A DNA stretch of 64,000 bases, taken from the NCBI GenBank assembly GCA_963662625.1, contig OY759726.1, forward strand, positions 1,696,001 through 1,760,000, in the 5' to 3' direction. The stretch is from Nitrosopumilus sp. (GTDB taxonomy: Archaea > Thermoproteota > Nitrososphaeria > Nitrososphaerales > Nitrosopumilaceae). Made by a program: the position numbers and the translations under genes. This document shows, piece after piece, positions 1 to 64,000 of this stretch (positions within the stretch are counted from its first letter, which is position 1; every line of letters begins with the position of its first letter). The notes under the pieces are model-generated. The model searched no databases and had not been told where the DNA came from. It saw nothing but the letters and a program-made list of their open reading frames with translations.

Positions 1-1494
1 CGGCACCATGGCATAGTCCGTCCTTACGTCAAGCTCGTCCCTGGTCAGCACGATGCCGCGTCTTGCGCCCGACTTGTCCAGAAAGTGGGTCATGCCGCCG
101 AGCTCCCTGTGGGCCACCCTGTTCCTGTACTTGACCTCCACCGGGACCTCGAAGCCTTTCTCCTGGTACATCACAAAATCCACCTCCCGGCCGTTCCCGT
201 CCTTCCAGTGGAAGACCTGGTTGGTATAGTCAAACCCCTGCTTGTTTGCGGCCAGATCGAACGAGAGCCTTGCCAGGTGGTCGGCCACCGCGCCCTCCAC
301 CACGCCTCCCGTGTTGGCCTGGCTGGCAAGAAACTCCTCGGATGCCTCGAATGGGTCCCTCGTGTTGTGCCACCAGTTGAACACGTGTAGGTAAAACGGA
401 TCCCGGAAATACAGTTTCTTTTCCTTGGATATGCGCGGCGCCTTTCTCTTCTCCCCGTACCTGTGGATCACGTACACCAGCGAGAGATCGTTTAGTAGCC
501 ACGTGTAGTCCCGTGCAGCGTCACCGCCATTCAGCTCGGCCCCCAGCCTCAGGCTGTTCCAGGACGTGCCGGATCCCATGCTTCGTATTATGGCACCCGT
601 CAACTGCTTTAGCAGGACGTCGTTTCTTGATGGGCCCCAGTCCCCCCTGATCCCGTTGAGGTAGCTCAGGTAAAGATCGGACGAGACGAAGTTGGTTCTG
701 ATCTTCTCGTCCACTATCTTCGGCGTCCCGCCCACCATGAGGTATTCGTGCAGGTGCTCGTTCAGCCGGTCCACGAATCTGCCGTGCAGCAGGTCCGCTC
801 CCTCGGGGATGTCCCCGGCGGACAGTTGCAGAAAGCCGTCCCTTTGCCTCCCGGGCGCGAGCAAGCGGTGCTCCTGCACAAACCCGCGCACCTCCGCGTC
901 TCGGATCATCACAAACTCGCAGAACTTCATCGGGGCAAGGACCCTGTCGTAGGGATCCGTCGTCCTTCCCCTCCTGCCTGGCAGCCGTTCTGCCCCGCGC
1001 AGGATGCCTGCCGCCTGCGAGCCCGTGGCCAGTATCGTGCAGTTCTCCACCTTGCCCGAGTCCACCAGCCACTTGATCCCCTTCTGCCAGTCGCCGACCG
1101 AAGTTATCTCGTCCAGGAAGATATACGTCCTGCTTGGGCCCTTCCTGTAGTTTCTGCCCAACCGCAGGTACGACTCGATCACTTCGACCAGCTCGGATTT
1201 TGATCCCGACAGGTCGAAGGAGTAGTAGAGGACGTTCCATGGGTTGACGTGCCTGCGGGTCAAAAAGTCCATTATCTGCAGCTTGATCATGGTGGTCTTT
1301 CCCACCTGTCTCGGCCCGCGTACCGTGTAGATTACCGTGTTGTCCGGCTCAAAGTCGTACCTGATCTGGTGCCTCAGCCGCGGGTCGTACCTTATGGTGG
1401 ATCCTTGCCACTGGACTATCTTGGCATCTTCCTTTATGCCGTTCCCCGTCTTCCACCACGGGTTTGCCTCCCTTATCTGGGTGTCCGTGACCAT
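1..1494 (-). CDS. AAA+ ATPase (AAA_14) with DUF4143/PD-(D/E)XK-like C-terminus; runs off window start
   Basis: Manual translation from ATG 1494: MVTDTQIREANPWW..., Walker A GPRQVGKT, Walker B IFLDE, ATGS, C-terminal REVDFV...PVEVKY. It is absent from the ORF track because it has no stop within the window. Confidence 0.88.
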   Translation of the reverse strand, partial: MVTDTQIREANPWWKTGNGIKEDAKIVQWQGSTIRYDPRLRHQIRYDFEPDNTVIYTVRGPRQVGKTTMIKLQIMDFLTRRHVNPWNVLYYSFDLSGSKSELVEVIESYLRLGRNYRKGPSRTYIFLDEITSVGDWQKGIKWLVDSGKVENCTILATGSQAAGILRGAERLPGRRGRTTDPYDRVLAPMKFCEFVMIRDAEVRGFVQEHRLLAPGRQRDGFLQLSAGDIPEGADLLHGRFVDRLNEHLHEYLMVGGTPKIVDEKIRTNFVSSDLYLSYLNGIRGDWGPSRNDVLLKQLTGAIIRSMGSGTSWNSLRLGAELNGGDAARDYTWLLNDLSLVYVIHRYGEKRKAPRISKEKKLYFRDPFYLHVFNWWHNTRDPFEASEEFLASQANTGGVVEGAVADHLARLSFDLAANKQGFDYTNQVFHWKDGNGREVDFVMYQEKGFEVPVEVKYRNRVAHRELGGMTHFLDKSGARRGIVLTRDELDVRTDYAMVP

Positions 1495-1540
1495 GGTGCC
1501 CACTCGTATAAGTTTTTTATATAGTTGTTGTTAGAACACA

Positions 1541-1600
1541 GTTAACTTCTTTATATGTAAACCAAATGATAGGGTTAACTTCTTTATATATAAGCCAAAT
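1541..1600. repeat. Two 27-bp direct repeats (period 33) in the AT-rich upstream region of the ATPase
   Basis: gttaacttctttatatgtaaaccaaat (1541-1567) vs gttaacttctttatatataagccaaat (1574-1600), 25/27 identical. Confidence 0.85.
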
Positions 1601-2117
1601 AACGGGGACGGCCTTGCTGTGTAGAGATGCCGCAAGCCGGGCAGGCAGGGTCGTGCCGCGCCTAGATGGCCATCGCGTGGATCTCCAAGCCTGCGCCCCT
1701 GATGCCTTCGCCCCGGACCTGCCGCGTACGTCATACTAGCCGGCACGGGCCAGGACATGCCCTGGATCGGCACATCGACAGGTAAAGCCACGGCTTTCCT
1801 GCCATGATCTCCCTGCCTCTCTGCTGTTTATGTGCGTGCTAGTCACAATGGGCATAAACCAGCAAAAAATGCTGAACGTAGCATGGCTAATGGCGGGCGG
1901 CGTGAGCGCGACTCCAGGATCCCGCCGCCGTCCTGCCTCCTGCAGCTCCATGAAAGGCATGCATGGCGTGTGCCGCGGCCTCGGGGCCCCCGGCGCGGCG
2001 TGGGGCGTGCCTGCGCGGCCGCCGCGCCCACGCGGGCCGGGGCCGCGCCTGCCTCTTGCGTGGTCTGGGAATAGTCTCGGTGGCGGCGTGGTGCCAGAAG
2101 CGCGCGGGACTGCCGGA

Positions 2118-2966
2118 TCAGGGCTGGGGGGCCGGAATCTGGGTCTCCAGCATGCCTTCCTCCATCATCTTCTCTCGCAGCATGATCATCCTCTCGAGGT
2201 CCGCCGCGTCGTACCCTTCTGCCAGGCTCTGGTTTACGTGCAGCACCGCCTTGTTGGTGCCCTCGTACGGGCTCCCGACCCTCGCGGGCAGCGCGTCTGC
2301 CTGCTCCTGCAGCACCACCACGGTTCCGGGGGGCACGTACTTTCCGTCCGGTATGGTAACTCCGCCGGTGATCGTGGACGCCACGCCTACCGCCACGTCG
2401 TTTCCTATCTTCGCGTTAAATACGAGGGTCTCCATGCCGATGAACGTGTTGCTCCCTATCCACGTGGGGCCGTGGATCATGGCGCCGTGCGCCAGGCTGG
2501 TGTTGTCCCCCACGTATACGGCGTAGCCGTCGGCGAACGCCGGGTCGCTTCCCATCAGCCTGTCGCCGTCGGCAGAGAACCGGCGGTTGTCGAGGTTCAC
2601 GCCCTCGCTGGTGGTCTCCAGAGCGTGGAGCACCACGCCGTCCTGCATGTTGCTCCCGTCGCCCACGCGGATCGGGGTGCCCTCGTCGCCGCGGCACACC
2701 GCCGTGGGCGCCACGAAGACCATCTTGCCGATGTAGCAGTTCCCTATCACCACCGCGAACGGGTGTATGAACGCCTCCGACTCGATGCCCGGCATGGTCG
2801 TCGAGCTGTTAAAGTCGGTCAGCACGTTCTCGTGGACGTTTGGCCACCCGGCCCCTTTGTCGCTGCCGGCCATAACGTCCGGCCCGCTTTCCGGCCCAGT
2901 CTGGACTATGTAGAACCCCACGACCAGCGCGGCCGCGGCTGACACGGCTATGGTGCTGGCCGCCAT
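2118..2966 (-). CDS. Gamma-class carbonic anhydrase (Cam-like) with N-terminal signal/membrane anchor
   Basis: Hexapeptide repeats; RGDEG, NMQDGVVLHALE and LAHGAMIHGP give three Zn-binding His; hydrophobic N-terminus. Start set at the MAASTIAV Met. Confidence 0.88.
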   Translation of the reverse strand: MAASTIAVSAAAALVVGFYIVQTGPESGPDVMAGSDKGAGWPNVHENVLTDFNSSTTMPGIESEAFIHPFAVVIGNCYIGKMVFVAPTAVCRGDEGTPIRVGDGSNMQDGVVLHALETTSEGVNLDNRRFSADGDRLMGSDPAFADGYAVYVGDNTSLAHGAMIHGPTWIGSNTFIGMETLVFNAKIGNDVAVGVASTITGGVTIPDGKYVPPGTVVVLQEQADALPARVGSPYEGTNKAVLHVNQSLAEGYDAADLERMIMLREKMMEEGMLETQIPAPQP

Positions 2967-3212
2967 GGCGGCGTACTTGTTCACGGCTTTCGTGCCATGG
3001 CGCCGTATATTACCTTTGTTGGATCGGGCCGCGGGCCGCACGCCGGGGCAGCCCGCGGCCTGCACCCCGCCCGGACCAGCCATGTTCCAGGATCCCGGTC
3101 TGGGAGCGCGCCTTTTGGGGGCGGCCGCCGCCCTGCAGGGCGCCCGGACGGCGCGGGCCGGAGCGGGGGGCAGTCCGGGGCGTGCCGGCGGGGGCCCGGC
3201 GGCACCGCGCGT

Positions 3213-3581
3213 TCATGGGACGTCCGGCGCCTGATCAAACCGCGCGTTCCACCGCCTTGACCAGCGCCTGATGAGCAAGACCGCCGCTATCCACGTCCCT
3301 GCCGCCAGGGCCAGGGTGAATGCCTGCAGGTCGACCGTGTCGCACGTGTCGAGGAAGAGGAACAGCGCCCAGTTGGGCTCGCACCCGTCCAGATCGACTA
3401 ACGCGCGGTCGGTGTGCCCCATCAGGTGTGGCACCAGGTTCCCCAGCGCGATGACCGGGATCCACACCAGCGCGAGGTACCTCCTCAGCTTCTTGATCCT
3501 GTAGGACGCGAAGAGATCGCCTACCGGAACCAGGACGATCAGCGTCTGGAAAAGCAGGTTGACCCTTCCGCTGGCAGGCAT
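3213..3581 (-). CDS. Small membrane protein
   Basis: 122-aa ORF with three hydrophobic segments; AT-rich promoter-like sequence at 3606-3630. Confidence 0.65.
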   Translation of the reverse strand: MPASGRVNLLFQTLIVLVPVGDLFASYRIKKLRRYLALVWIPVIALGNLVPHLMGHTDRALVDLDGCEPNWALFLFLDTCDTVDLQAFTLALAAGTWIAAVLLIRRWSRRWNARFDQAPDVP

Positions 3582-3641
3582 CGCCCCGTGGTGGCGCCGG
3601 CCAGCCTAAATGTGTTCTGCAAATATTAGTCTGTTGAACAC

Positions 3642-5034
3642 ATGATAACCACCCAGGCGTAGTTGCCCCGATGGATAGACCCCTTGTATGGTGTGGGCCG
3701 GGCGCCCTTCGCCATGAATGGGGCAATCCGAGATGCTGTGTGACTGGGCCGGGCGCCCTGATGGGCGTGTGCAGCTTCCGGCCCGTCAGGCATCCGAAAG
3801 GAGGTGGTAGGAAAGGATGAGAAAACCAAGCATAGGGACGGGCATGGGGAAGAAAAAGTGCGAGCGTGTGTGGTGGACGATACAGGGAAGTTCCCCTAGA
3901 GGGGGCAGTACCCCAATACCCGGTACGGCGCGGGGAAGTTCGCAGGGGCGATGGAGCGCAGGTACCTGGGCGGCGGCCCCTGCAGGCCGCCCGCGGGACG
4001 ACTGGCAACACGCGGGACAGGACGCCTAGTGCCTCCGGGACGGCCGGGACCGGCATCAAACCGGCCAACACGCACAGGACGGCCCTGATAGCCTGGACCG
4101 CCAAGACCGGCAGGATTGACGCAGAGAATATGGCGCAGGTGCCGGGGACGGGCATGGTGCCGGAGCGCTGCGTCCCCACGGGCCACGCCAGGGGGATGCG
4201 CGCGATGGCCGGGCAGGGGGCCGGGATGGCCCGGGACAGGACGCGCGTGGCAAGCCGCGCCCGCAGCCTCCCGGGCCGCCACGACGCCAAAATTGACGCC
4301 CCCGTCATGCACTCCGAAAGGGCCCTGGGGCAGCCGGAGTCCGCGGGGCCGGGCCCCGGGCACGACGGGTCGGTCCTGGGCCGGCGCGCCCGGCAGGCGG
4401 GGCACCTGACGGTGGAGATCTCCGTGACGGGGGGCTCCCCGGGACGGGGGCCGCCCACAGCGGCGACGCGAGGCTGCCGGTCGGCATGACCGGCGTCGGC
4501 GCGTTCACCGCGGTGCTGATGGCCCCCGGGATCGGGGGACGTCCCCGGGTCCGGGGGGGGGCCAAGGCAGGAGGCATCGTGGGCCGGGACGTTCCCGGCG
4601 GCCTGCCAGTCGGGGAACCGGCTGCGCGCGGGGAGGATCAAGAAGATCGATCCCGGCAGCCTGGCCAGCCGGGCCATACGCGGGGCCGCGAACACCGCCG
4701 CGCGGCACGACGCCAGGATGGAAGCAGTGTACGCGTCCGCGCGCCGGATGCACGCGGACGAGCACGGGCCGGCCATAATCGTGGCGGCCCACAAGATGGT
4801 CGCCATGATGTGGCATGTGCCGGCCACCGGGACGCTCCATGGGTCCCGCAACGGGGGGCCGTGCCGGAGCAAGCTGGCCGGGACGGGGAAGACGCGCCGG
4901 GGGCGGCCCCCCGTGCTGCCCGCATCCCGGACCGTCTTGCCGGCGCTGGCCATGAATCCCATGCCATGCAACCCAGGCACGGATCGGAAAAGCCGCGGGA
5001 TGCATTGCGGCAGCTACGCCTGGGTGGTTAACAT
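3642..5034 (+). mobile_element. Decayed IS110-family element bounded by ~32-bp inverted repeats
   Basis: Frameshifted fragments from 3817 to ~4900: SIGTGMGKKKC (IGID-like), AKTGRIDA (KTDxxDA-like), RDRTRVASR, TGVGAFTA, WAGTFPAACQSG (catalytic Ser), AHKMVAMMWH. IRs at 3642-3673 and 5003-5034 have 4 mismatches. Confidence 0.85.
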
Positions 5035-5135
5035 AGGAGCGCCACTCTGCCTTGCGCAGGATGTGGGATCTTGGGTATCTTGCACGTAGATCTTGTTCTA
5101 CGAGTGGCAGGCTTGGACGTGCGGTACAGCCGTGT

Positions 5136-6803
5136 CTACCCCCACCCCAGGACGTCGTGGTACGGCTTTGGGACCAGATCCCTCGAGTCGTTGAGCAGCG
5201 GCTCCACGGCCGAGTCCAGCACGTACGTCACGGCCCAGTCGCGCCTGCCCCTGACGGAGCGGCCGAGCCCCTGCAGGATCTTCGTGACCACCTGCGACCG
5301 GTACCAGAGCGGGTACCTGCTCATCTTGGCCGCCACCCACCTTTCAGTCGGGTTCGGGAACGGCGCCTTGGCTATCACCTGGAACCTGGACAGGTCGTCC
5401 TTCAGGTCCACGCCCTGCCAGAGGGACGACGACACTAGGACGCCGTTGTCCGACTCTGCGTGCTCCCTGATGATGTCCCTCTGCGTCCTCCCGCCGGGGT
5501 TCGTGGCGTGGCAGATCCTGACGCGCTCCCGGTTCCCCGGGGACACGTTCTCCGAGATGTCGACGCACCTGGCAACCGACGAAGTCAGGATCAGGCCCCT
5601 CTGGTCCCCGTGCCTTGACAGTATCTGGTCGATCTTCTCCCACACGATTCCCTCCACCCCGCGGGGGCTCCGGTGGCTGAGTTTCGCGGCGTTCACAAAC
5701 TCCACCCTGCGGTTCTCGGGGGGAAACGGCGAGCGGGGGGTCTCCACCAGCGCCACCTCGTCTGGCTGGATCCCGGTGTTCTGGCAGAACGATTCCTTGT
5801 CCACCGTGGCGGACATGAAGATCTGGTACGGCGTGACGATGAAGCGCTCGACGTACCGCGAGATGTCCAGGGGCCTTATCTCGACCGACTCGAACCTCCC
5901 GCCGTCGTAGGCCGCCTCGTTGATGATGAAGTTCCCCGGGTCGGAGGACACCTCGAACCTGGCGTCGGCGAACGCCTCGTGCATCCTGTCCAGCCGGCTC
6001 ACCGCGCCGTAGTCGGGGCGCCTCCGGAACGCCTCGCTCTCCCGTACCTCCATGGCCTTGCGCGCGTATGGCCTCGCCATGTCGTCGAGCAGCGCGGCGA
6101 CGGAATCGGTGTCGGACAGGCGGCGCGGCTCTACCCTGATCCCGCACTCGCCCGCGTGCCCCCGGCACACCCTGATCCCGACGAACCGCATGATCTGGTC
6201 CTCCATCGAGTGGGATTCGTCGAACACCGAGATCACCCTGTCCCTGAGGTAGTCGCCGTACGGCCCCTGGTTGTGCTTGACTACCTGGAAGTATGAGTAA
6301 TAGTTCCACACCGAGTGGTCCGCCAGCAGCGCGGAGAACTTTTGCTCGTAGTAGGGGCAGACGATCTCGTCGAACGTCCCGTCCTTGTACTGGACTATGT
6401 GCGGCTTGAACTTGCAGTTTTTCCGCCGCCCGTCCTCGGACGCCTCCTCGCACTCGCCCTTGTCGCCGGTCAGCCCCCGGGCCATAGCCGTCCCGTACTC
6501 CTGCAGGTCGATCCCCTCCTGCTCCATCGCCTTGAAGCAGGGGAAGTTGGCCTTGCCTTTTGCCGGCACCGCCTCGAAGTCGCTGGCGTACTGATCCTGG
6601 AGGTGCCTCGACGCCGTGACGACGAAGGACCTCTGGTAGCTCCTCGCCAGGGCCATGGCGATGGCGGACTTGCCTATCCCGGTGGGAGCTGAGAGCAGGA
6701 TCCTCCTGTACCCGGACTTTAGGCGTTGCTGTATCTCGTCGAGTATCTCCCTTTGGGAGTCCCTTATCTGAAACTGCGGAGGGAAGTTGTCCGAAAGGCT
6801 CAG
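5136..6803 (-). CDS. Rad3/XPD/DinG-family ATP-dependent DNA helicase
   Basis: Q motif (RDSQREI), Walker A APTGIGKS, FeS Cys residues, DESH, SAT, QGVD, QGLGRSVR. Walker A lies upstream of the first in-frame ATG (6656), so the start is set at CTG 6803. Confidence 0.9.
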   Translation of the reverse strand: MSLSDNFPPQFQIRDSQREILDEIQQRLKSGYRRILLSAPTGIGKSAIAMALARSYQRSFVVTASRHLQDQYASDFEAVPAKGKANFPCFKAMEQEGIDLQEYGTAMARGLTGDKGECEEASEDGRRKNCKFKPHIVQYKDGTFDEIVCPYYEQKFSALLADHSVWNYYSYFQVVKHNQGPYGDYLRDRVISVFDESHSMEDQIMRFVGIRVCRGHAGECGIRVEPRRLSDTDSVAALLDDMARPYARKAMEVRESEAFRRRPDYGAVSRLDRMHEAFADARFEVSSDPGNFIINEAAYDGGRFESVEIRPLDISRYVERFIVTPYQIFMSATVDKESFCQNTGIQPDEVALVETPRSPFPPENRRVEFVNAAKLSHRSPRGVEGIVWEKIDQILSRHGDQRGLILTSSVARCVDISENVSPGNRERVRICHATNPGGRTQRDIIREHAESDNGVLVSSSLWQGVDLKDDLSRFQVIAKAPFPNPTERWVAAKMSRYPLWYRSQVVTKILQGLGRSVRGRRDWAVTYVLDSAVEPLLNDSRDLVPKPYHDVLGWG

Positions 6804-6885
6804 GGATCAGGTTTGGCCCCATGTTTAAAATACTTGCCCCCAAAACCCGCCCAACCCTTAATTCGGATGCCCCCGCACGCAGGGC

Positions 6886-7602
6886 ATGGCCGTGATATAT
6901 GGCGCCGCGGACAGCGAGGTGCGACTCCTCGGCCTGTACCCCGGGCACATCAGGGGGATTGGCGACATAGCCAGGGCCGAGGCCAGGGTGCGGGAGGGGC
7001 TTGGGGAAGGCGCGGCTGGGCTGCTGGCGAGGATCAGGCGGTGGCGGCTGAAGCGGCAGCATGTCCAGCTTGAAAGGAACAGGTCCTCCCCGTACCACGC
7101 GGGGGCCGTCGGGGAGAACAGGGCCATCGGCGTGCTGTCGCGGCTGGGCGACGGATACCACGTGTTGTGCGGCGTGAGGATCAACCTGCCGTACTTTATC
7201 TCGTACGGCGGGCGGAAGAACCTCGGGTCGGCCCAGATCGACTTCGTCGTGGTCTCTAGGAATGGGGTGTTCGTGGTGGAGGTGAAGAACTGGAGCGACG
7301 ATTACGTCCGCAGGGGGGGCTATTTCAGCCCCCACGAGCAGGCCGGGCGCGCGGGCCGGCTGCTGTGGCACGTCCTAAAGTCGTGGAGGAACGTGCCGGG
7401 TAGGGTGACCAGCGTGGTGCTGTCGATCCGGGGCAACATCAGGTACGACCCGGATCACAGGGCGGTCTTCGTAGCAGACCTTGGCAACATAAACAGGCTC
7501 CTGGAGGGCGGTAGGGACGAGATATCCGAAGTGGACGTCGGGAGGATCGTGGCGCGGCTCAGGGGGCACGTGGCGATGCCCGATCGCGTGAGCAGGGCGT
7601 AA
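6886..7602 (+). CDS. NERD (nuclease-related domain) protein
   Basis: GAVGENR, QIDFVVVSRNGVFVVEVKNW and SPHEQA motifs. Confidence 0.85.
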   Translation: MAVIYGAADSEVRLLGLYPGHIRGIGDIARAEARVREGLGEGAAGLLARIRRWRLKRQHVQLERNRSSPYHAGAVGENRAIGVLSRLGDGYHVLCGVRINLPYFISYGGRKNLGSAQIDFVVVSRNGVFVVEVKNWSDDYVRRGGYFSPHEQAGRAGRLLWHVLKSWRNVPGRVTSVVLSIRGNIRYDPDHRAVFVADLGNINRLLEGGRDEISEVDVGRIVARLRGHVAMPDRVSRA

Positions 7603-7845
7603 CGTACCGGCGACGCGCCGCTTGGGATTTTCTGCGGGGGCCGCGCGCGGATCTTCCATGATCGCGCGCGGGCCGGCCGCCCTAACCGCGGGTGGCCTTT
7701 GCCGCAGCATGCCCGGAACCGGGCTTCCCAATTCTGCGTGTCGGGGAAGGGGGACGACCTGAGGGGCCAGACGCGGGCCGCCTTGCAGCTCTGTTTCCAG
7801 CCAGCCCGGCTACAGGAAGGGGGAGGTGCTCTCGGGCCGCTCGGA

Positions 7846-8787
7846 TCAGGATCCGTGCCAGTAACAATTCACGGCGTCAGACAAGTCGTTGTACTCGTTG
7901 ACCATCGGATCCAGCTTGCTAACCAACCTGTTGTACTCGTCGACCACCGGGGCCATCGTGCTGTTGAACCTGACTGAGCTTGGCGAATACTCGCCAGACT
8001 CGTATTCCCCCCGTGTCATGCCCCACTGTTCTATTGTGCCGACGTATTCCGCATCCACCGCAGACAGCCTCGCCTCCAAGGGGGCCATGGCCGCGTCCAG
8101 ATCGCCCAGCCTGTCCCGGAGCGGCCCCTCGCCCACAAAATACGCCGTCTCCGAGCTACCTGGTATGTTGTATCCCAGCGTCTGAAAGTCATCTTGGACG
8201 AATTCGTCGTCGCCGTACATCAGGTGGCCTTCGTCTGAGTGGTGCTCGAGCCCCAGCATGTGGCCTATTTCATGCATCGTCGTCTCAGCTATCGCGTCCT
8301 TCCCCCACTGCACGTACCTGCCGTTGCAGTCGTAATCGCCAAGGTGGATGGTTATCGTGCCCCTGTTTCTCCCAGTGCTTTCTGCCAGGCCGACATGATC
8401 CAGCGCGGGTTCGGTCTCCCACCGTATGTTGATGTCGGCGCTACCGTCGGACCTCTCAAAGTCCAGCGCCTCGTTTTCCTGCTCCCATGCTTCAAAGCCC
8501 TCCTCGACTCCTGAAATGACCACTTCCTTGTACTGGATCTCCGGCAATGCGGTAGCGTCCCACGTTATCGTCCCTGGGCTGTCCACAGCCGCACCCGTGC
8601 CGGAATCCCGCGAATCCTGCGGGTCGGTCGTGGCAGACAGCCCGGCGCCACTGCCGGGGCGGACACCCGTACCGGAATCTTGAGGATCCTGCGGTCCGGG
8701 CCCTGAATTGTGCGCCCCGAACACGGCCAAGGCGCCAAAGAGGGCCGCGATTGCCACGACCACAGCCACCTTCCTGCCCATTGCCAT
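7846..8787 (-). CDS. Secreted matrixin (M10) zinc metalloprotease
   Basis: HEIGHMLGLEH zinc motif, LMY Met-turn, N-terminal signal segment. Confidence 0.88.
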   Translation of the reverse strand: MAMGRKVAVVVAIAALFGALAVFGAHNSGPGPQDPQDSGTGVRPGSGAGLSATTDPQDSRDSGTGAAVDSPGTITWDATALPEIQYKEVVISGVEEGFEAWEQENEALDFERSDGSADINIRWETEPALDHVGLAESTGRNRGTITIHLGDYDCNGRYVQWGKDAIAETTMHEIGHMLGLEHHSDEGHLMYGDDEFVQDDFQTLGYNIPGSSETAYFVGEGPLRDRLGDLDAAMAPLEARLSAVDAEYVGTIEQWGMTRGEYESGEYSPSSVRFNSTMAPVVDEYNRLVSKLDPMVNEYNDLSDAVNCYWHGS

Positions 8788-9003
8788 GTTGCCAGCGCGG
8801 ACGGAATCTAAAGGTTGTGACGGAGTTAGCCTGCCGCACAATTGCCATAAATTGCCGGGTCTGAACAATTGAGCCACTTGGTATGTCGCACAACCCCGTC
8901 CATACCCGTCCCCGCGGGGCTGTCTTTCGTGCCTGGAAGTCAGGCCATGCGACAGGCCGCGCCGTGCCATGTTTTTACACCTAACACGAATGCCCCCAAG
9001 CGC

Positions 9004-9201
9004 GTGAGATTCCGGGTTTTCATAAGGCGGGACGAGGATGGCGTTTTCGTCTCCGAGGCTCTGGGGCTGCCAAGATGCTTAGCCTAGGGTGATGCGAGGG
9101 AAGGTGCAATAACCGACATCAAGGATGCCATTTCAGGACACATGTCCAGTCTGAAGAGGCACGGCGAACCGATCCCGCTGCGGTTGACGCAGATGCCGTA
9201 G
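9004..9201 (+). pseudogene. hicB: HicB-family antitoxin pseudogene
   Basis: VRFRVFIRRDEDGVFVSEALGLPRCLA*GDAREGAITDIKDAI...HGEPIP, with an internal TAG at 9085 where Gln (QG) is expected. Confidence 0.78.
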
Positions 9202-9207
9202 AGGCAC

Positions 9208-9400
9208 CCGTCTAAGTCCCCGGCCGCCCACGCAGGGGAACTGCCGAAGGCGCTTGGCAAGATCGGGCATCCAGTCGATCACCGGACTGGAAGCCCCATA
9301 ATCCTGAAAAACGGGAACTGCCTGCACAGAAGGATAACCACATGGCGCCGGGCACGGGCTCCGGAGATCGATCTTGCCAGACCGGGACAAATCCTGATCG
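9208..9400 (+). pseudogene. hicA: HicA-family toxin remnant
   Basis: SKSPAAHAGELPKALGKIGHPVDHRTGSPIILK resembles the HicA N-terminus; the GSH His is replaced by Pro, there is no start codon and the frame then breaks. Confidence 0.68.
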
Positions 9401-9709
9401 CGGCTTTTCGGGAGCCACATGCCGCAACGGCACGGGAAGATCCCGGGAAGGCGTACAGAGTACCCGAGGGCAGAAACCGGGATGGCCGCAGCGGACGCGC
9501 CTCGCGCAACCCGGGCGCTGGGGCCACGTACCTTCCCGCCGCCACGCCGGCGCAGGCCGGGCGCGGCGCCCCGGCGCAGGGGAATTGCGGGACGTCCGGG
9601 GAGGTGGGGCGCGCCATGTCGGGGTGCCCGGGGCAGTTCCACGCCGGGCCTTGGTGGGGCGTGTCGGCTGGAGGCCCCCGGGATCCTTTGATCGCCGCCA
9701 CGCGCGGCG

Positions 9710-9856
9710 TCATTCCTCGAGCGCGATCCTCTTCAGGAGCCTGGCCTGTTCCATCTGCAGCGACAGGATCCGCTCCAGGCGGCCCACCCGCTCGTCAAGG
9801 TCGCGCCCCTGGCCGTCCGCGCGGCCACCCGCGGCCCCTGGGTCTTCTCCGGACAT
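9710..9856 (-). CDS. Short hypothetical coiled-coil protein
   Basis: MSGEDP...LDERVGRLERILSLQMEQARLLKRIALEE; TATA-like TTTATT about 25 nt upstream. Confidence 0.45.
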   Translation of the reverse strand: MSGEDPGAAGGRADGQGRDLDERVGRLERILSLQMEQARLLKRIALEE

Positions 9857-10062
9857 GGGCATACATGCGGGCGGCATGGTAATAAAGGAAGTCTTCCAGC
9901 TTCCGGGGAGGGACAGCTTCGGGTGGCGCCGGCGGCGGAGGTGTCCCGCGCGGGCCGGCCTGCCTTGCGGCCCGCGCGAAATCCCGGCCGGGCGGGACGC
10001 CGGCAAGGATCCGGGTTGGGCTGGAACGAAACCCGCCGTGGCGGGGCGCGCCCCGCCTGGCG

Positions 10063-10248
10063 TCAGAGCGTGACCAGGGCGGCAAACGCGAAGGACACCG
10101 CGGTGATGGCGATCCCGATGCCGAGGCACGCCTTTGCCTTCCATGGATCCCTGTGGCGCAGGACAAAGTACGCGATGAGGCCCCCGATCACCCCGAGCAG
10201 GAGCGGGAGCACGTACCACAGGTAGTCCCGTATCTTCAGGGGAGTCAT
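10063..10248 (-). CDS. Small two-TM membrane protein
   Basis: 61 aa: WYVLPLLLGVIGGLIAYFVLRHRDPWKAKACLGIG, two hydrophobic helices. Confidence 0.75.
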   Translation of the reverse strand: MTPLKIRDYLWYVLPLLLGVIGGLIAYFVLRHRDPWKAKACLGIGIAITAVSFAFAALVTL

Positions 10249-10336
10249 TGCCGTAGAGCGGGCCCGATCCCTTATGTTGGTTTTGTTTCGCCCCGCGCGC
10301 CCGGGGATCGAGGGCCGCGCCGAGGCGGCCGGCGGC

Positions 10337-13300
10337 CTAGCCGCCCCGCGCGCCGTAGACCCTCTCGAGCGCCGCCGCCTTCTCCTCGTCCGGTATGGAG
10401 TCGAGCGCCTTTTGCATGATCTGCTTCAGCATCGGTATGTCGTTCCTCACCCCTATCGCCAGGTCGTACGTGTACCCGGACGGGCCGGAGTTTGCCAGCC
10501 CCTCGATTCCCAGCGTGCCGATGATGTGCGACGCGTTCGGCCACGGCATGATGACCATGTCTGCGTCGCCCGCGGCCACCGCCCGCAGCGCGTCGCGTAT
10601 GTCGTCAAACGTGGCATGGCCTGCCCCGGGGTGCGTCCGCGCGATCCACGACTCCGTGGCGTCGTCAATCTCCGTGGCTATCCGGAACCCTGACAGGTCG
10701 CCGTTGTCGATGTCCCTCTCGCCCAGCGTCACCATGTCGGCCGAGATTACCGTGTGCGGGCCGGTAAAGTCCATGAAGCCGCGCCGGTCCTCCGTGTCGG
10801 CGACCGTCATCAGCACGTCCGCGTCGCCGTTCCTGACGGCGTCCAGCGCCCCCGGCCACGACGAGATGCCGCCCGCCTCCACCAGGTTGGCGCCGGTGTA
10901 CCGTTCCACCCTCGCGACGTACCATCCGGTGAGCCCGTCGAGGCTCCCCTCGTCGTTCAGGTACTCTATGGGCACCCACCCGGGGTCGTACGCCACCCGT
11001 ATGGTGCCGTTCCGGGCAAGCCACGCCTCCTCCCCGTACGTCAGGGCGGACGGGTCGTAGAGCCCCTCCAGCGCAGCCGCCTTCTCCTCGTCCGGTATGG
11101 AGTCGAGCGCCTTTTGCATGATCTGCTTCAGCACCGGGATGTCGTTCCTCACCCCTATCGCCAGGTCGTACGCGTAGCCCGACGGGCCGGAGTTTGCCAG
11201 CCCGCCTATGCCAGAGGTGTATGTTATGTATGACGCGTTTGCCCACGGCAGGATGGTCATGTCGGCGTCGCCCGCCGCCACCGCCCGCAGTGCCCCCTGG
11301 ACGTCGTCAAAGGAGTCGTACTCGGCCCCCGGGTGCGCCTGGTCGAGCCACGATTCCAGCGCGTCCCCGCCCACCGTGGCTATCCGGAACCCTGACAGGT
11401 CGCCGTTGTCGATGTCCCTCTCGCCCAGCGTCACCATGTCGGCCGTCAGCGTCGTGTGCGGCCTGGTGAAGTCCAGAAATTCGTGCCTGCCCTCCGTGTC
11501 CGCAATCATCATCAGCACGTCCGCCCCGCCGTTCCTGGCGGCGTCGAGCGCCCCTGCCCACGTGGAGAACCCTTCCGCCCCGACCAGGTCGGCGCCGGTG
11601 TACCGTTCCACCCTCGCGACGTACCATCCGGTGAGCCCGTCGAGGCTCCCCTCGTCGTTCAGGTACTCTATGGGCACCCACCCGGGGTCGTACGCCACCC
11701 GTATGGTGCCGTTCCGGGCAAGCCACGCCTCCTCCCCGTACGTCAGGGCGGACGGGTCGTAGAGCCCCTCCAGCGCAGCCGCCTTCTCCTCGTCCGGTAT
11801 GGAGTCGAGCGCCTTTTGCATGATCTGCTTCAGCACCGGGATGTCGTTCCTCACCCCTATCGCCAGGTCGTACGCGTAGCCCGACGGGCCGGAGTTTGCC
11901 AGCCCGCCTATGCCAGAGGTGTATGTTATGTATGACGCGTTTGCCCACGGCAGGATGGTCATGTCGGCGTCGCCCGCCGCCACCGCCCGCAGTGCCCCCT
12001 GGACGTCGTCAAAGGAGTCGTACTCGGCCCCCGGGTGCGCCTGGTCGAGCCACGATTCCAGCGCGTCCCCGCCCACCGTGGCTATCCGGAACCCTGACAG
12101 GTCGCCGTTGTCGATGTCCCTCTCGCCCAGCGTCACCATGTCGGCCGTCAGCGTCGTGTGCGGCCTGGTGAAGTCCAGAAATTCGTGCCTGCCCTCCGTG
12201 TCCGCAATCATCATCAGCACGTCCGCCCCGCCGTTCCTGGCGGCGTCGAGCGCCCCTGCCCACGTGGAGAACCCTTCCGCCCCGACCAGGTCGGCGCCGG
12301 TGTACTGTCCCACCCTTGCCATGTACCACGCCGTGAGGCCGTCGACGTCCCCCGCGTCGTTCAGGTACTCTATGGGCTGCCACGCGGGGTCGTACGCCAC
12401 CCGTATGGCGCCGTTGTCGTCGAGCCACGCCGCCTCCGCGTCGGTAAGGGCGGGCGCGCCGGCCGGGCCCGCGCCTGCCTGCCACGTCCCGTGGCTGTAC
12501 GATCCGCTGCCGAACACGTACCCGTCATGGAGGACGAACGTCGACTGCTTCGGCTCCACGGTGCCGGTGGCCGGGTTGGCAAACTCGTAGCCCGCGGTGG
12601 ACCTGCCCGTTTCCGCCAGGTCGTCCAGCACGTCGTCCCATTCTAGCAGCTCGGCTATCAGCGTCGCGTTCCCCACCAGGGCGGGGTTTGCGCCGTGGGC
12701 CACTATCGTCCCGTCCGTGTCCAGCACGAACGGGTATGACTCCTTCTTGCTCTCCATGGACGTGATGGCAGCAAACGCCCCGTCCGTTCCCAGCAGGTCG
12801 TACGCCGCGATGGCGTTCCTGATGGACCAGTCCGAGCCCACTGCCATGGCCCTCTGCCCCTCGAGGTAGAACCCGCTGCCGAATATGTACCCGTCGCGCT
12901 GCACCACCCACGACATCTTTGCCTGGTCCCCGCCGGTCGCCGGGTTGAGGAACACGTACGTCATCCACGCGCCGTCCCCCCTGTCCAGCGCGTCCCTCAG
13001 GCCGCCAACCGCCGCCTCCAGCTGTATGTCGGACCACGCCTTGGCCCCCCTCCGGTCCAGCGTGGAGCCGTCTGCCATCTCCACCGCGGTATCCGACGTG
13101 ATCACGAACGGGTACGCGTTCTCCTCCACGTTCATCGCGGTGATTATCTCAAACGCGCCGCTGCCGTGCGCGTCGTACAGCGCTAGCGCGTTACTGACTG
13201 CGAGCACCGCGTCCCTCATGAGCCCGTAGGTGGCCCCCCCGTCCTGGGAGCCGGCCTCCGCGGCAATCCCGGCGTCGGCGAGCCGCTGCACGGACTGCTC

Positions 13301-13498
13301 GTGCACGCATATGGCGTCCCCGTTGCCCCGCACCATCAGCTGCAGGCCCTCGCGGCACGCCACGTCCTCCGCGGCTATGCCGCCTGACATCTGTGCCCTG
13401 GGGGAGAGGACGCTCATGCCGTCGCCGTGCGCGGCGAGGATCCCGGGGGCAGCCGCCACCGCGGCCAGCAACACCACGAGCAACGGGACCGCATTCAT
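10337..13498 (-). CDS. Secreted protein: signal peptide, small two-Cys domain, 2x Cache-like, 3x SBP family 3 (BvgS-type VFT) domains
   Basis: Cache-like motifs YPFVI...NPATG...DGYIFGSG (twice); LTxxExAWL...IRVAYDPxWxPIEY...LAIGVRND...ILQKAL-like (three times). Confidence 0.88.
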   Translation of the reverse strand: MNAVPLLVVLLAAVAAAPGILAAHGDGMSVLSPRAQMSGGIAAEDVACREGLQLMVRGNGDAICVHEQSVQRLADAGIAAEAGSQDGGATYGLMRDAVLAVSNALALYDAHGSGAFEIITAMNVEENAYPFVITSDTAVEMADGSTLDRRGAKAWSDIQLEAAVGGLRDALDRGDGAWMTYVFLNPATGGDQAKMSWVVQRDGYIFGSGFYLEGQRAMAVGSDWSIRNAIAAYDLLGTDGAFAAITSMESKKESYPFVLDTDGTIVAHGANPALVGNATLIAELLEWDDVLDDLAETGRSTAGYEFANPATGTVEPKQSTFVLHDGYVFGSGSYSHGTWQAGAGPAGAPALTDAEAAWLDDNGAIRVAYDPAWQPIEYLNDAGDVDGLTAWYMARVGQYTGADLVGAEGFSTWAGALDAARNGGADVLMMIADTEGRHEFLDFTRPHTTLTADMVTLGERDIDNGDLSGFRIATVGGDALESWLDQAHPGAEYDSFDDVQGALRAVAAGDADMTILPWANASYITYTSGIGGLANSGPSGYAYDLAIGVRNDIPVLKQIMQKALDSIPDEEKAAALEGLYDPSALTYGEEAWLARNGTIRVAYDPGWVPIEYLNDEGSLDGLTGWYVARVERYTGADLVGAEGFSTWAGALDAARNGGADVLMMIADTEGRHEFLDFTRPHTTLTADMVTLGERDIDNGDLSGFRIATVGGDALESWLDQAHPGAEYDSFDDVQGALRAVAAGDADMTILPWANASYITYTSGIGGLANSGPSGYAYDLAIGVRNDIPVLKQIMQKALDSIPDEEKAAALEGLYDPSALTYGEEAWLARNGTIRVAYDPGWVPIEYLNDEGSLDGLTGWYVARVERYTGANLVEAGGISSWPGALDAVRNGDADVLMTVADTEDRRGFMDFTGPHTVISADMVTLGERDIDNGDLSGFRIATEIDDATESWIARTHPGAGHATFDDIRDALRAVAAGDADMVIMPWPNASHIIGTLGIEGLANSGPSGYTYDLAIGVRNDIPMLKQIMQKALDSIPDEEKAAALERVYGARGG
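10889..12305. repeat. Near-perfect tandem duplication, period 702 bp (one SBP domain)
   Basis: Off-frame ORFs recur identically at +702 (11194..11469 = 11896..12171); sequence diverges outside these bounds. Confidence 0.92.
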
Positions 13499-13678
13499 GC
13501 GATTCCATCCCGCGGATGGTATTTGAGGCTTGTGGATGCGCGCAGAGCGTCAACCGTACGGAAAGTCGGTCCGCGCCGGGACCCGGCCGCGTGGCAGGGC
13601 CGCCCCGTCCGATCACGCGCGGGCCGGCTTCGTGCCGCCGGCGCCCTGCCAGCCAGGCGGCCGCCCCCCGCATGCGCT

Positions 13679-14491
13679 TCATGCGAGCGACACGCACAGG
13701 TGATCTGCCCATTCCCAGCGCACCGCCCCGAACTCGACCTCCTTGACTTCCATGCTGATGATGGGCACGAACGCCCCTCCCCTTTCCAGCAGGACGTACG
13801 CCGCGGTGGCGTTCCTGTCAGGCCACCCCGAGATCACCTCAGCGGCCCTCTGGCCCTCGAGGTGGAACCCGCTGCCGAATATGTACCCGTCGCGCTGCAC
13901 CATCCACGACGCCTTTGCCAGGTCCCCGCCGGTCGCCGGGTCGTTGAACACGTACGTTACCCACATGCCGTCCCCCCTGTCCAGCGCGTCCCTCAGCCCC
14001 CCCACCGTCGCCTCCAGCCGGATGTCGGACCATATCTTCGCCCCCCTCCGGTCCAGCGTGGAGCCGTCTGCCACCTCCACCGCGGTATCCGAGGTGATCA
14101 CGAACGGGTACGTTTCCACGGCGACGTTCATCGCGGTGATCATCCTAAACGCGCCGCTGCCGTGCGCGTCGTACAGCGCTAGCGCGTTACTGACTGCGAG
14201 CACCGCGTCCCTCATGAGCCCGTAGGTGGCCCCCCCGTCCTGGGAGCCGGCCTCCGCGGCAATCCCGGCGTCGGCGAGCCGCCGTACGGACTGCTCGTGC
14301 ACGCATACTGCGTCCCCGCCGCCCCGCACCATCAGCTGCAGGCCCTCGCGGCACGCCACGTCCTCCGCGGCTATGCCGCCTGACATCTGTGCCCTGGGGG
14401 AGATGGCGTCCATGCCGTCGCCGTGCGCGGCGAGGATCCCGGGGGCCGCCGCCACGGACAGGGCCATGATAAGCGGCAGGCTGCCCACCAT
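13679..14491 (-). CDS. Truncated paralog of the 10337..13498 protein (signal, Cys domain, one Cache domain)
   Basis: DNA is near-identical at offset 996; homology degenerates and ends early in the second Cache domain (~13745). Confidence 0.75.
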   Translation of the reverse strand: MVGSLPLIMALSVAAAPGILAAHGDGMDAISPRAQMSGGIAAEDVACREGLQLMVRGGGDAVCVHEQSVRRLADAGIAAEAGSQDGGATYGLMRDAVLAVSNALALYDAHGSGAFRMITAMNVAVETYPFVITSDTAVEVADGSTLDRRGAKIWSDIRLEATVGGLRDALDRGDGMWVTYVFNDPATGGDLAKASWMVQRDGYIFGSGFHLEGQRAAEVISGWPDRNATAAYVLLERGGAFVPIISMEVKEVEFGAVRWEWADHLCVSLA

Positions 14492-14631
14492 GCCATTTCG
14501 GGGCACGGGTATTATTTGAGGATTACGTCGTGGCGCGTGGTGGGGCGGGGCCCTGGAGGGGGCGCGCCGCTCCCGGCGCCGCGCCGCGGGATCGCCCGCA
14601 GGTTTTTTAGCCACGCGCGCCCACGGGTACC

Positions 14632-15354
14632 ATGGTGGATCTCTTCGTCGACATCGAGACCGCGCCGGACATGACGCGCGAGGAGTACCTCGGGACCAAG
14701 GAGGACGTGGACTCGGGGCGGCTCACCCGGGACTCTGCTGACAGGGAAAGGTTCTGGAGGTTCAAGCGGGGAGGGCTGGTGCCATTTGACGGCAAGGTGA
14801 TCCTGATCACGTACAAGATCAACGGCGGGTACACCCACCGGCTCAAGGAATGGGAGGACGGCGAGGAGGCCATACTGAGGAAGTTCTTCGACCTGGCGGC
14901 AGACCTGCAGAAGGGGCAGGGGGACGACCGGCTGAAGATCATAGGCCACAACATACTCGGCTTCGACCTGTTCTTCCTGTACCACCGCATGTGCCACTAC
15001 GGGTTCCAGGAGGACAAGTGGGTCTACCAGCGGATCATAAACAAGCCCGAGGTGGTGGACTTTCTGCAGGTGCACCTGCCGCTCAACGGCTTTCGGACGA
15101 AGGGGCTCAAGCACGACGTGCTGGCACACGCGTACGGGCTCCCCGCCAAGGACTCGCTGGGCTCGGAGGAGATCGACCACTACTTCCTGGGGGAATACGA
15201 CAGGATACTGGAATACTCGGAGCGGGAGTTCGTCTACCCGGAACTGTACAGGAAGATGGTGGACGGGGGCATCGTCACCGGGGCGAAGCTTCAGGAGGCC
15301 ATCGCGTGGTACGACGGCCTGCACGGCGCCGGGTCCCCGGCCGCGGGGCAGTGA
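14632..15354 (+). CDS. DEDD-type 3'-5' exonuclease (PolB-exo-like)
   Basis: ExoI FVDIET, ExoII IIGHNILGFD, ExoIII-like EYSERE. Confidence 0.8.
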   Translation: MVDLFVDIETAPDMTREEYLGTKEDVDSGRLTRDSADRERFWRFKRGGLVPFDGKVILITYKINGGYTHRLKEWEDGEEAILRKFFDLAADLQKGQGDDRLKIIGHNILGFDLFFLYHRMCHYGFQEDKWVYQRIINKPEVVDFLQVHLPLNGFRTKGLKHDVLAHAYGLPAKDSLGSEEIDHYFLGEYDRILEYSEREFVYPELYRKMVDGGIVTGAKLQEAIAWYDGLHGAGSPAAGQ

Positions 15355-15394
15355 CCCTCCCGGCAGCGCCAGGACGCCGCCATGCGAGTGGGCT

Positions 15395-15471
15395 TGGTGG
15401 GATCGGCGTGATTTGAACACGCGGCCTCTGCGTCCCGAACGCAGCATCCTGCCAAGCTGGACTACGATCCC
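15395..15471 (-). tRNA. tRNA-Pro(CGG), CCA encoded
   Basis: Reverse complement GGGATCGTAGTCCAGCTTGGCAGGATGCTGCGTT-CGG-GACGCAGAGGCCGCGTGTTCAAATCACGCCGATCCCA-CCA folds as a cloverleaf. Confidence 0.95.
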
Positions 15472-15625
15472 AATACCCCTCTGAACGAAGCTGATTTAAG
15501 CGTCTCTTCTCGGCCAGCCGGGCGAAATGCGCCTGGCCGGGGCGGGCGAATGCCCGCGCGCGCCCAAACCCCGGCCACCGCGCCGGGCGCGGGGCCGCGT
15601 TTCGCTTGGATGCTTGTCCGTGGGG

Positions 15626-18600
15626 TTACGGGACCGGGGCCAGGCCGACGTTCATGACGTACGTGGAGCCGGGCGCCGGATCCGCCACGGTGAGCGCCCC
15701 GATGACGCCGGTCACTGGATCCGCCGGGGATGTGACCGCATACCCGTCGGGGACAGCCGCCTGCGCCACCCAGCTGGACGGCACCAGGTATGCCGTGCCG
15801 GCCGCCCCGTCCGAGCCGGTCGTGACGGTTCCGGACTCGCCCGTGGCGTACTGGTACGTCGTGGCGCTGACTCCCGGGACGGCGGCCTCGCCCGCGTCCA
15901 GGATCCCGTTGAAGTTGGCGTCCACGTATGCCACCACTACCAGCGTCACGAGCTCCGACTGCTGGGCCGGGCGGAACCCGACGTCAAACGTAAGGGAACT
16001 TCCACTGTCCGGGGCCTGGACGTACGTGTACGCCTGCCCCGTGGTGAGTGTGTGGCCTGACGGGAAGTACGACGACTGCACCAGCGTGACCCCCGGATCC
16101 GGCGTGATCCCGCTGAACGAGTACGTGCCGTCCTGGCCGGTCGTGGCCATGGTGACCGTTCCGGTGAGCAGGTCCGTCGCGATCATGGCGTGGCCCGCGA
16201 TGCCAGGCTCGCCGGCGTCCATGGCGCCGTCACCGTCGGCGTCGGCGAACACGGTTCCTGACAGCGTCGCGTAATCCTGCTGCGGGATGGCTACCAGCCC
16301 AAAGTCCGCGGCGGACGTGCCCCCGGGGGCCAGGGTGACCTGCGAATAGTGCACGGTGCCGTCGGCCACGGTGTACCCTGTCGGGAACGGCGACACCTGC
16401 ACCAGGTATGGCCCGAGCCCCGCGTTGTCAAACCTGTACGTGCCGTCCGCGGCGGTGACAGTGCCGACGCTCTGCATGTTCGAGTAGTCTATCGCGGTTA
16501 TGCCAACGTTCCCTATGCCGTACGTGCCGCCGGCGACTACCGTTGCGGTGTACATCACGTAGACCGAGGGCGAGGTGAATGCCCCTGCTGCCAGGTCGGC
16601 GTCGCCGTCGCCGTCGAGGTCGCCGATGCTTGCCACCGAGGTGCCAAAGCTGTCTCCAGCGGACAGGGGCGGGCCGTTGGGCGTCTGGCCGTCGACCGTG
16701 GCGGTCCGCTTTACGGTGCCGTCGGGGTTGAGGAACAGCACGTGCACCGCCCCCGTACAGTCACAGGTGACGGGTCCTGGCGCGCCGACGGCGATGTCCG
16801 GAGTCCCGTCGCCGTCTAGGTCTCCGACGCCTGCCACCGAGGAGCCGAAGCGGTCTCCCGCGGACAGGGGCGGGCCGTTGGGCGTCTGGCCGTCGACCCC
16901 GGCGGTCAGCTTTACGGTGCCGTCGGGGTTCATGAGCAGGACGAATGCGTCGCCCGACACGGCGCTGCCCAGGACACGTCCTGGCGCGCCGACGGCGATG
17001 TCCGGAGTCCCGTCGCCGTCGAGGTCTCCCAGGCCGGAGACGGACTGGCCGAAGACGTCGCCTCCTGCCAAGGACGGGCCGTTGGGGACGGTCCCGTTGA
17101 CCTCGGCGGTCCGCTTTACGGTGCCGTCGGGGTTCATGAAGATCACGTACAGGTCGCCTGTTGCGGCGCTACCTAAGATGCTGCCCGGCGCGCCGACGGC
17201 GATGTCCGGAGTTCCGTCGCCGTCGAGGTCGCCGACGCCTGCCACCGACGCGCCGAAGCGGTCTCCCGCGGACAGGGGCGGGCCGTTGGGCGTCTGGCCG
17301 TCGACCCCGGCGGTCCGCTTTACGGTGCCGTCGGGGTTCATGAAGATCACGTAAAGGTCCCCGGTGGTGGTGCCCCTGAGGAGGTGGCCCGGAGCGCCGA
17401 CGGCGATGTCCGGAGTCCCGTCGCCGTCGAGGTCGCCGACGCCTGCCGCCGACGCGCCGAAGCGGTCGGCGGGCCCCAGCACGGGGCCGCTGGGCGTCGT
17501 ACCGTCGATTACGGTTACGCGCTTTACGGTGCCGTCCGCATTCATGAACATGATGTAGGCCTCGCCCGTGAAGACGTTGTCGCGGCTGTGTCCCGGGGCG
17601 CCCACGGCGGCATCCGCCACGCCGTCGCCGTCGAGGTCTCCGATGCCCGCGATCGACTGCCCAAAGAAGTGGTTCACATACGACGGGGGCGCAATGTCCC
17701 CGCCGGCGATCTCCGCTGTCCGCTTTACGGTGCCGTCGGGGTTCATGAAGATCACGTACATGGTGTCGTTCCCAAACGTGCCAACGGCGATATCCACCGT
17801 ACCGTCGCCGTCGAGGTCTCCGACGCCTGCCGCCGACGCGCCGAAGCGGTCTCCAGCGGACAGGGACGGGACGTTGGGCGTCTGGCCGTCGACCGTGGCG
17901 GTCAGCTTTACGGTGCCGTCGGGGTTGAGGAACAGCACGTGCACCGCCCCCGTGCAGTCACAGGGGACGGGTCCTGGCGCGCCTACGGCGATGTCCGGAG
18001 TCCCGTCGCCGTCGAGGTCGCCGACGCCTGCCGCCGACGCGCCGAAGCGGTCTCCCGCGGACAGGGACGGGCCGTTGGGGACGGTCCCGTTGACCTCGGC
18101 GGTCCGCTTTACGGTGCCGTCGGGGTTCATGAAGATCACGTACAGGTCCCCTGTGGCGGCGTTCCCGACCGTGTGGCCCGGCGCGCCTACGGCGATGTCC
18201 GGAGTCCCGTCGCCGTCGAGGTCGCCGACGCCTGCCGCCGACGCGCCGAAGCGGTCTCCCGCGGACAGGGACGGGCCGTTGGGGACGGTCCCGTTGACCT
18301 CGGCGGTCCGCTTTACGGTGCCGTCGGGGTTCATGAAGATCACGTACAGGTCCCCTGTTGCGGCGCTACCGAAGATGTTGCCCGGCGCGCCTACGGCGAT
18401 GTCCGGAGTCCCGTCGCCGTCGAGGTCGCCGACGCCTGCCGCCGACGCGCCGAAGCGGTCTCCCGCGGACAGGGACGGGCCGTTGGGGACGGTCCCGTTG
18501 ACCTCGGCGGTCCGCTTTACGGTGCCGTCGGGGTTCATGAAGATCACGTACAGGTCGCCTGTTGCGGCGCCCATGAGGAGGTGGCCCGGCGCGCCTACGG

Positions 18601-21600
18601 CGATGTCCGGAGTCCCGTCGCCGTCGAGGTCGCCGACGCCTGCCGCCGAGGTGCCGAACTGGTCGCCGTCTGCCAGCGACGGGCCATTTGGCACCGTGCC
18701 GTCGACCGTGGCGGTCCGCTTTACGGTGCCGTCGGGGTTGAGGAACAGCACGTGCACCGCCCCCGTGCACTCGCAGGTGGGGGATCCTGGTGCGCCGACT
18801 GCCACGTCGGTCGTGCCGTCGCCGTCAAGGTCGCCGACGCCTTCGGTCGAGGTGCCGAACGTAAAGTCGGGTTTGGCCGCGTCGGCCATGTCGCTGCCCT
18901 TGATCTGCACGGCGGATGCTAGCGGCAGATGGCCGTCGGCGACTACCGACACCGTGCCGGCGATGGCCCCGAACCCGCTCTCGTTGGCCCACTGCGGCGC
19001 GGGGCCTGGCTGGGACACCACCCTGTATACCGCGTACGACAGGGGCCTGTCCAGGTCGCCGGCCCCGTCCAAGGAATAGTCGCCAAGGGCGCCGGACGAC
19101 CTTTCTGCCACCCCTGGTATCGCTCCTGCCACGGTCGTGCCGCGCCTTTCTGCCTCTATGATTGAGTTGCCCAGCAGGTGCACGGCGTCATAGTACCCGA
19201 AGGAGTACGGTACGACGTCCAACCCCTCGCCCAGCAGCTGCGCCGAGAGGCCGGAGTTGACCTCGTTGTCGGGCACCTCGAATATCGTGGCGGAGATGCC
19301 GACCATTGCCGCGATCGGGCCCGCCGCCGGGTCTGCCGCTATGATGCCGCTCGTGGCAATCCCGTCGGTGCCGTACCACTTGACGCCAAACGCCCCGGCC
19401 GCCGGGTTGGAGTTGATCGTCTTCACCAGGTCTATGAACTCGTTGTCGAACCCTATGAACACCACCGCGGTGGCCGTGGCGCCTGCCGACCGGACGGCCG
19501 CCGCCAGCTGCCTCTCGAGCTCCGCCGCCACGCCGGAATGGTCGGGTGACGCTATCTGGTACGGTATGGAGGCGATGGTTCCGCCGTAGCTGTCCTTGAG
19601 GGTTCCTGCTATCCCGTTGCCCCACGGGCCGTCCCTGTATACGGCCACGACCATGGTCTTGCCGTCGCCGTCAAGCTTGGATATTATCGCGGGCACCTGG
19701 TACGTGTCGGGCGGCACCAGCCGGAACACGCTATCTGCCACGGCCAGCGACGGCGCGGTCGACGACGGGGACACCATCACCGCGTCCGTGGCGTACACGT
19801 CAGCGTACGCCTTTGCCATGGCGAGGCTCGAGCTGGAAGACGGCCCTATGAAGTACGATACGCCGTTCCTTTCCGGATAGTACCCTGACCCGAAGATGTA
19901 GCCGTCGTAGGCCACGAGCAGGGACCGTTTAAGCTGGTACGCGCCTGCCTGGGACACCATGTGCTGCCACCACGTCTCGCCGCCGGCCGCGTCGCCGTTG
20001 ATCTCCCCGAGATCCTTGCTGTACGTGGCCCGGAACGCCTCTATGTTGGCCCCCCTCGCGCCGCCGTCGTCGTGGGCGACCATGATGCCGGTGGCGCCGT
20101 CGATCACGAACGGGCTGGACGGGGATCCCTGGCCGGTGCCGGATATGGTGTCAAAGTACGCGTCCGCGCCGTTGGCGGGATCCGCCGCGACGCTCGCGTC
20201 GTAGGCCGCGATGGCCGCGTCTATCGCCTGCCGCAGCCTGTCCCGGTTGCCGTCGTCGTCCATGTCGTGGCGTATGTTCTGCATGGCCGTGTGGGTCCTC
20301 TGGGAGGAGATGTCGGCCACCGAGAGCACCAGCGGCGTCTGCACGTTCTGCGCGTTAAAGTCGTTTACCGCGATCTCCATCACCCTCTGGCGCACGTTCT
20401 CGCCGGACCACGAGCCCTGGAGGTTCAGGAGGCCGCCGATGACGGCGTCTGGGCGCACCAGTCCCACGCCCGGGACGTACGTGCCCACCTGCTCCCATCC
20501 TCCGGACTCCACTCCCCACACCGCGTAGCTTGCGGCCGCGAGGTCTCCAGCCGCGTTCAGCCTGATGTTGCCAAGGGCGCCGCTGTAGTCCGCGGCGATC
20601 GGCGGGATCTGCCTCTTTACCTCCTCAAATCCCCCGTCGCCGGCGGCGTCCATCGCGAGGCCCAGCACCCACACCGAGTCGTACGACGAGTACGCGTAGA
20701 CGTTGGGGGTGCCGACTATCCGCGGATCCGCGAGGAGGCGCTCGTGCAGCTTCTTGTACGTCTCGCCCGTGGCGTCCTTGTCGAATATGCTCGCCCTGAA
20801 GTTTGCGTCCCTCAGGAACGCGAACACCTTGGGGTCGCTCACCAGGCTCCCGTTCAGCACGTTGGAATCGGCGCCCATCCACTGCACGGTGCTGAGCACC
20901 GGGTGGTCTGCCGCCTTGCCGAAGAACGACTGCGATTCCCCAAGCCCCACGTACAGCACCGCCACCTTGTCCGCCCCGTACGTGTCGACGTGGCCCTGGA
21001 CCTTGTCGGCCAGCTGCCGCGCCATCTCAGTGAAAGTGGCGTCGTAGCAGCCGTCCGTGTCGCAGGTGGGGTAGCTTCCAAGGTCGTCGGCGGTTCCGCC
21101 CAGCCTCACGAACTCCGCCGTCGTGCTGTCGCGCAGCCCGTTCCCGTACAGGTCGTCCCTCCAGACCGTGACCAGGACCTCCGCGCCGTTGTCCGTCATG
21201 ATGCTGGCAAGCACCGGCGCCTGCAGGGAGTCGTCCGCCGCCAGGCGGAACACGTTGTCGCCCGCTATCGCCATGGACGGGGCGGTGGAGCAGCAGCTGA
21301 GGAGCAGCATGTTGTTAAAGTTGACATAGTCCCTTATCTTGCCGATGCCGGAGCTTGCGGACGGGCCGGACACGTAGATGATCCCGTCGTCGTTGAGCTC
21401 CTTGATCGGCCCGGAGTACCCGTCGGCTATGGTGTCCTTGATGTCGAGCCCGATCCGCCACTTCGCGCCCTTCTCTGCCAGGTAATCGTTAAAGTCCGAT
21501 ATGGCTATCTCCTTGGCCACCTGCCTGTGGACCCCTGCGCCGTCTGCCCTGGTCACTGGCACGAGCCCGCCTATGTCTACCACCTCGACCCATTCGCCGC

Positions 21601-24600
21601 CCACGACCTTCCATGTCGCGTATATGCCCCCGGCGCGGTCTCCCGCGGCGTTCAGCTCGGTGTTTCCGGACGCGCCGACGTACGTCCTCGACACCTCTGC
21701 GAGGGCGCCCTTCACCGCCTCCACGTCGGTGCTCTGCGCCTTGAGCATGGACAGGCCCAGCAGCCATACCGCGTCATACTCTATGTTGGCGTAGACGCTC
21801 GGGGGGCTTCTGAACCCGTCGAGGCCCGCAAAGTGCTTGTTGATGTACGCGGTGATCTGGTTGTCGCGCACCGTGGGCTGGATGGAAGTCAGGCCAACCT
21901 TGCTTGCAAACTCCCTCGTGGCCGGGTCGCCAGTCACGTTGGGCTCGACCGTGTTGAGTTCCGCGCCGAACCACCTCACGTCGTCCAGCACGCCGTGCGC
22001 GCTTGCCGCCTTGACGAACTCCACGTTCTCCTCGAAGCCTATGAATGCCACGGCCACCCTGTCGGCGCCGTACGCGTCCACCTGTGCCTGCACGGCGGCG
22101 GCGAGCCCCGCCGCGCCGGCCGCCATGTCCGTGGTGTAACTCACCCTGTCTGCCACGACGTTTGCCCCGTCGAGGCTTGCAAACGCGGTCCCGGTTAGGT
22201 CCAGCAGGTTGTTGACCCACCCTATGTCGCGCCCGGCCGGCACCATGGCGGTTATGCCGGCGCCGTCGATGAGGCCCGCCAGCCTTGCGGCGTCGTGGGG
22301 GTGGCCCGCGGTGAGCCTGAACATCGAGTCGCCGGGCTTGGCGAACTCGGTCGTGACGCTGCAGCAGCTCATGAGGAGCATGCCGTTGCTGTCCCCAAAG
22401 TCCAGCACGTCCTGCGTGTAGTCCAGGGCGGGCCCGTCGATTATCTTGATGCCGGCGTCGTTCAGCGCGGTAAGCTCCCTCAGGGCGGTGGACGGATCCG
22501 TGGCAGAGTCGCGCCTGTCCGCCTCCAGCGTCCATGACGCGTTGATCCTCCCAAGGTACTCGTTAAAGTCGCTCACTGCGAGGTCTGACGCCTCCCTGAT
22601 CTCCACGCCGTACCCCGACGCGCCGCCGGTCACCGGCGCGATCGCGCCGATCGTGACCGTGCCGTCGAGGGCCACCCTGTCCTCCGCGAGGTACTTCCAG
22701 TGTCCAGGCTTCAGCGGGTACGAGGAGTCGTCGAAGGCATTTGCCACCAGCGTCTTCGCGTCGGGGTCGTACCCGTCAAGGTAGAACGGGCCGTTGCTTA
22801 TCACCGCGTTGCCCTTCGCATCTATCCACCCCGACGACGCGGCGTACCTGGCGCCGGGGGACGTGGGGTTGCCGTGCAGGCCGGCCGGGACCGTCCCGTC
22901 CGCCGCAAAGCCGTCCAGGGCGGCCTTCACGAGCCCGGAGTCGCCCCTGTCAAGCAGCGAGATCCAGGGCACGCCGTTCGCGACCGCGTTGGCATTCGAG
23001 AATGCGGCGTCGCCGTCCAGCACCACCTGCTCCATCGCGGCGTATATCTCCCACGGTATGCTGCTCCAGACGATCGCCTCGGAGGCGATCTCCGTGTCGT
23101 CAAAGTGCCAATAGTCGACGTATACCTCGACCGACGTCGGGCTCGTCACCCTGATCCCCTTCACTTCCTTGCCCGCGGAGATGATCTGGTCGCTGTATTT
23201 TCTCTTGTCGTCGGGGTTGTCGCTGTCATCCGTGCTCCACTCCGTGACGAGGTACAGCGGGTACAGGACGTCGTTCATGGTCATCGGCAACCCGGTGTGC
23301 CAGCTGCTGAAGGTAAAGTCCAGCGTGACCTTGCTGGTGGCCTGCGCGTCCGGCCGCACGGCGTCCCACCCCTGGCTGGCGGGGTTCCACATGACCGCTT
23401 CGTCCGGGACGTCCATCGTGCCGTCGGGGCCGGCAGTGTCCACGCTCCACGTGGATCGCACCGGGGTCAGGTCGCCCGTGAACGGGTCCCTGACTGCCGC
23501 CGGATCGTTCAGTATGTTCCATATGTTGTTGCTGTACGTGTCCGCGAGCCCTTGGACTGGGTTCCACGCGCTCTGGGAGATGTACTTTACGCCTATGGTC
23601 AGGCTCCCGTCTGGGCTGTCGGCGTTGATCGGGGTGGCCCTGTTGGTGATCCCGTGGCCCTGCGCGTTTACCAGCCCCGTGATGCCGTCCCTTGCGACAT
23701 ACCTGTTGTCCTCGGTTCCCAGGAATATCCTGACCGCGTCCTGCGTTGCCAGCGCGGTCGCCTGCCTGACCAGGTTTGCCCGCTCCGAGACATTTGCAAA
23801 GCTCCCGTCGTATATGTTCCGCGTAATCTCGTCCAGCTGGGGGTTCTCGTAGCTCCAGTACTCGGGGTTGTTCTGCCCGGGCATGTTCAGCGCCCACGGC
23901 GCGTAGAATGCCGCCAGGTTGGAGTTGTCGTACTTTGTGACGCTTGATCCGGAAAACCCCCCCGTGTAGACGTGCCACTTTAGGTCAGCGGGGTCTGACC
24001 CGAACACCGTGTTGTACGCTTCCAGCAGGTTGCCTGTCTTTATGCTCACCTCGAAGCCCAGCGCGCTCAGTTCCTTTTCCAGGGAGCGGCCGATCGACTC
24101 CCTCACGGGATCGTCGTTGCGCACGAATATCGTGACGGCGACGGGACTGTCACCCGCGTACCACTTGCCGTCCGCCTTCGTGGCGCCGTTTGCGGCCATG
24201 GCGCCGCTGATCATGCTGTCCGCAAGCTGCGGGTCGTAGCGTATGCCCGCGGCCTCCAGCTGCCTGTATACCAGGATGTAGTCCGGGTGCGTGGGCCCGA
24301 AGCTGGAGAACATCGGCTGGCCGTGGCCTTGGAACATATCGCGCACTATGGCGTCCCTGTCGACCAGGAAGTTCAGCGAGTACCTGACGTCCCTGTACGC
24401 GAACGGGTTGAACTGCGCCGTGGCGTCAGCGGGGTTTACGAACAGGTCGTACCGCGTCCCGCCAGCAGAATCGAACACCTGGACGCCGCTGGGGGGGCTG
24501 TCCCCAGTCACGCTGTAGGGCACCGGGTAGTAGTATATGTCAAAGTCGCCGTTCTGGATCTTCGCCAGAACGGTGCTCTCGTCCGTGTGCTCCACGAACG

Positions 24601-24694
24601 TTATGCTGTCCACGTTGCTGCCCTGGTATGCGAAGGAATAGCCGGTCCCCATGAGGACGACTGCCAGCAACGCGGACAACGCTAGGATCTTCAC
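15626..24694 (-). CDS. 3022-aa secreted multidomain protein: SBP family 5, 3x branched-chain amino-acid-binding (LBP) domains with an inserted Cache-like domain, 12 FG-GAP/integrin-alpha repeats, SdrD-B-like domains
   Basis: NPFAYRDVRYSLNFLVDRD and SNGPFYL (SBP5); SCCSTAP...FRLAADD (LBP); FGxSxAGVGDLDGDGTPDIAVGAP x12; GTVFADADGDGAMDAGEPG (SdrD-B). Confidence 0.9.
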   Translation of the reverse strand: MKILALSALLAVVLMGTGYSFAYQGSNVDSITFVEHTDESTVLAKIQNGDFDIYYYPVPYSVTGDSPPSGVQVFDSAGGTRYDLFVNPADATAQFNPFAYRDVRYSLNFLVDRDAIVRDMFQGHGQPMFSSFGPTHPDYILVYRQLEAAGIRYDPQLADSMISGAMAANGATKADGKWYAGDSPVAVTIFVRNDDPVRESIGRSLEKELSALGFEVSIKTGNLLEAYNTVFGSDPADLKWHVYTGGFSGSSVTKYDNSNLAAFYAPWALNMPGQNNPEYWSYENPQLDEITRNIYDGSFANVSERANLVRQATALATQDAVRIFLGTEDNRYVARDGITGLVNAQGHGITNRATPINADSPDGSLTIGVKYISQSAWNPVQGLADTYSNNIWNILNDPAAVRDPFTGDLTPVRSTWSVDTAGPDGTMDVPDEAVMWNPASQGWDAVRPDAQATSKVTLDFTFSSWHTGLPMTMNDVLYPLYLVTEWSTDDSDNPDDKRKYSDQIISAGKEVKGIRVTSPTSVEVYVDYWHFDDTEIASEAIVWSSIPWEIYAAMEQVVLDGDAAFSNANAVANGVPWISLLDRGDSGLVKAALDGFAADGTVPAGLHGNPTSPGARYAASSGWIDAKGNAVISNGPFYLDGYDPDAKTLVANAFDDSSYPLKPGHWKYLAEDRVALDGTVTIGAIAPVTGGASGYGVEIREASDLAVSDFNEYLGRINASWTLEADRRDSATDPSTALRELTALNDAGIKIIDGPALDYTQDVLDFGDSNGMLLMSCCSVTTEFAKPGDSMFRLTAGHPHDAARLAGLIDGAGITAMVPAGRDIGWVNNLLDLTGTAFASLDGANVVADRVSYTTDMAAGAAGLAAAVQAQVDAYGADRVAVAFIGFEENVEFVKAASAHGVLDDVRWFGAELNTVEPNVTGDPATREFASKVGLTSIQPTVRDNQITAYINKHFAGLDGFRSPPSVYANIEYDAVWLLGLSMLKAQSTDVEAVKGALAEVSRTYVGASGNTELNAAGDRAGGIYATWKVVGGEWVEVVDIGGLVPVTRADGAGVHRQVAKEIAISDFNDYLAEKGAKWRIGLDIKDTIADGYSGPIKELNDDGIIYVSGPSASSGIGKIRDYVNFNNMLLLSCCSTAPSMAIAGDNVFRLAADDSLQAPVLASIMTDNGAEVLVTVWRDDLYGNGLRDSTTAEFVRLGGTADDLGSYPTCDTDGCYDATFTEMARQLADKVQGHVDTYGADKVAVLYVGLGESQSFFGKAADHPVLSTVQWMGADSNVLNGSLVSDPKVFAFLRDANFRASIFDKDATGETYKKLHERLLADPRIVGTPNVYAYSSYDSVWVLGLAMDAAGDGGFEEVKRQIPPIAADYSGALGNIRLNAAGDLAAASYAVWGVESGGWEQVGTYVPGVGLVRPDAVIGGLLNLQGSWSGENVRQRVMEIAVNDFNAQNVQTPLVLSVADISSQRTHTAMQNIRHDMDDDGNRDRLRQAIDAAIAAYDASVAADPANGADAYFDTISGTGQGSPSSPFVIDGATGIMVAHDDGGARGANIEAFRATYSKDLGEINGDAAGGETWWQHMVSQAGAYQLKRSLLVAYDGYIFGSGYYPERNGVSYFIGPSSSSSLAMAKAYADVYATDAVMVSPSSTAPSLAVADSVFRLVPPDTYQVPAIISKLDGDGKTMVVAVYRDGPWGNGIAGTLKDSYGGTIASIPYQIASPDHSGVAAELERQLAAAVRSAGATATAVVFIGFDNEFIDLVKTINSNPAAGAFGVKWYGTDGIATSGIIAADPAAGPIAAMVGISATIFEVPDNEVNSGLSAQLLGEGLDVVPYSFGYYDAVHLLGNSIIEAERRGTTVAGAIPGVAERSSGALGDYSLDGAGDLDRPLSYAVYRVVSQPGPAPQWANESGFGAIAGTVSVVADGHLPLASAVQIKGSDMADAAKPDFTFGTSTEGVGDLDGDGTTDVAVGAPGSPTCECTGAVHVLFLNPDGTVKRTATVDGTVPNGPSLADGDQFGTSAAGVGDLDGDGTPDIAVGAPGHLLMGAATGDLYVIFMNPDGTVKRTAEVNGTVPNGPSLSAGDRFGASAAGVGDLDGDGTPDIAVGAPGNIFGSAATGDLYVIFMNPDGTVKRTAEVNGTVPNGPSLSAGDRFGASAAGVGDLDGDGTPDIAVGAPGHTVGNAATGDLYVIFMNPDGTVKRTAEVNGTVPNGPSLSAGDRFGASAAGVGDLDGDGTPDIAVGAPGPVPCDCTGAVHVLFLNPDGTVKLTATVDGQTPNVPSLSAGDRFGASAAGVGDLDGDGTVDIAVGTFGNDTMYVIFMNPDGTVKRTAEIAGGDIAPPSYVNHFFGQSIAGIGDLDGDGVADAAVGAPGHSRDNVFTGEAYIMFMNADGTVKRVTVIDGTTPSGPVLGPADRFGASAAGVGDLDGDGTPDIAVGAPGHLLRGTTTGDLYVIFMNPDGTVKRTAGVDGQTPNGPPLSAGDRFGASVAGVGDLDGDGTPDIAVGAPGSILGSAATGDLYVIFMNPDGTVKRTAEVNGTVPNGPSLAGGDVFGQSVSGLGDLDGDGTPDIAVGAPGRVLGSAVSGDAFVLLMNPDGTVKLTAGVDGQTPNGPPLSAGDRFGSSVAGVGDLDGDGTPDIAVGAPGPVTCDCTGAVHVLFLNPDGTVKRTATVDGQTPNGPPLSAGDSFGTSVASIGDLDGDGDADLAAGAFTSPSVYVMYTATVVAGGTYGIGNVGITAIDYSNMQSVGTVTAADGTYRFDNAGLGPYLVQVSPFPTGYTVADGTVHYSQVTLAPGGTSAADFGLVAIPQQDYATLSGTVFADADGDGAMDAGEPGIAGHAMIATDLLTGTVTMATTGQDGTYSFSGITPDPGVTLVQSSYFPSGHTLTTGQAYTYVQAPDSGSSLTFDVGFRPAQQSELVTLVVVAYVDANFNGILDAGEAAVPGVSATTYQYATGESGTVTTGSDGAAGTAYLVPSSWVAQAAVPDGYAVTSPADPVTGVIGALTVADPAPGSTYVMNVGLAPVP
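16550..18870 (-). repeat. 12 FG-GAP repeats, ~204-nt unit
   Basis: Counted in the translation; the DNA scaffold is near-identical between copies. Confidence 0.92.
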
Positions 24695-25022
24695 GTAGCC
24701 ACTTTGGCTGACGGGGGTTAAAAAGTTAGCTTAGTTCCGGGCAGGGCCGCGGGGGAGGGCTTGTACGCCAGCGGCCGAAACTGACTTGGATGCCTGCAGT
24801 CCACGGAACGTCATGGCACCCGCGGGGGCTGGGATCCGCAGATGGGCCACTGAAAAAGGCCGCCGTCGCGGCAGCCGCCGTCCTGGCGGGCCACGCGGGC
24901 GCCAGCATCATCCTGGCCGCCTGCCTCCAACTCGTCCGGTGCTGAGGCGGCGCGGCCGCCGACATCCCCGGCACGGAGGGCCCGCCTCGCGCGCGTCGGC
25001 CTGGAGCGCCGCCCGGGCGGGG

Positions 25023-25814
25023 CTACCTGCCCGCCAGCCACTCCTTCACTATCATGGAGACCAGCTGCTCTGACGTCACGTCCTGCCTTTCTGACTCTGC
25101 GGCGAGCTTCTTCATGGATGCAGGCGGGAGCCCGAGCCTGAACGTCCCCGCGTAGTACCTGTTTGACTTGCGGAGCAGGTCGGCGTGCGCGTCGTCCGGG
25201 TTGTCCGCCAGCGCCTTGAGGTACCTGTCCTTCTTCGACTCGTCGTATCTTGACACCAGGCCGGCTATCTCCAGGGCGTCTGCCGCGTTCTTGGCGCTCC
25301 TGAACAGCCTTATCGCGTGATCGCGCGACAGGCTCTCTGGCACGAGTTCCTTGAGGCTGTCTGGCAGCGCGTCGAACCCCAGGTGCCTCTCGAGCGTCCT
25401 CGCCGACATGCCCAGGATCCTGCACGCCTCCCTCTTGCCCTTCTGCCTGACGATGAACCTTGTCGCCTTTGAGGTCTCGGCGGGGCTCATGCCCAGCCGG
25501 TGCATGTTCTCCACCAGGGAGCTCGCCTTGGCGTCCTCCACCGACGCGCGCCTGCTTTGCAGGACCAGCACCGGGATGGACGTCCTTCCCAGGGACCTTA
25601 CCGCCGCGAGCCGGCGCTGCCCTGAGATGAGGGTGTACCTGTCGCCGTCCCTCTGCACGAGCGGCGGGTTCTGGAGCCCGTCGGCGCGTATCGACTTTGC
25701 AAGCGACTCCACCCCCCTGCTGTCAAGCCTCCTGGCCTGTGCCTCGTCCCACACGTCGATTCTTGACACGGGCACGCTCTGCAGGGCGTAGTCCATGGCA
25801 GTTGTACCCGCCAC
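25023..25814 (-). CDS. ParB/Srx-domain protein with HTH and RHH-like C-terminus
   Basis: LAKSIRADGLQNPPLV, ISGQRRLAA (GxxR motif), SLVENMHR. Confidence 0.85.
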   Translation of the reverse strand: MAGTTAMDYALQSVPVSRIDVWDEAQARRLDSRGVESLAKSIRADGLQNPPLVQRDGDRYTLISGQRRLAAVRSLGRTSIPVLVLQSRRASVEDAKASSLVENMHRLGMSPAETSKATRFIVRQKGKREACRILGMSARTLERHLGFDALPDSLKELVPESLSRDHAIRLFRSAKNAADALEIAGLVSRYDESKKDRYLKALADNPDDAHADLLRKSNRYYAGTFRLGLPPASMKKLAAESERQDVTSEQLVSMIVKEWLAGR

Positions 25815-25864
25815 ATGTTTTTAACGTTTGTTGCAATGTCCCGCGTCCCCCGCGGCGCGCGGGC

Positions 25865-26107
25865 CTACCCCGGGCGCCCCTTTTGCAGCTGCGTGATCTC
25901 TATCTCGACTGCCTCCAGCGGATCCTCCGCGTGGTTGCGCCGGATTGACAGCATCTTCGGCCTCTCAAAGTCCTCCGTGCAGTCGGGGCACGCGTAGACC
26001 AGCACCCTGTGCTCGTTGGGCGCCTTTGGGTTTGACAGCCTCGGGTAGTAGACCAGCCTTGCCCCGCAGTCAACGCAGTACCTGTTGACTCTCTTCCTCC
26101 TGGCCAA
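25865..26107 (-). CDS. Small zinc-ribbon protein
   Basis: CVDCG...YACPDC; start set at TTG 26107. Confidence 0.65.
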   Translation of the reverse strand: MARRKRVNRYCVDCGARLVYYPRLSNPKAPNEHRVLVYACPDCTEDFERPKMLSIRRNHAEDPLEAVEIEITQLQKGRPG

Positions 26108-26320
26108 CGCAAACCCCCGGCATCGCATGGTATCCGCCGCGGGTTATTAGATCTGACCTGTCTAATCCGTTTTAGCCGTTGCTCACTTTTCTTTGCCCCG
26201 CGCGGCAGCGCGCCGTCAGCCCGCCCCGTGATCGTTTAAATGCCGTCGTGCGTGCAGTACGACATGGGCAAAAACCGGCATAGCAGACCGGGACGCGGGG
26301 CGCGGCGCGCGGGCCCCGAC

Positions 26321-29122
26321 ATGCGCGCCGTGGCGCTCCTCGTGGCCGGCGCCGCCGCCCTCGTGGCGGCAGGCCTGTCGCACTCCCCAGACGGCGCCTT
26401 CCCGGAATGGGTCCCCGCCGCGCATGGCTACGGGAAGGTGGTGACGGAGGGCGCCGGGGCCATCGGCTCCGACCTGGTCAACGCCGCGGGGTACACCGGC
26501 AAGGGGATCAAGGTGGCGGTGATCGACGCGGGATTCGATCCCGCCAGCCCAGAGATCTCCGGCAGGATCGCCGAGTCCAGGTCCTTTGACACCACCCGCG
26601 GGATCGCCGGGCTTGACGCCGACCACGGCACGGCGGTGGCCGAGATCATAGCGGACGTGGCCCCCGGGGCCGACCTGTACCTTTACAACGTCAGCACGGA
26701 GATGGAGTTTTACGACGCGGCCGACTACATCATCGGCAGGGGCGACATCGACATCGTGTCCATGTCCCTGAACTGGCACAACGACCTGGGCCCCGCCGAC
26801 GGCAGGACGACCTGGATGGCGCAGAAGGTGAACTATGCCGAGAACAGCGGGATACTCTGGGTCAACACGGCAGGCAACGACGGGCAGCATCACTGGCAGG
26901 GGAGGTTCTCCGACCCTGACGGCAACGGCACCCATGACTTTGCGGGAAGCGACGAGACGCTCGACGTCAGCGTGGGGGCCGGGGAGGTGCTGACCGTGAC
27001 GCTCAGCTGGTGGGGCTCGCCGTCCCAAGACTACGAGCTGGCCCTGTATGACGGGAGCCAGAACCTGCTGGCGCGATCCGACTGGTTCCAGCCCGGCTAC
27101 GACCCGTTCGAACAGGTCGCCCACGCATTCCAGCACGACGCGACTGCGCACATCGTGATCAAGAAGGTCACCGCTACCGAGGACGTCGACTTTCAGCTCT
27201 TCGCCAGCCATGACCTCGGCGAGTACGCGGTGCCGGCATCCAGCATAGCCATTCCGGCGGACTCGCCGGGCGCCATGGCGGTGGGCGCCTTCGACTGGGG
27301 CAGCGGAACACTCGAGGGCTACAGCTCCCGCGGGCCCACGATGGACGGCAGGATCAAGCCGGACATATCCGGCCCCACGCAGGTCAGCACGGCGGCGTTC
27401 GGGGGAGGCGCGTTCGGCGGGACGTCTGCCGCCGCCCCGCACGTGGCCGGTGCCGCCGCGCTGGTCATGGAAAAGTACCCCGACGCGACGACGGGCCAGG
27501 TCAGGTTCCTGCTGGAATCGACCGTGGATCCGCGCCACGCCAGGTCAAACCTGGACGGGACGGGGAACCTGGACGTGTCGGCGCTTGCCCCGGCGGACAT
27601 ACTGGTGCTGGACGCCAGGAACGCCGGCTGCGACACGTGCGTGTTCCCCGCCAGCGTGGACGCGCTGGCGGGGGACGCCGTCACCTGGACCAACGTGGAC
27701 ACGGGGCCCGTCGTGCTGGAGAGCGACAGCTCTAGCAGGGACCACTTCACCACCGGCACGCTTGCGCGCGGGAGCAGCTTCTCGCAGACCTTCGTGGAGG
27801 AGGGCATCTACGGGTACCACGAGACGACCAACGTGTGGGCAGGGGGGCAGGTGATCGTAAGGGCAGGATCCTCCGGGGCAGAGCTGTCCTCGGCCAGGAT
27901 CACGGGCCCCAACCAGGTCACCGCGGTCTTCTCCGGCGCGGTCGAAGCCGGGCCGGAGGACTTTGAGGGCGTCTCGATAGCCGGGGAGGCCACCGCGAGG
28001 GCATTCGACGGGCTCGGGGGTTCCGGGACCGACACCATCACGCTTGAGTTCAAGGGCCCGCCGGTGCCAGCCGACGCCACCGGGACCCTGTCAGTCGGGG
28101 ACGGGATCCGCGGCCTGGACGGGAGCCCGGTGCGGGGCCCCTTCAGCGCGCCCGTGGCCGACGGCCAGGCCCCGTCGCTTACCTCGGTCTCCATCGCGTC
28201 GTCGAACCCCGTCCCGGGCAACGCGGTGCCGGGGGACGCCGTGACCCTGACGTTTACCGCCTCCGAGCGGATAGCGGGCGTGGCCGCGACGATCAACGGG
28301 AACGCCTACGCGCCTGCCAACACCTCGGGCAACACCTGGAGCGCGACCCGCACGATAGACGGCACCGACGCCGCCGGCCCGGTGACGTTTTCCATCGACT
28401 TCGGGGACGCGGCGGGCAACGCCGGATCCCGGGTCACCTCGACCACGGACGGCTCCGGGGCGTCAGTCGGGGGCGCGACCACGTCGATACGTGGGACGGT
28501 GTTCGCCGACGCCGACGGCGACGGGTCCCGGGATCCCGGGGAGCCGCCGTTCCCGGGGTACACCATGATCGCGGTGGACCTGCTGACCGGCGTCGTCAGG
28601 ACCGCCGAGAGCGGCCCGGACGGCACGTACGCGTTTGACGGCGTCTCGCCCGCGCCTGACGTCACACTCGTGCAGACGTACTACTTCCCGTTCGACCACA
28701 CCCTTACCACGGGGAACTTTTACGCGTACCTGAGCCCGGCGCAGGGAAGATCCGCGACGTGGGACGTCGGGTTCCGCCAGGTCCTGCCGTCCGAGGCGGT
28801 GACCCTGAGCGTCACGGCATACCGCGACGACGACGGCGACGGGTCCCGGGATCCCGGGGAGCCGCCGTTCCCGGGGGTGACGGTGCACACCTACACGTAC
28901 ACGACGGCGGAGCTCGAGGCGGTGGTGACCGGGCCCGGGGGCGCCGCGACGAAGGCCGACCTCGTCCCCGCCGACTGGCTCGCGCAGGTGGTGCGCCCCG
29001 AGGGCTACGTGGAGACCGCCCCCGACGATCCCGCCACGGGGGTGATCGGGACGCTCCTCGTGATCGCCCCGGAGCCGGGATCGTCCCACTCTATGGAGAT
29101 CGGCCTGGCGCCGGCGCCGTAG
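26321..29122 (+). CDS. Secreted S8 subtilase with cupredoxin-like, Ig-like and SdrD-B-like domains
   Basis: Catalytic VAVIDAG, HGTAVA, AGN, GTSAAAPHVAG; GDAVTWTN...FVEEGIYGY; signal peptide from MRAVALL. Confidence 0.92.
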   Translation: MRAVALLVAGAAALVAAGLSHSPDGAFPEWVPAAHGYGKVVTEGAGAIGSDLVNAAGYTGKGIKVAVIDAGFDPASPEISGRIAESRSFDTTRGIAGLDADHGTAVAEIIADVAPGADLYLYNVSTEMEFYDAADYIIGRGDIDIVSMSLNWHNDLGPADGRTTWMAQKVNYAENSGILWVNTAGNDGQHHWQGRFSDPDGNGTHDFAGSDETLDVSVGAGEVLTVTLSWWGSPSQDYELALYDGSQNLLARSDWFQPGYDPFEQVAHAFQHDATAHIVIKKVTATEDVDFQLFASHDLGEYAVPASSIAIPADSPGAMAVGAFDWGSGTLEGYSSRGPTMDGRIKPDISGPTQVSTAAFGGGAFGGTSAAAPHVAGAAALVMEKYPDATTGQVRFLLESTVDPRHARSNLDGTGNLDVSALAPADILVLDARNAGCDTCVFPASVDALAGDAVTWTNVDTGPVVLESDSSSRDHFTTGTLARGSSFSQTFVEEGIYGYHETTNVWAGGQVIVRAGSSGAELSSARITGPNQVTAVFSGAVEAGPEDFEGVSIAGEATARAFDGLGGSGTDTITLEFKGPPVPADATGTLSVGDGIRGLDGSPVRGPFSAPVADGQAPSLTSVSIASSNPVPGNAVPGDAVTLTFTASERIAGVAATINGNAYAPANTSGNTWSATRTIDGTDAAGPVTFSIDFGDAAGNAGSRVTSTTDGSGASVGGATTSIRGTVFADADGDGSRDPGEPPFPGYTMIAVDLLTGVVRTAESGPDGTYAFDGVSPAPDVTLVQTYYFPFDHTLTTGNFYAYLSPAQGRSATWDVGFRQVLPSEAVTLSVTAYRDDDGDGSRDPGEPPFPGVTVHTYTYTTAELEAVVTGPGGAATKADLVPADWLAQVVRPEGYVETAPDDPATGVIGTLLVIAPEPGSSHSMEIGLAPAP

Positions 29123-29155
29123 GGTGCGGCATGCCGGGAAGCGCGTTACTGGGAG

Positions 29156-29232
29156 TGGCGCCGCCCACCAGACTTGAACTGGCGACCAACGGATTAACAG
29201 TCCGACGCTCTACCACGCTGAGCTAGGGCGGC
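29156..29232 (-). tRNA. tRNA-Asn(GTT), CCA encoded
   Basis: Reverse complement GCCGCCCTAGCTCAGCGTGGTAGAGCGTCGGACT-GTT-AATCCGTTGGTCGCCAGTTCAAGTCTGGTGGGCGGCG-CCA. Confidence 0.96.
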
Positions 29233-29294
29233 ACAAGTTGTACCCTCTTCAAAACCGATTTAATCCTTGCTAATGGCGGGATCCGGCGCCGCCG

Positions 29295-29582
29295 TCAGTT
29301 GAACCTGGCAAAAAACTCCTTGATCTCGCCCGCGCGGGACTCCACAAGGTCGACTATCTCCAGGTGCTCCTCGGGGGTGGGCTCCCTCTTGTGCACGATC
29401 TGGAAGGCGCTGAGCGCGGATCCCACCATCTCGCCCACGAAGAAGCCGCACAGGAAGTCGCCGACGTTCTGGCACTCCCACACCTGGCCCACGCGGGGGG
29501 ACGCGCCTGCCTTCTTGTACAGATCCAGGGTCTGGCCGACGAGCTCCCGCGTCTGCCTTGCGAACTCCGGATCCAGGGTCAT
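29295..29582 (-). CDS. Hypothetical protein
   Basis: 95-aa ORF directly downstream of rpl6 with host-like codon usage. Confidence 0.75.
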   Translation of the reverse strand: MTLDPEFARQTRELVGQTLDLYKKAGASPRVGQVWECQNVGDFLCGFFVGEMVGSALSAFQIVHKREPTPEEHLEIVDLVESRAGEIKEFFARFN

Positions 29583-29592
29583 GCCGCCGGCC

Positions 29593-30147
29593 CTACTCGA
29601 TGCCCTTCTTCTTCTCGTACACGTAGATGCCGTCCAGGAAGACCCTGTGGTCCTTGTTCTTCACCTTGGTGTGGAGCTGTATGTTGGCTGCGGTCTGGGT
29701 CACGTCCGTCAGCACCCTGCCGGTCAGCACGACGTCCTCGCCCTTCGGGGCCACCTTCGTGTCCCCTACTATCCTGGCCGTCCTCGGGGCGTGCTCTCCC
29801 TGGAAGTTCTCTATCAGGACCGTGTCCCCCTCCACCTTCACAGTGATCGGGAAGTGGGCGAACACCACCTTCATCTTGACGGTGTAGCCGTGGACCAGCC
29901 CCTCGCAGATGTTCCTGACTATGGACCTCGCGGTGTGGAGTATGGCATAGTCCCTCTTCCTCTTGCCCCGCGCCATCAGGGTGACCTTGCCGCCGGCCGC
30001 CTCCACGTCCACCGGTATGCTGCGGAAGTTCTTGTAGGCCTTCCCGAGCGGCCCGTCGAACTGCATCATGCGCTTCTTCATGGTGACGCTGACACCCTCC
30101 GGCACGTCGAGCACCACCTTGAACTTGTCGACCTGCTCAGTAGACAT
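29593..30147 (-). CDS. rpl6: 50S ribosomal protein L6
   Basis: HFPI, DHRVFLDGIYV. Confidence 0.96.
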   Translation of the reverse strand: MSTEQVDKFKVVLDVPEGVSVTMKKRMMQFDGPLGKAYKNFRSIPVDVEAAGGKVTLMARGKRKRDYAILHTARSIVRNICEGLVHGYTVKMKVVFAHFPITVKVEGDTVLIENFQGEHAPRTARIVGDTKVAPKGEDVVLTGRVLTDVTQTAANIQLHTKVKNKDHRVFLDGIYVYEKKKGIE

Positions 30148-30529
30148 ACCCTATCAGGAACCCTCCCAGGCCGTGGTTTGCCGCCTCGTGGTGCGACATG
30201 ACGCCCTTGTTGGTGGTGACCAGCAGCATCCCCCTGTCGTATGCGGGCAGGTACTGCTGCTCCCATGCCGTGTACTCCGTGTGCTTTACCTTGAACCGCG
30301 GGGATATGGCGCCGCACTTTGTGATCTTCGCGAGCAGCTGGATCTTGAACTTGCCTCCCCTCTTGTCGTCGACGTGCTCGAACTCGCCGATGTAGCCGTC
30401 CTTCTGAAGCGCCTTTAGCACCTCTATCCCGAGGTTAGACGTGGGAAGTATCACGCAGTCGGACTTTCTGCGCGTCTCGTTGTTGTACAGTGTGACGAAC
30501 AGGTTTGCTAGTACGTTTGAAGCCGGCAT
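30137..30529 (-). CDS. rps8: 30S ribosomal protein S8
   Basis: GYIGEFE, KCGAISPRF, TTNKGVMSH. Confidence 0.96.
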   Translation of the reverse strand: MPASNVLANLFVTLYNNETRRKSDCVILPTSNLGIEVLKALQKDGYIGEFEHVDDKRGGKFKIQLLAKITKCGAISPRFKVKHTEYTAWEQQYLPAYDRGMLLVTTNKGVMSHHEAANHGLGGFLIGYVY

Positions 30530-30535
30530 GTCCAC

Positions 30536-30715
30536 TCACATGTTCTTCCTGAACCCCAGGGACACCGCGACCTCCCTGAAGCACCGCCGGCACAGCATGA
30601 GGTCGTACTTTTGGATCACGGCGGTGTAGTCGCCGCACCTCTTGCACCACCTCGAGCCCCTGCCAAAGTCGTGTTTCTTCCTCCCGGTAAACTCGTATGA
30701 CCTGTCCTTCGCCAT
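30536..30715 (-). CDS. rps14: 30S ribosomal protein S14 (Zn type)
   Basis: Manual translation: GRGSRWCKRCG...YDLMLCRRCFRE, 59 aa. Confidence 0.95.
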   Translation of the reverse strand: MAKDRSYEFTGRKKHDFGRGSRWCKRCGDYTAVIQKYDLMLCRRCFREVAVSLGFRKNM

Positions 30716-31236
30716 TATGTCACAGTCACCCCAAACTCCCTGACTAGATAATCCTTTGCTTCCTGGCTCCCGATGATGTGGGACTTGCCCACCCTTGCCT
30801 TGTGCTTGCTCCTCTTCCTGATCCCGTAGCCTGGCCTGGACAGAGCCACGGAGATCCCCAGGCCCAGGATCCCGATCTGCGGATCGTACTTTACCCCGGG
30901 GATGTCGATGTGCTCGGCTATCCCGAACGAGTAGTTTCCGAACCCGTCAAACGACTTGGACCTCACCTGGTTCCCCTTCGCGTCCAGCAGCCTCTTGAGC
31001 AGGACCCTGGCGTCCTCGCCGCGGACCGTGACGGCGACGCCGATGGGCTCGCCCTTGCGGACGCCCCAGTCCCTCTGCGACTCCCTCGCCTCCCTCACGG
31101 CCGGCTTCCTGCCAGATATCTGCTCCAGCGCCTTCTTGGCGGTCTCGATCGCGTCGCCGGACCTGCCGACGCCCATGTTCAGGACGATCTTCTCGAGGGA
31201 GATCCTCTTCATCGTGGATTCTGTTTCCTGCGACAT
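30715..31236 (-). CDS. rpl5: 50S ribosomal protein L5
   Basis: KIVLNMGVG, FGIAEHIDIPGVKYDP. Confidence 0.96.
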   Translation of the reverse strand: MSQETESTMKRISLEKIVLNMGVGRSGDAIETAKKALEQISGRKPAVREARESQRDWGVRKGEPIGVAVTVRGEDARVLLKRLLDAKGNQVRSKSFDGFGNYSFGIAEHIDIPGVKYDPQIGILGLGISVALSRPGYGIRKRSKHKARVGKSHIIGSQEAKDYLVREFGVTVT

Positions 31237-31240
31237 CCTA

Positions 31241-31957
31241 TCACTTTATCCTGATTGCCGGCTCCTCCCTTCCGACCACTATGATTATGTCCGACGGGAT
31301 CTGTATCTTCCTCTCGCCGAGCGTAAGCACGACCCTCCTCGGGAGTATGAACGTGCCCTCCTCGATCGCCTCGATCTTGCCCACCTGCCCCGCGTTTATC
31401 CCGCGCGTTACCAGCGCCTGGCACCCGGCCTCGAGCCTTATCACCTCGATGATCTTCTGCCCCGGGACCTCGATCAGGCACGTGTCGCCGATGCTCACGT
31501 CCGCGTCCGATATGACCGAGCGGCCGTCGTGGAAGCCCACCTGGGTCCTCCCCCCGCCGATCGTGGTCTTGCTCCTCACCCTGACCATCTTTTTTGACTT
31601 TTCCCCGGCGTCGATCTTCAGTGGCTGGAGCAGCTTCCCGTTCCTCGGGACTAGCCTGTAGACGTCCTCGACGTTTTCCAGCTCGACTACGTCCATCAGC
31701 CCTATCGCGTGGTGGAGCGACTTGCGCACCACCCCGTCGACCTTGACCTTGCCCGAGTAGATCTGGGCCTTGGCCTCCCTCAGGGTCGTCACCACCTTCA
31801 GCATGTCCCTCAGGAACACGGCGGTGGGCACGGAGGCGGCTTTCCTGTGGGGGCCCGGCATCACCGTGATGGCGAACCTCTTGTCCTTCCTTGAAATGCC
31901 CCAGAACATGGGGGCCATCTGCCTCTTGAGCTTCTTGCTTCCGGAAATGCTACCCAT
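31241..31957 (-). CDS. rps4e: 30S ribosomal protein S4e
   Basis: LKRQMAP, PGPH, VKVDG, HDGR. Confidence 0.95.
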   Translation of the reverse strand: MGSISGSKKLKRQMAPMFWGISRKDKRFAITVMPGPHRKAASVPTAVFLRDMLKVVTTLREAKAQIYSGKVKVDGVVRKSLHHAIGLMDVVELENVEDVYRLVPRNGKLLQPLKIDAGEKSKKMVRVRSKTTIGGGRTQVGFHDGRSVISDADVSIGDTCLIEVPGQKIIEVIRLEAGCQALVTRGINAGQVGKIEAIEEGTFILPRRVVLTLGERKIQIPSDIIIVVGREEPAIRIK

Positions 31958-32507
31958 TGCTCTCACCCTCCCTCTTCTCTTCTTTTGAGTCTTTACCCGC
32001 GCCCTCTGGCTTTCCGCCTTCCGGCCCCTCTGCGGCCTCCGGCCCCTCTGCGGCCTCCGGCCCCTCTGCGGCCTCCGGCCCCTCTGCGGCCTCCGGCCCC
32101 TTCTCTTCTTTTTCTGATCCTGCGCGCCCTCCGGGCGCCTGCTTGGCCTTTGCCGGCTTGTCTTTGCCGCCTTCAAGCTTGGACGCCCTCCACTTGTCGT
32201 CTTGCAGGCTGGTAATCATGATGTTTGACGCGTGGATGAGCACGTCAAACTTCTCGCCCTTGCTCTTTTCCTTTTTTATGCCCTCTATCGCGACCATGCC
32301 CACCGATGTCATGATTTTGCTTATCTTGCCGTCGAGCCCCTTGTACTCCCCCCTGATAATCACTATCGAGTCCCCCTCGATCACCCTCGCGCTTCTCTTG
32401 CCGTACTTGCCGCGCAGGTCCTTTGAGAGCAGGCCCCTGAGCTGCTTGCTCTTGGTCTTCTGCGTGGCGCGGTAGATCATCTTGTTGCGCATCTTTGTCG
32501 GCTTCAT
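31950..32507 (-). CDS. rpl24: 50S ribosomal protein L24 with repeat-containing C-terminal tail
   Basis: LSKDLRGKYG, GDSIVIIRG (KOW), IHASNI. Confidence 0.93.
   Translation of the reverse strand: MKPTKMRNKMIYRATQKTKSKQLRGLLSKDLRGKYGKRSARVIEGDSIVIIRGEYKGLDGKISKIMTSVGMVAIEGIKKEKSKGEKFDVLIHASNIMITSLQDDKWRASKLEGGKDKPAKAKQAPGGRAGSEKEEKGPEAAEGPEAAEGPEAAEGPEAAEGPEGGKPEGAGKDSKEEKREGESNG
32020..32101. repeat. 18-bp tandem repeat x4.5 (GPEAAE)
   Basis: tccggcccctctgcggcc, perfect copies. Confidence 0.95.
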
Positions 32508-32508
32508 C

Positions 32509-32931
32509 TCATACCACCATCGATGCCAGGTTGGCCACCCTTGGCCATTTCTCCGAGGCCTCCGCGGCTACCGGCCCCTTGATGTCGGTCCCCTTGACCT
32601 CGCCTTCGGGGGTGATCAGGACTGCCGCGTTGTCTTCAAAGCACACCCGGACGCCGTTCAGCCTGCGCACTGCGTATTTCTGCCTGATTATCACGGCGCC
32701 GTATACCTGCTTTCTCAGCTCTGCGGGGCCCTTTTTTACGACCACGTTGCAAAAATCCCCCACGGCGGCGGCCGGGAGCCTGGAGACCCTCGTCTTGTGC
32801 TTTTGCACGTTTATCACCTCCAGGATCTTCGCGCCGGTGTTGTCGGCGCAGGTGATCTCGGCCCCCACGGGGATCGATCTGGTCACGTACGGGCGGAACT
32901 CGGCCACTCCCTTCCCTGCCTGCTTTGCCAT
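32509..32931 (-). CDS. rpl14: 50S ribosomal protein L14
   Basis: CADNTGAK, FEDNAAV. Confidence 0.96.
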   Translation of the reverse strand: MAKQAGKGVAEFRPYVTRSIPVGAEITCADNTGAKILEVINVQKHKTRVSRLPAAAVGDFCNVVVKKGPAELRKQVYGAVIIRQKYAVRRLNGVRVCFEDNAAVLITPEGEVKGTDIKGPVAAEASEKWPRVANLASMVV

Positions 32932-33254
32932 TACTTTCTTACCTCCACCACCACGTATGACACCGCCTTTGAGATGGGCCGGCACTCTGCCGTGCGGACG
33001 CGGTCGTCCACCTCGACGTTCATGCATTCGGGAACGTGCGCGTGTATGGTGTTCTTGCTCCTTGCGTACCTCTTGAACTTGTTAAAGTACACCGGCGCCT
33101 CCTTCTGCAGTGTTATCGTCTGCTTTGCCTTGTTGCTGGTCACCTTGCCGTCGAACAGCTTGCCCCGTATCGGCATCCTGCCGTGGAACGGGCAGTGGAC
33201 GTCACCGCACTCGCGCTCCGGCGCCTTTACGTTCAAACCGATGTTCACGGTCAT
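32931..33254 (-). CDS. rps17: 30S ribosomal protein S17
   Basis: CPFHG, ECRPISK. Confidence 0.96.
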   Translation of the reverse strand: MTVNIGLNVKAPERECGDVHCPFHGRMPIRGKLFDGKVTSNKAKQTITLQKEAPVYFNKFKRYARSKNTIHAHVPECMNVEVDDRVRTAECRPISKAVSYVVVEVRK

Positions 33255-33517
33255 GCCTTGCCCCTGAGCCTGTCAAACGGCCTCTTTGCTATCTTGGCGC
33301 CGGGAACCGTGACGCGCTCCGATCCGGTGAAAAACTCCCACGTGCTGGTGTCCTTTGGCACCGATTTTGTCCCTTTGGCGGTATCTATCCTCAGCATTGA
33401 TTTTGTTTCGTCTATCACAGTCCCATTTAATCCTATGACATGCTGGTTGGTCGAGTCAACCACCCTGGCATGCAACCCGATCAGCTCGTGTAGTGCGATG
33501 TTTCCTGCCGTGATCAT
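33251..33517 (-). CDS. rnp1: RNase P subunit p29
   Basis: HELIGL...GLNGTVIDETK; canonical position between L29 and S17. Confidence 0.93.
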   Translation of the reverse strand: MITAGNIALHELIGLHARVVDSTNQHVIGLNGTVIDETKSMLRIDTAKGTKSVPKDTSTWEFFTGSERVTVPGAKIAKRPFDRLRGKA

Positions 33518-33717
33518 TCCTTCTTCATCTCGTTGAGCCTGGTCATCATCCTTGCGATGTCGCGCCTTATCGCCTTTATCTTCCCGCTCTCCTTCTTCAG
33601 CGTTCCCTGGGAGCCGTCCACCCTGAGCTTTGCGAGTTCAGTCCTGGTTTCCTGGATCCTTTCCCTGAGGTCCTTCTCGTTGAATGCCCTGATCGTCTTC
33701 ATGCTGATCCGGGTCAT
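33514..33717 (-). CDS. rpl29: 50S ribosomal protein L29
   Basis: [10 protein letters not shown]; position in cluster. Confidence 0.93.
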
Positions 33718-34753
33718 TGCTTTGACTCCTCCGCGCCTTCATGCGTCTCGTTTTTCTTCATCTTTTCCGCTTCCAGTGCGTTCTGCTCGGATTCCACCCC
33801 GGCAACGCGCTCGGCGTCTTCTTCATTACCTGAACCGCCATCGGACTTGGGCGCCTCCCCGCCATCGGACTTGGGCGCCTCCCCGCCATCGGACTTGGGC
33901 GCCTCCCCGCCATCGGACTTGGGCGCCTCCCCGCCATCGGACTTGGGCGCCTCCCCGCCATCGGACTTGGGCGCCTCCCCGCCATCGGACTTGGGCGCCT
34001 CCCCGCCATCGGACTTGGGCGCCTCCCCGCCATCGGACTTGGGCGCCTCCCCGCCATCGGACTTGGGCGCCTCCCCGCCATCGGACTTGGGCGCCTCCCC
34101 GCCATCGGACTTGGGCGCCTCCCCGCCCTCCTGTCCCTCCTTGGCGCCGGCCTTTTGCTTCTCCACCGCCTTTAGCTCGAATTCGGGCACGAACTTTTCC
34201 TTCTTGGCAATCCTTATCCTTATCCCGATCAGTCCCATCGGCGTCTGCACGTGCGCTATGTCCTCGTCGACGTCGTCTCGGCGTGGTGCCCCGCCCTCGG
34301 CAGGATCCCCGCGGTGTGCTTTTCAAACGCCGAGCGGTCGCCCCTGAGCTTCCCCGATATGGTGATCTGGACGCCCATCGCCCCGCTGTCCATGACCTGC
34401 TTCAGCGTCCACATGGTGGCCCTCCTGAACGCGGTCCCGCGCTCGATGTGGGACGCCATCCTGTTGCACATGACGCTCGGCGACAGCTCCGGCTTGCCGA
34501 CCTCGTTTACCATCACCTGGGGGTTCTTCAGCCCAAAGTCAGACGCGAGCTTGTCAGTCAGATCCCTTATGCCTGCCCCCTTCCTCCCGATCACTATCCC
34601 GGGCCTCGTGACGTACAGCGCCACCTTCGTCCCCATCGGGGTCTTTGATATCTCGGCGTGCGAGAACCCCGCGTCCTTGATGGCCTGCCCCAGGTAGTCC
34701 TTGAGCAGCATCATGTTGTAGTTGTCCCTGATGACGTTCTTGACCGACGACAT
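33714..34753 (-). CDS. rps3: 30S ribosomal protein S3 (apparent 1-nt deletion at ~34272) with long repeat tail
   Basis: KH domain [10 protein letters not shown] and ISGKLRG in one frame; [21 protein letters not shown] continues in another frame. Confidence 0.93.
33835..34127. repeat. 24-bp tandem repeat x12 (GGEAPKSD)
   Basis: ccgccatcggacttgggcgcctcc, 12 perfect copies with no spacers. Confidence 0.97.
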
Positions 34754-34754
34754 G

Positions 34755-35213
34755 CTATACCTCCCGGGCCACCAGTTCCAGGTGCGTCCGCACGTTGTTC
34801 TTGGGCGACGACCTTCCCATCGCCCTCGGGATGAACCTCTTCACCAGGACTCCCTTGTGCACCGTCGCGTTCACTATCCTCAGCCTGTCGAGGTCCATGC
34901 CCTTGTACTCCGCGTTCGATTCCAGGTTGTCCAGGGCCTTGATGAACTCGGCCGCGGTCTTCTGCGGGTACCTCCCGGCCATCATGCCGGGATCCGACTT
35001 GTGGCCCACCTGCTTCTTGTACCTGCCAAACGCGATGGCCCTCTCCCCGTTGATCACGGCCTGGAGGTAGTCCCTGGCCTTCTCTATCGAGAGCCCCTTT
35101 ATCGCGACCGCCACCTCCCGCGCGTGCTTGTGCGACATGTCGATCTCCCTTATCGAGGCGCGGGCGTGCCTCGTCGGGTCGTAGTCCTGATAAGCGTAGC
35201 CGAACCTCCCCAT
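34755..35213 (-). CDS. rpl22: 50S ribosomal protein L22
   Basis: GRYPQK, PRAMGR. Confidence 0.96.
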
Positions 35214-35218
35214 ATCGA

Positions 35219-35614
35219 TCACTTTAGCGGCACGTAGAGGCTGGATCTTGATGCTCCCACGCCGGGCGCGCCGTGCGAAACCCTCTTGTTTGTTATGACG
35301 TATTCCCCCAGGTAGTGCCCGATCATCTCGGCCCTGATCTCGACTGGGACGAACTCCTTGCCGGAGAAGACGTTTACGGTAACCCCCACCATGTACGGCA
35401 GGACGATGAGATCCCTGAGGTGGGTCTTGATCGGGTTCTTCAGCTTGCCAGCCTTGGCCGCCTTTATCTCCTCGATGAGCTTCCTCTTGCCGTCGGTGAT
35501 CCCGCGGGTCAGGGACCTCCGCTGCCTCGCGTTGAACAGCTCAAAGAGCCTTTCCAGCGAGATCTTCTCCAGATCCTCCATAGGGATCCCTCTGTACACG
35601 AATTCCCTAACCAA
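35219..35614 (-). CDS. rps19: 30S ribosomal protein S19
   Basis: KTHLRD, MIGHYLGE. Confidence 0.96.
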   Translation of the reverse strand: MVREFVYRGIPMEDLEKISLERLFELFNARQRRSLTRGITDGKRKLIEEIKAAKAGKLKNPIKTHLRDLIVLPYMVGVTVNVFSGKEFVPVEIRAEMIGHYLGEYVITNKRVSHGAPGVGASRSSLYVPLK

Positions 35615-35655
35615 TCCTGACCACCATTGCCTGTATTGGGGTTTTGCGGTCCATA

Positions 35656-35922
35656 TTATAGCATTCCTATCTTGGTCGCCAGGTCCCGCGCCTTTTCGTC
35701 CGTCTCAAACCGCACGAACGCCTTCTTGCCGTAGATCGTCCTCGCGGTGTTGACGCTGACCGCCTTCTGGTGGTAGAGCGTGTGTATCGCCTCGGCGATC
35801 TCCGGCTTGCTTGCGGACGTGTGCACGATGAAGCAGATCTTGTTCTCGTCCTCCACCATCGCGAACGTCTTCTCGGTGATGTGCGGTTTCAGGATTATCC
35901 TGTTTGCCTGGCCCACGTTCAC
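35656..35922 (-). CDS. rpl23: 50S ribosomal protein L23
   Basis: PHITEK, VNT...GKKAFV. Confidence 0.95.
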   Translation of the reverse strand: MNVGQANRIILKPHITEKTFAMVEDENKICFIVHTSASKPEIAEAIHTLYHQKAVSVNTARTIYGKKAFVRFETDEKARDLATKIGML

Positions 35923-36734
35923 TTTGTCTTCACCATTACCTCCAGGTGCGTGGACCTGATCTTGGCAATCTCGCCGATCGCCCCCCTCGAATACACCGTC
36001 AGCCGTATCGGATCGGATCCCGGCGCCAGGTCCAGCACGCTGAGGCTCCTTGCAGACGTGGCCTCGACCCCGGGGAACGACCCGCATGCCTTCCTCAGCT
36101 CCGCCGGGTCCCTAGCGACGAACAGGACGCTCTTTCCCACCTTCTTGCTCCTGCCCCTCAGGGACGACTTGCCCGTCCTGGGCTTCCGGGACTCCAGCCT
36201 CCTGACGTCGCCCGCCAGGCTGAGCGACTCCAGGATCCTTTCCATGTCGGAGGCCCTGGACACGGCCTCGATGTCGTCGGAGACCACCAGCGGGAACTCC
36301 GCTATCCCGCCGGTCCTGTGCCCCCTGGCCTCGACCAGGTCCCTCGACGCGGTGGCGGCTATGGCAGAGCACAGCGCCAGCTTGTTCTCCTTCTTGTTTA
36401 GCCTCTTGCGGATCACCTTGCCCACTATCGGCGGGTGGGCCTGCCTGCCGCCCCTCACGGATGCGACGCCGCCTGCCTGGCCCTGCCTTCCGCCCCCGCC
36501 GCCGCGCATCTTGGCGATGCGTGACCGGTGCTGGCCGGTGGGCGGGTCGTTTGACCTCGCCACCACGTCCATGCCGGCGGTCGGGTGCCTGCCCTGGGGC
36601 TGGAACCTGTGCGAGTTCAGGTTGGTGAACGCCTTGTGTATCAGGTCCCTCCTGAACGGCGTCGAGAACACGGGCGGCAGCTCGATCTCCCCATCCCGCT
36701 CCCCCGCGGTGGTGAGCGTCTGGACCTTCGTCAT
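35919..36734 (-). CDS. rpl4: 50S ribosomal protein L4
   Basis: GGRQAHPP, NKKE, LAPG. Confidence 0.95.
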   Translation of the reverse strand: MTKVQTLTTAGERDGEIELPPVFSTPFRRDLIHKAFTNLNSHRFQPQGRHPTAGMDVVARSNDPPTGQHRSRIAKMRGGGGGRQGQAGGVASVRGGRQAHPPIVGKVIRKRLNKKENKLALCSAIAATASRDLVEARGHRTGGIAEFPLVVSDDIEAVSRASDMERILESLSLAGDVRRLESRKPRTGKSSLRGRSKKVGKSVLFVARDPAELRKACGSFPGVEATSARSLSVLDLAPGSDPIRLTVYSRGAIGEIAKIRSTHLEVMVKTK

Positions 36735-37723
36735 ACGACCACCTCCAGGATGTTGGGCTTCGATACCCTTGCCGGGACGTTCCTGACCTGGCTCCGCAGC
36801 TTGATGAGCCTCCTGTACGTGCCGGGCACCGAGCCCTTGAGGACCACAAAGTCTCCCTTGACCAGCCCGAAGTGCTTGTACCCGCCGTCGGGGTTTATCT
36901 TGATCTTGCCGTCCTCGGTGTTTCCGATTATCATGATCCGCTTGTCGTACTCTGTCCTCTGGTGGAACCCCATCTGCCCCGCCCTGGGGACCGTGTACAT
37001 GACGTACTGCGGGGATATCGGGCCCAGCGAGCCGAGCTCCCTCACCGTCTTTCTCGACTTGTGCTGCTTCTTCTTCGCGCCGTACCTCTTGATGACGCCC
37101 TGCCACCCCTTGCCCTTGGTGATGGCCGCGACGTCCACGCTAGCGCCGGTCTCGAATATCTGGTCGACCCTTATCTCCTTGCCGAGCAGGTCCCTGACGT
37201 GAGCGAACTGCTTCCGCACGTCCCCGCCGCTGACCATCGCCTCGAAGACGTACGGCTTCTTCTGCTCCAGCCCGGCCGCCCGCGGCGACACCGCTATGAT
37301 GGCGTAGACCTCCACGATCCTGGACAGCGAGGCCTCCGCTGCCTCCAGGGCGCCGTCCCTGTTCTTCAGCGTGATCTCCTTCGAGATGCTCTTCGGCACG
37401 TCGTCGGCATAGACGTCAAACTCCGCGTGCCTGCCGCCCTGGTTCTTGGAGTACCCCCTGACTCCCAGCACCAGCACCGGCGGGGTCGCGAGCACCGTTC
37501 CCAGGCTCACCAGCTGCTTTCCGGCGTTCGGGGTCTTGTCCCGGTCGTCTATGCTGACCACCTGGACGCACCCGGCCTTGAACCCGCAGTGCGCCAGTAT
37601 CCTAGGCTCGTCGCCGCCGGCTTCGGGCCATGCCCGGATCCTCGCCTCCATGCTCTTGGCGCGCCCCCTCGGCAGGTATGCCAGGCTCCCCCTCCGCGGC
37701 TGGCCGTGCTTTCTGTGTCCCAT
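36731..37723 (-). CDS. rpl3: 50S ribosomal protein L3
   Basis: PRRGSL, TKGKGWQG, GQMGFHQRTE. Confidence 0.97.
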   Translation of the reverse strand: MGHRKHGQPRRGSLAYLPRGRAKSMEARIRAWPEAGGDEPRILAHCGFKAGCVQVVSIDDRDKTPNAGKQLVSLGTVLATPPVLVLGVRGYSKNQGGRHAEFDVYADDVPKSISKEITLKNRDGALEAAEASLSRIVEVYAIIAVSPRAAGLEQKKPYVFEAMVSGGDVRKQFAHVRDLLGKEIRVDQIFETGASVDVAAITKGKGWQGVIKRYGAKKKQHKSRKTVRELGSLGPISPQYVMYTVPRAGQMGFHQRTEYDKRIMIIGNTEDGKIKINPDGGYKHFGLVKGDFVVLKGSVPGTYRRLIKLRSQVRNVPARVSKPNILEVVV

Positions 37724-37817
37724 CGGTAGTTCGGAATCCCTGCACTCCGCCTAATAAACCATGTGAGATGTCGTTAACCGCCGTTTTTTTACAGGTTAAC
37801 CGATGCTTTCTCCTGGG

Positions 37818-37934
37818 TCACGGCGCCAGCGCCCTGGACGCGGCGTCCCAGATCGTGATGGCCCCGATCACCGCGCACGCGCCGCCCACCCCCATCGCCA
37901 GCAGCAGGAAGTTCCTCCTTTCGGGCATGCTCAT
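37818..37934 (-). CDS. 38-aa putative membrane micropeptide
   Basis: MSMPERRNFLLLAMGVGGACAVIGAITIWDAASRALAP; ATGA overlap with the SPOUT stop codon. Confidence 0.5.
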   Translation of the reverse strand: MSMPERRNFLLLAMGVGGACAVIGAITIWDAASRALAP

Positions 37935-38752
37935 GGTGTGCGGCGGCCCGTGCTATATGCATTGATGACCGACAGCGTTCCCAGCAGCGCCTCCTCCAGC
38001 CTGACGGTCTCCGTGGCCTGCCCCGGGAAGAAGTTCAGCGTCCTCGCGTTCTGGAGCTTCCTCATCCCGCTGCCGAGGATCTCGTGCACGCCCTTGTCGG
38101 GCGACCCGAACGCCGCCAGGACCGGCCCCCCCTGGGCGCACCTCTCGACGTCATCCCCGGTCACGTTCCTGCCCTTCCTTGACGTGAGGATCGCGCTCCC
38201 CTCCCACTCTGCCAGCAGCGAGTGCAGGCTTGCCCTCTCCCTGACGGAGTAGCCCCAGTACCTCCCCGCCTCGGACTTTGGGATCTCCTTGATCGAGAGC
38301 CCCGGGTAGCCCTCCCTGAACCTTACCGTGACGCGCCTTCCGACCTGCTCCCTGCCAAAGTACGGCATGAGCCGGTTGACGCCGACGTCGACGAAGCGCC
38401 TGCCCTTGACGCTGACCACTATCCCGTCCCTGGCGTCGCCCGCGGAGATCCTCTTCGGGTTGGCCGGGGTGACGTGGCTCGGGATCTTCAGCGGGTGTAG
38501 CACCCCGGCAAACTTCAGGTCGTTCATCCTCGGGAACAGCCTCTTCCGGAGGAACTGGGGCGTCTCCAGGTACCTCAGGACGGTGGCGAGGAGGCTCCCG
38601 TCCTCCCGGCTGCCGCCCTCCCTGTAAACGTAGATCGTCTCGACCATGAATATGGCGCAGGCCCTCGCCAGCACGGAGACCTTCCGGGTCTTGTCCATCT
38701 TCGTCGCCTCGTCGGAAAGCGACGAGTCCGGTATGGCCACCGACAGCCTCAA
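37931..38752 (-). CDS. SPOUT-family RNA methyltransferase (DUF171/MTH1-like)
   Basis: SVAIPDS, YLETPQFLRK, YWGY, PGQATETVRLEEA. Confidence 0.92.
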   Translation of the reverse strand: MRLSVAIPDSSLSDEATKMDKTRKVSVLARACAIFMVETIYVYREGGSREDGSLLATVLRYLETPQFLRKRLFPRMNDLKFAGVLHPLKIPSHVTPANPKRISAGDARDGIVVSVKGRRFVDVGVNRLMPYFGREQVGRRVTVRFREGYPGLSIKEIPKSEAGRYWGYSVRERASLHSLLAEWEGSAILTSRKGRNVTGDDVERCAQGGPVLAAFGSPDKGVHEILGSGMRKLQNARTLNFFPGQATETVRLEEALLGTLSVINAYSTGRRTP

Positions 38753-38783
38753 CGCTCACGCGACCCGCCGGAACCGGAAGCGG

Positions 38784-39521
38784 TCATTTGCCGTCCTGGG
38801 GATACTTTTCCTTGGCGCTTCCCGCGTAGCCTGCGACCTGCCCAGTCGAGGCCGTCTCGTAGGAGCCCGTCTCCGTCCTGATCTGCGCCATCCTTATGTG
38901 GTCAGTGCCTTCCTTGTCCTCGCTGGCTATGTAGATCCCCGCCACCGCCATCGCGGCGGCGTCGTCAAGCGACATGTCGTCCCTGTAGTTCTTTTCCAGG
39001 AATTCCGTCACGCGGTCGGAGCCGGAGCCTATGGCGATCGCGTCGTAGGCGATGTACGTGCCGCTGGGATCGGTCAGGTACAGCTCCGGGGCGCCGTTCG
39101 TGACGCCGCCCAGGATCAGCGCGACCCCGAACGGCCTCACCCCGGCGTACTGCGTGTACTGCTGGCACTGGTCGGCCAGGTGCTTGGCGATGGTCTCCAC
39201 GTCGACTGGCTCGTCGTAGATCATCCTGTTGCTCTGCGAGAAGAACCTCGCGTTGTCCACCTGGCTTCTCGCGTCCGGGATGTACCCGGCAGCCGCCACG
39301 CCCACGTGGTCGTCCACCTGGAATATCTTCTGGACGTTGTCCGATATCTGCAGCTTCTTGAGCTTCTCCTCCACCGCGATTATCACGCCTTCCTTGCACT
39401 TCAGGCCTATGGTTATGGTGCCCCTCCTCACGGTCTCTATGGCGTACTCCACCTGGTACAGCCTGCCGTCAGGCGAGAATACGGTGATGGCCCTGTCGTA
39501 GCCCTGTTGTGCCGGAAGCAT
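38784..39521 (-). CDS. psmA: Proteasome subunit alpha
   Basis: YDRAITVFSPDGRLYQVEYA. Confidence 0.97.
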   Translation of the reverse strand: MLPAQQGYDRAITVFSPDGRLYQVEYAIETVRRGTITIGLKCKEGVIIAVEEKLKKLQISDNVQKIFQVDDHVGVAAAGYIPDARSQVDNARFFSQSNRMIYDEPVDVETIAKHLADQCQQYTQYAGVRPFGVALILGGVTNGAPELYLTDPSGTYIAYDAIAIGSGSDRVTEFLEKNYRDDMSLDDAAAMAVAGIYIASEDKEGTDHIRMAQIRTETGSYETASTGQVAGYAGSAKEKYPQDGK

Positions 39522-39785
39522 ATGGGTCAGGTGCCTTAAAAGTTTAATATAAGCCTAAGGAACCGGGGCGCGGCGCGCCCCCCGGTGGCGCGGGTTGCCG
39601 GACGCATGCGTGGCTGGTACGGCCCGAACCCTGGCCGTTTCGGGACGCGCGCGGTTGCCGGGCGTGGCCCGCCATGACCGCAATGCCACGGAACGCCGGC
39701 CTGCCAGCGCTGCGCCCGCTTCCCGGCCGGCAGGGCGCGCCGCGGCCCCACGCCTTCCACATTACGCGTCCAAGCCGGCGCCGCC

Positions 39786-40886
39786 TTAAGGCGAGCTTGT
39801 GGACGCATAGATCAAAGAGTACCCACCGGGCCCTACGGAGTTTACCGCTATCACTCCGAACAGGTATTCCGAGCTTGAGTCCAGCCCCGGAACAGTCGCG
39901 TTTATGGCGCCGGCCGTAGCCACGCCGTCGTCGGCGATCGGGAACTCTATGATGGCGGGTCCGTGGTGGCGCTGGGTTATGCTGGCGGTCTTTGCGTATA
40001 GGATGGCGTAGCTGGTAACGGGGGAGCCGCCGTCGCTGGCGGGCGCGAACCACGCGAGCGTGACAGACGACGGCGTTGTGGCATAGTCGTACACCGCCAG
40101 CCCTTGCGGGGCCGTCGGGACGCCGACAGTCACGGAGGCGGTGTCCGAGTACGGGCCGGTCCCCGCGGAGTTTGCCGCCGCCACGCGGAAAACATACCCG
40201 GTGCCCGCGGACAGCCCCGTGACCGTCGCCGAGGTGTCCGGCGACTCCCCGTCGCCAAAGGCGGCCCACTGGCCGCCCGGCACCTCCCTGTACTGGACGG
40301 CGTAGTCGGTGATCGGAAGGCCGCCGTCGCTGGCGGGCGCACGCCACGCGAGCGTGGCAGACGACTGCGTCGTCGTATTGGAACGCACCTCCCACGGGAC
40401 TGATGGGACGGCGGGCAGAGTGGTCGCAGAAACGATGTTGGAATACGTGCCCGTCCCAAAAGGGTTTGCCGAGGCCACCCTGAACTGGTATTCGGTGGAA
40501 GCGTGCAGGCCGAGGGCAATTCCTGCGGGATGCCCAGGCGAGCTGGGAAACGCGCGCCACGCGCCATCCGGCATTTCCCTGTACTGGACTACGTAGCCGG
40601 TGATCGGCGAGCCGCCGTGGTCTGCGGGCACAACCCACCTAAGCGTGGCATAGGACGACGCGTTTGCGTTGACAGACACGAGTGTCGGGGCGGGCTGGAC
40701 GCCGGAAGAACTCTGCGGGGCGGCCGCGCCCGTCTCAGCGCTTGCCGGGCCACCCGCGCCACCGGCCGTTCCCTCCGGAGCCGGCGGGTTTTCTGCCAAC
40801 GCTGGAATCGCCGCCACGCTTGCAGACAGCGCGATCAGTAGCCCGAGGACCGGTTTTGCAACCACGGGGCATGTAGGGCACGTCAT
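39786..40886 (-). CDS. Secreted protein with three fibronectin type III domains
   Basis: LxWxxPxxxGGSPITxY...YxFRVxxxNxxGxGxYS x3 after a signal peptide and a Pro/Ala/Gly linker. Confidence 0.88.
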   Translation of the reverse strand: MTCPTCPVVAKPVLGLLIALSASVAAIPALAENPPAPEGTAGGAGGPASAETGAAAPQSSSGVQPAPTLVSVNANASSYATLRWVVPADHGGSPITGYVVQYREMPDGAWRAFPSSPGHPAGIALGLHASTEYQFRVASANPFGTGTYSNIVSATTLPAVPSVPWEVRSNTTTQSSATLAWRAPASDGGLPITDYAVQYREVPGGQWAAFGDGESPDTSATVTGLSAGTGYVFRVAAANSAGTGPYSDTASVTVGVPTAPQGLAVYDYATTPSSVTLAWFAPASDGGSPVTSYAILYAKTASITQRHHGPAIIEFPIADDGVATAGAINATVPGLDSSSEYLFGVIAVNSVGPGGYSLIYASTSSP

Positions 40887-41064
40887 GCTATTAAGCCTCG
40901 TTTTGCGGCCGCCGCCACGCGGGGAAGGGGCCCGCCCCGGCCCGAATGGGCCGACCCCCGGCGCGGTTACTTCCGGAGGCGGGCCCGCCGCGGCCGTCCC
41001 CGGCAGGACTGGAACCGGGGCACGGCAGGCAAGGTTAATTTGGGCCAGGCATTCCAGTCCCGGA

Positions 41065-41496
41065 ATGATGTTTGAGATCGAGTTTTCCGGCCACGAGAAC
41101 GTCCGGTCGAACCACCAGAGGACGATCGAGATCACGAAGGACCCGGACCTGACCCCGAGCGGGGACTGCATCGTGGGAGTCAACGCATCATCCGCATGCT
41201 CCGACCTGCCGGACCGGCTAAAGGAGATGCTGAGGAGCCCCGACTCGGCGGTATCGCTCACGTTCAGGGTGGGGCGGCACGAGTTTGTCGTGAACGGGAG
41301 GGGGCACGCGGACCTGCCCCTGTCCCACGAGGACGACATCGTGATCCGCAAGAGCGGCTTTGTCTGCCCCCGCACGCTCGCGGTACGGTGCGACAAGGCA
41401 TCGGACGTCCTTCCGCGGGAGATGGTCCGCCTGCTGCAGGATCCCGGCACGAGGGGGACCTTGGTAATCCGGGCCGGCTGCCAGCCTGCCGCGTGA
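41065..41496 (+). CDS. DUF371 protein
   Basis: GHENVRSNHQRTIEITKD...GDCIVGV. Confidence 0.9.
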   Translation: MMFEIEFSGHENVRSNHQRTIEITKDPDLTPSGDCIVGVNASSACSDLPDRLKEMLRSPDSAVSLTFRVGRHEFVVNGRGHADLPLSHEDDIVIRKSGFVCPRTLAVRCDKASDVLPREMVRLLQDPGTRGTLVIRAGCQPAA

Positions 41497-41604
41497 CCCC
41501 GCCCGAATCCGCCTTCGCGGGGTCGCTTCTCGTGCCTGAAAACCGAGCCATGCGGCAGGCTGCCGACTGTGACAATTTTATATGCAAAAGCGGCCAGCAG
41601 ACCC

Positions 41605-41724
41605 GTGGGCCTCAAGACCAAGATCTTCGTCGTGATTCCGCTGGCGGTGTTCGCGGCGGTGATCTTCGGGTTCGGCCTGTACAACACGCTGTGCAAGAAC
41701 TCCAACGTCCAGCTCGGGTGCTGA
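41605..41724 (+). CDS. 39-aa single-TM micropeptide
   Basis: MGLKTKIFVVIPLAVFAAVIFGFGLYNTLCKNSNVQLGC; TATA-like TTTTATAT about 25 nt upstream. Confidence 0.62.
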   Translation: MGLKTKIFVVIPLAVFAAVIFGFGLYNTLCKNSNVQLGC

Positions 41725-41803
41725 GCCGGCCCCTGGCGCCCCCGTGCCCCGGATCGCGGCCCCGCGCACAAGGTCTATTAGTTCAGGCGGGATGCCGGGT
41801 TAC

Positions 41804-44800
41804 ATGGAACCGGATCCTGCCCAAAGGCGGGCGATCGACCACGAGGGCTCGCCGCTCCTGGTGGTGGCGGGCCCCGGAAGCGGCAAGACCAGGGTGATCG
41901 TCGAGAGGGCGGCATCCATGATAGGCGGCGGGGCAAAGCCGTCCGAGATCCTGTGCCTGACGTTCTCCGACAGGGCCGCAAGGGAGATGGCCGAACGCCT
42001 GAGGGACAAGGGGATCGAGGCATCCGAGATGGACATATGCACCTTCCACGCATTCTGCAGGCAGGTGCTGGAGGACAACGTGCTGGAATCCGGGATCGAC
42101 GCGTCGTCGGGGATCGTGGGCAGGGCCGAGCAGGTCGTCTGGGGGATCAACAACATCGACGGCTGCGGGCTGGAGCACGTGAAGATCGGCCAAGACCCGG
42201 CCCGCGCGGTCGAGTCGATAATGGAGGGCATCGGCGGGTTCAAAAAGGAGCTGATCGGCCCGGACAGGCTTGAAGCGTACCTGGGGGAGGACGAGTGCAG
42301 GGACGCGCCCGGGGACGAAAGGGACGGCCTGGACGCCCTGGCGGACCTCTGCAGGGTTTACCGCAGGTACCAGCAGTACCAGCGGAAGCACTCCCTGATT
42401 GACTTTGACGACATGGTGGCAGAGTCGATCCGCCTGCTGGCATCAAACGGCGCGCTGCGGAAGCGGTACCAGGGCAGGTACAGGCACGTCTTCGTCGACG
42501 AGTTCCAGGACAACAACTACTCCCAGATAATGCTGGTCAAGGCGATAGCCAGGGACGGGAACGTCACGGCCGTGGGGGACGACGACCAGGGCATCTACCA
42601 TTTCCAGGGGGCGCGCCACACCAACTTCCGGGACTTTGAGGATCATTTCAAAGGCACCACCACGGTAAAACTCGAGCGGAACTACAGGAGCACCAAAAAC
42701 ATCGTAAGGCTCGCAAACTCGTGCATCGGGAAGCAGGAGGGCAGGCCGGAGAAGAGACTCTACTCGGAGAACGAGGACGGCGAGAAGGCCATGGTGGCAA
42801 AGTGCGCCGACGAGCATGCCGAGGCGGAGTTCGTCGCTGGCACGATCAGGGAGATGGCGGGGGAGCCGGCAGGCGGGAAGGGCGGCGGCAGGCCGCTTGC
42901 CTGGGGCGACTTTGCCGTGCTGACGCGGCGCAGGGAAGACGGGAAAAAGTTCGCCGACGCCCTCGCCGGCGCCGGGATCCCGGCGGAGTTCACCGGCGAG
43001 CCGGGCGCCCCCCAGTCCCCGATCATGCGAGACCTGCTGGCCAACCTGAGGATAGCGCAGTCCCCGTCCACCGCGGGGGCGGAGATCGTCAGGCTGCTCA
43101 AAAACCAGGGGGTGCCGGACGCCGACATCGCCAGGATATGCCACGCCGCCAGGGGAAGGGCCCGCCGCGAGCAGTCCGGCGTCGACTTTGTGCTCGAAAC
43201 GCTGCGGGGGGCGCCGGGGCTGGGAGTCGCCCACGGGGAGGACGTGGCGGAGGTAGCGCGCCACGTCGGGAGGCTCGAGGGCGCCGCAAACGCGCACGGC
43301 CTGGGCGAGTTCGTCCACGAGGTGGTCATGTCGATCTCCGGGCTGGCCCGGAGGGCGGCCGCCGACGATTCCAGAAGTGGCAGGCGGCAACTGGGCACCC
43401 TCAGGGCCGCATGCGACGCGGCGATGGAGTACGAGAGGGTAAGCCCAGGCGCGACGCCCGGGGACTTTGCCAGGTACCTGGAGGCGCGGCGGTTTGAGGC
43501 GGACGCCGCGCCGGAGGGGGGCGCGGCGGGGGCCGTGCTGGTGACGACCATCCACCAGAGCAAGGGAAAGGAGTTCCCGGTAGTGTTCGTGGCCGACGTC
43601 GCCGCGAACAGGCTCCCGCTGAGGCACAGGGAGAAGAAATTCCGCGTCCCGGACGGCCTGTCCCGTCTCGCGCGGGAAGACGCGGACCCGAGGGAGATCC
43701 ACGTACGTGAGGAGCGGAGGCTGCTGTACGTCGCCATGACCAGGGCGCGGGACCGGCTGTTCATCACGTACTGCGCGAGGTACGGGCAGGGCGCCAGGGA
43801 GGCGGCGCCGTCGAGGTTCCTGCAGGAGCTTGGGTTCGAGGACAACCCGCTGATCAGCTGCACGTCCTTTGGCGGGACCGGCCCGGCGGCCGTGCCGAGG
43901 AAGCCGGGCGCCGTCGAGGCGGTCAAGCTGGAAAGGCAGGAGCAGGCCAGGCAGGCGGTGGACAGGATGCAGCTGCGGTCGGCCGTGAGGAAGATACGGG
44001 ATCTGGCGGAGATCCTCCACTACGAGGAGCGCGGGAGCCTCGACGGCTTTGACCCGCGGGAGATCCTCGCGGCCGGGGCCGGCGAGCCCGGCATCGGGCA
44101 CCTCCTGAGGGGTGAGAGGGAGCCCCTGATCGACCGGGAGTCGCTCACGCTCAGCAAGTCCAGCCTCGAGTCGTACGAGAGGTGCCCGCTGCAGTTCAAG
44201 TTCAGGTACGCCCTGCGGGTCCCCGTGCTCCCGGGCCCCGCCGCGGCCGCCGGCACGGCGGTGCACAGGGTGATCGAGGCCGTGACGAGGTACCGGATGG
44301 CCGGGAGGGACGTGACGGATGACGAGGCGCTGGCCATGCTGGAGAAGAAGTGGGGCGGCCTGGCGTCCGGCACCCGGGCCGTGCCAAGGCAGAAGAGGAA
44401 GGATGCTGGATCGTGGCTGCGGACGTTCCTTGCCTGGGACGGGGCCAACCGGAACGTCCCCGTAGCCGCAGAGAAGGAGTTCAGGCTGGAGATTGCCGGC
44501 GTGGCGGTAAAGGGGTACATAGACAGGGTGGAGCGGACGCCCGACGGCGGGTACGTCGTGATCGACTACAAGACGGGCCACGACGGGGTCACCGGCAGGA
44601 CCATCAAGGACGACATCCAGATGAACGTCTACGCGATGGCCGCCGAGAGGCTGTACGGGAGGCTGCCGGAGAAGGCCGTCCTGTTCTACCTGGCAAAGGA
44701 CAAGCGCGTCGAGTACGAGGTTTCTCCCGCCGGCGTGAGGGAGGCCAGGGAATCGATCGAGGCCATGGTGGGATCCATCCTGGGCGAGAGGTTCCCCGCC

Positions 44801-44869
44801 GAGCCCTCGTACAAAAACTGCAAGTATTGCGACTTTACGGGCATCTGCGACGCGAGCAAGGCGGCCTGA
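41804..44869 (+). CDS. UvrD/AdnAB-like SF1 helicase fused to a PD-(D/E)XK nuclease with FeS Cys
   Basis: AGPGSGKT, DEFQD, NYRS, TIHQSKGKE, YVAMTRA; CP...GYIDRVE...IDYKTG...CKYCDFTGIC. Confidence 0.92.
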   Translation: MEPDPAQRRAIDHEGSPLLVVAGPGSGKTRVIVERAASMIGGGAKPSEILCLTFSDRAAREMAERLRDKGIEASEMDICTFHAFCRQVLEDNVLESGIDASSGIVGRAEQVVWGINNIDGCGLEHVKIGQDPARAVESIMEGIGGFKKELIGPDRLEAYLGEDECRDAPGDERDGLDALADLCRVYRRYQQYQRKHSLIDFDDMVAESIRLLASNGALRKRYQGRYRHVFVDEFQDNNYSQIMLVKAIARDGNVTAVGDDDQGIYHFQGARHTNFRDFEDHFKGTTTVKLERNYRSTKNIVRLANSCIGKQEGRPEKRLYSENEDGEKAMVAKCADEHAEAEFVAGTIREMAGEPAGGKGGGRPLAWGDFAVLTRRREDGKKFADALAGAGIPAEFTGEPGAPQSPIMRDLLANLRIAQSPSTAGAEIVRLLKNQGVPDADIARICHAARGRARREQSGVDFVLETLRGAPGLGVAHGEDVAEVARHVGRLEGAANAHGLGEFVHEVVMSISGLARRAAADDSRSGRRQLGTLRAACDAAMEYERVSPGATPGDFARYLEARRFEADAAPEGGAAGAVLVTTIHQSKGKEFPVVFVADVAANRLPLRHREKKFRVPDGLSRLAREDADPREIHVREERRLLYVAMTRARDRLFITYCARYGQGAREAAPSRFLQELGFEDNPLISCTSFGGTGPAAVPRKPGAVEAVKLERQEQARQAVDRMQLRSAVRKIRDLAEILHYEERGSLDGFDPREILAAGAGEPGIGHLLRGEREPLIDRESLTLSKSSLESYERCPLQFKFRYALRVPVLPGPAAAAGTAVHRVIEAVTRYRMAGRDVTDDEALAMLEKKWGGLASGTRAVPRQKRKDAGSWLRTFLAWDGANRNVPVAAEKEFRLEIAGVAVKGYIDRVERTPDGGYVVIDYKTGHDGVTGRTIKDDIQMNVYAMAAERLYGRLPEKAVLFYLAKDKRVEYEVSPAGVREARESIEAMVGSILGERFPAEPSYKNCKYCDFTGICDASKAA

Positions 44870-44914
44870 CTGCGGCCGCCATGTGGGGCCGTGGCGCGCC
44901 CGCCGGGCCCGCAG

Positions 44915-45832
44915 TCAGGAACCGCCGCCCGGCGCGGCCGCGGCCTGGAAATGCCCCAGGGCGTCCCCGACGTCGGCCACCTCCAGCACCTCCATTCCGT
45001 ACGCCTCCTCGGTCATGGGGGATAGGGGCTTCTGCTCCAGGGCGCACGACCTGTAGACGAAGTTCCCCGCCCTGCTCTCCTCGCACGACTCCACCTGGGC
45101 CACGTTCTGGCCCGAGGGCACGAGGAACACGCTGGCGCCGTGCGCCCCCGCGGCCCTCGCCTTGTCGGATATCCCGCCGACCGCCCCTATCCTCGCGTCG
45201 GGCAGGATCGAGCCGGTGATCACCATGTCGCCGCTGATCCCCCTGCCCTGGAGCTCCGATATCAGCAGCACCGCCATCGCGGCGCCCGCGCTGCGCCCGT
45301 CGACGGTCTGCAGCCGCGTCTTGTCGGCGTCGACGGTGATCGAGAACACGACGTCCCGGCCCGACAGGTCCTCGCCGAGGTAGTCCTGGGCCACCTTGGC
45401 TGCCACCCTCGCGGACTCCTGAAAGTCGATGCCCGTGGGGACCTCGGTGTTGACCAGGACGAGGCCCTCGCCGGGATCCCTGACGGATACCAGGATCTTC
45501 ATGACCGTGCCCTCGTACTGCGTCCTCTCGAAAAACCCGTCACGCACGACCAGCGGCCTTACCCCCACCGAGTTTATCGACTGGCCCCCGTCGGGCGGCC
45601 CCCCGTACCCGGCGCCGGGCCCCGCCCCGGGTTCCCCGCCACCCGGGCCGCCGGCCTGCCCCCGCGGCCCGTCCGCGGCGCCGGCGAGCTCGCCGGCAAG
45701 CCTCTCGTTGTCCCTCGCGGCCCGGTCAAGCGCCGCGACCAGGTACCCGTTCTGCTGGTACAGCAGGAAGTTCACGATCAGAGACGCGCCCAGAACCGCC
45801 ACGAGGGCCAGGGCCAACAGTGCCGCCTTCAT
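44915..45832 (-). CDS. Membrane-anchored S16 (Lon-type) protease domain protein
   Basis: DGRSAG (Ser), ITGSI, VGGISDK (Lys); no ATPase domain. Confidence 0.88.
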   Translation of the reverse strand: MKAALLALALVAVLGASLIVNFLLYQQNGYLVAALDRAARDNERLAGELAGAADGPRGQAGGPGGGEPGAGPGAGYGGPPDGGQSINSVGVRPLVVRDGFFERTQYEGTVMKILVSVRDPGEGLVLVNTEVPTGIDFQESARVAAKVAQDYLGEDLSGRDVVFSITVDADKTRLQTVDGRSAGAAMAVLLISELQGRGISGDMVITGSILPDARIGAVGGISDKARAAGAHGASVFLVPSGQNVAQVESCEESRAGNFVYRSCALEQKPLSPMTEEAYGMEVLEVADVGDALGHFQAAAAPGGGS

Positions 45833-45989
45833 CTTTGCCTAGACCCCACGCGCCCGCTTTTTAATATAACCGTTAAACGCCAGTTAAGCGAATAGGCCAG
45901 ATGGCCAACCCCCGCGATTCCAAACGGATCGGCGGGGGACGGGCCACGACAAGATTTGAATTGCCCAGAAACAAAACCCGCCGGGGCCG

Positions 45990-46736
45990 TCACTTGCGGA
46001 GGGCGCGGACGTAGTAGACGGAGTGGCCGGACTCCGTTTTCTCCTCCCGCACCTCGAAATAGTCCTCTGCCGTCATCAGCAGCTGGACGAGGTTCTTGCT
46101 GCGGTACATGCGCACGTCAAACGACGGGCTTATCTTCCTTATGTTGTGGCCCACCACCCCGAGGTGCACCCACCTGTCCGTCCCCGACTCCGTCGCGTCC
46201 ACCGCGTCGATCGCCTTTAGCACGACCTTCCTCCACTTTGGAAGCTTGGCCTTGGGGCCGGGGGTTTTTTTCGGGGGGCCGGACAGTATGTCCACGAACG
46301 TGAACACCTCGCACGCGTGCTGCAGCGTCTGGGGCGTGCTGGTCCTGCCGATCCCCATCACGAACAGCCCGGCCTCCCTGACGCGCTTGGCCAGGCCGGT
46401 AAAGTCGCTGTCCGACGACACTATGCAGAACCCGTCCACCGTGCCGGAGTGCAGGATGTCCATCGCCTCTATGATCAGGAATATGTCGATCGAGTTCTTG
46501 CGGGTGGCGTGCTTCAGCTGGTGGCGCGTGTCAAAGGCGTACTTGTTTGCCCTGTCGCGCCACCCGGCCATGCCGGGGCTCGCCCAGTCGCCGTAGATGC
46601 GCCGTATGGTCACCACCCCGTACTTGGACGCCTCCCGCAGCATGCTCCCAAGCAGCTTGGGCTGGGCGTTCTCGCCGTCTATCAGCATGGCCAGCCTGCG
46701 GTCGTGTTCCATCTCTGCAGCCATCTGGTATGGCAT
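45990..46736 (-). CDS. NYN-domain protein with OST-HTH/LOTUS C-terminus
   Basis: IDGEN, KNSID, SSDSDF, FDVRMY. Confidence 0.9.
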   Translation of the reverse strand: MPYQMAAEMEHDRRLAMLIDGENAQPKLLGSMLREASKYGVVTIRRIYGDWASPGMAGWRDRANKYAFDTRHQLKHATRKNSIDIFLIIEAMDILHSGTVDGFCIVSSDSDFTGLAKRVREAGLFVMGIGRTSTPQTLQHACEVFTFVDILSGPPKKTPGPKAKLPKWRKVVLKAIDAVDATESGTDRWVHLGVVGHNIRKISPSFDVRMYRSKNLVQLLMTAEDYFEVREEKTESGHSVYYVRALRK

Positions 46737-47117
46737 GGCCCCGTAATCCTATTATTAGTTGTGGCGGGCCGTCCCCCTCGCCACGGCCGGGGCCCGAAAG
46801 GCTGGACGCCCCCGCGGGCACGGTCGCGGGACGATCCGGGCCCGAGATCCCAGCGGCGAGGGCGATGGTGAGAACGGCTTCTGATCATCATTGTGGTGAC
46901 GGTTGTCAGATCTGACCCCCCGGGCGCCCCCGGAACCATTGCAGTGTCCAAGTCGGGGCGGCCGTCCCTTGGGACGGGTTTGGGTGGCGGGGGCCATGGC
47001 GGGAGCGAGGGCGGGTTGGGGGGCCGGACGGGGCGCAGAAAAGCAGGCAGCGGGTAAAAACCCGTCCAGCGAGATCCTATTAAGCAACCGGGCCGCACCT
47101 GCCTCGTGGAAAGGCCA

Positions 47118-47444
47118 GTGGTGGAGCTGCCGGTGTCGAGGGAGCCCAGCCCGGGGGAGCTCGCGGCCCTCAGGGGGTACTTTGGGGAGATGCCCGTCGA
47201 GGAGATCCTGGCGGGCCTCAAGTTTGCCAGGAACCGCTGGTCCGCAAAGGACGCCGGCGTCCTGAAGGTCGGGAGGAAGAGCATAATCCAGAAGGAGATC
47301 CACGCGGTCACCGCGGAGCAGGCCAGGTGGCGCATCAAGAACTGGAAGGTGATGATCGCGAACTACCGGCGCAGGGGGTACAGCTACCCCACAATATCGC
47401 GGATCAAGAAGATCCTGGTAAAAAAGAGCAGGGGCGCCGGGTAG
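47118..47444 (+). CDS. Hypothetical protein
   Basis: Basic ORF with host-like codon usage; TATA-like ctattaag at ~47078; start uncertain. Confidence 0.7.
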   Translation: MVELPVSREPSPGELAALRGYFGEMPVEEILAGLKFARNRWSAKDAGVLKVGRKSIIQKEIHAVTAEQARWRIKNWKVMIANYRRRGYSYPTISRIKKILVKKSRGAG

Positions 47445-48119
47445 CTACCCGGCGATCCCAGATTGCCGCCCCACGATCGTCTGCCGCTTGAGGTTGTCAG
47501 GGATGTCCGGTATAGACTCCTGCGCCTGCCCCGCGATTATGGAGTGGGCCTCCTCCAGGATCGCAAGCGTGTCCGCACTAGCCTCGGAATCCACGTTCAT
47601 CATGTCGTTGCTCCCGAGGGCCGAGCCCTCCATGAGGTCCCCCATTACGTGCGAGAGGTCCTGCATGGACGCGTTTGCCTCAGGCATTATCCCGCTGAGG
47701 GTCGGTCCCAGCCCCCTGATTATCGACATGCACGGGCTGAGCGTGACGACGACGTCTCCAAGCTCCGACACCGTGTTGAGCCGGAGCTGGATCTGCTCCA
47801 TGGAAAGCCTTGCGCCGTTCACCATGTTCTTCATCTTCCGTACCTGTGTCAGTTCGTTGGCGTACGCCTTGGCGTACGCGTTGTTGTGTGCCCTCTGGGC
47901 GCTCACTATCTTGTCGAAAAGGACATCGTGTTTTTTCTGCAGCTTCTCAGTGATCGTCTCGAGTTTTGATATCTGGAAGCGCAGTTTTTTCTGCGCAAAC
48001 TCGATCTTCGTCCGCAACGGAACGTCGGGCTTTATCTTCCCCATCACTTTCTGAGAGATGGTTTCCCCTTCTGCCTTGTTCCACGAATTTCCGATCAAGC
48101 GCTTCCCGGTTAGCCTCAT
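47445..48119 (-). CDS. Snf7/ESCRT-III CdvB paralog
   Basis: AYANEL...RLNTVSELGDVVVTLSP; coiled-coil composition. Confidence 0.9.
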   Translation of the reverse strand: MRLTGKRLIGNSWNKAEGETISQKVMGKIKPDVPLRTKIEFAQKKLRFQISKLETITEKLQKKHDVLFDKIVSAQRAHNNAYAKAYANELTQVRKMKNMVNGARLSMEQIQLRLNTVSELGDVVVTLSPCMSIIRGLGPTLSGIMPEANASMQDLSHVMGDLMEGSALGSNDMMNVDSEASADTLAILEEAHSIIAGQAQESIPDIPDNLKRQTIVGRQSGIAG

Positions 48120-48189
48120 CTACTTTGCTTTAAAGCGGGGTGTGACCCCCGCGGCGGTAACCCCGGTGACAGGGGGCCGCGGTTACACC

Positions 48190-49281
48190 CTACCCGAACG
48201 TGAACGTGAAGACCTGGAACCCCCTGCCCTCTATCCTCAGCTCCAGCGTGTGCTCCGACGGGGCCTGGCCGCTGACGACGTTGTACAGCCCGGGCCCCGC
48301 GGCCGACAGCCTGTTCCCGCCCGCGATGTCCGTCCCGGCGTACTCGGCGGGGAGCGGCGCGCCGTCCAGGAACACCTCCGCCTGGCCGCTGCCGGCCGTC
48401 ACCACGTTCACCTGCCTCGCGTGGTACCGCAGCTCCACGGAGCCGGCCCCGGACTCCAGCCGCATGCTGTCCGGGGTGTTGGCCCACTCCCCCACCATGT
48501 AGAACCTGTGCAGCTCCAGCGGGCCCGGCCTGCCGTACTCCACCGTCTCCCCAGGGGAGAAGCCCTCGCTGCTCCCCAGGTGGTTCCTCCCGGCGGCGAA
48601 CTTGTACCCCAGGTAGAGCTCCGGAGTCCGGGGGCCGGAGTGCTCGAACCCCTCGATGTCCACCGGCGGCCGCGCCGGCGCCGCCTGCACCCCCAGCGAC
48701 GCCGCCCTCTCCTCCAGCAGGCCCTGTATCACGGCCTCCGTCTCCCGGTACGCCCCCTCTCCTATGTGGTCGTACCTGATGTACCCCTCGTGGTCGGCGA
48801 CGTACTTCCTGGGCCAGTACCTGTTCTCGAAGGCGTTCCACGTCTCCCAGTCGTTGTCCATCACCACCGGGTAGGTGATCCCGTGCCTGTCTACCGCGGC
48901 CCGCACGTTCGCGGGATCCTTCTCGAACCCGAACTCCGGCGAGTGTATCCCGACTATGAGGAGGCCCTCGCCCGCGTACCTGTCGTTCCACGCGGTGATG
49001 AACGGGAGCGTCCTGACGCAGTTGACGCAGCTGTACGTCCAGATGTCGTAAAGCACCACGCTGCCCTCGATGGACTCGGCCAGCTCCCCCGGGGTGGCGT
49101 TGATGTAGTGCGCGATGCCCGTGATTTCGGGGGCCGTCCTGAGCCCCGACTTGTCGGAGGCGGTGCCAACGAGCCCCGTTCCCGGGCCGCCGCCCACTGA
49201 CGCCAGCACCACGGTGGCTATCCCCACCACGGCGAGGACCACCGCCCCCATGGCCAGCGCGGTCTTGAACTCGGACCTCAC
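48190..49281 (-). CDS. Thioredoxin-like redoxin (DipZ C-terminal type)
   Basis: WTYSCVNC, HSPEF, NRYWP, TPELY. Confidence 0.9.
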   Translation of the reverse strand: MRSEFKTALAMGAVVLAVVGIATVVLASVGGGPGTGLVGTASDKSGLRTAPEITGIAHYINATPGELAESIEGSVVLYDIWTYSCVNCVRTLPFITAWNDRYAGEGLLIVGIHSPEFGFEKDPANVRAAVDRHGITYPVVMDNDWETWNAFENRYWPRKYVADHEGYIRYDHIGEGAYRETEAVIQGLLEERAASLGVQAAPARPPVDIEGFEHSGPRTPELYLGYKFAAGRNHLGSSEGFSPGETVEYGRPGPLELHRFYMVGEWANTPDSMRLESGAGSVELRYHARQVNVVTAGSGQAEVFLDGAPLPAEYAGTDIAGGNRLSAAGPGLYNVVSGQAPSEHTLELRIEGRGFQVFTFTFG

Positions 49282-49285
49282 ACGA

Positions 49286-50020
49286 TCACCCCAGGGGCAG
49301 CAGCCCCCCCAGCAGCGGGAAGTTCGCCACGTATGCCAGCTGGTTGGTGTACACCAGGGCCCCCAGGGCGATTATGAAGGCGCCGAGCGCCGCGTTGTAG
49401 TATTTCAGGTGCCTGCTCATGGCCCTTATCACCCCGGCCGCCCGGGAGTAGAACGCGCCGATGAGTATGAAGGGGACGCCCAGCCCCAGGGAGTACACCA
49501 GGAGGAGGTTGAACGCGATCGACGGGGTGGTGGCGGCAAGCGTCAGTATGGTCCCCAGGACTGGCCCGACGCACGGGGTCCACCCCGCCGCGAACGCCAG
49601 GCCGAAGACGAACGACGTGGGGTACCCCGCGGCGGCCCTGCCCGGGAAGATCCTCCGCTCCATGTTCAGCCGGCCGATCCTCGAGGACAGCAGCAGGTAC
49701 GCCCCGAACCCGATTATTATCACCCCGCCTGCCCGGTTCATCAGGCCGATCACCTCGGCGGTGGAGCCGGAGAGGACGCCGTTTATCAGCACCCCCAGGA
49801 GGGAGAACACCACCGAGAAGCCCAGGACGAAGAACGCAGAGTTCAGTATTATGCGGGCCCTGTTTATGGCGACCGTCCCCGAGGCCCCACCTGCCCCAAG
49901 CTCGCTCAGCGTGGTGCCCGAGATGTACGCGAGGAACGCTGGGACCATCGGCAGTATGCACGGGGCCAGGAAGGATCCCAGCCCCGCGGCGGCCGCGACC
50001 GCAAACGTGATCTCCGCCAT
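49286..50020 (-). CDS. ccdA: CcdA/DsbD-beta disulfide transport protein
   Basis: APCILPMVP and WTPCVGP. Confidence 0.92.
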   Translation of the reverse strand: MAEITFAVAAAAGLGSFLAPCILPMVPAFLAYISGTTLSELGAGGASGTVAINRARIILNSAFFVLGFSVVFSLLGVLINGVLSGSTAEVIGLMNRAGGVIIIGFGAYLLLSSRIGRLNMERRIFPGRAAAGYPTSFVFGLAFAAGWTPCVGPVLGTILTLAATTPSIAFNLLLVYSLGLGVPFILIGAFYSRAAGVIRAMSRHLKYYNAALGAFIIALGALVYTNQLAYVANFPLLGGLLPLG

Positions 50021-50104
50021 GCGCTGGGTTGGCGGTTTTTGGCATTAAAGCGTTGCCGGAACGGGGGCCATTTCATTTTTATCCGGGCGGGCCAAACGCC
50101 CCCC

Positions 50105-50209
50105 ATGAACGTGCGCTTCGTCATAGTGGGCGTGATCCTCGGCGGGGCCGTGGCGCTGGCCTTCTTCATAGGCTCGCCCATGTTCGGCGGCTTTGACGCC
50201 CTGAGGTGA
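50105..50209 (+). CDS. 34-aa single-TM micropeptide
   Basis: MNVRFVIVGVILGGAVALAFFIGSPMFGGFDALR; TTTTTAT about 25 nt upstream. Confidence 0.55.
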   Translation: MNVRFVIVGVILGGAVALAFFIGSPMFGGFDALR

Positions 50210-50228
50210 CTCGCGGGCCCCCCGGGAG

Positions 50229-51362
50229 TCACCTGCCGATCCCGAACCTCCTTGCCGCCCTCTCAAAGGCGCCCGTGGCGAACTCGACGTCCTTTCCCGA
50301 CAGGCGCGCCGTCACGGATATCCTGAGCCTGGCCGACCCGCGGGGGACAGTGGGGTGCCTTATCGGCTGGACGAAGACGCCGTTGCGGTAGAGGAAGCCG
50401 GCCACCTCGACGGCCCTCCTCTCGTCCCCCACGACCAGCGGGATGATGTGCGTCTCCGACCCCACGTCGTAGCCGGCGTCCCTCAGCCCCCCGGCAAGCG
50501 CCCTGGTGTTCCGGAGCAGCCTCCCCCTGTAGGCCTCCCTGTCCGCGGCGAGCCTCCCCAGCGAGTGCTCCACCAGGAACGACGGCAGCGCGGACGTGTA
50601 GATGAACGGCCTCGACCTGTTCACGCACAGGTCTATGACGTCGGCGCGGGACGCGACGTACCCCCCGAAGGACCCCAGCGCCTTGCTCAGGCTGCTGACG
50701 TACACGTCGATCCTGCCGGCCACGCGCAGCTGGTCCGGGGTCCCCCTGCCGTCCCGCCCGACGGCAAAGTCGCCGTGCGCGTCGTCCAGCACGGTGATGG
50801 CGCCGGCCCCCCGCGCGAGCTCCGTTATCCTCCCCAGCTCCGCATAGTCGCCGTCCATGCTGAACACCCCCTCGGTGACGACGAACTTGTTGCCGGAACC
50901 GCGCCCCAGCTTCCGCTCCAGGTCGCCCATGTCGTTGTGCCCGTACACCTCGATCCTCGCGCCCGAGAGCCTGCACGCGTCCACGATGCTCGCGTGGTTG
51001 AGCTCGTCGCTGAGGATCAGGTCGCCCTTCCCGGCCAGGGCGGGGATGACCCCCGTGTTTGCCATGTACCCGGTCGGGTAGACCAGGCTGCCCCGGAACG
51101 ACTTGTGCCTCGCGAGGCGCCCCTCGAGCTCCCTGTACGACTCGTCGTTCCCGGACACCAGCCTCGAGCTCGACTGCATCTGGCGCGCGCGGCCGGACCC
51201 GGCCGGCATCCCCAGGTAGTCGTTGGAGCACAGGTTCAGCAGCGTCCTCGAGCCGATGGTGATGCGCGCGCCGCGGACGCGGCCGTACCGCATCCTCCTG
51301 TACAGGCCGTCCCGCTTCGCGTCGCGCAGCTGCCCGGCCACGAAGCCGAAGCTAGGCCTCAA
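50229..51362 (-). CDS. bioF: 8-amino-7-oxononanoate synthase
   Basis: SNDYLG, NHASIVD, EGVFSMDGD, SLSKALG. Confidence 0.93.
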   Translation of the reverse strand: MRPSFGFVAGQLRDAKRDGLYRRMRYGRVRGARITIGSRTLLNLCSNDYLGMPAGSGRARQMQSSSRLVSGNDESYRELEGRLARHKSFRGSLVYPTGYMANTGVIPALAGKGDLILSDELNHASIVDACRLSGARIEVYGHNDMGDLERKLGRGSGNKFVVTEGVFSMDGDYAELGRITELARGAGAITVLDDAHGDFAVGRDGRGTPDQLRVAGRIDVYVSSLSKALGSFGGYVASRADVIDLCVNRSRPFIYTSALPSFLVEHSLGRLAADREAYRGRLLRNTRALAGGLRDAGYDVGSETHIIPLVVGDERRAVEVAGFLYRNGVFVQPIRHPTVPRGSARLRISVTARLSGKDVEFATGAFERAARRFGIGR

Positions 51363-52332
51363 GCCCCACCTTTCTTATCATCCGCATGTCCCTTTCGGGC
51401 TCGTTGCCGCCCATGGTGAGGTAGCCCGACGTGATGATCCCGTTCGCTCCGCTGCGGAGGAGTTCCTCGCCGGAGTCGTCCAGGGCGGCCTCCCTGCCGC
51501 CGGAGATCTTTATCACGGACCCCGGCAGCAGGAACCTCATCGTCGAGAACATCCTCGTGATCTCCTGCTTCGGGAGCGGCGCCTGCAGCTCGAGCGGGGT
51601 CCCCGGCACGGGCACCAGTATGTTTATCGTGACCTCCTCGGGGCGCAGCGCGGCGATCTCCATGCACAGTTCCAGCCGCTGCCGCCTGGTCTCGCCCAGC
51701 CCTATTATCCCCCCGGTGCAGAGCTCCAGCCCGGCCTCCCTCGCCGTCTTCAGGGTGTCCACCCTGTCCTGGTACGCGTGGGTCGTGCAGATCTCGGCGA
51801 ACTTTGACCGCGCCGTCTCCAGGTTGTGGTTGTAGCGCCTGACGCCCAGCCCCTTGAGCCTCGCGGCCTGCCCGCGCGTCAGGAACCCCAGGCTGCACTC
51901 TATGCCGATGCCCACCCTGCGGTTGACCTCCTCGATGATGCCGCACACCTTCTCAAAGTCCCCCGCGGACGGCTCCCTCCACGCGGCCACCAGGCAGTAC
52001 GACCCGGCGCCCTCGTCCCTTGCCTTCTCGGCCCTCCGCACCACCTCCTCGGGCGGCGGCAGCTGCCACGAGCCGACGCCGGTGTCGAAGAACGCCGACT
52101 GGCCGCAGAACGAGCAGTCCTCGCTGCACCCGTTCTTCTTGATGTTGTTCAGCTGCTCGACGTCGACCCTGTCCCCGTTGACCCTGCGGGTGATCTCGTC
52201 GGCGGCCCCGGCCAGCAGGCCCAGGTCCCCCTCGGGCAGGCAGAACAGCTCCTCGGCCTCCCCGGCGGATATCCCCTCCCCCGAGAGCGCCTTTGCCTGG
52301 CAATGCATGACTAGTCCCAGCACGCTGCCCAT
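51352..52332 (-). CDS. bioB: Biotin synthase
   Basis: CSEDCSFC, YNHNLET. Confidence 0.96.
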   Translation of the reverse strand: MGSVLGLVMHCQAKALSGEGISAGEAEELFCLPEGDLGLLAGAADEITRRVNGDRVDVEQLNNIKKNGCSEDCSFCGQSAFFDTGVGSWQLPPPEEVVRRAEKARDEGAGSYCLVAAWREPSAGDFEKVCGIIEEVNRRVGIGIECSLGFLTRGQAARLKGLGVRRYNHNLETARSKFAEICTTHAYQDRVDTLKTAREAGLELCTGGIIGLGETRRQRLELCMEIAALRPEEVTINILVPVPGTPLELQAPLPKQEITRMFSTMRFLLPGSVIKISGGREAALDDSGEELLRSGANGIITSGYLTMGGNEPERDMRMIRKVGLEA

Positions 52333-52397
52333 GACCCCAGTCGGCCGCGCCCGCTAATTAAGACTATTGGAAAGGTTAACCCGCGCGAGCCGGCCGG

Positions 52398-53693
52398 TTA
52401 ACGGCGCTCGCGCGCCGCGGCCCTGACCGTCCGGACCGCCCTGTCCACCAGCATGCCGAGCTCGCCCTCGGAGATGGCAAGCGGCGGAACCAGCATGACG
52501 ATGTTGCCCAGCGTGCGGAGGTATATGCCGTTCTTGCGCCCCAGCTCGTAGATCACCCTGTTGGGCGACCGCCTCGAGCGCGCCGCGGCCGCCCCGCCGG
52601 CCAGCTCTATCCCCATGAGCATCCCCGCGTGCCTCACGTCTGCCACCCCGTCCAGGGACTCGATCTCGGCGCGGCGCTCCCCGAGGACCCTGGACGTCCT
52701 CCGGACCCGCCTGATGAGGCCGTGCCTCTCGTACATCCCCAGGTTCTCGTTTGCCACCGCCGCCGCCAGCGGGTTGCCGGTATACGTGTGCCCGTGGAAC
52801 AGGTGCCTCCGGTCGCCAAAGTCCCCCAGGAACGAGTCGTACACCCTCTTCGTGGCAAGCGTCGCGGCCATGCCGACGTATCCCCCGGTCAGCATCTTCC
52901 CGAACGACACGACGTCCGGCCTGGACCCCTGGGCCGCGTACTCTGCCATGGAGCCCAGCCGCCCCAGCCCCGTGGCCACCTCGTCGAGGACCAGCAGCAC
53001 CCCGTGCCTCCTGCAGATCCTGGAGACCTCCCGCTGGAACCCCTTCGGGTATATGGCGACCCCGCCGGCCACCTGCGCGCCGCTCTCCATCACCAGCGCC
53101 GCGACGGCGTCGTTCCTGCCGAGCTCCGCCTCGATCATGCCCAGGCACTGCTGGGACGAGAGCTCCCTGGGCGCGCCGTACCTGCCGGGAACCGGGAACC
53201 GGATCGTCCCGAACAGGTGGTCCCTGAACCCGCCGAAGAACTCTGGCACGTACCCCACCGACATGGCCCCGAAAGTGTCCCCGTGGTAGCCGTTCTCCAG
53301 CGCCGCGATCGCGGTCCTGCCCCTGCGGCCCTCGTTCCTCCAGTACTGCAGCGCGATCTTGAACGCGACCTCCATCGCCGTCGAGCCGTTGTCAGAAAAG
53401 AACACCCTGTGCATGCCGGGGCTCATCGCGGCAAGCGACGAGGCCAGCCGCTCTGCCGGCTCGTTTGTCAGGTTGAACATCGGGGAGTGCTGCAGCCTCT
53501 CCGCCTGGGCGCGCAGCGCCCGCACGAGCTCGGGCCTGGAGTGGCCCCACACGTTGCACCACATGGACGCCACGGCGTCGATCATCCGGTGCCCGGACGA
53601 GTCCGTCAGCCACATCCCCTTGGCGCTGACTATCCTGTCAAAGGAGCCCCACTCCCCCATCTGGGTGTTTGGGTGCCAGACCGAACTCTCCAA
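52398..53693 (-). CDS. bioA: DAPA aminotransferase
   Basis: WHPNTQM, YHGDT, DEVATG, GKMLTGG, HGHTYTGNP; start uncertain. Confidence 0.94.
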   Translation of the reverse strand: MESSVWHPNTQMGEWGSFDRIVSAKGMWLTDSSGHRMIDAVASMWCNVWGHSRPELVRALRAQAERLQHSPMFNLTNEPAERLASSLAAMSPGMHRVFFSDNGSTAMEVAFKIALQYWRNEGRRGRTAIAALENGYHGDTFGAMSVGYVPEFFGGFRDHLFGTIRFPVPGRYGAPRELSSQQCLGMIEAELGRNDAVAALVMESGAQVAGGVAIYPKGFQREVSRICRRHGVLLVLDEVATGLGRLGSMAEYAAQGSRPDVVSFGKMLTGGYVGMAATLATKRVYDSFLGDFGDRRHLFHGHTYTGNPLAAAVANENLGMYERHGLIRRVRRTSRVLGERRAEIESLDGVADVRHAGMLMGIELAGGAAAARSRRSPNRVIYELGRKNGIYLRTLGNIVMLVPPLAISEGELGMLVDRAVRTVRAAARERR

Positions 53694-53807
53694 CTGGTTC
53701 CGTACGCCGGCTGATCTTAATAACCAACCGGTGGCCCGGGCGGCGCCCGGGGGCCGCCCGGCGGGCCGGGGGCGCGGGCGGGACACGCGGTTCCGGACTT
53801 ATATAAC

Positions 53808-54134
53808 ATGGGGCCGGAGTCATGCCTGATGGGCAAGTCCGGAAAGGCTGCAGAGTCCGACGACCTGGAATGGGCGTCATACATGCCGGTCAAGTACAGG
53901 ATCCTCATACGCTTCAAGTACCGGGACATCCTGCTGACCGCCGAGCGCGTCGAAAGGGAGATGCCCCCGGAATTCGGGATCCCTATAGCGGAGCTGCTGC
54001 GGAAGAAGGCCGAGACGATAAAGGCGCTGGCCACCAACGGCTTTACCGACTGGAGCGACTGGGATCGCCTCGCCCTGGACATAAAGCCCCCGGGAAGGTG
54101 GCGCAGCCTGCGGCAGAGGCTGCTGGGGTACTAG
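53808..54134 (+). CDS. Hypothetical protein
   Basis: 108-aa ORF with host-like codon usage; TTATATAA at ~53799, so the true start may be 53829. Confidence 0.65.
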   Translation: MGPESCLMGKSGKAAESDDLEWASYMPVKYRILIRFKYRDILLTAERVEREMPPEFGIPIAELLRKKAETIKALATNGFTDWSDWDRLALDIKPPGRWRSLRQRLLGY

Positions 54135-54259
54135 CCCGGCGTGGTTCTGCCACGCGGGTGCGTGGTACTAGAGTGGCGCTCACAGATAATTTCCCCCTGA
54201 GAGGGGGCACTGCAGAAAAGCCTGCTGATCGCCGGATCGCCTAACCGCCCACGGGCGAG

Positions 54260-54480
54260 ACCGGCAGGAAACTGCGGTACCTGACGTGGGCCATGCGCGC
54301 AGGGAGGGACACCAGGATCCGCAACAGGATGATGGCAGTGCGCGGGGTGCTAGGCGGATACCCCGCGGGGGACGCCGCGTGCCTTACAGACGTGGAACGG
54401 CGCACCGTCCGCCCGTGGGCTGGACGGAGCCGGGCGCGGCGCCCTCCGACCCCCCCCCCCGGCAGCGCGGCCCATGGCCC
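54260..54480 (+). pseudogene. IS630-like transposase N-terminal HTH remnant
   Basis: RDTRIRNRMMAVRGVLGGYPAGDAACLTDVERRTVRPW resembles the IS630 HTH; truncated. Confidence 0.55.
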
Positions 54481-54925
54481 GGCCGAGGAAGAAGGCCGGC
54501 AGGGCGGGCGTGACAATACCGGCGGACCTGCCCCGGGGCGGGTACGCCGCGGCGTGCCACGTCCCGGACGGGGGGACCGCGCAGGAGGGGACGCGCTTCA
54601 GGGACCCGGCGCGCGTGATACTCACGCAAGGGCGGGCCAGGATCCCCGGGGCGCCGTTCTCGCGGGCGTACGTGCGGGAGCTGCGTGGGTTGGGGGACCG
54701 GGTGCCCGGCAGGCACGCGGGCGGGTACAGTGGGGCCGTCACGTCCTACAGGCCCTCCGCGTACGGGAGATCCGGCCCCGGGGGCGCCACCGGCCGTGCC
54801 GGGCCCGCGGGCCGCGGGAGCTACGGCGCGCAGTGGAGAGGAAGGGGCTGCGGCGCGCGCCGTGGAGCCGGTAGCAGTCCCGGGCAGGCACTCGGCGCAT
54901 GTGCGCCGCGCTTCCTGGCCGTGGA

Positions 54926-56060
54926 TGCGTAGTGATCACATTAGATAATCGCTCATCTTGGCGGCCTTGATCTCCCCCGTGCATGGCATCGTCCCTACTG
55001 GTTCCTTCATCTCGTCGGCCGACCCGCACGGCCCGTTGGCGGCGTGCAGCCCCGTGTTGCGCCACTGTCCCCCTGCCGGGCTGGGGTCTGGCGCGTGGGC
55101 GGGAAAGTGCCCGGGCACGACGTCCCCGCCGTGGCCCCTGACGGCTCCCGTCACCTTGCGCGACTTGTGGCAGCCCGCGTTGTCCGCAAGGACGGGCACC
55201 TTCCCGAACTTCCTGCGGAGCCTGCCGGGAAAGTCCGAGAAGATGTCCCCGTTTGCCCTGTAGCAGGACGAGAGGCGGAACCCGTCCCGGCGCGGCGCGC
55301 CAAGCGGGCAGGACCCCTGCCCCGGCAGCGCGGGCGGGGCCGTGGCCCCGGCGCCCCGGGGCGCCCGCGCCCTCTTCTGCACCAGCCCGGTCACGTGGGA
55401 CGCCCCGTCCTGGGCGACGACGGCGTACCCCCCGGGGAGCAGTGCGAGACGACGCGCCTTGCTTTTTTTCAAGCTCCCTCCGCCCTGGTCCCGGGGCCGG
55501 CTTGGGGTGCCTGGGCCGGGGGGCCTGCCCCGGGGAGCCGATCCTGCGCGGCGCCTCGCGTGTCCACGGCGTCCCGTGCCGCGCCCCGAACCTCCTCTCC
55601 ATGCGGGCCGCCAGGAGGCGGGCGGCCCGCGGGCCAGACCCGAACCCGAACCCCTGCGGGCCCGCGAGGAGGTCTTTCCCGGGCTGCCCCGGCTGCGGCC
55701 CGCCCGGCTTCGGTGGGGCGCCGGGCCTCCTCTCGCCGTGCCTGCCGCGGGTCCCCGTCTGCATGGCGCGCACGGGCCACCCGCGCACCGTGTAGGGCCG
55801 GTCCGGCGCCCCGCCTGCCGGGCGCATGGGCGCGCCCCCCTTGCGCATGACGTGCGCGGGCAGCCGCGCGCGTGCCTTTGGATCCTTTTCCGTCCTGTGG
55901 ATCTTCCCGGGGTACCCAGCCCCGGTCTTGGGAAGGAACACCCTACCTGTTGGCATGATGATGTCTTTCATGTGTAGCGTCAGGCTTGCCGCGATCCGGG
56001 CCTTTCGGCCTGGTATCGTTGGCTGTTTTGTGGGCGATTATTAGTTGGGATTACTACGCA
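54926..56060 (-). mobile_element. Decayed IS630-family element (~1.1 kb) with terminal inverted repeats
   Basis: EKDPKARARL...TVRGW (HTH), AQDG (DE), ADNAGCHKS, PAHAPDPSPAG (PxYSPxLNPIE-like); A7 run at ~55463; IRs at 54926-54952 and 56034-56060 match 21/27. Confidence 0.82.
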
Positions 56061-56232
56061 ACCTGCCGTTCGGGCACGGGGACACCGGGGGCACCGCGCC
56101 TGCCCCAGTGGCGGGCAGGCTGCAGGCTCTGCTGCCCCACCCGTCCACGTTCCCGGGGCACGGGGGGCTGGGCCCACGAACAGCACTCCCTGACAAAATA
56201 ATTATTTATAAGGCACCTGTAGAATTGATCAC

Positions 56233-56514
56233 ATGATGTCGGCCATGCCACAAGGACAGCTGACTAGCTTGTCTAACGTCTCTGAACATGGCTCAAGTAC
56301 ATCCCAGACCGATACACCTGAAGCTGAAATCTATCACGTAAAGTTAGCGCAAGACGAAGACGGACGCTTTGTGGCCACGGTTCCTGAATTACAGGGGGCG
56401 GTTTCTGACGGTGCGACGAAGGATGAGGCAATAACCAATGTTCACGAAGCGGTTGAAGCCATGTTGGAGTCGCGGGGGCAGCAAAAAGTGTTTATGTTGA
56501 TTGCTGCCGGATAA
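56233..56514 (+). CDS. hicB: HicB-family antitoxin
   Basis: DEDGRFVATVPELQGAVSDGATKDEAITNVHEAV. Confidence 0.88.
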   Translation: MMSAMPQGQLTSLSNVSEHGSSTSQTDTPEAEIYHVKLAQDEDGRFVATVPELQGAVSDGATKDEAITNVHEAVEAMLESRGQQKVFMLIAAG

Positions 56515-56519
56515 CTCAT

Positions 56520-56746
56520 GTGACAAAATTCCCAGCAATTTCTTCGAATGATTTAATCAAGTTTTTAGCCACATTAGGTTATCAACACGATCACCAAAAG
56601 GGCGATCATGTTATTTTAAAAAAGACGGTTTCAGGAGACTTTCGGTTCCTCGACGCAAAGAGGTAGGCAAAGGACTACTCTCAACAATTCTAGCAGAGGT
56701 ACAAAGTAGCAAAGATGATCTCCTTTCTTGGCGGAATGGTGAATAA
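56520..56746 (+). pseudogene. hicA: HicA-family toxin split by a -1 frameshift at 56618-56624
   Basis: Frame 0: VTKFPAISSNDLIKFLATLGYQHDHQKGDHVILKK. Frame -1: DGFRRLSVPRRKEVGKGLLSTILAEVQSSKDDLL. Confidence 0.82.
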
Positions 56747-56821
56747 GCATAGCACATATAGGCAACATTCTGGCGATACAGTCATGATCCCAGAAGAAGA
56801 AATTAAAAAAAATTAGTTGAC

Positions 56822-57238
56822 ATGGGATATATTCTAGCAAAGCCAAGAGTGTTGTATCCCAGTTATTACAAACTAACTGACGGAACCATAGTTAGAGCAC
56901 TAATTAATGTCCATCATTTGGTTTTGGACCCTCAAACACCTCAAGGATTTACCGTGAATTCTACAAACTTAATAAGTGCGTTCGTACCAAAAGAAAAAAG
57001 ACGCCCGGAGTTGTTCCAGCACTTCGATCCGGCAGAATTGATGAAAGATCCTGTAGATGAGGACGTTGAGTTTGAAGTACTGCGTGAAAACTTTAGCGTG
57101 TACGATCTCAGCAACGGCATGCTGTTAAGCGTAAAAACTGTTGCAGGCCAAATAGTCAAATCCAGATATCATACGCGAGAGGGAGAACCAATATACAATA
57201 TCGGCACCAGCCCAATCCTCAAAACTAAAAAGCCCTAG
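56822..57238 (+). CDS. Hypothetical protein with internal duplication (low GC)
   Basis: YKLTDGTIV and YDLSNGMLL half-repeats; C-terminal GEPIY. Confidence 0.75.
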   Translation: MGYILAKPRVLYPSYYKLTDGTIVRALINVHHLVLDPQTPQGFTVNSTNLISAFVPKEKRRPELFQHFDPAELMKDPVDEDVEFEVLRENFSVYDLSNGMLLSVKTVAGQIVKSRYHTREGEPIYNIGTSPILKTKKP

Positions 57239-57485
57239 TCATCGGCGAAAAAACCACCCCTGCGTCCTTGGATGCAAGTTGCCCACGGGGGCAAAAACCC
57301 GCATTTTTTGGCCTTCGCATAATGAAAGAAAAGGATACCGGTACGCCTGCCGGCCGCCTCGCCGCGGACCGGCTTTCTGGCCCAGCATCCCCGTGCGGGC
57401 CCGGGCCCGCGGTGGCGCGCCGTCCGCGCGCGGCGCCCCGGCCCCCCACCGACGGGTTAATCAACCAAGCGGCCCACACCACCGT

Positions 57486-58193
57486 ATGGACTCGCTGTTT
57501 GTCACCGGGACGGACACCGACGTGGGCAAGACGTACGTGGCGGCGGGGCTGGCCGCTGCGGCACGCATGATGGGCGCCGACGTGGGCGTCATGAAGCCGT
57601 TTGCCGCCGGCTCCGCCGGGCGGGGCAGGTACGCGTCGGACGACGCGGGGATCCTGTCGGAGGCCGCCGGGTCGGACGATCCCGAGTCCCTGGTGAACCC
57701 CCAGTTCTTCCCGATCCCCGCGTCGCCGTACACCGCGTGGAAGCGCCTGAAGACGAGGCCGAGGGTCAGGACCGTCCTGTCCCGCTTCAGGAGGCTGCAG
57801 AAGATGCACCAGGTGGTGGTCGTGGAGGGGATGGGCGGGGTCATGACTCCCATCCTGGGGGACTATTACGTCGCGGACCTGATCAGGGACATGGGCATCC
57901 CTGCGGTGGTCGTGGCGGGCAGCAGGATAGGCACCGTCAACCACACCGTCATGACCTGCCACGCGTGCAGGGAGCGCGGGATCCCGCTGAGGGGGATAGT
58001 AATCAACGCGTTCGGCGGGGGCTACCGGGCCGCGGATCTCGCCCGGGACCTGGAGGGCCTAACCGGGGAGAGGGTCGTGGGGACGATCCCCGCCATCAGG
58101 GACCTGGGGGGCCCGTCCCTCTACCGGGCGTTCAGGAGGAACGTGGACCTGGAGGCGCTGCTAGGGGCGCGGATCAGATCCCCAGGATCCTGA
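57486..58193 (+). CDS. bioD: Dethiobiotin synthase
   Basis: FVTGTDTDVGKT, VEGMGG, GTVNHT. Confidence 0.95.
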   Translation: MDSLFVTGTDTDVGKTYVAAGLAAAARMMGADVGVMKPFAAGSAGRGRYASDDAGILSEAAGSDDPESLVNPQFFPIPASPYTAWKRLKTRPRVRTVLSRFRRLQKMHQVVVVEGMGGVMTPILGDYYVADLIRDMGIPAVVVAGSRIGTVNHTVMTCHACRERGIPLRGIVINAFGGGYRAADLARDLEGLTGERVVGTIPAIRDLGGPSLYRAFRRNVDLEALLGARIRSPGS

Positions 58194-58719
58194 ACCCCCC
58201 GTGGCCGTGCTCGGCCGCGAACCGCGCGATGTCGTCGGCGATGCCGCGGAAGGAGCCGCCGTCGGCAGAGACGACGTACGTCCTGCACCCCAGCCCCATG
58301 TCCCCGGGCAGCACCGCCCAGATGTTCCTCGCCTCCGGCTGCGCCCGCCGCAGCAGCTCCATCCTTCCGGCCGCGGCGCCCCTGTCGCGGTCGGCTGGGA
58401 TGAACAGCACTAGCGCCCTGCCGGGATCGGCCCCCAGCGTCTTCAGGTCGGGCACGACGACGTCTATCTCCGCCCCGCGGAACTCCACCTTCCTCTGGCT
58501 CGGGATCATCGCGCGGGTGAGGACGTAGTGCAGTATGCCAGTGGCCAGGATCCCGGCGGCCCACCCACCTCCGAGGCGCTCCACGGCGCCGTGGCACCCC
58601 GACACCATGTCGCCGATGGCGTCCCCGAGCCTCCCCCGCGACATCATCCGCGACAGCCTCTCCTCGTTCTCCCCTATGTAGCCAAACAGGAGCTCCTTGG
58701 CCCGGTCCTGGCCCGCCAT
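58174..58719 (-). CDS. Hypothetical protein
   Basis: Start overlaps the HMG-CoA synthase stop (TGATG); LHYVLT...IPSQRK...IDVVVPD. Confidence 0.75.
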   Translation of the reverse strand: MAGQDRAKELLFGYIGENEERLSRMMSRGRLGDAIGDMVSGCHGAVERLGGGWAAGILATGILHYVLTRAMIPSQRKVEFRGAEIDVVVPDLKTLGADPGRALVLFIPADRDRGAAAGRMELLRRAQPEARNIWAVLPGDMGLGCRTYVVSADGGSFRGIADDIARFAAEHGHGGFRILGI

Positions 58720-60110
58720 CACCCGTTGAAGGCGTACTTCCTCTCGCCCCTCGACTCGTCGTCCGTCTTCACGCCCACCAGGATGAACTCCTTCCTCGGG
58801 TGGAGCAGGGACTGCTCCGGCGTCAGCATGTTCTCGTGGATCCTCTCGTACTCGTCCAGCGTGAGCCGCCTCCGGGGGCCCAGCTCCGCCTCCAGGTTCA
58901 TGTTCTTCACGATGTCCTCGTACTCGGGCCGCACCACGCCGCTGAACACCATGGCGCTGCTGCCGCTGCCGTACGAGCCGAACCCCACGCGCTTCCCGCC
59001 CAGGTCGATCCCCTTCTGGTACTCGAACTCGAGGCTGCTCCGGAACCCCAGGTACAGCGACGCGGTGTAGAGGTTCCCGATCATCTTTGACGCGACGAGC
59101 GAGCTCGCGAGCTTCGCCTCGTAGAACTCCCGGAACTCGGGCGTCTGCGTGAACAGCTTCGTGAACTCGTGGTCCCTGGCCTGGAACTCGTCGTCCCCCA
59201 GCACCGACTCGATCGTGCCGCGCTGGTCCTTCGGGGCCGGCTCCGCTCCGATGTCCGCGGTTATCCCCTCCCACCTCGGGAGCTGCCTCCACTCGTGCCT
59301 CAGCAGGTATGCCAGCGCCTTCCGCCCCATGTTGCTGTACGGCAGGTGCATGTTCAGGTAGTCGATGTGGTCCAGGATGGTCTCGCCGGGGGCCAGCCCG
59401 ATCAGCCCCGAGGCGAGCGCCTTCTTCTTGTACGCCTCGAACGCCTTCCTCACCTGGATCATGTAGAGCAGGTTGGAGTACTGCCCGTGGACTATCGGGG
59501 TCTCCTTCCCGAACGGCCTGTAAAAGTCGTACTCGTCCTTGATCGACGTCGCCGTCGCGCGCGGGTCGAACGCCAGCAGCCTCGGGTCGTCGTTGAGCAG
59601 CATCACCACGGCGCCGGCGCCCTGGGTCATCTCCCCGCTGGATCCGAGGTCGTACTTTGCGATGTCGGAGACCACCACCAGCGCGTGCTGCCCCTCCGAC
59701 TCCCCGGCCCTGATCCAGTTTGCGTTGTCGTAGAGCGCGTATGAGCCGCTGACGCAGGCGAACTTCGTCTCCACCCCCCCGCAGTGCTCGAACGTGCCGT
59801 GGCCGTAGACCTGCTCGAGCATCCCAACCACGTAGGAGTTCATCGCCTTCGACTCGTCAAACGAGGACTCCGTCGAGACGTACAGCCTGCCGATGTCCTC
59901 CGGGGACAGCCCGTTTTTCTGCATTATCTGCAGGCACGCGTTGGCCGCAAGGCACGCGGGATCCTGGTTCGTGTCCACGATTGCCATCTGCGACACCCCC
60001 AGGCCCTTCTGCAGCTTCGCCGGGTCGAGCCCCCGGGCGTCCGCAAAGTCTGCCGCGTCCACGTACAGGCGGGGGATGTATATCGCCATGTCGTCGATTC
60101 CTGCTGCCAT
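58719..60110 (-). CDS. Hydroxymethylglutaryl-CoA synthase
   Basis: STES, KFACVSG, HLPY, IGNLYTAS, SYGSG. Confidence 0.95.
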   Translation of the reverse strand: MAAGIDDMAIYIPRLYVDAADFADARGLDPAKLQKGLGVSQMAIVDTNQDPACLAANACLQIMQKNGLSPEDIGRLYVSTESSFDESKAMNSYVVGMLEQVYGHGTFEHCGGVETKFACVSGSYALYDNANWIRAGESEGQHALVVVSDIAKYDLGSSGEMTQGAGAVVMLLNDDPRLLAFDPRATATSIKDEYDFYRPFGKETPIVHGQYSNLLYMIQVRKAFEAYKKKALASGLIGLAPGETILDHIDYLNMHLPYSNMGRKALAYLLRHEWRQLPRWEGITADIGAEPAPKDQRGTIESVLGDDEFQARDHEFTKLFTQTPEFREFYEAKLASSLVASKMIGNLYTASLYLGFRSSLEFEYQKGIDLGGKRVGFGSYGSGSSAMVFSGVVRPEYEDIVKNMNLEAELGPRRRLTLDEYERIHENMLTPEQSLLHPRKEFILVGVKTDDESRGERKYAFNG

Positions 60111-60272
60111 CTAGCTTGCCTCTGTCTATTGTCATATAAGGATAATGGGGCGGGCACTATCTCACAATCTGTTGGAATTTTGTCAATCTCCGCCAGGCAC
60201 CCCCTCCTGCGCGCGGATCCGGCCGCCGGGGGCCAGACCAATCTAAATAAGCGGGCCCATCCTACAAGACCC

Positions 60273-61334
60273 ATGAAGAAGGTCTTCGTGAACGGGTACG
60301 GCTCCATAGGGCGCAGGATCGCGGCGTTCCTGGGGGACGATCCCGAGGTCACCGTGACCGGCGTCGGGAAATACTCCCCCGACGGCGGCGTGCGCGAGGC
60401 GGCGTCGAGGGGCCTTGACGTGTTCGTCCCCGAGCGCAGGCTCGCCGAGTTCGGCGGCCTGGGCGTCTCGGGCACCGTCGAGTCGGCCCTGGACGACTGC
60501 GACCTGGTGATAGACGCCTCGCCCGGGGGCCGCGGCTTCAGGAACAAGCTGGACCTCTACGCCCCCCGGGGCATCAAGGCCATCTACCAGGGGGGCGAGA
60601 CCACCGAGGGCGAGGCCGCGGTGTCTGACCTGCTCTTCAACTCGCGCTCGAACTACGGCATGGCGGCAGGCAGGAGCCACGTCATGCAGGGGAGCTGCAA
60701 CGTGACCGGGATGGGCAGGGTGCTGGAGCCCCTCCGGGACAGGTATGGCGGCAGGCTGGTCAGGTTCGACGTCACCCTCATCAGGCGCTGGGCCGACATC
60801 GAGCAGACGGACAAGCAGCTGGCAGACACGGTGGAGATCACCGAAAGCCCGCACCACGGCGACGACGTGAAGGCGTACCTCGGGAAGGACGCGCCGCTCT
60901 TCGTGCGGGCAGTCAAGGTCCCCTCGAGGCAGATGCACCTGCACGTGATGGACGTCAGGTTCGCCGGCGACGCCCCGGAGCCGTCCGAGATCCACGGGGT
61001 GTTTGCAGACGAGTTCGGCGTGGCGACGCTGTGGACCGCGGGGGGGACCAAGGAGGTGAGGGACTGCGCGGCGTCCATGGGGTTCAGCTTCACGGACACC
61101 AACATGATCCACATCCACGCCAACATGACCGCATCCGCGGGGGACACCGTCCAGATCATGTACTCCGACGACCAGACGGGGATCGTGATACCCGAGAACC
61201 ACATGCTGATGCAGGCCATGCTGTTCGGGAGGCCCTACGAGGAGGCGTTCGCCCACACGGAATCCGTGTTCCACATGAAGGAGAAGAAGGAGAGGCTGGA
61301 ATCGCACTTTGCCAGGAGGGGCGGCCCGCCGTGA
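60273..61334 (+). CDS. gap: Type II glyceraldehyde-3-phosphate dehydrogenase
   Basis: VNGYGSIGRR, YQGGE, SCN, HHGDD, IVIPEN. Confidence 0.93.
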   Translation: MKKVFVNGYGSIGRRIAAFLGDDPEVTVTGVGKYSPDGGVREAASRGLDVFVPERRLAEFGGLGVSGTVESALDDCDLVIDASPGGRGFRNKLDLYAPRGIKAIYQGGETTEGEAAVSDLLFNSRSNYGMAAGRSHVMQGSCNVTGMGRVLEPLRDRYGGRLVRFDVTLIRRWADIEQTDKQLADTVEITESPHHGDDVKAYLGKDAPLFVRAVKVPSRQMHLHVMDVRFAGDAPEPSEIHGVFADEFGVATLWTAGGTKEVRDCAASMGFSFTDTNMIHIHANMTASAGDTVQIMYSDDQTGIVIPENHMLMQAMLFGRPYEEAFAHTESVFHMKEKKERLESHFARRGGPP

Positions 61335-61355
61335 TCCCCGCGGCCCGCGCCGGGG

Positions 61356-62621
61356 TCACTCGCCGTCGCCGGCCTTCTTCTCGATCCTGATCTTCACGGC
61401 CCTGTGCTTCAGGACCTTCTCGATGGTTATCTTCAGGTTCCGCACCTCCAGCCTGTCGCCCTCCTGCGGGATGTCCTGCAGCCTCTCGTGGAGCAGCCCG
61501 TTGAGCGCCGCGTAGTCGTCCCCCTCGGGGACGTCCGTCTTGAAGATCTCGTTTATCCTGGTGATCTTGATCTCGCCGTTCGTCACGATGGTGTTCTGGT
61601 CCATCCTCTCGTATTCCACCGGCCTCGAGACGTCCGTCTCGTCCTCGATCTCCCCCACTATCTCCTCCAGGAGGTCCTCCAGCGTGACGAGCCCCTCGAC
61701 CCCCCCGTGCTCGTCTATGACTATCGCTATGTGCGTCTTCCTGCCCTGCATCTCCTTGAGCATGGAGCTGACCATCTTCTCCTGCGACACGAAGACGGGC
61801 TTCCTCGCGATCTGCTCGAGGCTCGCCATCTTGTTGTCCCTCTCGAGCTCCTTGAGGACGTCCCTCACGTGGATGAACCCCACTATGTCGTCCCTGTTGG
61901 CGCCGTAGATCGGGATCCTGGAATGCCCGCTCTGGTTTATCTGGGGAAGCGCCTCGAAGAGCAGGAGCTTCGAGTGCAGCGAGAACATCCTGGTCCTGGC
62001 CGTCATCACCGAGCGGATTACCGTGTCGTCGAACTTCAGGGCGCCGTGGACCATCTCCATCTCCTCCTTCTCCAGCGCCTTCTCCTCCAGCCCCTGCGCG
62101 ATCACGCCCTTGATGTCCTCCTCGGTGATCGGCGGCGGGAGGTAGCTGCTCCCGGTCACCTTCACCACCCCCTTCGTGACCATCTCGAAGAACTTGACCA
62201 CCGGGTAAAACACGTAGCTGAACCCCAGCAGGACCGGCGCGTAGCGCAGGGCGATCTTCGTGGAGTTGGCGTTGCAGTACGTCTTCGGCGTTATCTCGCC
62301 GAAGATCAGGATCAGGAAGGTCATTATCCCCACCGCGATCCCCAGCCCCTCGTCGCCGAAGAGCCGGAGCGCCACGCTGGTCGCGAGTGCCGACGCCCCC
62401 ACGTTTACGAGGTTGTTCCCGAGGTTCACGCTCGACATCATCCACCCGGGGTTGGTCTTCAGCTTGTGCAGGGCCTTGGATCCCTTCTTGCCCTCCTTCA
62501 GCAGCTGCACTACCTTGGCCTTGTGCACCCCGACCAGCGCGACCTCCAGCCCGCTGAAGAAGCCGGACGTCCCGAGGAGCAGGGCAAGCGCGGTCATCTC
62601 GACCCACAGTTCTGCCATCAT
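61356..62621 (-). CDS. CNNM/hemolysin-family protein (DUF21, CBS pair, CorC)
   Basis: FFSGLEVAL, FGEITPK, HSRIPIY, EDLLEEIVGEI. Confidence 0.93.
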   Translation of the reverse strand: MMAELWVEMTALALLLGTSGFFSGLEVALVGVHKAKVVQLLKEGKKGSKALHKLKTNPGWMMSSVNLGNNLVNVGASALATSVALRLFGDEGLGIAVGIMTFLILIFGEITPKTYCNANSTKIALRYAPVLLGFSYVFYPVVKFFEMVTKGVVKVTGSSYLPPPITEEDIKGVIAQGLEEKALEKEEMEMVHGALKFDDTVIRSVMTARTRMFSLHSKLLLFEALPQINQSGHSRIPIYGANRDDIVGFIHVRDVLKELERDNKMASLEQIARKPVFVSQEKMVSSMLKEMQGRKTHIAIVIDEHGGVEGLVTLEDLLEEIVGEIEDETDVSRPVEYERMDQNTIVTNGEIKITRINEIFKTDVPEGDDYAALNGLLHERLQDIPQEGDRLEVRNLKITIEKVLKHRAVKIRIEKKAGDGE

Positions 62622-62760
62622 GCCCCCCCGAAAACTTCATGGGGGCGTTTGCTGCCGTCCATTTTACTTTTTAGACACCATCTCAGGTGATTAATGTCAG
62701 CGGAGCTTGTTTTTAAGGATTAAGCGCGGCGGGCGGGGGCCCCGGCCGCACAATCCTTGT

Positions 62761-63603
62761 ATGTCGGCCGCCACAACGGGTGGCATGGGCCTGTCAGACA
62801 CGTCGGCGCTGGTCCTGCTGTGGGCAGACGGCGCCGTGCACACCAGCCGGGACGCCAGGGCGTACCTGGGGTCGCTGGACCTGGAGGCGGGCATGGGGAT
62901 CCTCGGGAGGTGCAACAGGGTGTGGGCCCACTACGGCGAGGTTATAAAGAACAGGAAGCACTGCGTGCTGGAGGCTTCCAGGAGGATGCTGCGGGACCGC
63001 GGGATCGGCCAGATGGTCATACTCGGCGCCGGCTTTGACGCGCTGTCCGTCGAGATGCTCCACGGGGAGGGGGGCCTCGAGGTCTACGAGGCAGACTCCG
63101 CGAACATGCCCCTCAAGGAGCGGCTCGTCAGGGACGCCTGCCCGGGGCCGGCCCGCCACATCCACTGCGTGGACGCGGACCTGGGGGATCCGGCCGGCCT
63201 CGCGGGCGCGCTGGAGGGCAGGGGGTGGGACGCCCGGAGCCCGTCGCTCGTCGTGATGGAGGGCGTGTCGTACTACCTCGGCGCCGGCGAGATGTCCGGC
63301 CTGCTCCGCGCGTTCGGGCGTGGCGGCCGGAACCGCGCCGTGCTGGAGTACCTGCTGCCCGGCAGGTGCGTGTCGGGGGACAGGGCCCGCATACCCGACG
63401 GGGTGTTCGGGGCGATAGGCGACGCGTACGGCGTGCCGCCTGCCAGGTACGACAGGGGCGGGATTGCCCGCCTGCTGGGCCCCGGCGGCGCCGTCGACGC
63501 CGTGTACGGCATGGGGGAGATGGAGCTTGCGAGGACCGGCGGCAACGCGCACTTTGGGGGCGCCGGGTCCTGGTGGATCGAGGTCTGCGTCGCCAGGATA
63601 TAG
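62761..63603 (+). CDS. Class I SAM-dependent methyltransferase (LCM-like)
   Basis: VILGAGFD, EGVSYYL. Confidence 0.82.
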   Translation: MSAATTGGMGLSDTSALVLLWADGAVHTSRDARAYLGSLDLEAGMGILGRCNRVWAHYGEVIKNRKHCVLEASRRMLRDRGIGQMVILGAGFDALSVEMLHGEGGLEVYEADSANMPLKERLVRDACPGPARHIHCVDADLGDPAGLAGALEGRGWDARSPSLVVMEGVSYYLGAGEMSGLLRAFGRGGRNRAVLEYLLPGRCVSGDRARIPDGVFGAIGDAYGVPPARYDRGGIARLLGPGGAVDAVYGMGEMELARTGGNAHFGGAGSWWIEVCVARI

Positions 63604-63624
63604 CGCCTTCCCCCGCGGCCGATC

Positions 63625-64000
63625 CTACCGCTTCGGGGGCCTCGCGAACCGGTTCGCCGGGCTGTTGTGGTACTCCACCGGCAGCATCGGGTCCTTCTGC
63701 CTGCCAGTCAGGATGCCGACCACCGTGTCGTCCCTTCCTATCGTCCCCTCCTCCAGCAGCTTCCTGATCCCGGCCACCGACGCCGCCGACGCCATCTCGC
63801 AGTCAAAGCCGTTCAGCCCCACCACCGACATGGCGTCGAGCATCTCGGCGTCGGAGACGGTGGTGACCACCCCGTCGGTGAACTCGAGCGCCCGCAGCCC
63901 CTTCAGGATGTTGGCCGGCCGGCCTATCTGGATCGCGGTGGCCTTGGTCTTGGGCCCGGGGCCCCCCGCGCCCAGGCCCTCGTAGTACGCGTCGATCAGC
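63625..64000 (-). CDS. thrC: Threonine synthase, C-terminal part (runs off window end)
   Basis: TKATAIQIGRPAN, VSDAE, CEMASAASVAG, ILTG. Confidence 0.85.
   Translation of the reverse strand, partial: LIDAYYEGLGAGGPGPKTKATAIQIGRPANILKGLRALEFTDGVVTTVSDAEMLDAMSVVGLNGFDCEMASAASVAGIRKLLEEGTIGRDDTVVGILTGRQKDPMLPVEYHNSPANRFARPPKR

Follow-up and report, generated by a model that had tools for sequence, protein, structure and literature searches.

Dead insertion sequences in a 64,000-nucleotide stretch of a Nitrosopumilus sp. chromosome (the window; a thaumarchaeal piece of 66% GC) raise the question of which mutational process has driven them toward G/C. A first-pass annotation proposed that independent dead elements here decay mostly by A:T>G:C changes, and attributed this either to a lineage-wide inverted mutation spectrum or to a targeted process, RIP-like or adenine-deaminating, acting on mobile DNA. 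As a whole, this interpretation is partly supported by the comparisons described below.

Dead elements and their composition

The features concerned are as follows, in window coordinates.

3817..5020, + strand: dead IS110-family element (tblastn identity 65% to P0008 and 52% to P0009; a frameshift-aware codon alignment spans the whole stretch)
3817-4903, + strand: its coding part, aligned with residues 1-363 of the intact transposase P0009
4904-5020, + strand: its former 3' non-coding end, read through in the sister copy P0008
3862..4546, + strand: breaks within it, path anomalies of the codon alignment, which also gives the next five lines
3862, 3987 and 4436, + strand: two-nucleotide codons (three 1-nt losses)
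3897-3899, + strand: stop TAG
residue 97, + strand: lost codon
4534, + strand: extra nucleotide
4544-4546, + strand: extra codon
8977..9309, + strand: candidate hicB-hicA remnant, with stops at 9085-9087 and 9199-9201 (translation)
53787..54882, no strand assigned: GC-rich (0.71) stretch from bioA to the IS630 remnant (composition)
54883..55968, - strand: dead IS630/Tc1-mariner-type element (Pfam DDE_3, E=0.018; profile-to-DNA alignment)
~55968-55453, - strand: its HTH part, in one frame
~55562-54942, - strand: its DDE part, in another frame
56200..57240, + strand: low-GC (0.43) island (sequence and composition)
56233-56514, + strand: hicB in the island (Pfam HicB_lk_antitox, 28 bits)
56520-56746, + strand: hicA in the island (HicA_toxin in two frames, 26.4 and 20 bits)
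56822-57238, + strand: open reading frame of unknown kind in the island

The IS110 and IS630 remnants (3817-5020 and 54883-55968) are real elements. Pfam Transposase_20 scored 20 bits on the former, under the 21.3 cut-off, and the latter gave 85 phmmer matches against representatives at E<=1e-3 (best 3e-20) and was matched in two frames by tblastn with the intact P0016 and P0024. The altered motifs that had been read by eye are present, as IGTG, AKTGRIDAE, AACQSGN and RGAAN in the codon alignment of the IS110 remnant and as VVAQDGASHV, DNAGCHKS and PAHAPDPSPAGGQW in the IS630 remnant. Their GC contents are 0.730 (GC1/2/3 of 0.649/0.638/0.914 in the true frame) and 0.737, respectively, and the pooled genes of the window stand at 0.664, with 0.900 at four-fold sites. 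Premature stops are rare, as had been remarked, with one TAG at 3897 in the window IS110 copy, for the trivial reason that A>G and T>C changes can never make TAA, TAG or TGA.

The claim of A:T>G:C decay holds for IS110 and IS630 and is weakly supported for hicA, as is the assignment of 8977..9309 itself. The window's own HicB and HicA match this stretch (tblastn E 1.3e-5 and 5.4e-5) and the strings SPAA, GH and GSP occur at ~9217-9300, but Pfam at E<=1 and PDB at E<=10 gave no match, and its GC of 0.597 is below the window mean. The suggestion that intergenic DNA is richer in GC than genes did not hold, since the 25 unannotated segments of at least 60 nt range from 0.52 to 0.84 and lie mostly at 0.57-0.73. 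The GC-rich stretch at 53787..54882 had no Pfam match in any listed frame and may be older junk from the same insertion zone as the IS630 remnant. Just beyond the range covered by the first-pass annotation, the hicBA-bearing island at 56200-57240 shows no GC shift and so provides a counter-example; its hicA is broken within a run of seven A residues (56618-56624).

Paired A:T>G:C changes and ordinary decay

Also encoded on the 1,858,698-bp contig that holds the window are an intact IS110 transposase, P0009, which scores 242.9 bits with the NCBIfam model transpos_IS110 (cut-off 140), and two mutated copies, P0008 and P0136. Because P0009 is intact and resides on the same contig, it serves as the true ancestor for the IS110 comparison. 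Its residue was present in at least one of five intact relatives at 121 of the 135 changed columns, and at four the relatives contained the derived residue without that of P0009. The bases of P0009, P0008 and P0136 were deduced from the protein sequences and cover only the first two codon positions, while the states of the window copy were taken directly from the DNA.

At these codon positions, P0008 differs from P0009 by 64 transitions among 342 A/T sites, with no other change there, and by none of 360 G/C sites, although P0008 and P0136 were detected as annotated open frames, a sampling that is biased against copies with stop-creating G:C>A:T changes. The changes fall equally on the two strands (coding-strand A>G 34.2, T>C 33.0), and P0008 has no indels over 363 residues. 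Relative to P0009, A:T>G:C accounts for 91% of changes in P0008, 82% in P0136 and 71% in the window copy (103.7 of ~147 inferred nucleotide changes); four intact relatives subjected to the same inference gave 14-23%.

Partition of the changes among branches separated pure from broad spectra (Fisher p=4e-10). Changes common to P0008 and the window copy were A:T>G:C in 52.8 of 58 cases, the remainder stemming from R>G and I>M replacements for which the codon path is ambiguous, as were all 11 common to P0136 and the window copy, all four common to P0008 and P0136, and 11.2 of the 13 private to P0008. Private changes of the window copy (39.8/78 by branch inference) and of P0136 (11/22) were broad.

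The changes in P0008 are concerted pairs in which 5'-TNNA-3' becomes CNNG. Among its 35 TNNA motifs, both, one or none of the two positions were changed in 16, 3 and 16 cases, where "both" averaged 8.6 under the null and never exceeded 15 in 200,000 permutations; the reverse orientation, ANNT, gave 3, 10 and 26. Pairs of T..A changes no more than 5 nt apart numbered 23 against 3.4 expected, with a spacing of 3 dominant, while close A..T, A..A and T..T pairs were at or under expectation. Adenines with T at -3 were mutated far more often (35/70) than other adenines (29/261; p=1.6e-11), and A/T bases between the two changed positions of a dyad were mostly spared. P0009 retains its TNNA sites, and the window copy keeps 11 such motifs intact. 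Paired changes occurred on separate branches, namely the one private to P0008, the one common to P0136 and the window copy, and the stem. Derived states were present in all three copies at 38 of 296 columns, and P0008 and the window copy have more converted motifs in common than chance predicts (p=3.6e-4); owing to this common history, the independent paired events number ~20 rather than 50.

IS630 repeats this pattern in small numbers, with few motifs and with columns that are partly the same across tests. Of 96 columns conserved in 14 intact relatives and aligned to a window codon, the remnant is unlike every relative at 28; A:T>G:C accounts for 25.7 of its 30 inferred changes, and G:C>A:T for none. 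Both positions were changed in 4/8 TNNA and 0/10 ANNT motifs (p=0.023), and the corresponding values were 4/19 and 0/22 for a pair on another contig (P0060 to P0023), 13/38 and 2/30 for 13 decayed fragments pooled, and 0/58 and 0/52 for 19 intact-like controls.

Ordinary decay has a different character. The 65 private changes read from the DNA of the window copy were 49% A:T>G:C and included 15 G:C>A:T transitions and 10 G:C>T:A-type transversions; 2 of the 32 A:T>G:C transitions were within a T..A pair. The rates of W>S change (0.136 per A/T site) and S>W change (0.058 per G/C site) lead to an equilibrium GC of ~0.70, compared with 0.90 at four-fold sites; by arithmetic on these private changes, an equilibrium of 0.90 would need ~52 W>S and 9 S>W changes, where 36 and 25 were observed. 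IS110 copies and pseudogenes of related GC-rich genomes exhibited balanced or AT-leaning spectra. In four IS110 controls compared at the DNA level (L005, L006, L010 and L012), 14/45, 22/58, 18/46 and 11/49 singletons were A:T>G:C, and none of these 65 changes formed a spacing-3 T..A pair, so the paired signature is absent from the IS110 copies of related genomes. The 64 A:T>G:C changes of P0008, unaccompanied by any other at 702 sites, did not accumulate in step with ordinary ones, and the paired process is decoupled from ordinary decay.

Alternative explanations

The strongest alternative, although an unlikely one, is a past genome-wide episode with the same paired signature, in which genes purged the damage and dead IS copies kept it, so that mobile DNA was not the target; such an episode could have stemmed from a transient mutator phase, a genotoxin or altered repair. 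An equilibrium of ~0.70 cannot alone produce the GC of 0.90 at four-fold sites, and some other GC-raising force beyond present neutral decay therefore did act genome-wide. Host genes (GC3 0.893) and the IS110 remnant are equally GC-saturated at the third position, and four-fold C3..G3 exceeds G3..C3 in host genes (889 vs 738), an excess that could be read as a genome-wide trace of the paired process. Raised GC also extends across sponge-associated Thaumarchaeota, with 47-67% in 7 of 11 analyzed genomes compared with 32.5-34.2% in most free-living ones, according to PMC7848895. Against such an episode, host T3..A3 is not depleted (42 vs 36; 14 vs 8 at four-fold sites only) and TSSA equals ASST outside the remnants (1029 vs 1014), tests of little power, since selection acts on most host A/T sites. 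Moreover, paired changes on several separate branches are a poor fit to one single episode, and the low-GC island adjoining the IS630 remnant is untouched, though a younger age alone could account for that.

Ectopic conversion between IS copies, in which G.T and A.C mismatches would be resolved to G:C so that only AT>GC alleles spread, appears quite improbable as the source of the pattern. It would account for pure shared changes beside broad private ones in the window copy and in P0136. The latter copy is a mosaic in which the last ~60 residues are unmutated (longest unmutated run of 59 sites vs 19.5 expected), and character patterns 011, 101 and 110, at 19, 15 and 3 columns, conflict with one tree; recombination between IS110 copies is therefore likely. 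Conversion nevertheless spreads alleles rather than creating them, and the raw private spectrum is too poor in pairs to have supplied them. It also leaves unexplained both the spacing-3 T..A pairs, as opposed to A..T, A..A or T..T pairs, and the purity of the changes private to P0008.

A steady lineage-wide A:T>G:C bias, e.g., through loss of NucS mismatch repair or of endonuclease V or Q, under which dead elements ameliorate to neutral equilibrium, is highly improbable. All remnants exceed genes in GC at codon positions 1 and 2, and the window copy, in its private changes, still leans mildly toward GC. However, this private decay is broad, unpaired and headed for ~0.70 rather than 0.90, a single-site bias yields no orientation-specific concerted pairs, and the A:T>G:C changes of P0008 have not built up alongside ordinary ones. 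Given this ordinary private decay and the balanced or AT-leaning IS110 copies of related GC-rich genomes, the inverted spectrum proposed by the first-pass annotation is not supported as a steady process.

Artefact is scarcely credible, be it consensus or base-calling error at a methylated motif, repeat mis-assembly or bias in inferring nucleotides from amino acids: ancestral bases were inferred rather than read, and a palindrome-like motif altered on the two strands, as here, is what miscalls tied to methylation would produce, but a motif-tied error would also strike the intact copy, where TNNA is kept, and the host, where TSSA equals ASST; the window copy was read from DNA; the same inference on intact relatives and control pairs gave broad spectra without pairs; the DNA-level controls lacked the spacing-3 pair; and decayed IS630 fragments on other, short contigs have the same changes.

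A putative adenine-directed process

The pattern is explained neither by ordinary decay nor by any prokaryotic process known to us. The explanation favored here, with moderate confidence, is that the dead elements record two processes, a burst-like paired hypermutation and slow ordinary decay. The data support an episodic, strand-symmetric process aimed at adenine, an argument that would be weakened if recurrent changes at "hot" motifs mimicked common ancestry, as they could. The first process would change A:T to G:C by transitions only, equally on both strands and mostly through concerted double change of the two adenines of a 5'-TNNA-3'/3'-ANNT-5' dyad to CNNG. It would have ruined catalytic residues of the IS110 and IS630 transposases, and as it never creates stops, the wrecked frames would stay open. 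The second, involving all six substitution classes and indels with a mild pull to ~70% GC, would go on once the first has ended.

The agent may be a two-site (dimeric) activity on double-stranded DNA that causes the two adenines of a dyad, which lie on opposite strands at a distance of 3 bp, to be read as G, and the simplest chemistry would be deamination to hypoxanthine, presumably by an enzyme; the window contains no deaminase-like gene. Mobile or repeated DNA, rather than the genome at large, would be the target, and the process may strike element copies in episodes, e.g., during copying, upon entry or while copies are still alike. The adenine-directed part of the earlier targeted reading is thus borne out by the spectrum, strand equality and TNNA pairs, while the targeting of mobile DNA is a hypothesis.

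Loss of mismatch repair (MutS/L or NucS) yields spectra dominated by transitions with A:T>G:C raised, which are genome-wide, continuous and rich in G:C>A:T; to our knowledge, they do not include orientation-specific paired changes. P0008 differs in having no G:C>A:T among its 64 changes and in the dominance of pairs. Amelioration to host composition fits the slow decay on the window copy's private branch, with its broad spectrum and an equilibrium near the 0.66 of the window, but not the pure, paired, burst-like component, which makes up most of the GC gain. Diversity-generating retroelements share adenine specificity but act via reverse transcription, replacing A with any base, on a single strand, within the short variable repeat of their target gene; here, changes are A>G only, on both strands and across whole IS copies.

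The DddA toxin is described in PMC10442228 as a double-stranded-DNA deaminase that converts cytosine in 5'-TC (C>T). A deaminase that reaches its base in duplex DNA through the minor groove, within a short context, would likewise yield strand-symmetric transitions, although here the base is adenine, and concerted action at two sites 3 bp apart is not a described property of DddA. The literature matches listed included no natural adenine-specific double-stranded-DNA deaminase.

The closest resemblance in outcome is to fungal RIP, with which the process shares dense, transition-only hypermutation that strikes both strands, inactivates mobile or repeated copies and stands apart from ordinary decay. 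RIP is premeiotic, requires cytosine-methyltransferase-like proteins and makes C:G>T:A changes with a CpA preference, lowering GC. Here, A:T>G:C changes at TNNA dyads raise GC in an archaeal host through a hypothetical enzyme, and RIP-style dependence on repeats is conjectural. If the explanation is correct, these dead elements would represent the work of a prokaryotic, adenine-directed counterpart of fungal RIP.

Dead IS110 copies and their intact ancestor

3817-5020 (+): remnant of an IS110-family element, the window copy

In the frames of the window copy, the Transposase_20 domain (Pfam PF02371) scores 20 bits, under the 21.3 cut-off, and the N-terminal DEDD transposase domain (PF01548) has no Pfam match. 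IS110 homology, as read from the sequence, is clear from the identity of the window copy to two proteins, P0008 (65%) and P0009 (52%), both of which carry PF01548 and PF02371. The reading frame of the window copy is interrupted by a stop and four frameshifts, has lost a codon at one place and gained one at another, and its motifs are altered (IGIDIG to IGTGMG, the conserved CETTGN to RGTTGN, and YQSG to CQSG). With neither an intact frame nor intact catalytic residues, it is a dead copy and not an active element.

A protein search with the C-terminal frame of the remnant yielded two proteins from 2,955 candidates, while a search with P0009 gave 230 matches at E ≤ 1e-20, the best 120 of which were inspected. 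The source records of the IS110 relatives were all from Nitrosopumilaceae or Thaumarchaeota. P0009, P0008 and P0136 are three IS110 copies on the window's own contig of 1,858,698 bp, a length also recorded for three proteins encoded in the window. P0009 (363 aa) is intact, scoring 242.9 bits against the NCBIfam model transpos_IS110 (cut-off 140) and 98 and 78 bits for its two Pfam domains. P0008 (402 aa) is collinear with P0009, with zero indels and a translation that runs past the former stop, and P0136 (298 aa) is, like P0008, a mutated copy. From P0009 to P0008, P0136 and the window copy, the Pfam scores drop stepwise. The P0009 residue was present in 1 or more of the 5 intact relatives at 121 of 135 changed columns, and the derived residue was found without it at 4, so the polarity from P0009 to the mutated copies is safe. 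At 4901-4906, the codon after the last residue of the transposase is CGG in the window copy, and P0008 has R at this position; the former stop codon was itself converted, and P0008 therefore extends for 39 more residues.

P0136 is a mosaic, in which the first ~230 residues are hypermutated and the last ~60 are those of the intact copy save for one ME>TG pair. This arrangement points to recombination or gene conversion among copies, or else to regional hypermutation, and the unmutated tail indicates that the copies have probably recombined.

Spectrum and spacing of the changes

The substitution spectrum was derived by minimal-path inference from residues, with real codons used for the window copy. 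The six-class comparison with P0009 covers codon positions 1 and 2 only, with ancestral bases inferred from residues.

Table. Differences from P0009 (copy; residue differences; A:T>G:C changes)
P0008; 74; 67.2 (91%)
P0136; 71; 82%
Window copy; 131; 71%
Intact relatives P0098, P0099, P0100 and P0102 (controls); 103-125; 14-23%

What remains in P0008 comes from R>G and I>M replacements with ambiguous codon paths and includes no G:C>A:T change. On its coding strand, A>G (34.2) and T>C (33.0) are nearly equal. Among sites at which the residue leaves a single possible ancestral base, all 64 changes in P0008 are transitions at A/T sites (342 in total), and the 360 G/C sites are all unchanged; P0008 thus displays transition-only hypermutation on both strands of an element copy, a feature expected of RIP-like genome defence. 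Neither A>G nor T>C is able to make a stop codon, which explains the long open frames of the mutated copies; P0008 and P0136 came to notice through their annotation as open frames, which is a selection bias. The core observation of the first-pass annotation, an excess of A:T>G:C changes in dead elements, is real, and stronger than could be known from a reading of the sequence alone. The comparison of remnants with intact copies that it proposed, carried out for IS110 by class, strand and context, upheld the A:T>G:C excess, but the private changes of the window copy proved to be broad.

The mutated sites of P0008 alternate T then A, forming 50 type-runs against 33.3 ± 3.9 under an opportunity-preserving null. 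There are 23 close T..A pairs where 3.4 would be expected, 16 of the 23 at a spacing of 3; the other close pairs are A..T (3 observed vs 4.3 expected), A..A (1 vs 3.4) and T..T (1 vs 3.5). With strands collapsed, adenine in P0008 is mutated at 35 of 70 sites with T at -3 and at 29 of 261 otherwise (OR 8, p=1.6e-11), and the effect of T at -3 is alike in P0136 and the window copy. The pairing can be followed as conversion of TNNA to CNNG, at both ends, with the reverse orientation, ANNT, as the comparison motif.

Table. Motifs converted at both ends, one end or neither end (copy; TNNA; ANNT)
P0008; 16/3/16 (35 motifs); 3/10/26
P0136; 15/3/13; 2/11/18
Window copy; 19/5/11; 3/17/18, plus 1 other

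In 200,000 random placements, the number of P0008 TNNA motifs converted at both ends averaged 8.6 (sd 1.5) and never exceeded 15, and the fraction so converted differs between TNNA and ANNT (p=3.4e-4). The three copies are not independent, and ~20 paired events remain by parsimony. P0008 and the window copy share more converted motifs than chance predicts (14 of 16 and 19, p=3.6e-4), which could reflect shared descent or hot motifs. The inner NN has no clear base requirement, and inner A/T residues are mostly spared (TAcA to CAcG, TcTA to CcTG).

Other descriptions of the pattern were rejected. A simple local motif does not suffice, as one octamer context is mutated at residues 357-358 and spared at 302-303, and TCGA-type palindromes alone are insufficient to account for the pairing. 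Apparent cold stretches in P0008 are not significant (longest unmutated run 21 sites vs 22.1 expected).

DNA-level controls were provided by a P0009 search of genome contigs, which returned 18 loci, all from related genomes. Four IS110 copies from GC-rich relatives were used: L005 and L006, which are intact, and L010 and L012, which come from one genome and have 1 and 4 stops, respectively. Their singletons (45, 58, 46 and 49, in that order) included 14, 22, 18 and 11 A:T>G:C changes and 23, 21, 16 and 29 C:G>T:A changes, and spacing-3 T..A pairs numbered 0 among the 65 A:T>G:C changes of the four. Six partial IS110 copies of a genome with 40-45% GC, when pooled, had 32 A:T>G:C vs 27 C:G>T:A changes. 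As the controls lack the signature, it is produced neither by the method nor by IS110 decay in general. L010 and L012 lie on CBDBLO010000002.1, from a related GC-rich Nitrosopumilus MAG, and their spectra are ordinary or AT-leaning, so GC-rich relatives do not generally carry the paired, GC-ward signature. No decayed IS copies were found in the flanks of these related-genome loci.

Partitioning the changes by copy separated two regimes. At the 296 columns present in each of the three copies, patterns of change (in the order P0008, P0136, window copy) were 111 at 38 columns, 011 at 19, 101 at 15 and 110 at 3, with single-copy patterns 100 at 6, 010 at 11 and 001 at 43. The shared changes are essentially pure A:T>G:C, comprising 52.8 of the 58 common to P0008 and the window copy (the remainder ambiguous), 11 of 11 common to P0136 and the window copy, and 4 of 4 common to P0008 and P0136; the P0008-only changes are similar (11.2 of 13). 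The private spectra of the window copy (39.8 of 78) and P0136 (11 of 22) are broad, and the pure and broad branches differ at Fisher p=4e-10. Read from DNA, the private branch of the window copy contains 65 changes (A>G 20, T>C 12, G>A 9, C>T 6, G>T 5, C>A 5, others 8), with 36 W>S changes at 265 A/T sites vs 25 S>W changes at 429 G/C sites and an equilibrium GC of ~0.70. This branch is ordinary decay toward roughly the genome GC, and T..A pairing involves only 2 of its 32 A:T>G:C transitions.

IS630 remnants, hicBA loci and host composition

54883-55968 (-): IS630/Tc1-mariner remnant in two frames, with a collinear match to the intact proteins P0016 and P0024

Pfam DDE_3 in this remnant falls under its cut-off (15.3 bits vs 28.6; E=0.018), and an exhaustive phmmer search gave 85 matches to IS630-type proteins at E ≤ 1e-3. 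The conserved acidic pair DE has become DG. The remnant differs from all 14 intact relatives at 28 of 96 conserved, aligned columns, and 25.7 of its 30 inferred changes are A:T>G:C, with 0 G:C>A:T; 4 of 8 TNNA motifs are hit at both ends vs 0 of 10 ANNT motifs (p=0.023). The 52 changes from P0060 to P0023, an IS630 pair on another contig, include 16 T>C, 20 A>G, 2 G>A and 0 C>T, with both ends hit in 4 of 19 TNNA vs 0 of 22 ANNT motifs (p=0.038). Thirteen IS630 fragments rich in Gly, Ala, Arg and Pro, when pooled, had 13 of 38 TNNA vs 2 of 30 ANNT motifs hit at both ends (p=0.008), and 19 intact-like controls had 0 of 58 and 0 of 52. These IS630 counts are supportive but not independent, the same few columns recurring among them. 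No intact-looking IS630 relative above ~36% identity was found among representatives, and a search for a closer one by way of P0011 and longer proteins scored 0 of 285 candidates.

Many short ENA-derived "proteins" rich in Gly, Ala, Arg and Pro are wrecked IS630 transposases in which the same residues have changed in the same way (P0010, P0013, P0014, P0017, P0019, P0021, P0023, P0026, P0066, P0070 and others) and motifs such as DNAPCHK and PPHAPEPSPAG. The recurrence of these changes in database fragments indicates that the phenomenon is not limited to this contig. For annotation, it follows that long stop-free "proteins" of this composition, such as P0008, can be hypermutated wrecks annotated as genes.

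~8977-9309: hicBA-like piece
56200-57240: island of GC 0.43 with a second hicBA pair, adjoining the IS630 remnant, between bioA and bioD

The hicA remnant, previously offered as another example of GC-ward decay, is too weak to count. The hicBA-like piece resembled only the window's own hicBA, and weakly so (tblastn); its hicA part matched no Pfam family at E ≤ 1, its hicB parts no relevant Pfam family, and the piece no PDB entry at E ≤ 10. The generalization that all dead elements in 3817-56060 are GC-shifted does not extend to the island, which lies just outside that range and is untouched. Its hicB is apparently intact and its hicA is broken in a seven-A run (56618-56624), possibly by a sequencing slip; its 138-aa ORF has no Pfam, NCBIfam or PADLOC match.

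Over its 64 kb, the window has a GC content of 65.8%. It carries biotin genes, an archaeal ribosomal-protein operon (S4e and an L24-type protein among its products) and genes for HMG-CoA synthase, a Snf7-like protein and a proteasome alpha subunit. Across 13,919 codons of 29 host genes, GC1, GC2 and GC3 are 0.622, 0.471 and 0.893, and GC at 7,659 four-fold sites is 0.900. The impression that intergenic DNA is more GC-rich than the genes was not borne out: unannotated segments range from 0.52 to 0.84, mostly 0.57-0.73, vs 0.664 for genes and 0.900 for four-fold sites. The highest value, 0.837, belongs to a 129-nt unannotated stretch at 3084-3212. Rfam and tRNA scans of the window found two tRNAs only and no match at the remnants. 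The gene for ribosomal protein S3 is divided between two frames at 33717-34840 (-); the part at 34259-34840 corresponds to positions 3-161 of the 229-position NCBIfam model, and the final portion of the C-terminal domain lies in the other frame at 33717-34322. The split is a frameshift or assembly error in an essential gene.

Several defence-like genes flank the IS110 remnant:

Window 1-7602: AAA_14/DUF4143 ATPase, PADLOC candidate PDC-S01
Window 1-7602: DinG-like helicase, typeIV_DinG model, 143 bits
Window 1-7602: NERD nuclease-related protein

At 41744-46736, a 1041-aa UvrD/PcrA-type helicase fused to a C-terminal PD-(D/E)XK, Cas4-like nuclease matches GajB-like and AddA-like models, and the genes that come next, on the opposite strand, encode a Lon_C-domain protein and an NYN/OST-HTH protein. 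Two very large surface- or sensor-type proteins are encoded at 10337-13498 and 15626-24694 (-). The smaller (1053 aa) has Cache domains and three SBP_bac_3 stretches, and the larger (3022 aa) has FG-GAP repeats and ANF-receptor, SBP_bac_5 and SdrD_B domains.

Targeting, possible agent and significance

These patterns are best read as A:T>G:C hypermutation of IS copies that was episodic, strand-symmetric and paired at TNNA, superimposed on ordinary decay. The paired process could instead be genome-wide. Synonymous sites must be kept GC-saturated (0.90) by some force other than present neutral decay, as the private decay of the window copy, with its equilibrium GC of only ~0.70, cannot alone explain this value, and an excess of four-fold C3..G3 over G3..C3 (889 vs 738) could be a genome-wide trace, although it is ambiguous. 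However, hits do not scale with ordinary decay, P0008 having 64 vs 0 and the window copy 65 private changes with so few transitions paired, which counts for restriction to elements or at least for episodes. Eleven TNNA motifs are still intact in the old window copy, and the GC 0.43 island has escaped change. Host counts of TSSA vs ASST (1029 vs 1014) and of T3..A3 vs A3..T3 (42 vs 36) reveal no TNNA depletion in host DNA and also count on this side, but with little power. The CNNG/GNNC ratio, tried as a proxy for the signature, was not discriminating (1.18 in the IS110 remnant vs 1.09 in host genes).

A mismatch-repair-loss spectrum, which is genome-wide, continuous and composed of both transitions, conflicts with the 0 G:C>A:T changes in P0008 and with the absence of the paired component from the window copy's private branch. 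GC-biased gene conversion would favour all AT>GC changes, including transversions, free of any motif; here A:T>C:G accounts for at most 1.3 of the 58 shared changes and an oriented TNNA motif is followed.

The hypermutation of IS copies resembles RIP of fungi in being transition-only and in affecting both strands of element copies. It differs in direction and context, RIP causing C:G>T:A changes with a CpA preference and the present process A:T>G:C changes in TNNA; RIP is confined to repeated DNA, sparing unique DNA, and has a dedicated enzyme in fungi (RID/DIM-2-like). In B-DNA, two nucleotides offset by 3 bp in the 3' direction of their respective strands lie opposite one another across the minor groove, and adenines 3 bp apart in this arrangement would suit a two-site agent. 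It may be, although we consider it rather doubtful, that this archaeon (and relatives, to judge by the database fragments) has an activity on double-stranded DNA that turns both adenines of TNNA into bases read as G and kills IS copies in a RIP-like manner. The 64-kb window holds no deaminase-like or methyltransferase-like candidate. Among the papers listed by a literature search, judged mostly by title and abstract, none described hypermutation of insertion sequences in prokaryotes that is RIP-like or directed at adenine, none gave a mutational explanation of the GC rise in sponge Nitrosopumilus, and none reported a natural DNA adenine deaminase producing this pattern on double-stranded DNA.

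Mutation is widely taken to be AT-biased, and the usual view, to our knowledge, is that mobile DNA in prokaryotes does not undergo RIP-like hypermutation. A new mutational process is indicated by a same-genome ancestor, comparison with which reveals clean, strand-symmetric, motif-paired A:T>G:C change inactivating two unrelated IS families. If the proposed activity is real, it would represent the first prokaryotic hypermutation system directed at repeats or mobile DNA. It would further point to a natural agent that edits adenine in double-stranded DNA, and might be what drove the unexplained increase of GC in symbiotic Thaumarchaeota. If enzymatic, the agent would act on adenines of duplex DNA at a fixed 3-bp stagger, which would be of interest for DNA repair and base editing; if targeted, the process would be a new archaeal way to disarm transposons. 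Passages of PMC7848895 report 47-67% GC in 7 of 11 sponge-associated Thaumarchaeota and 32.5-34.2% in most free-living ones, as well as enrichment of transposases, toxin-antitoxin and restriction-modification genes, and leave the cause of the GC rise unexplained. A genome-wide process would offer a concrete, testable mechanism for the passage of one thaumarchaeal lineage from ~33% to ~66% GC.
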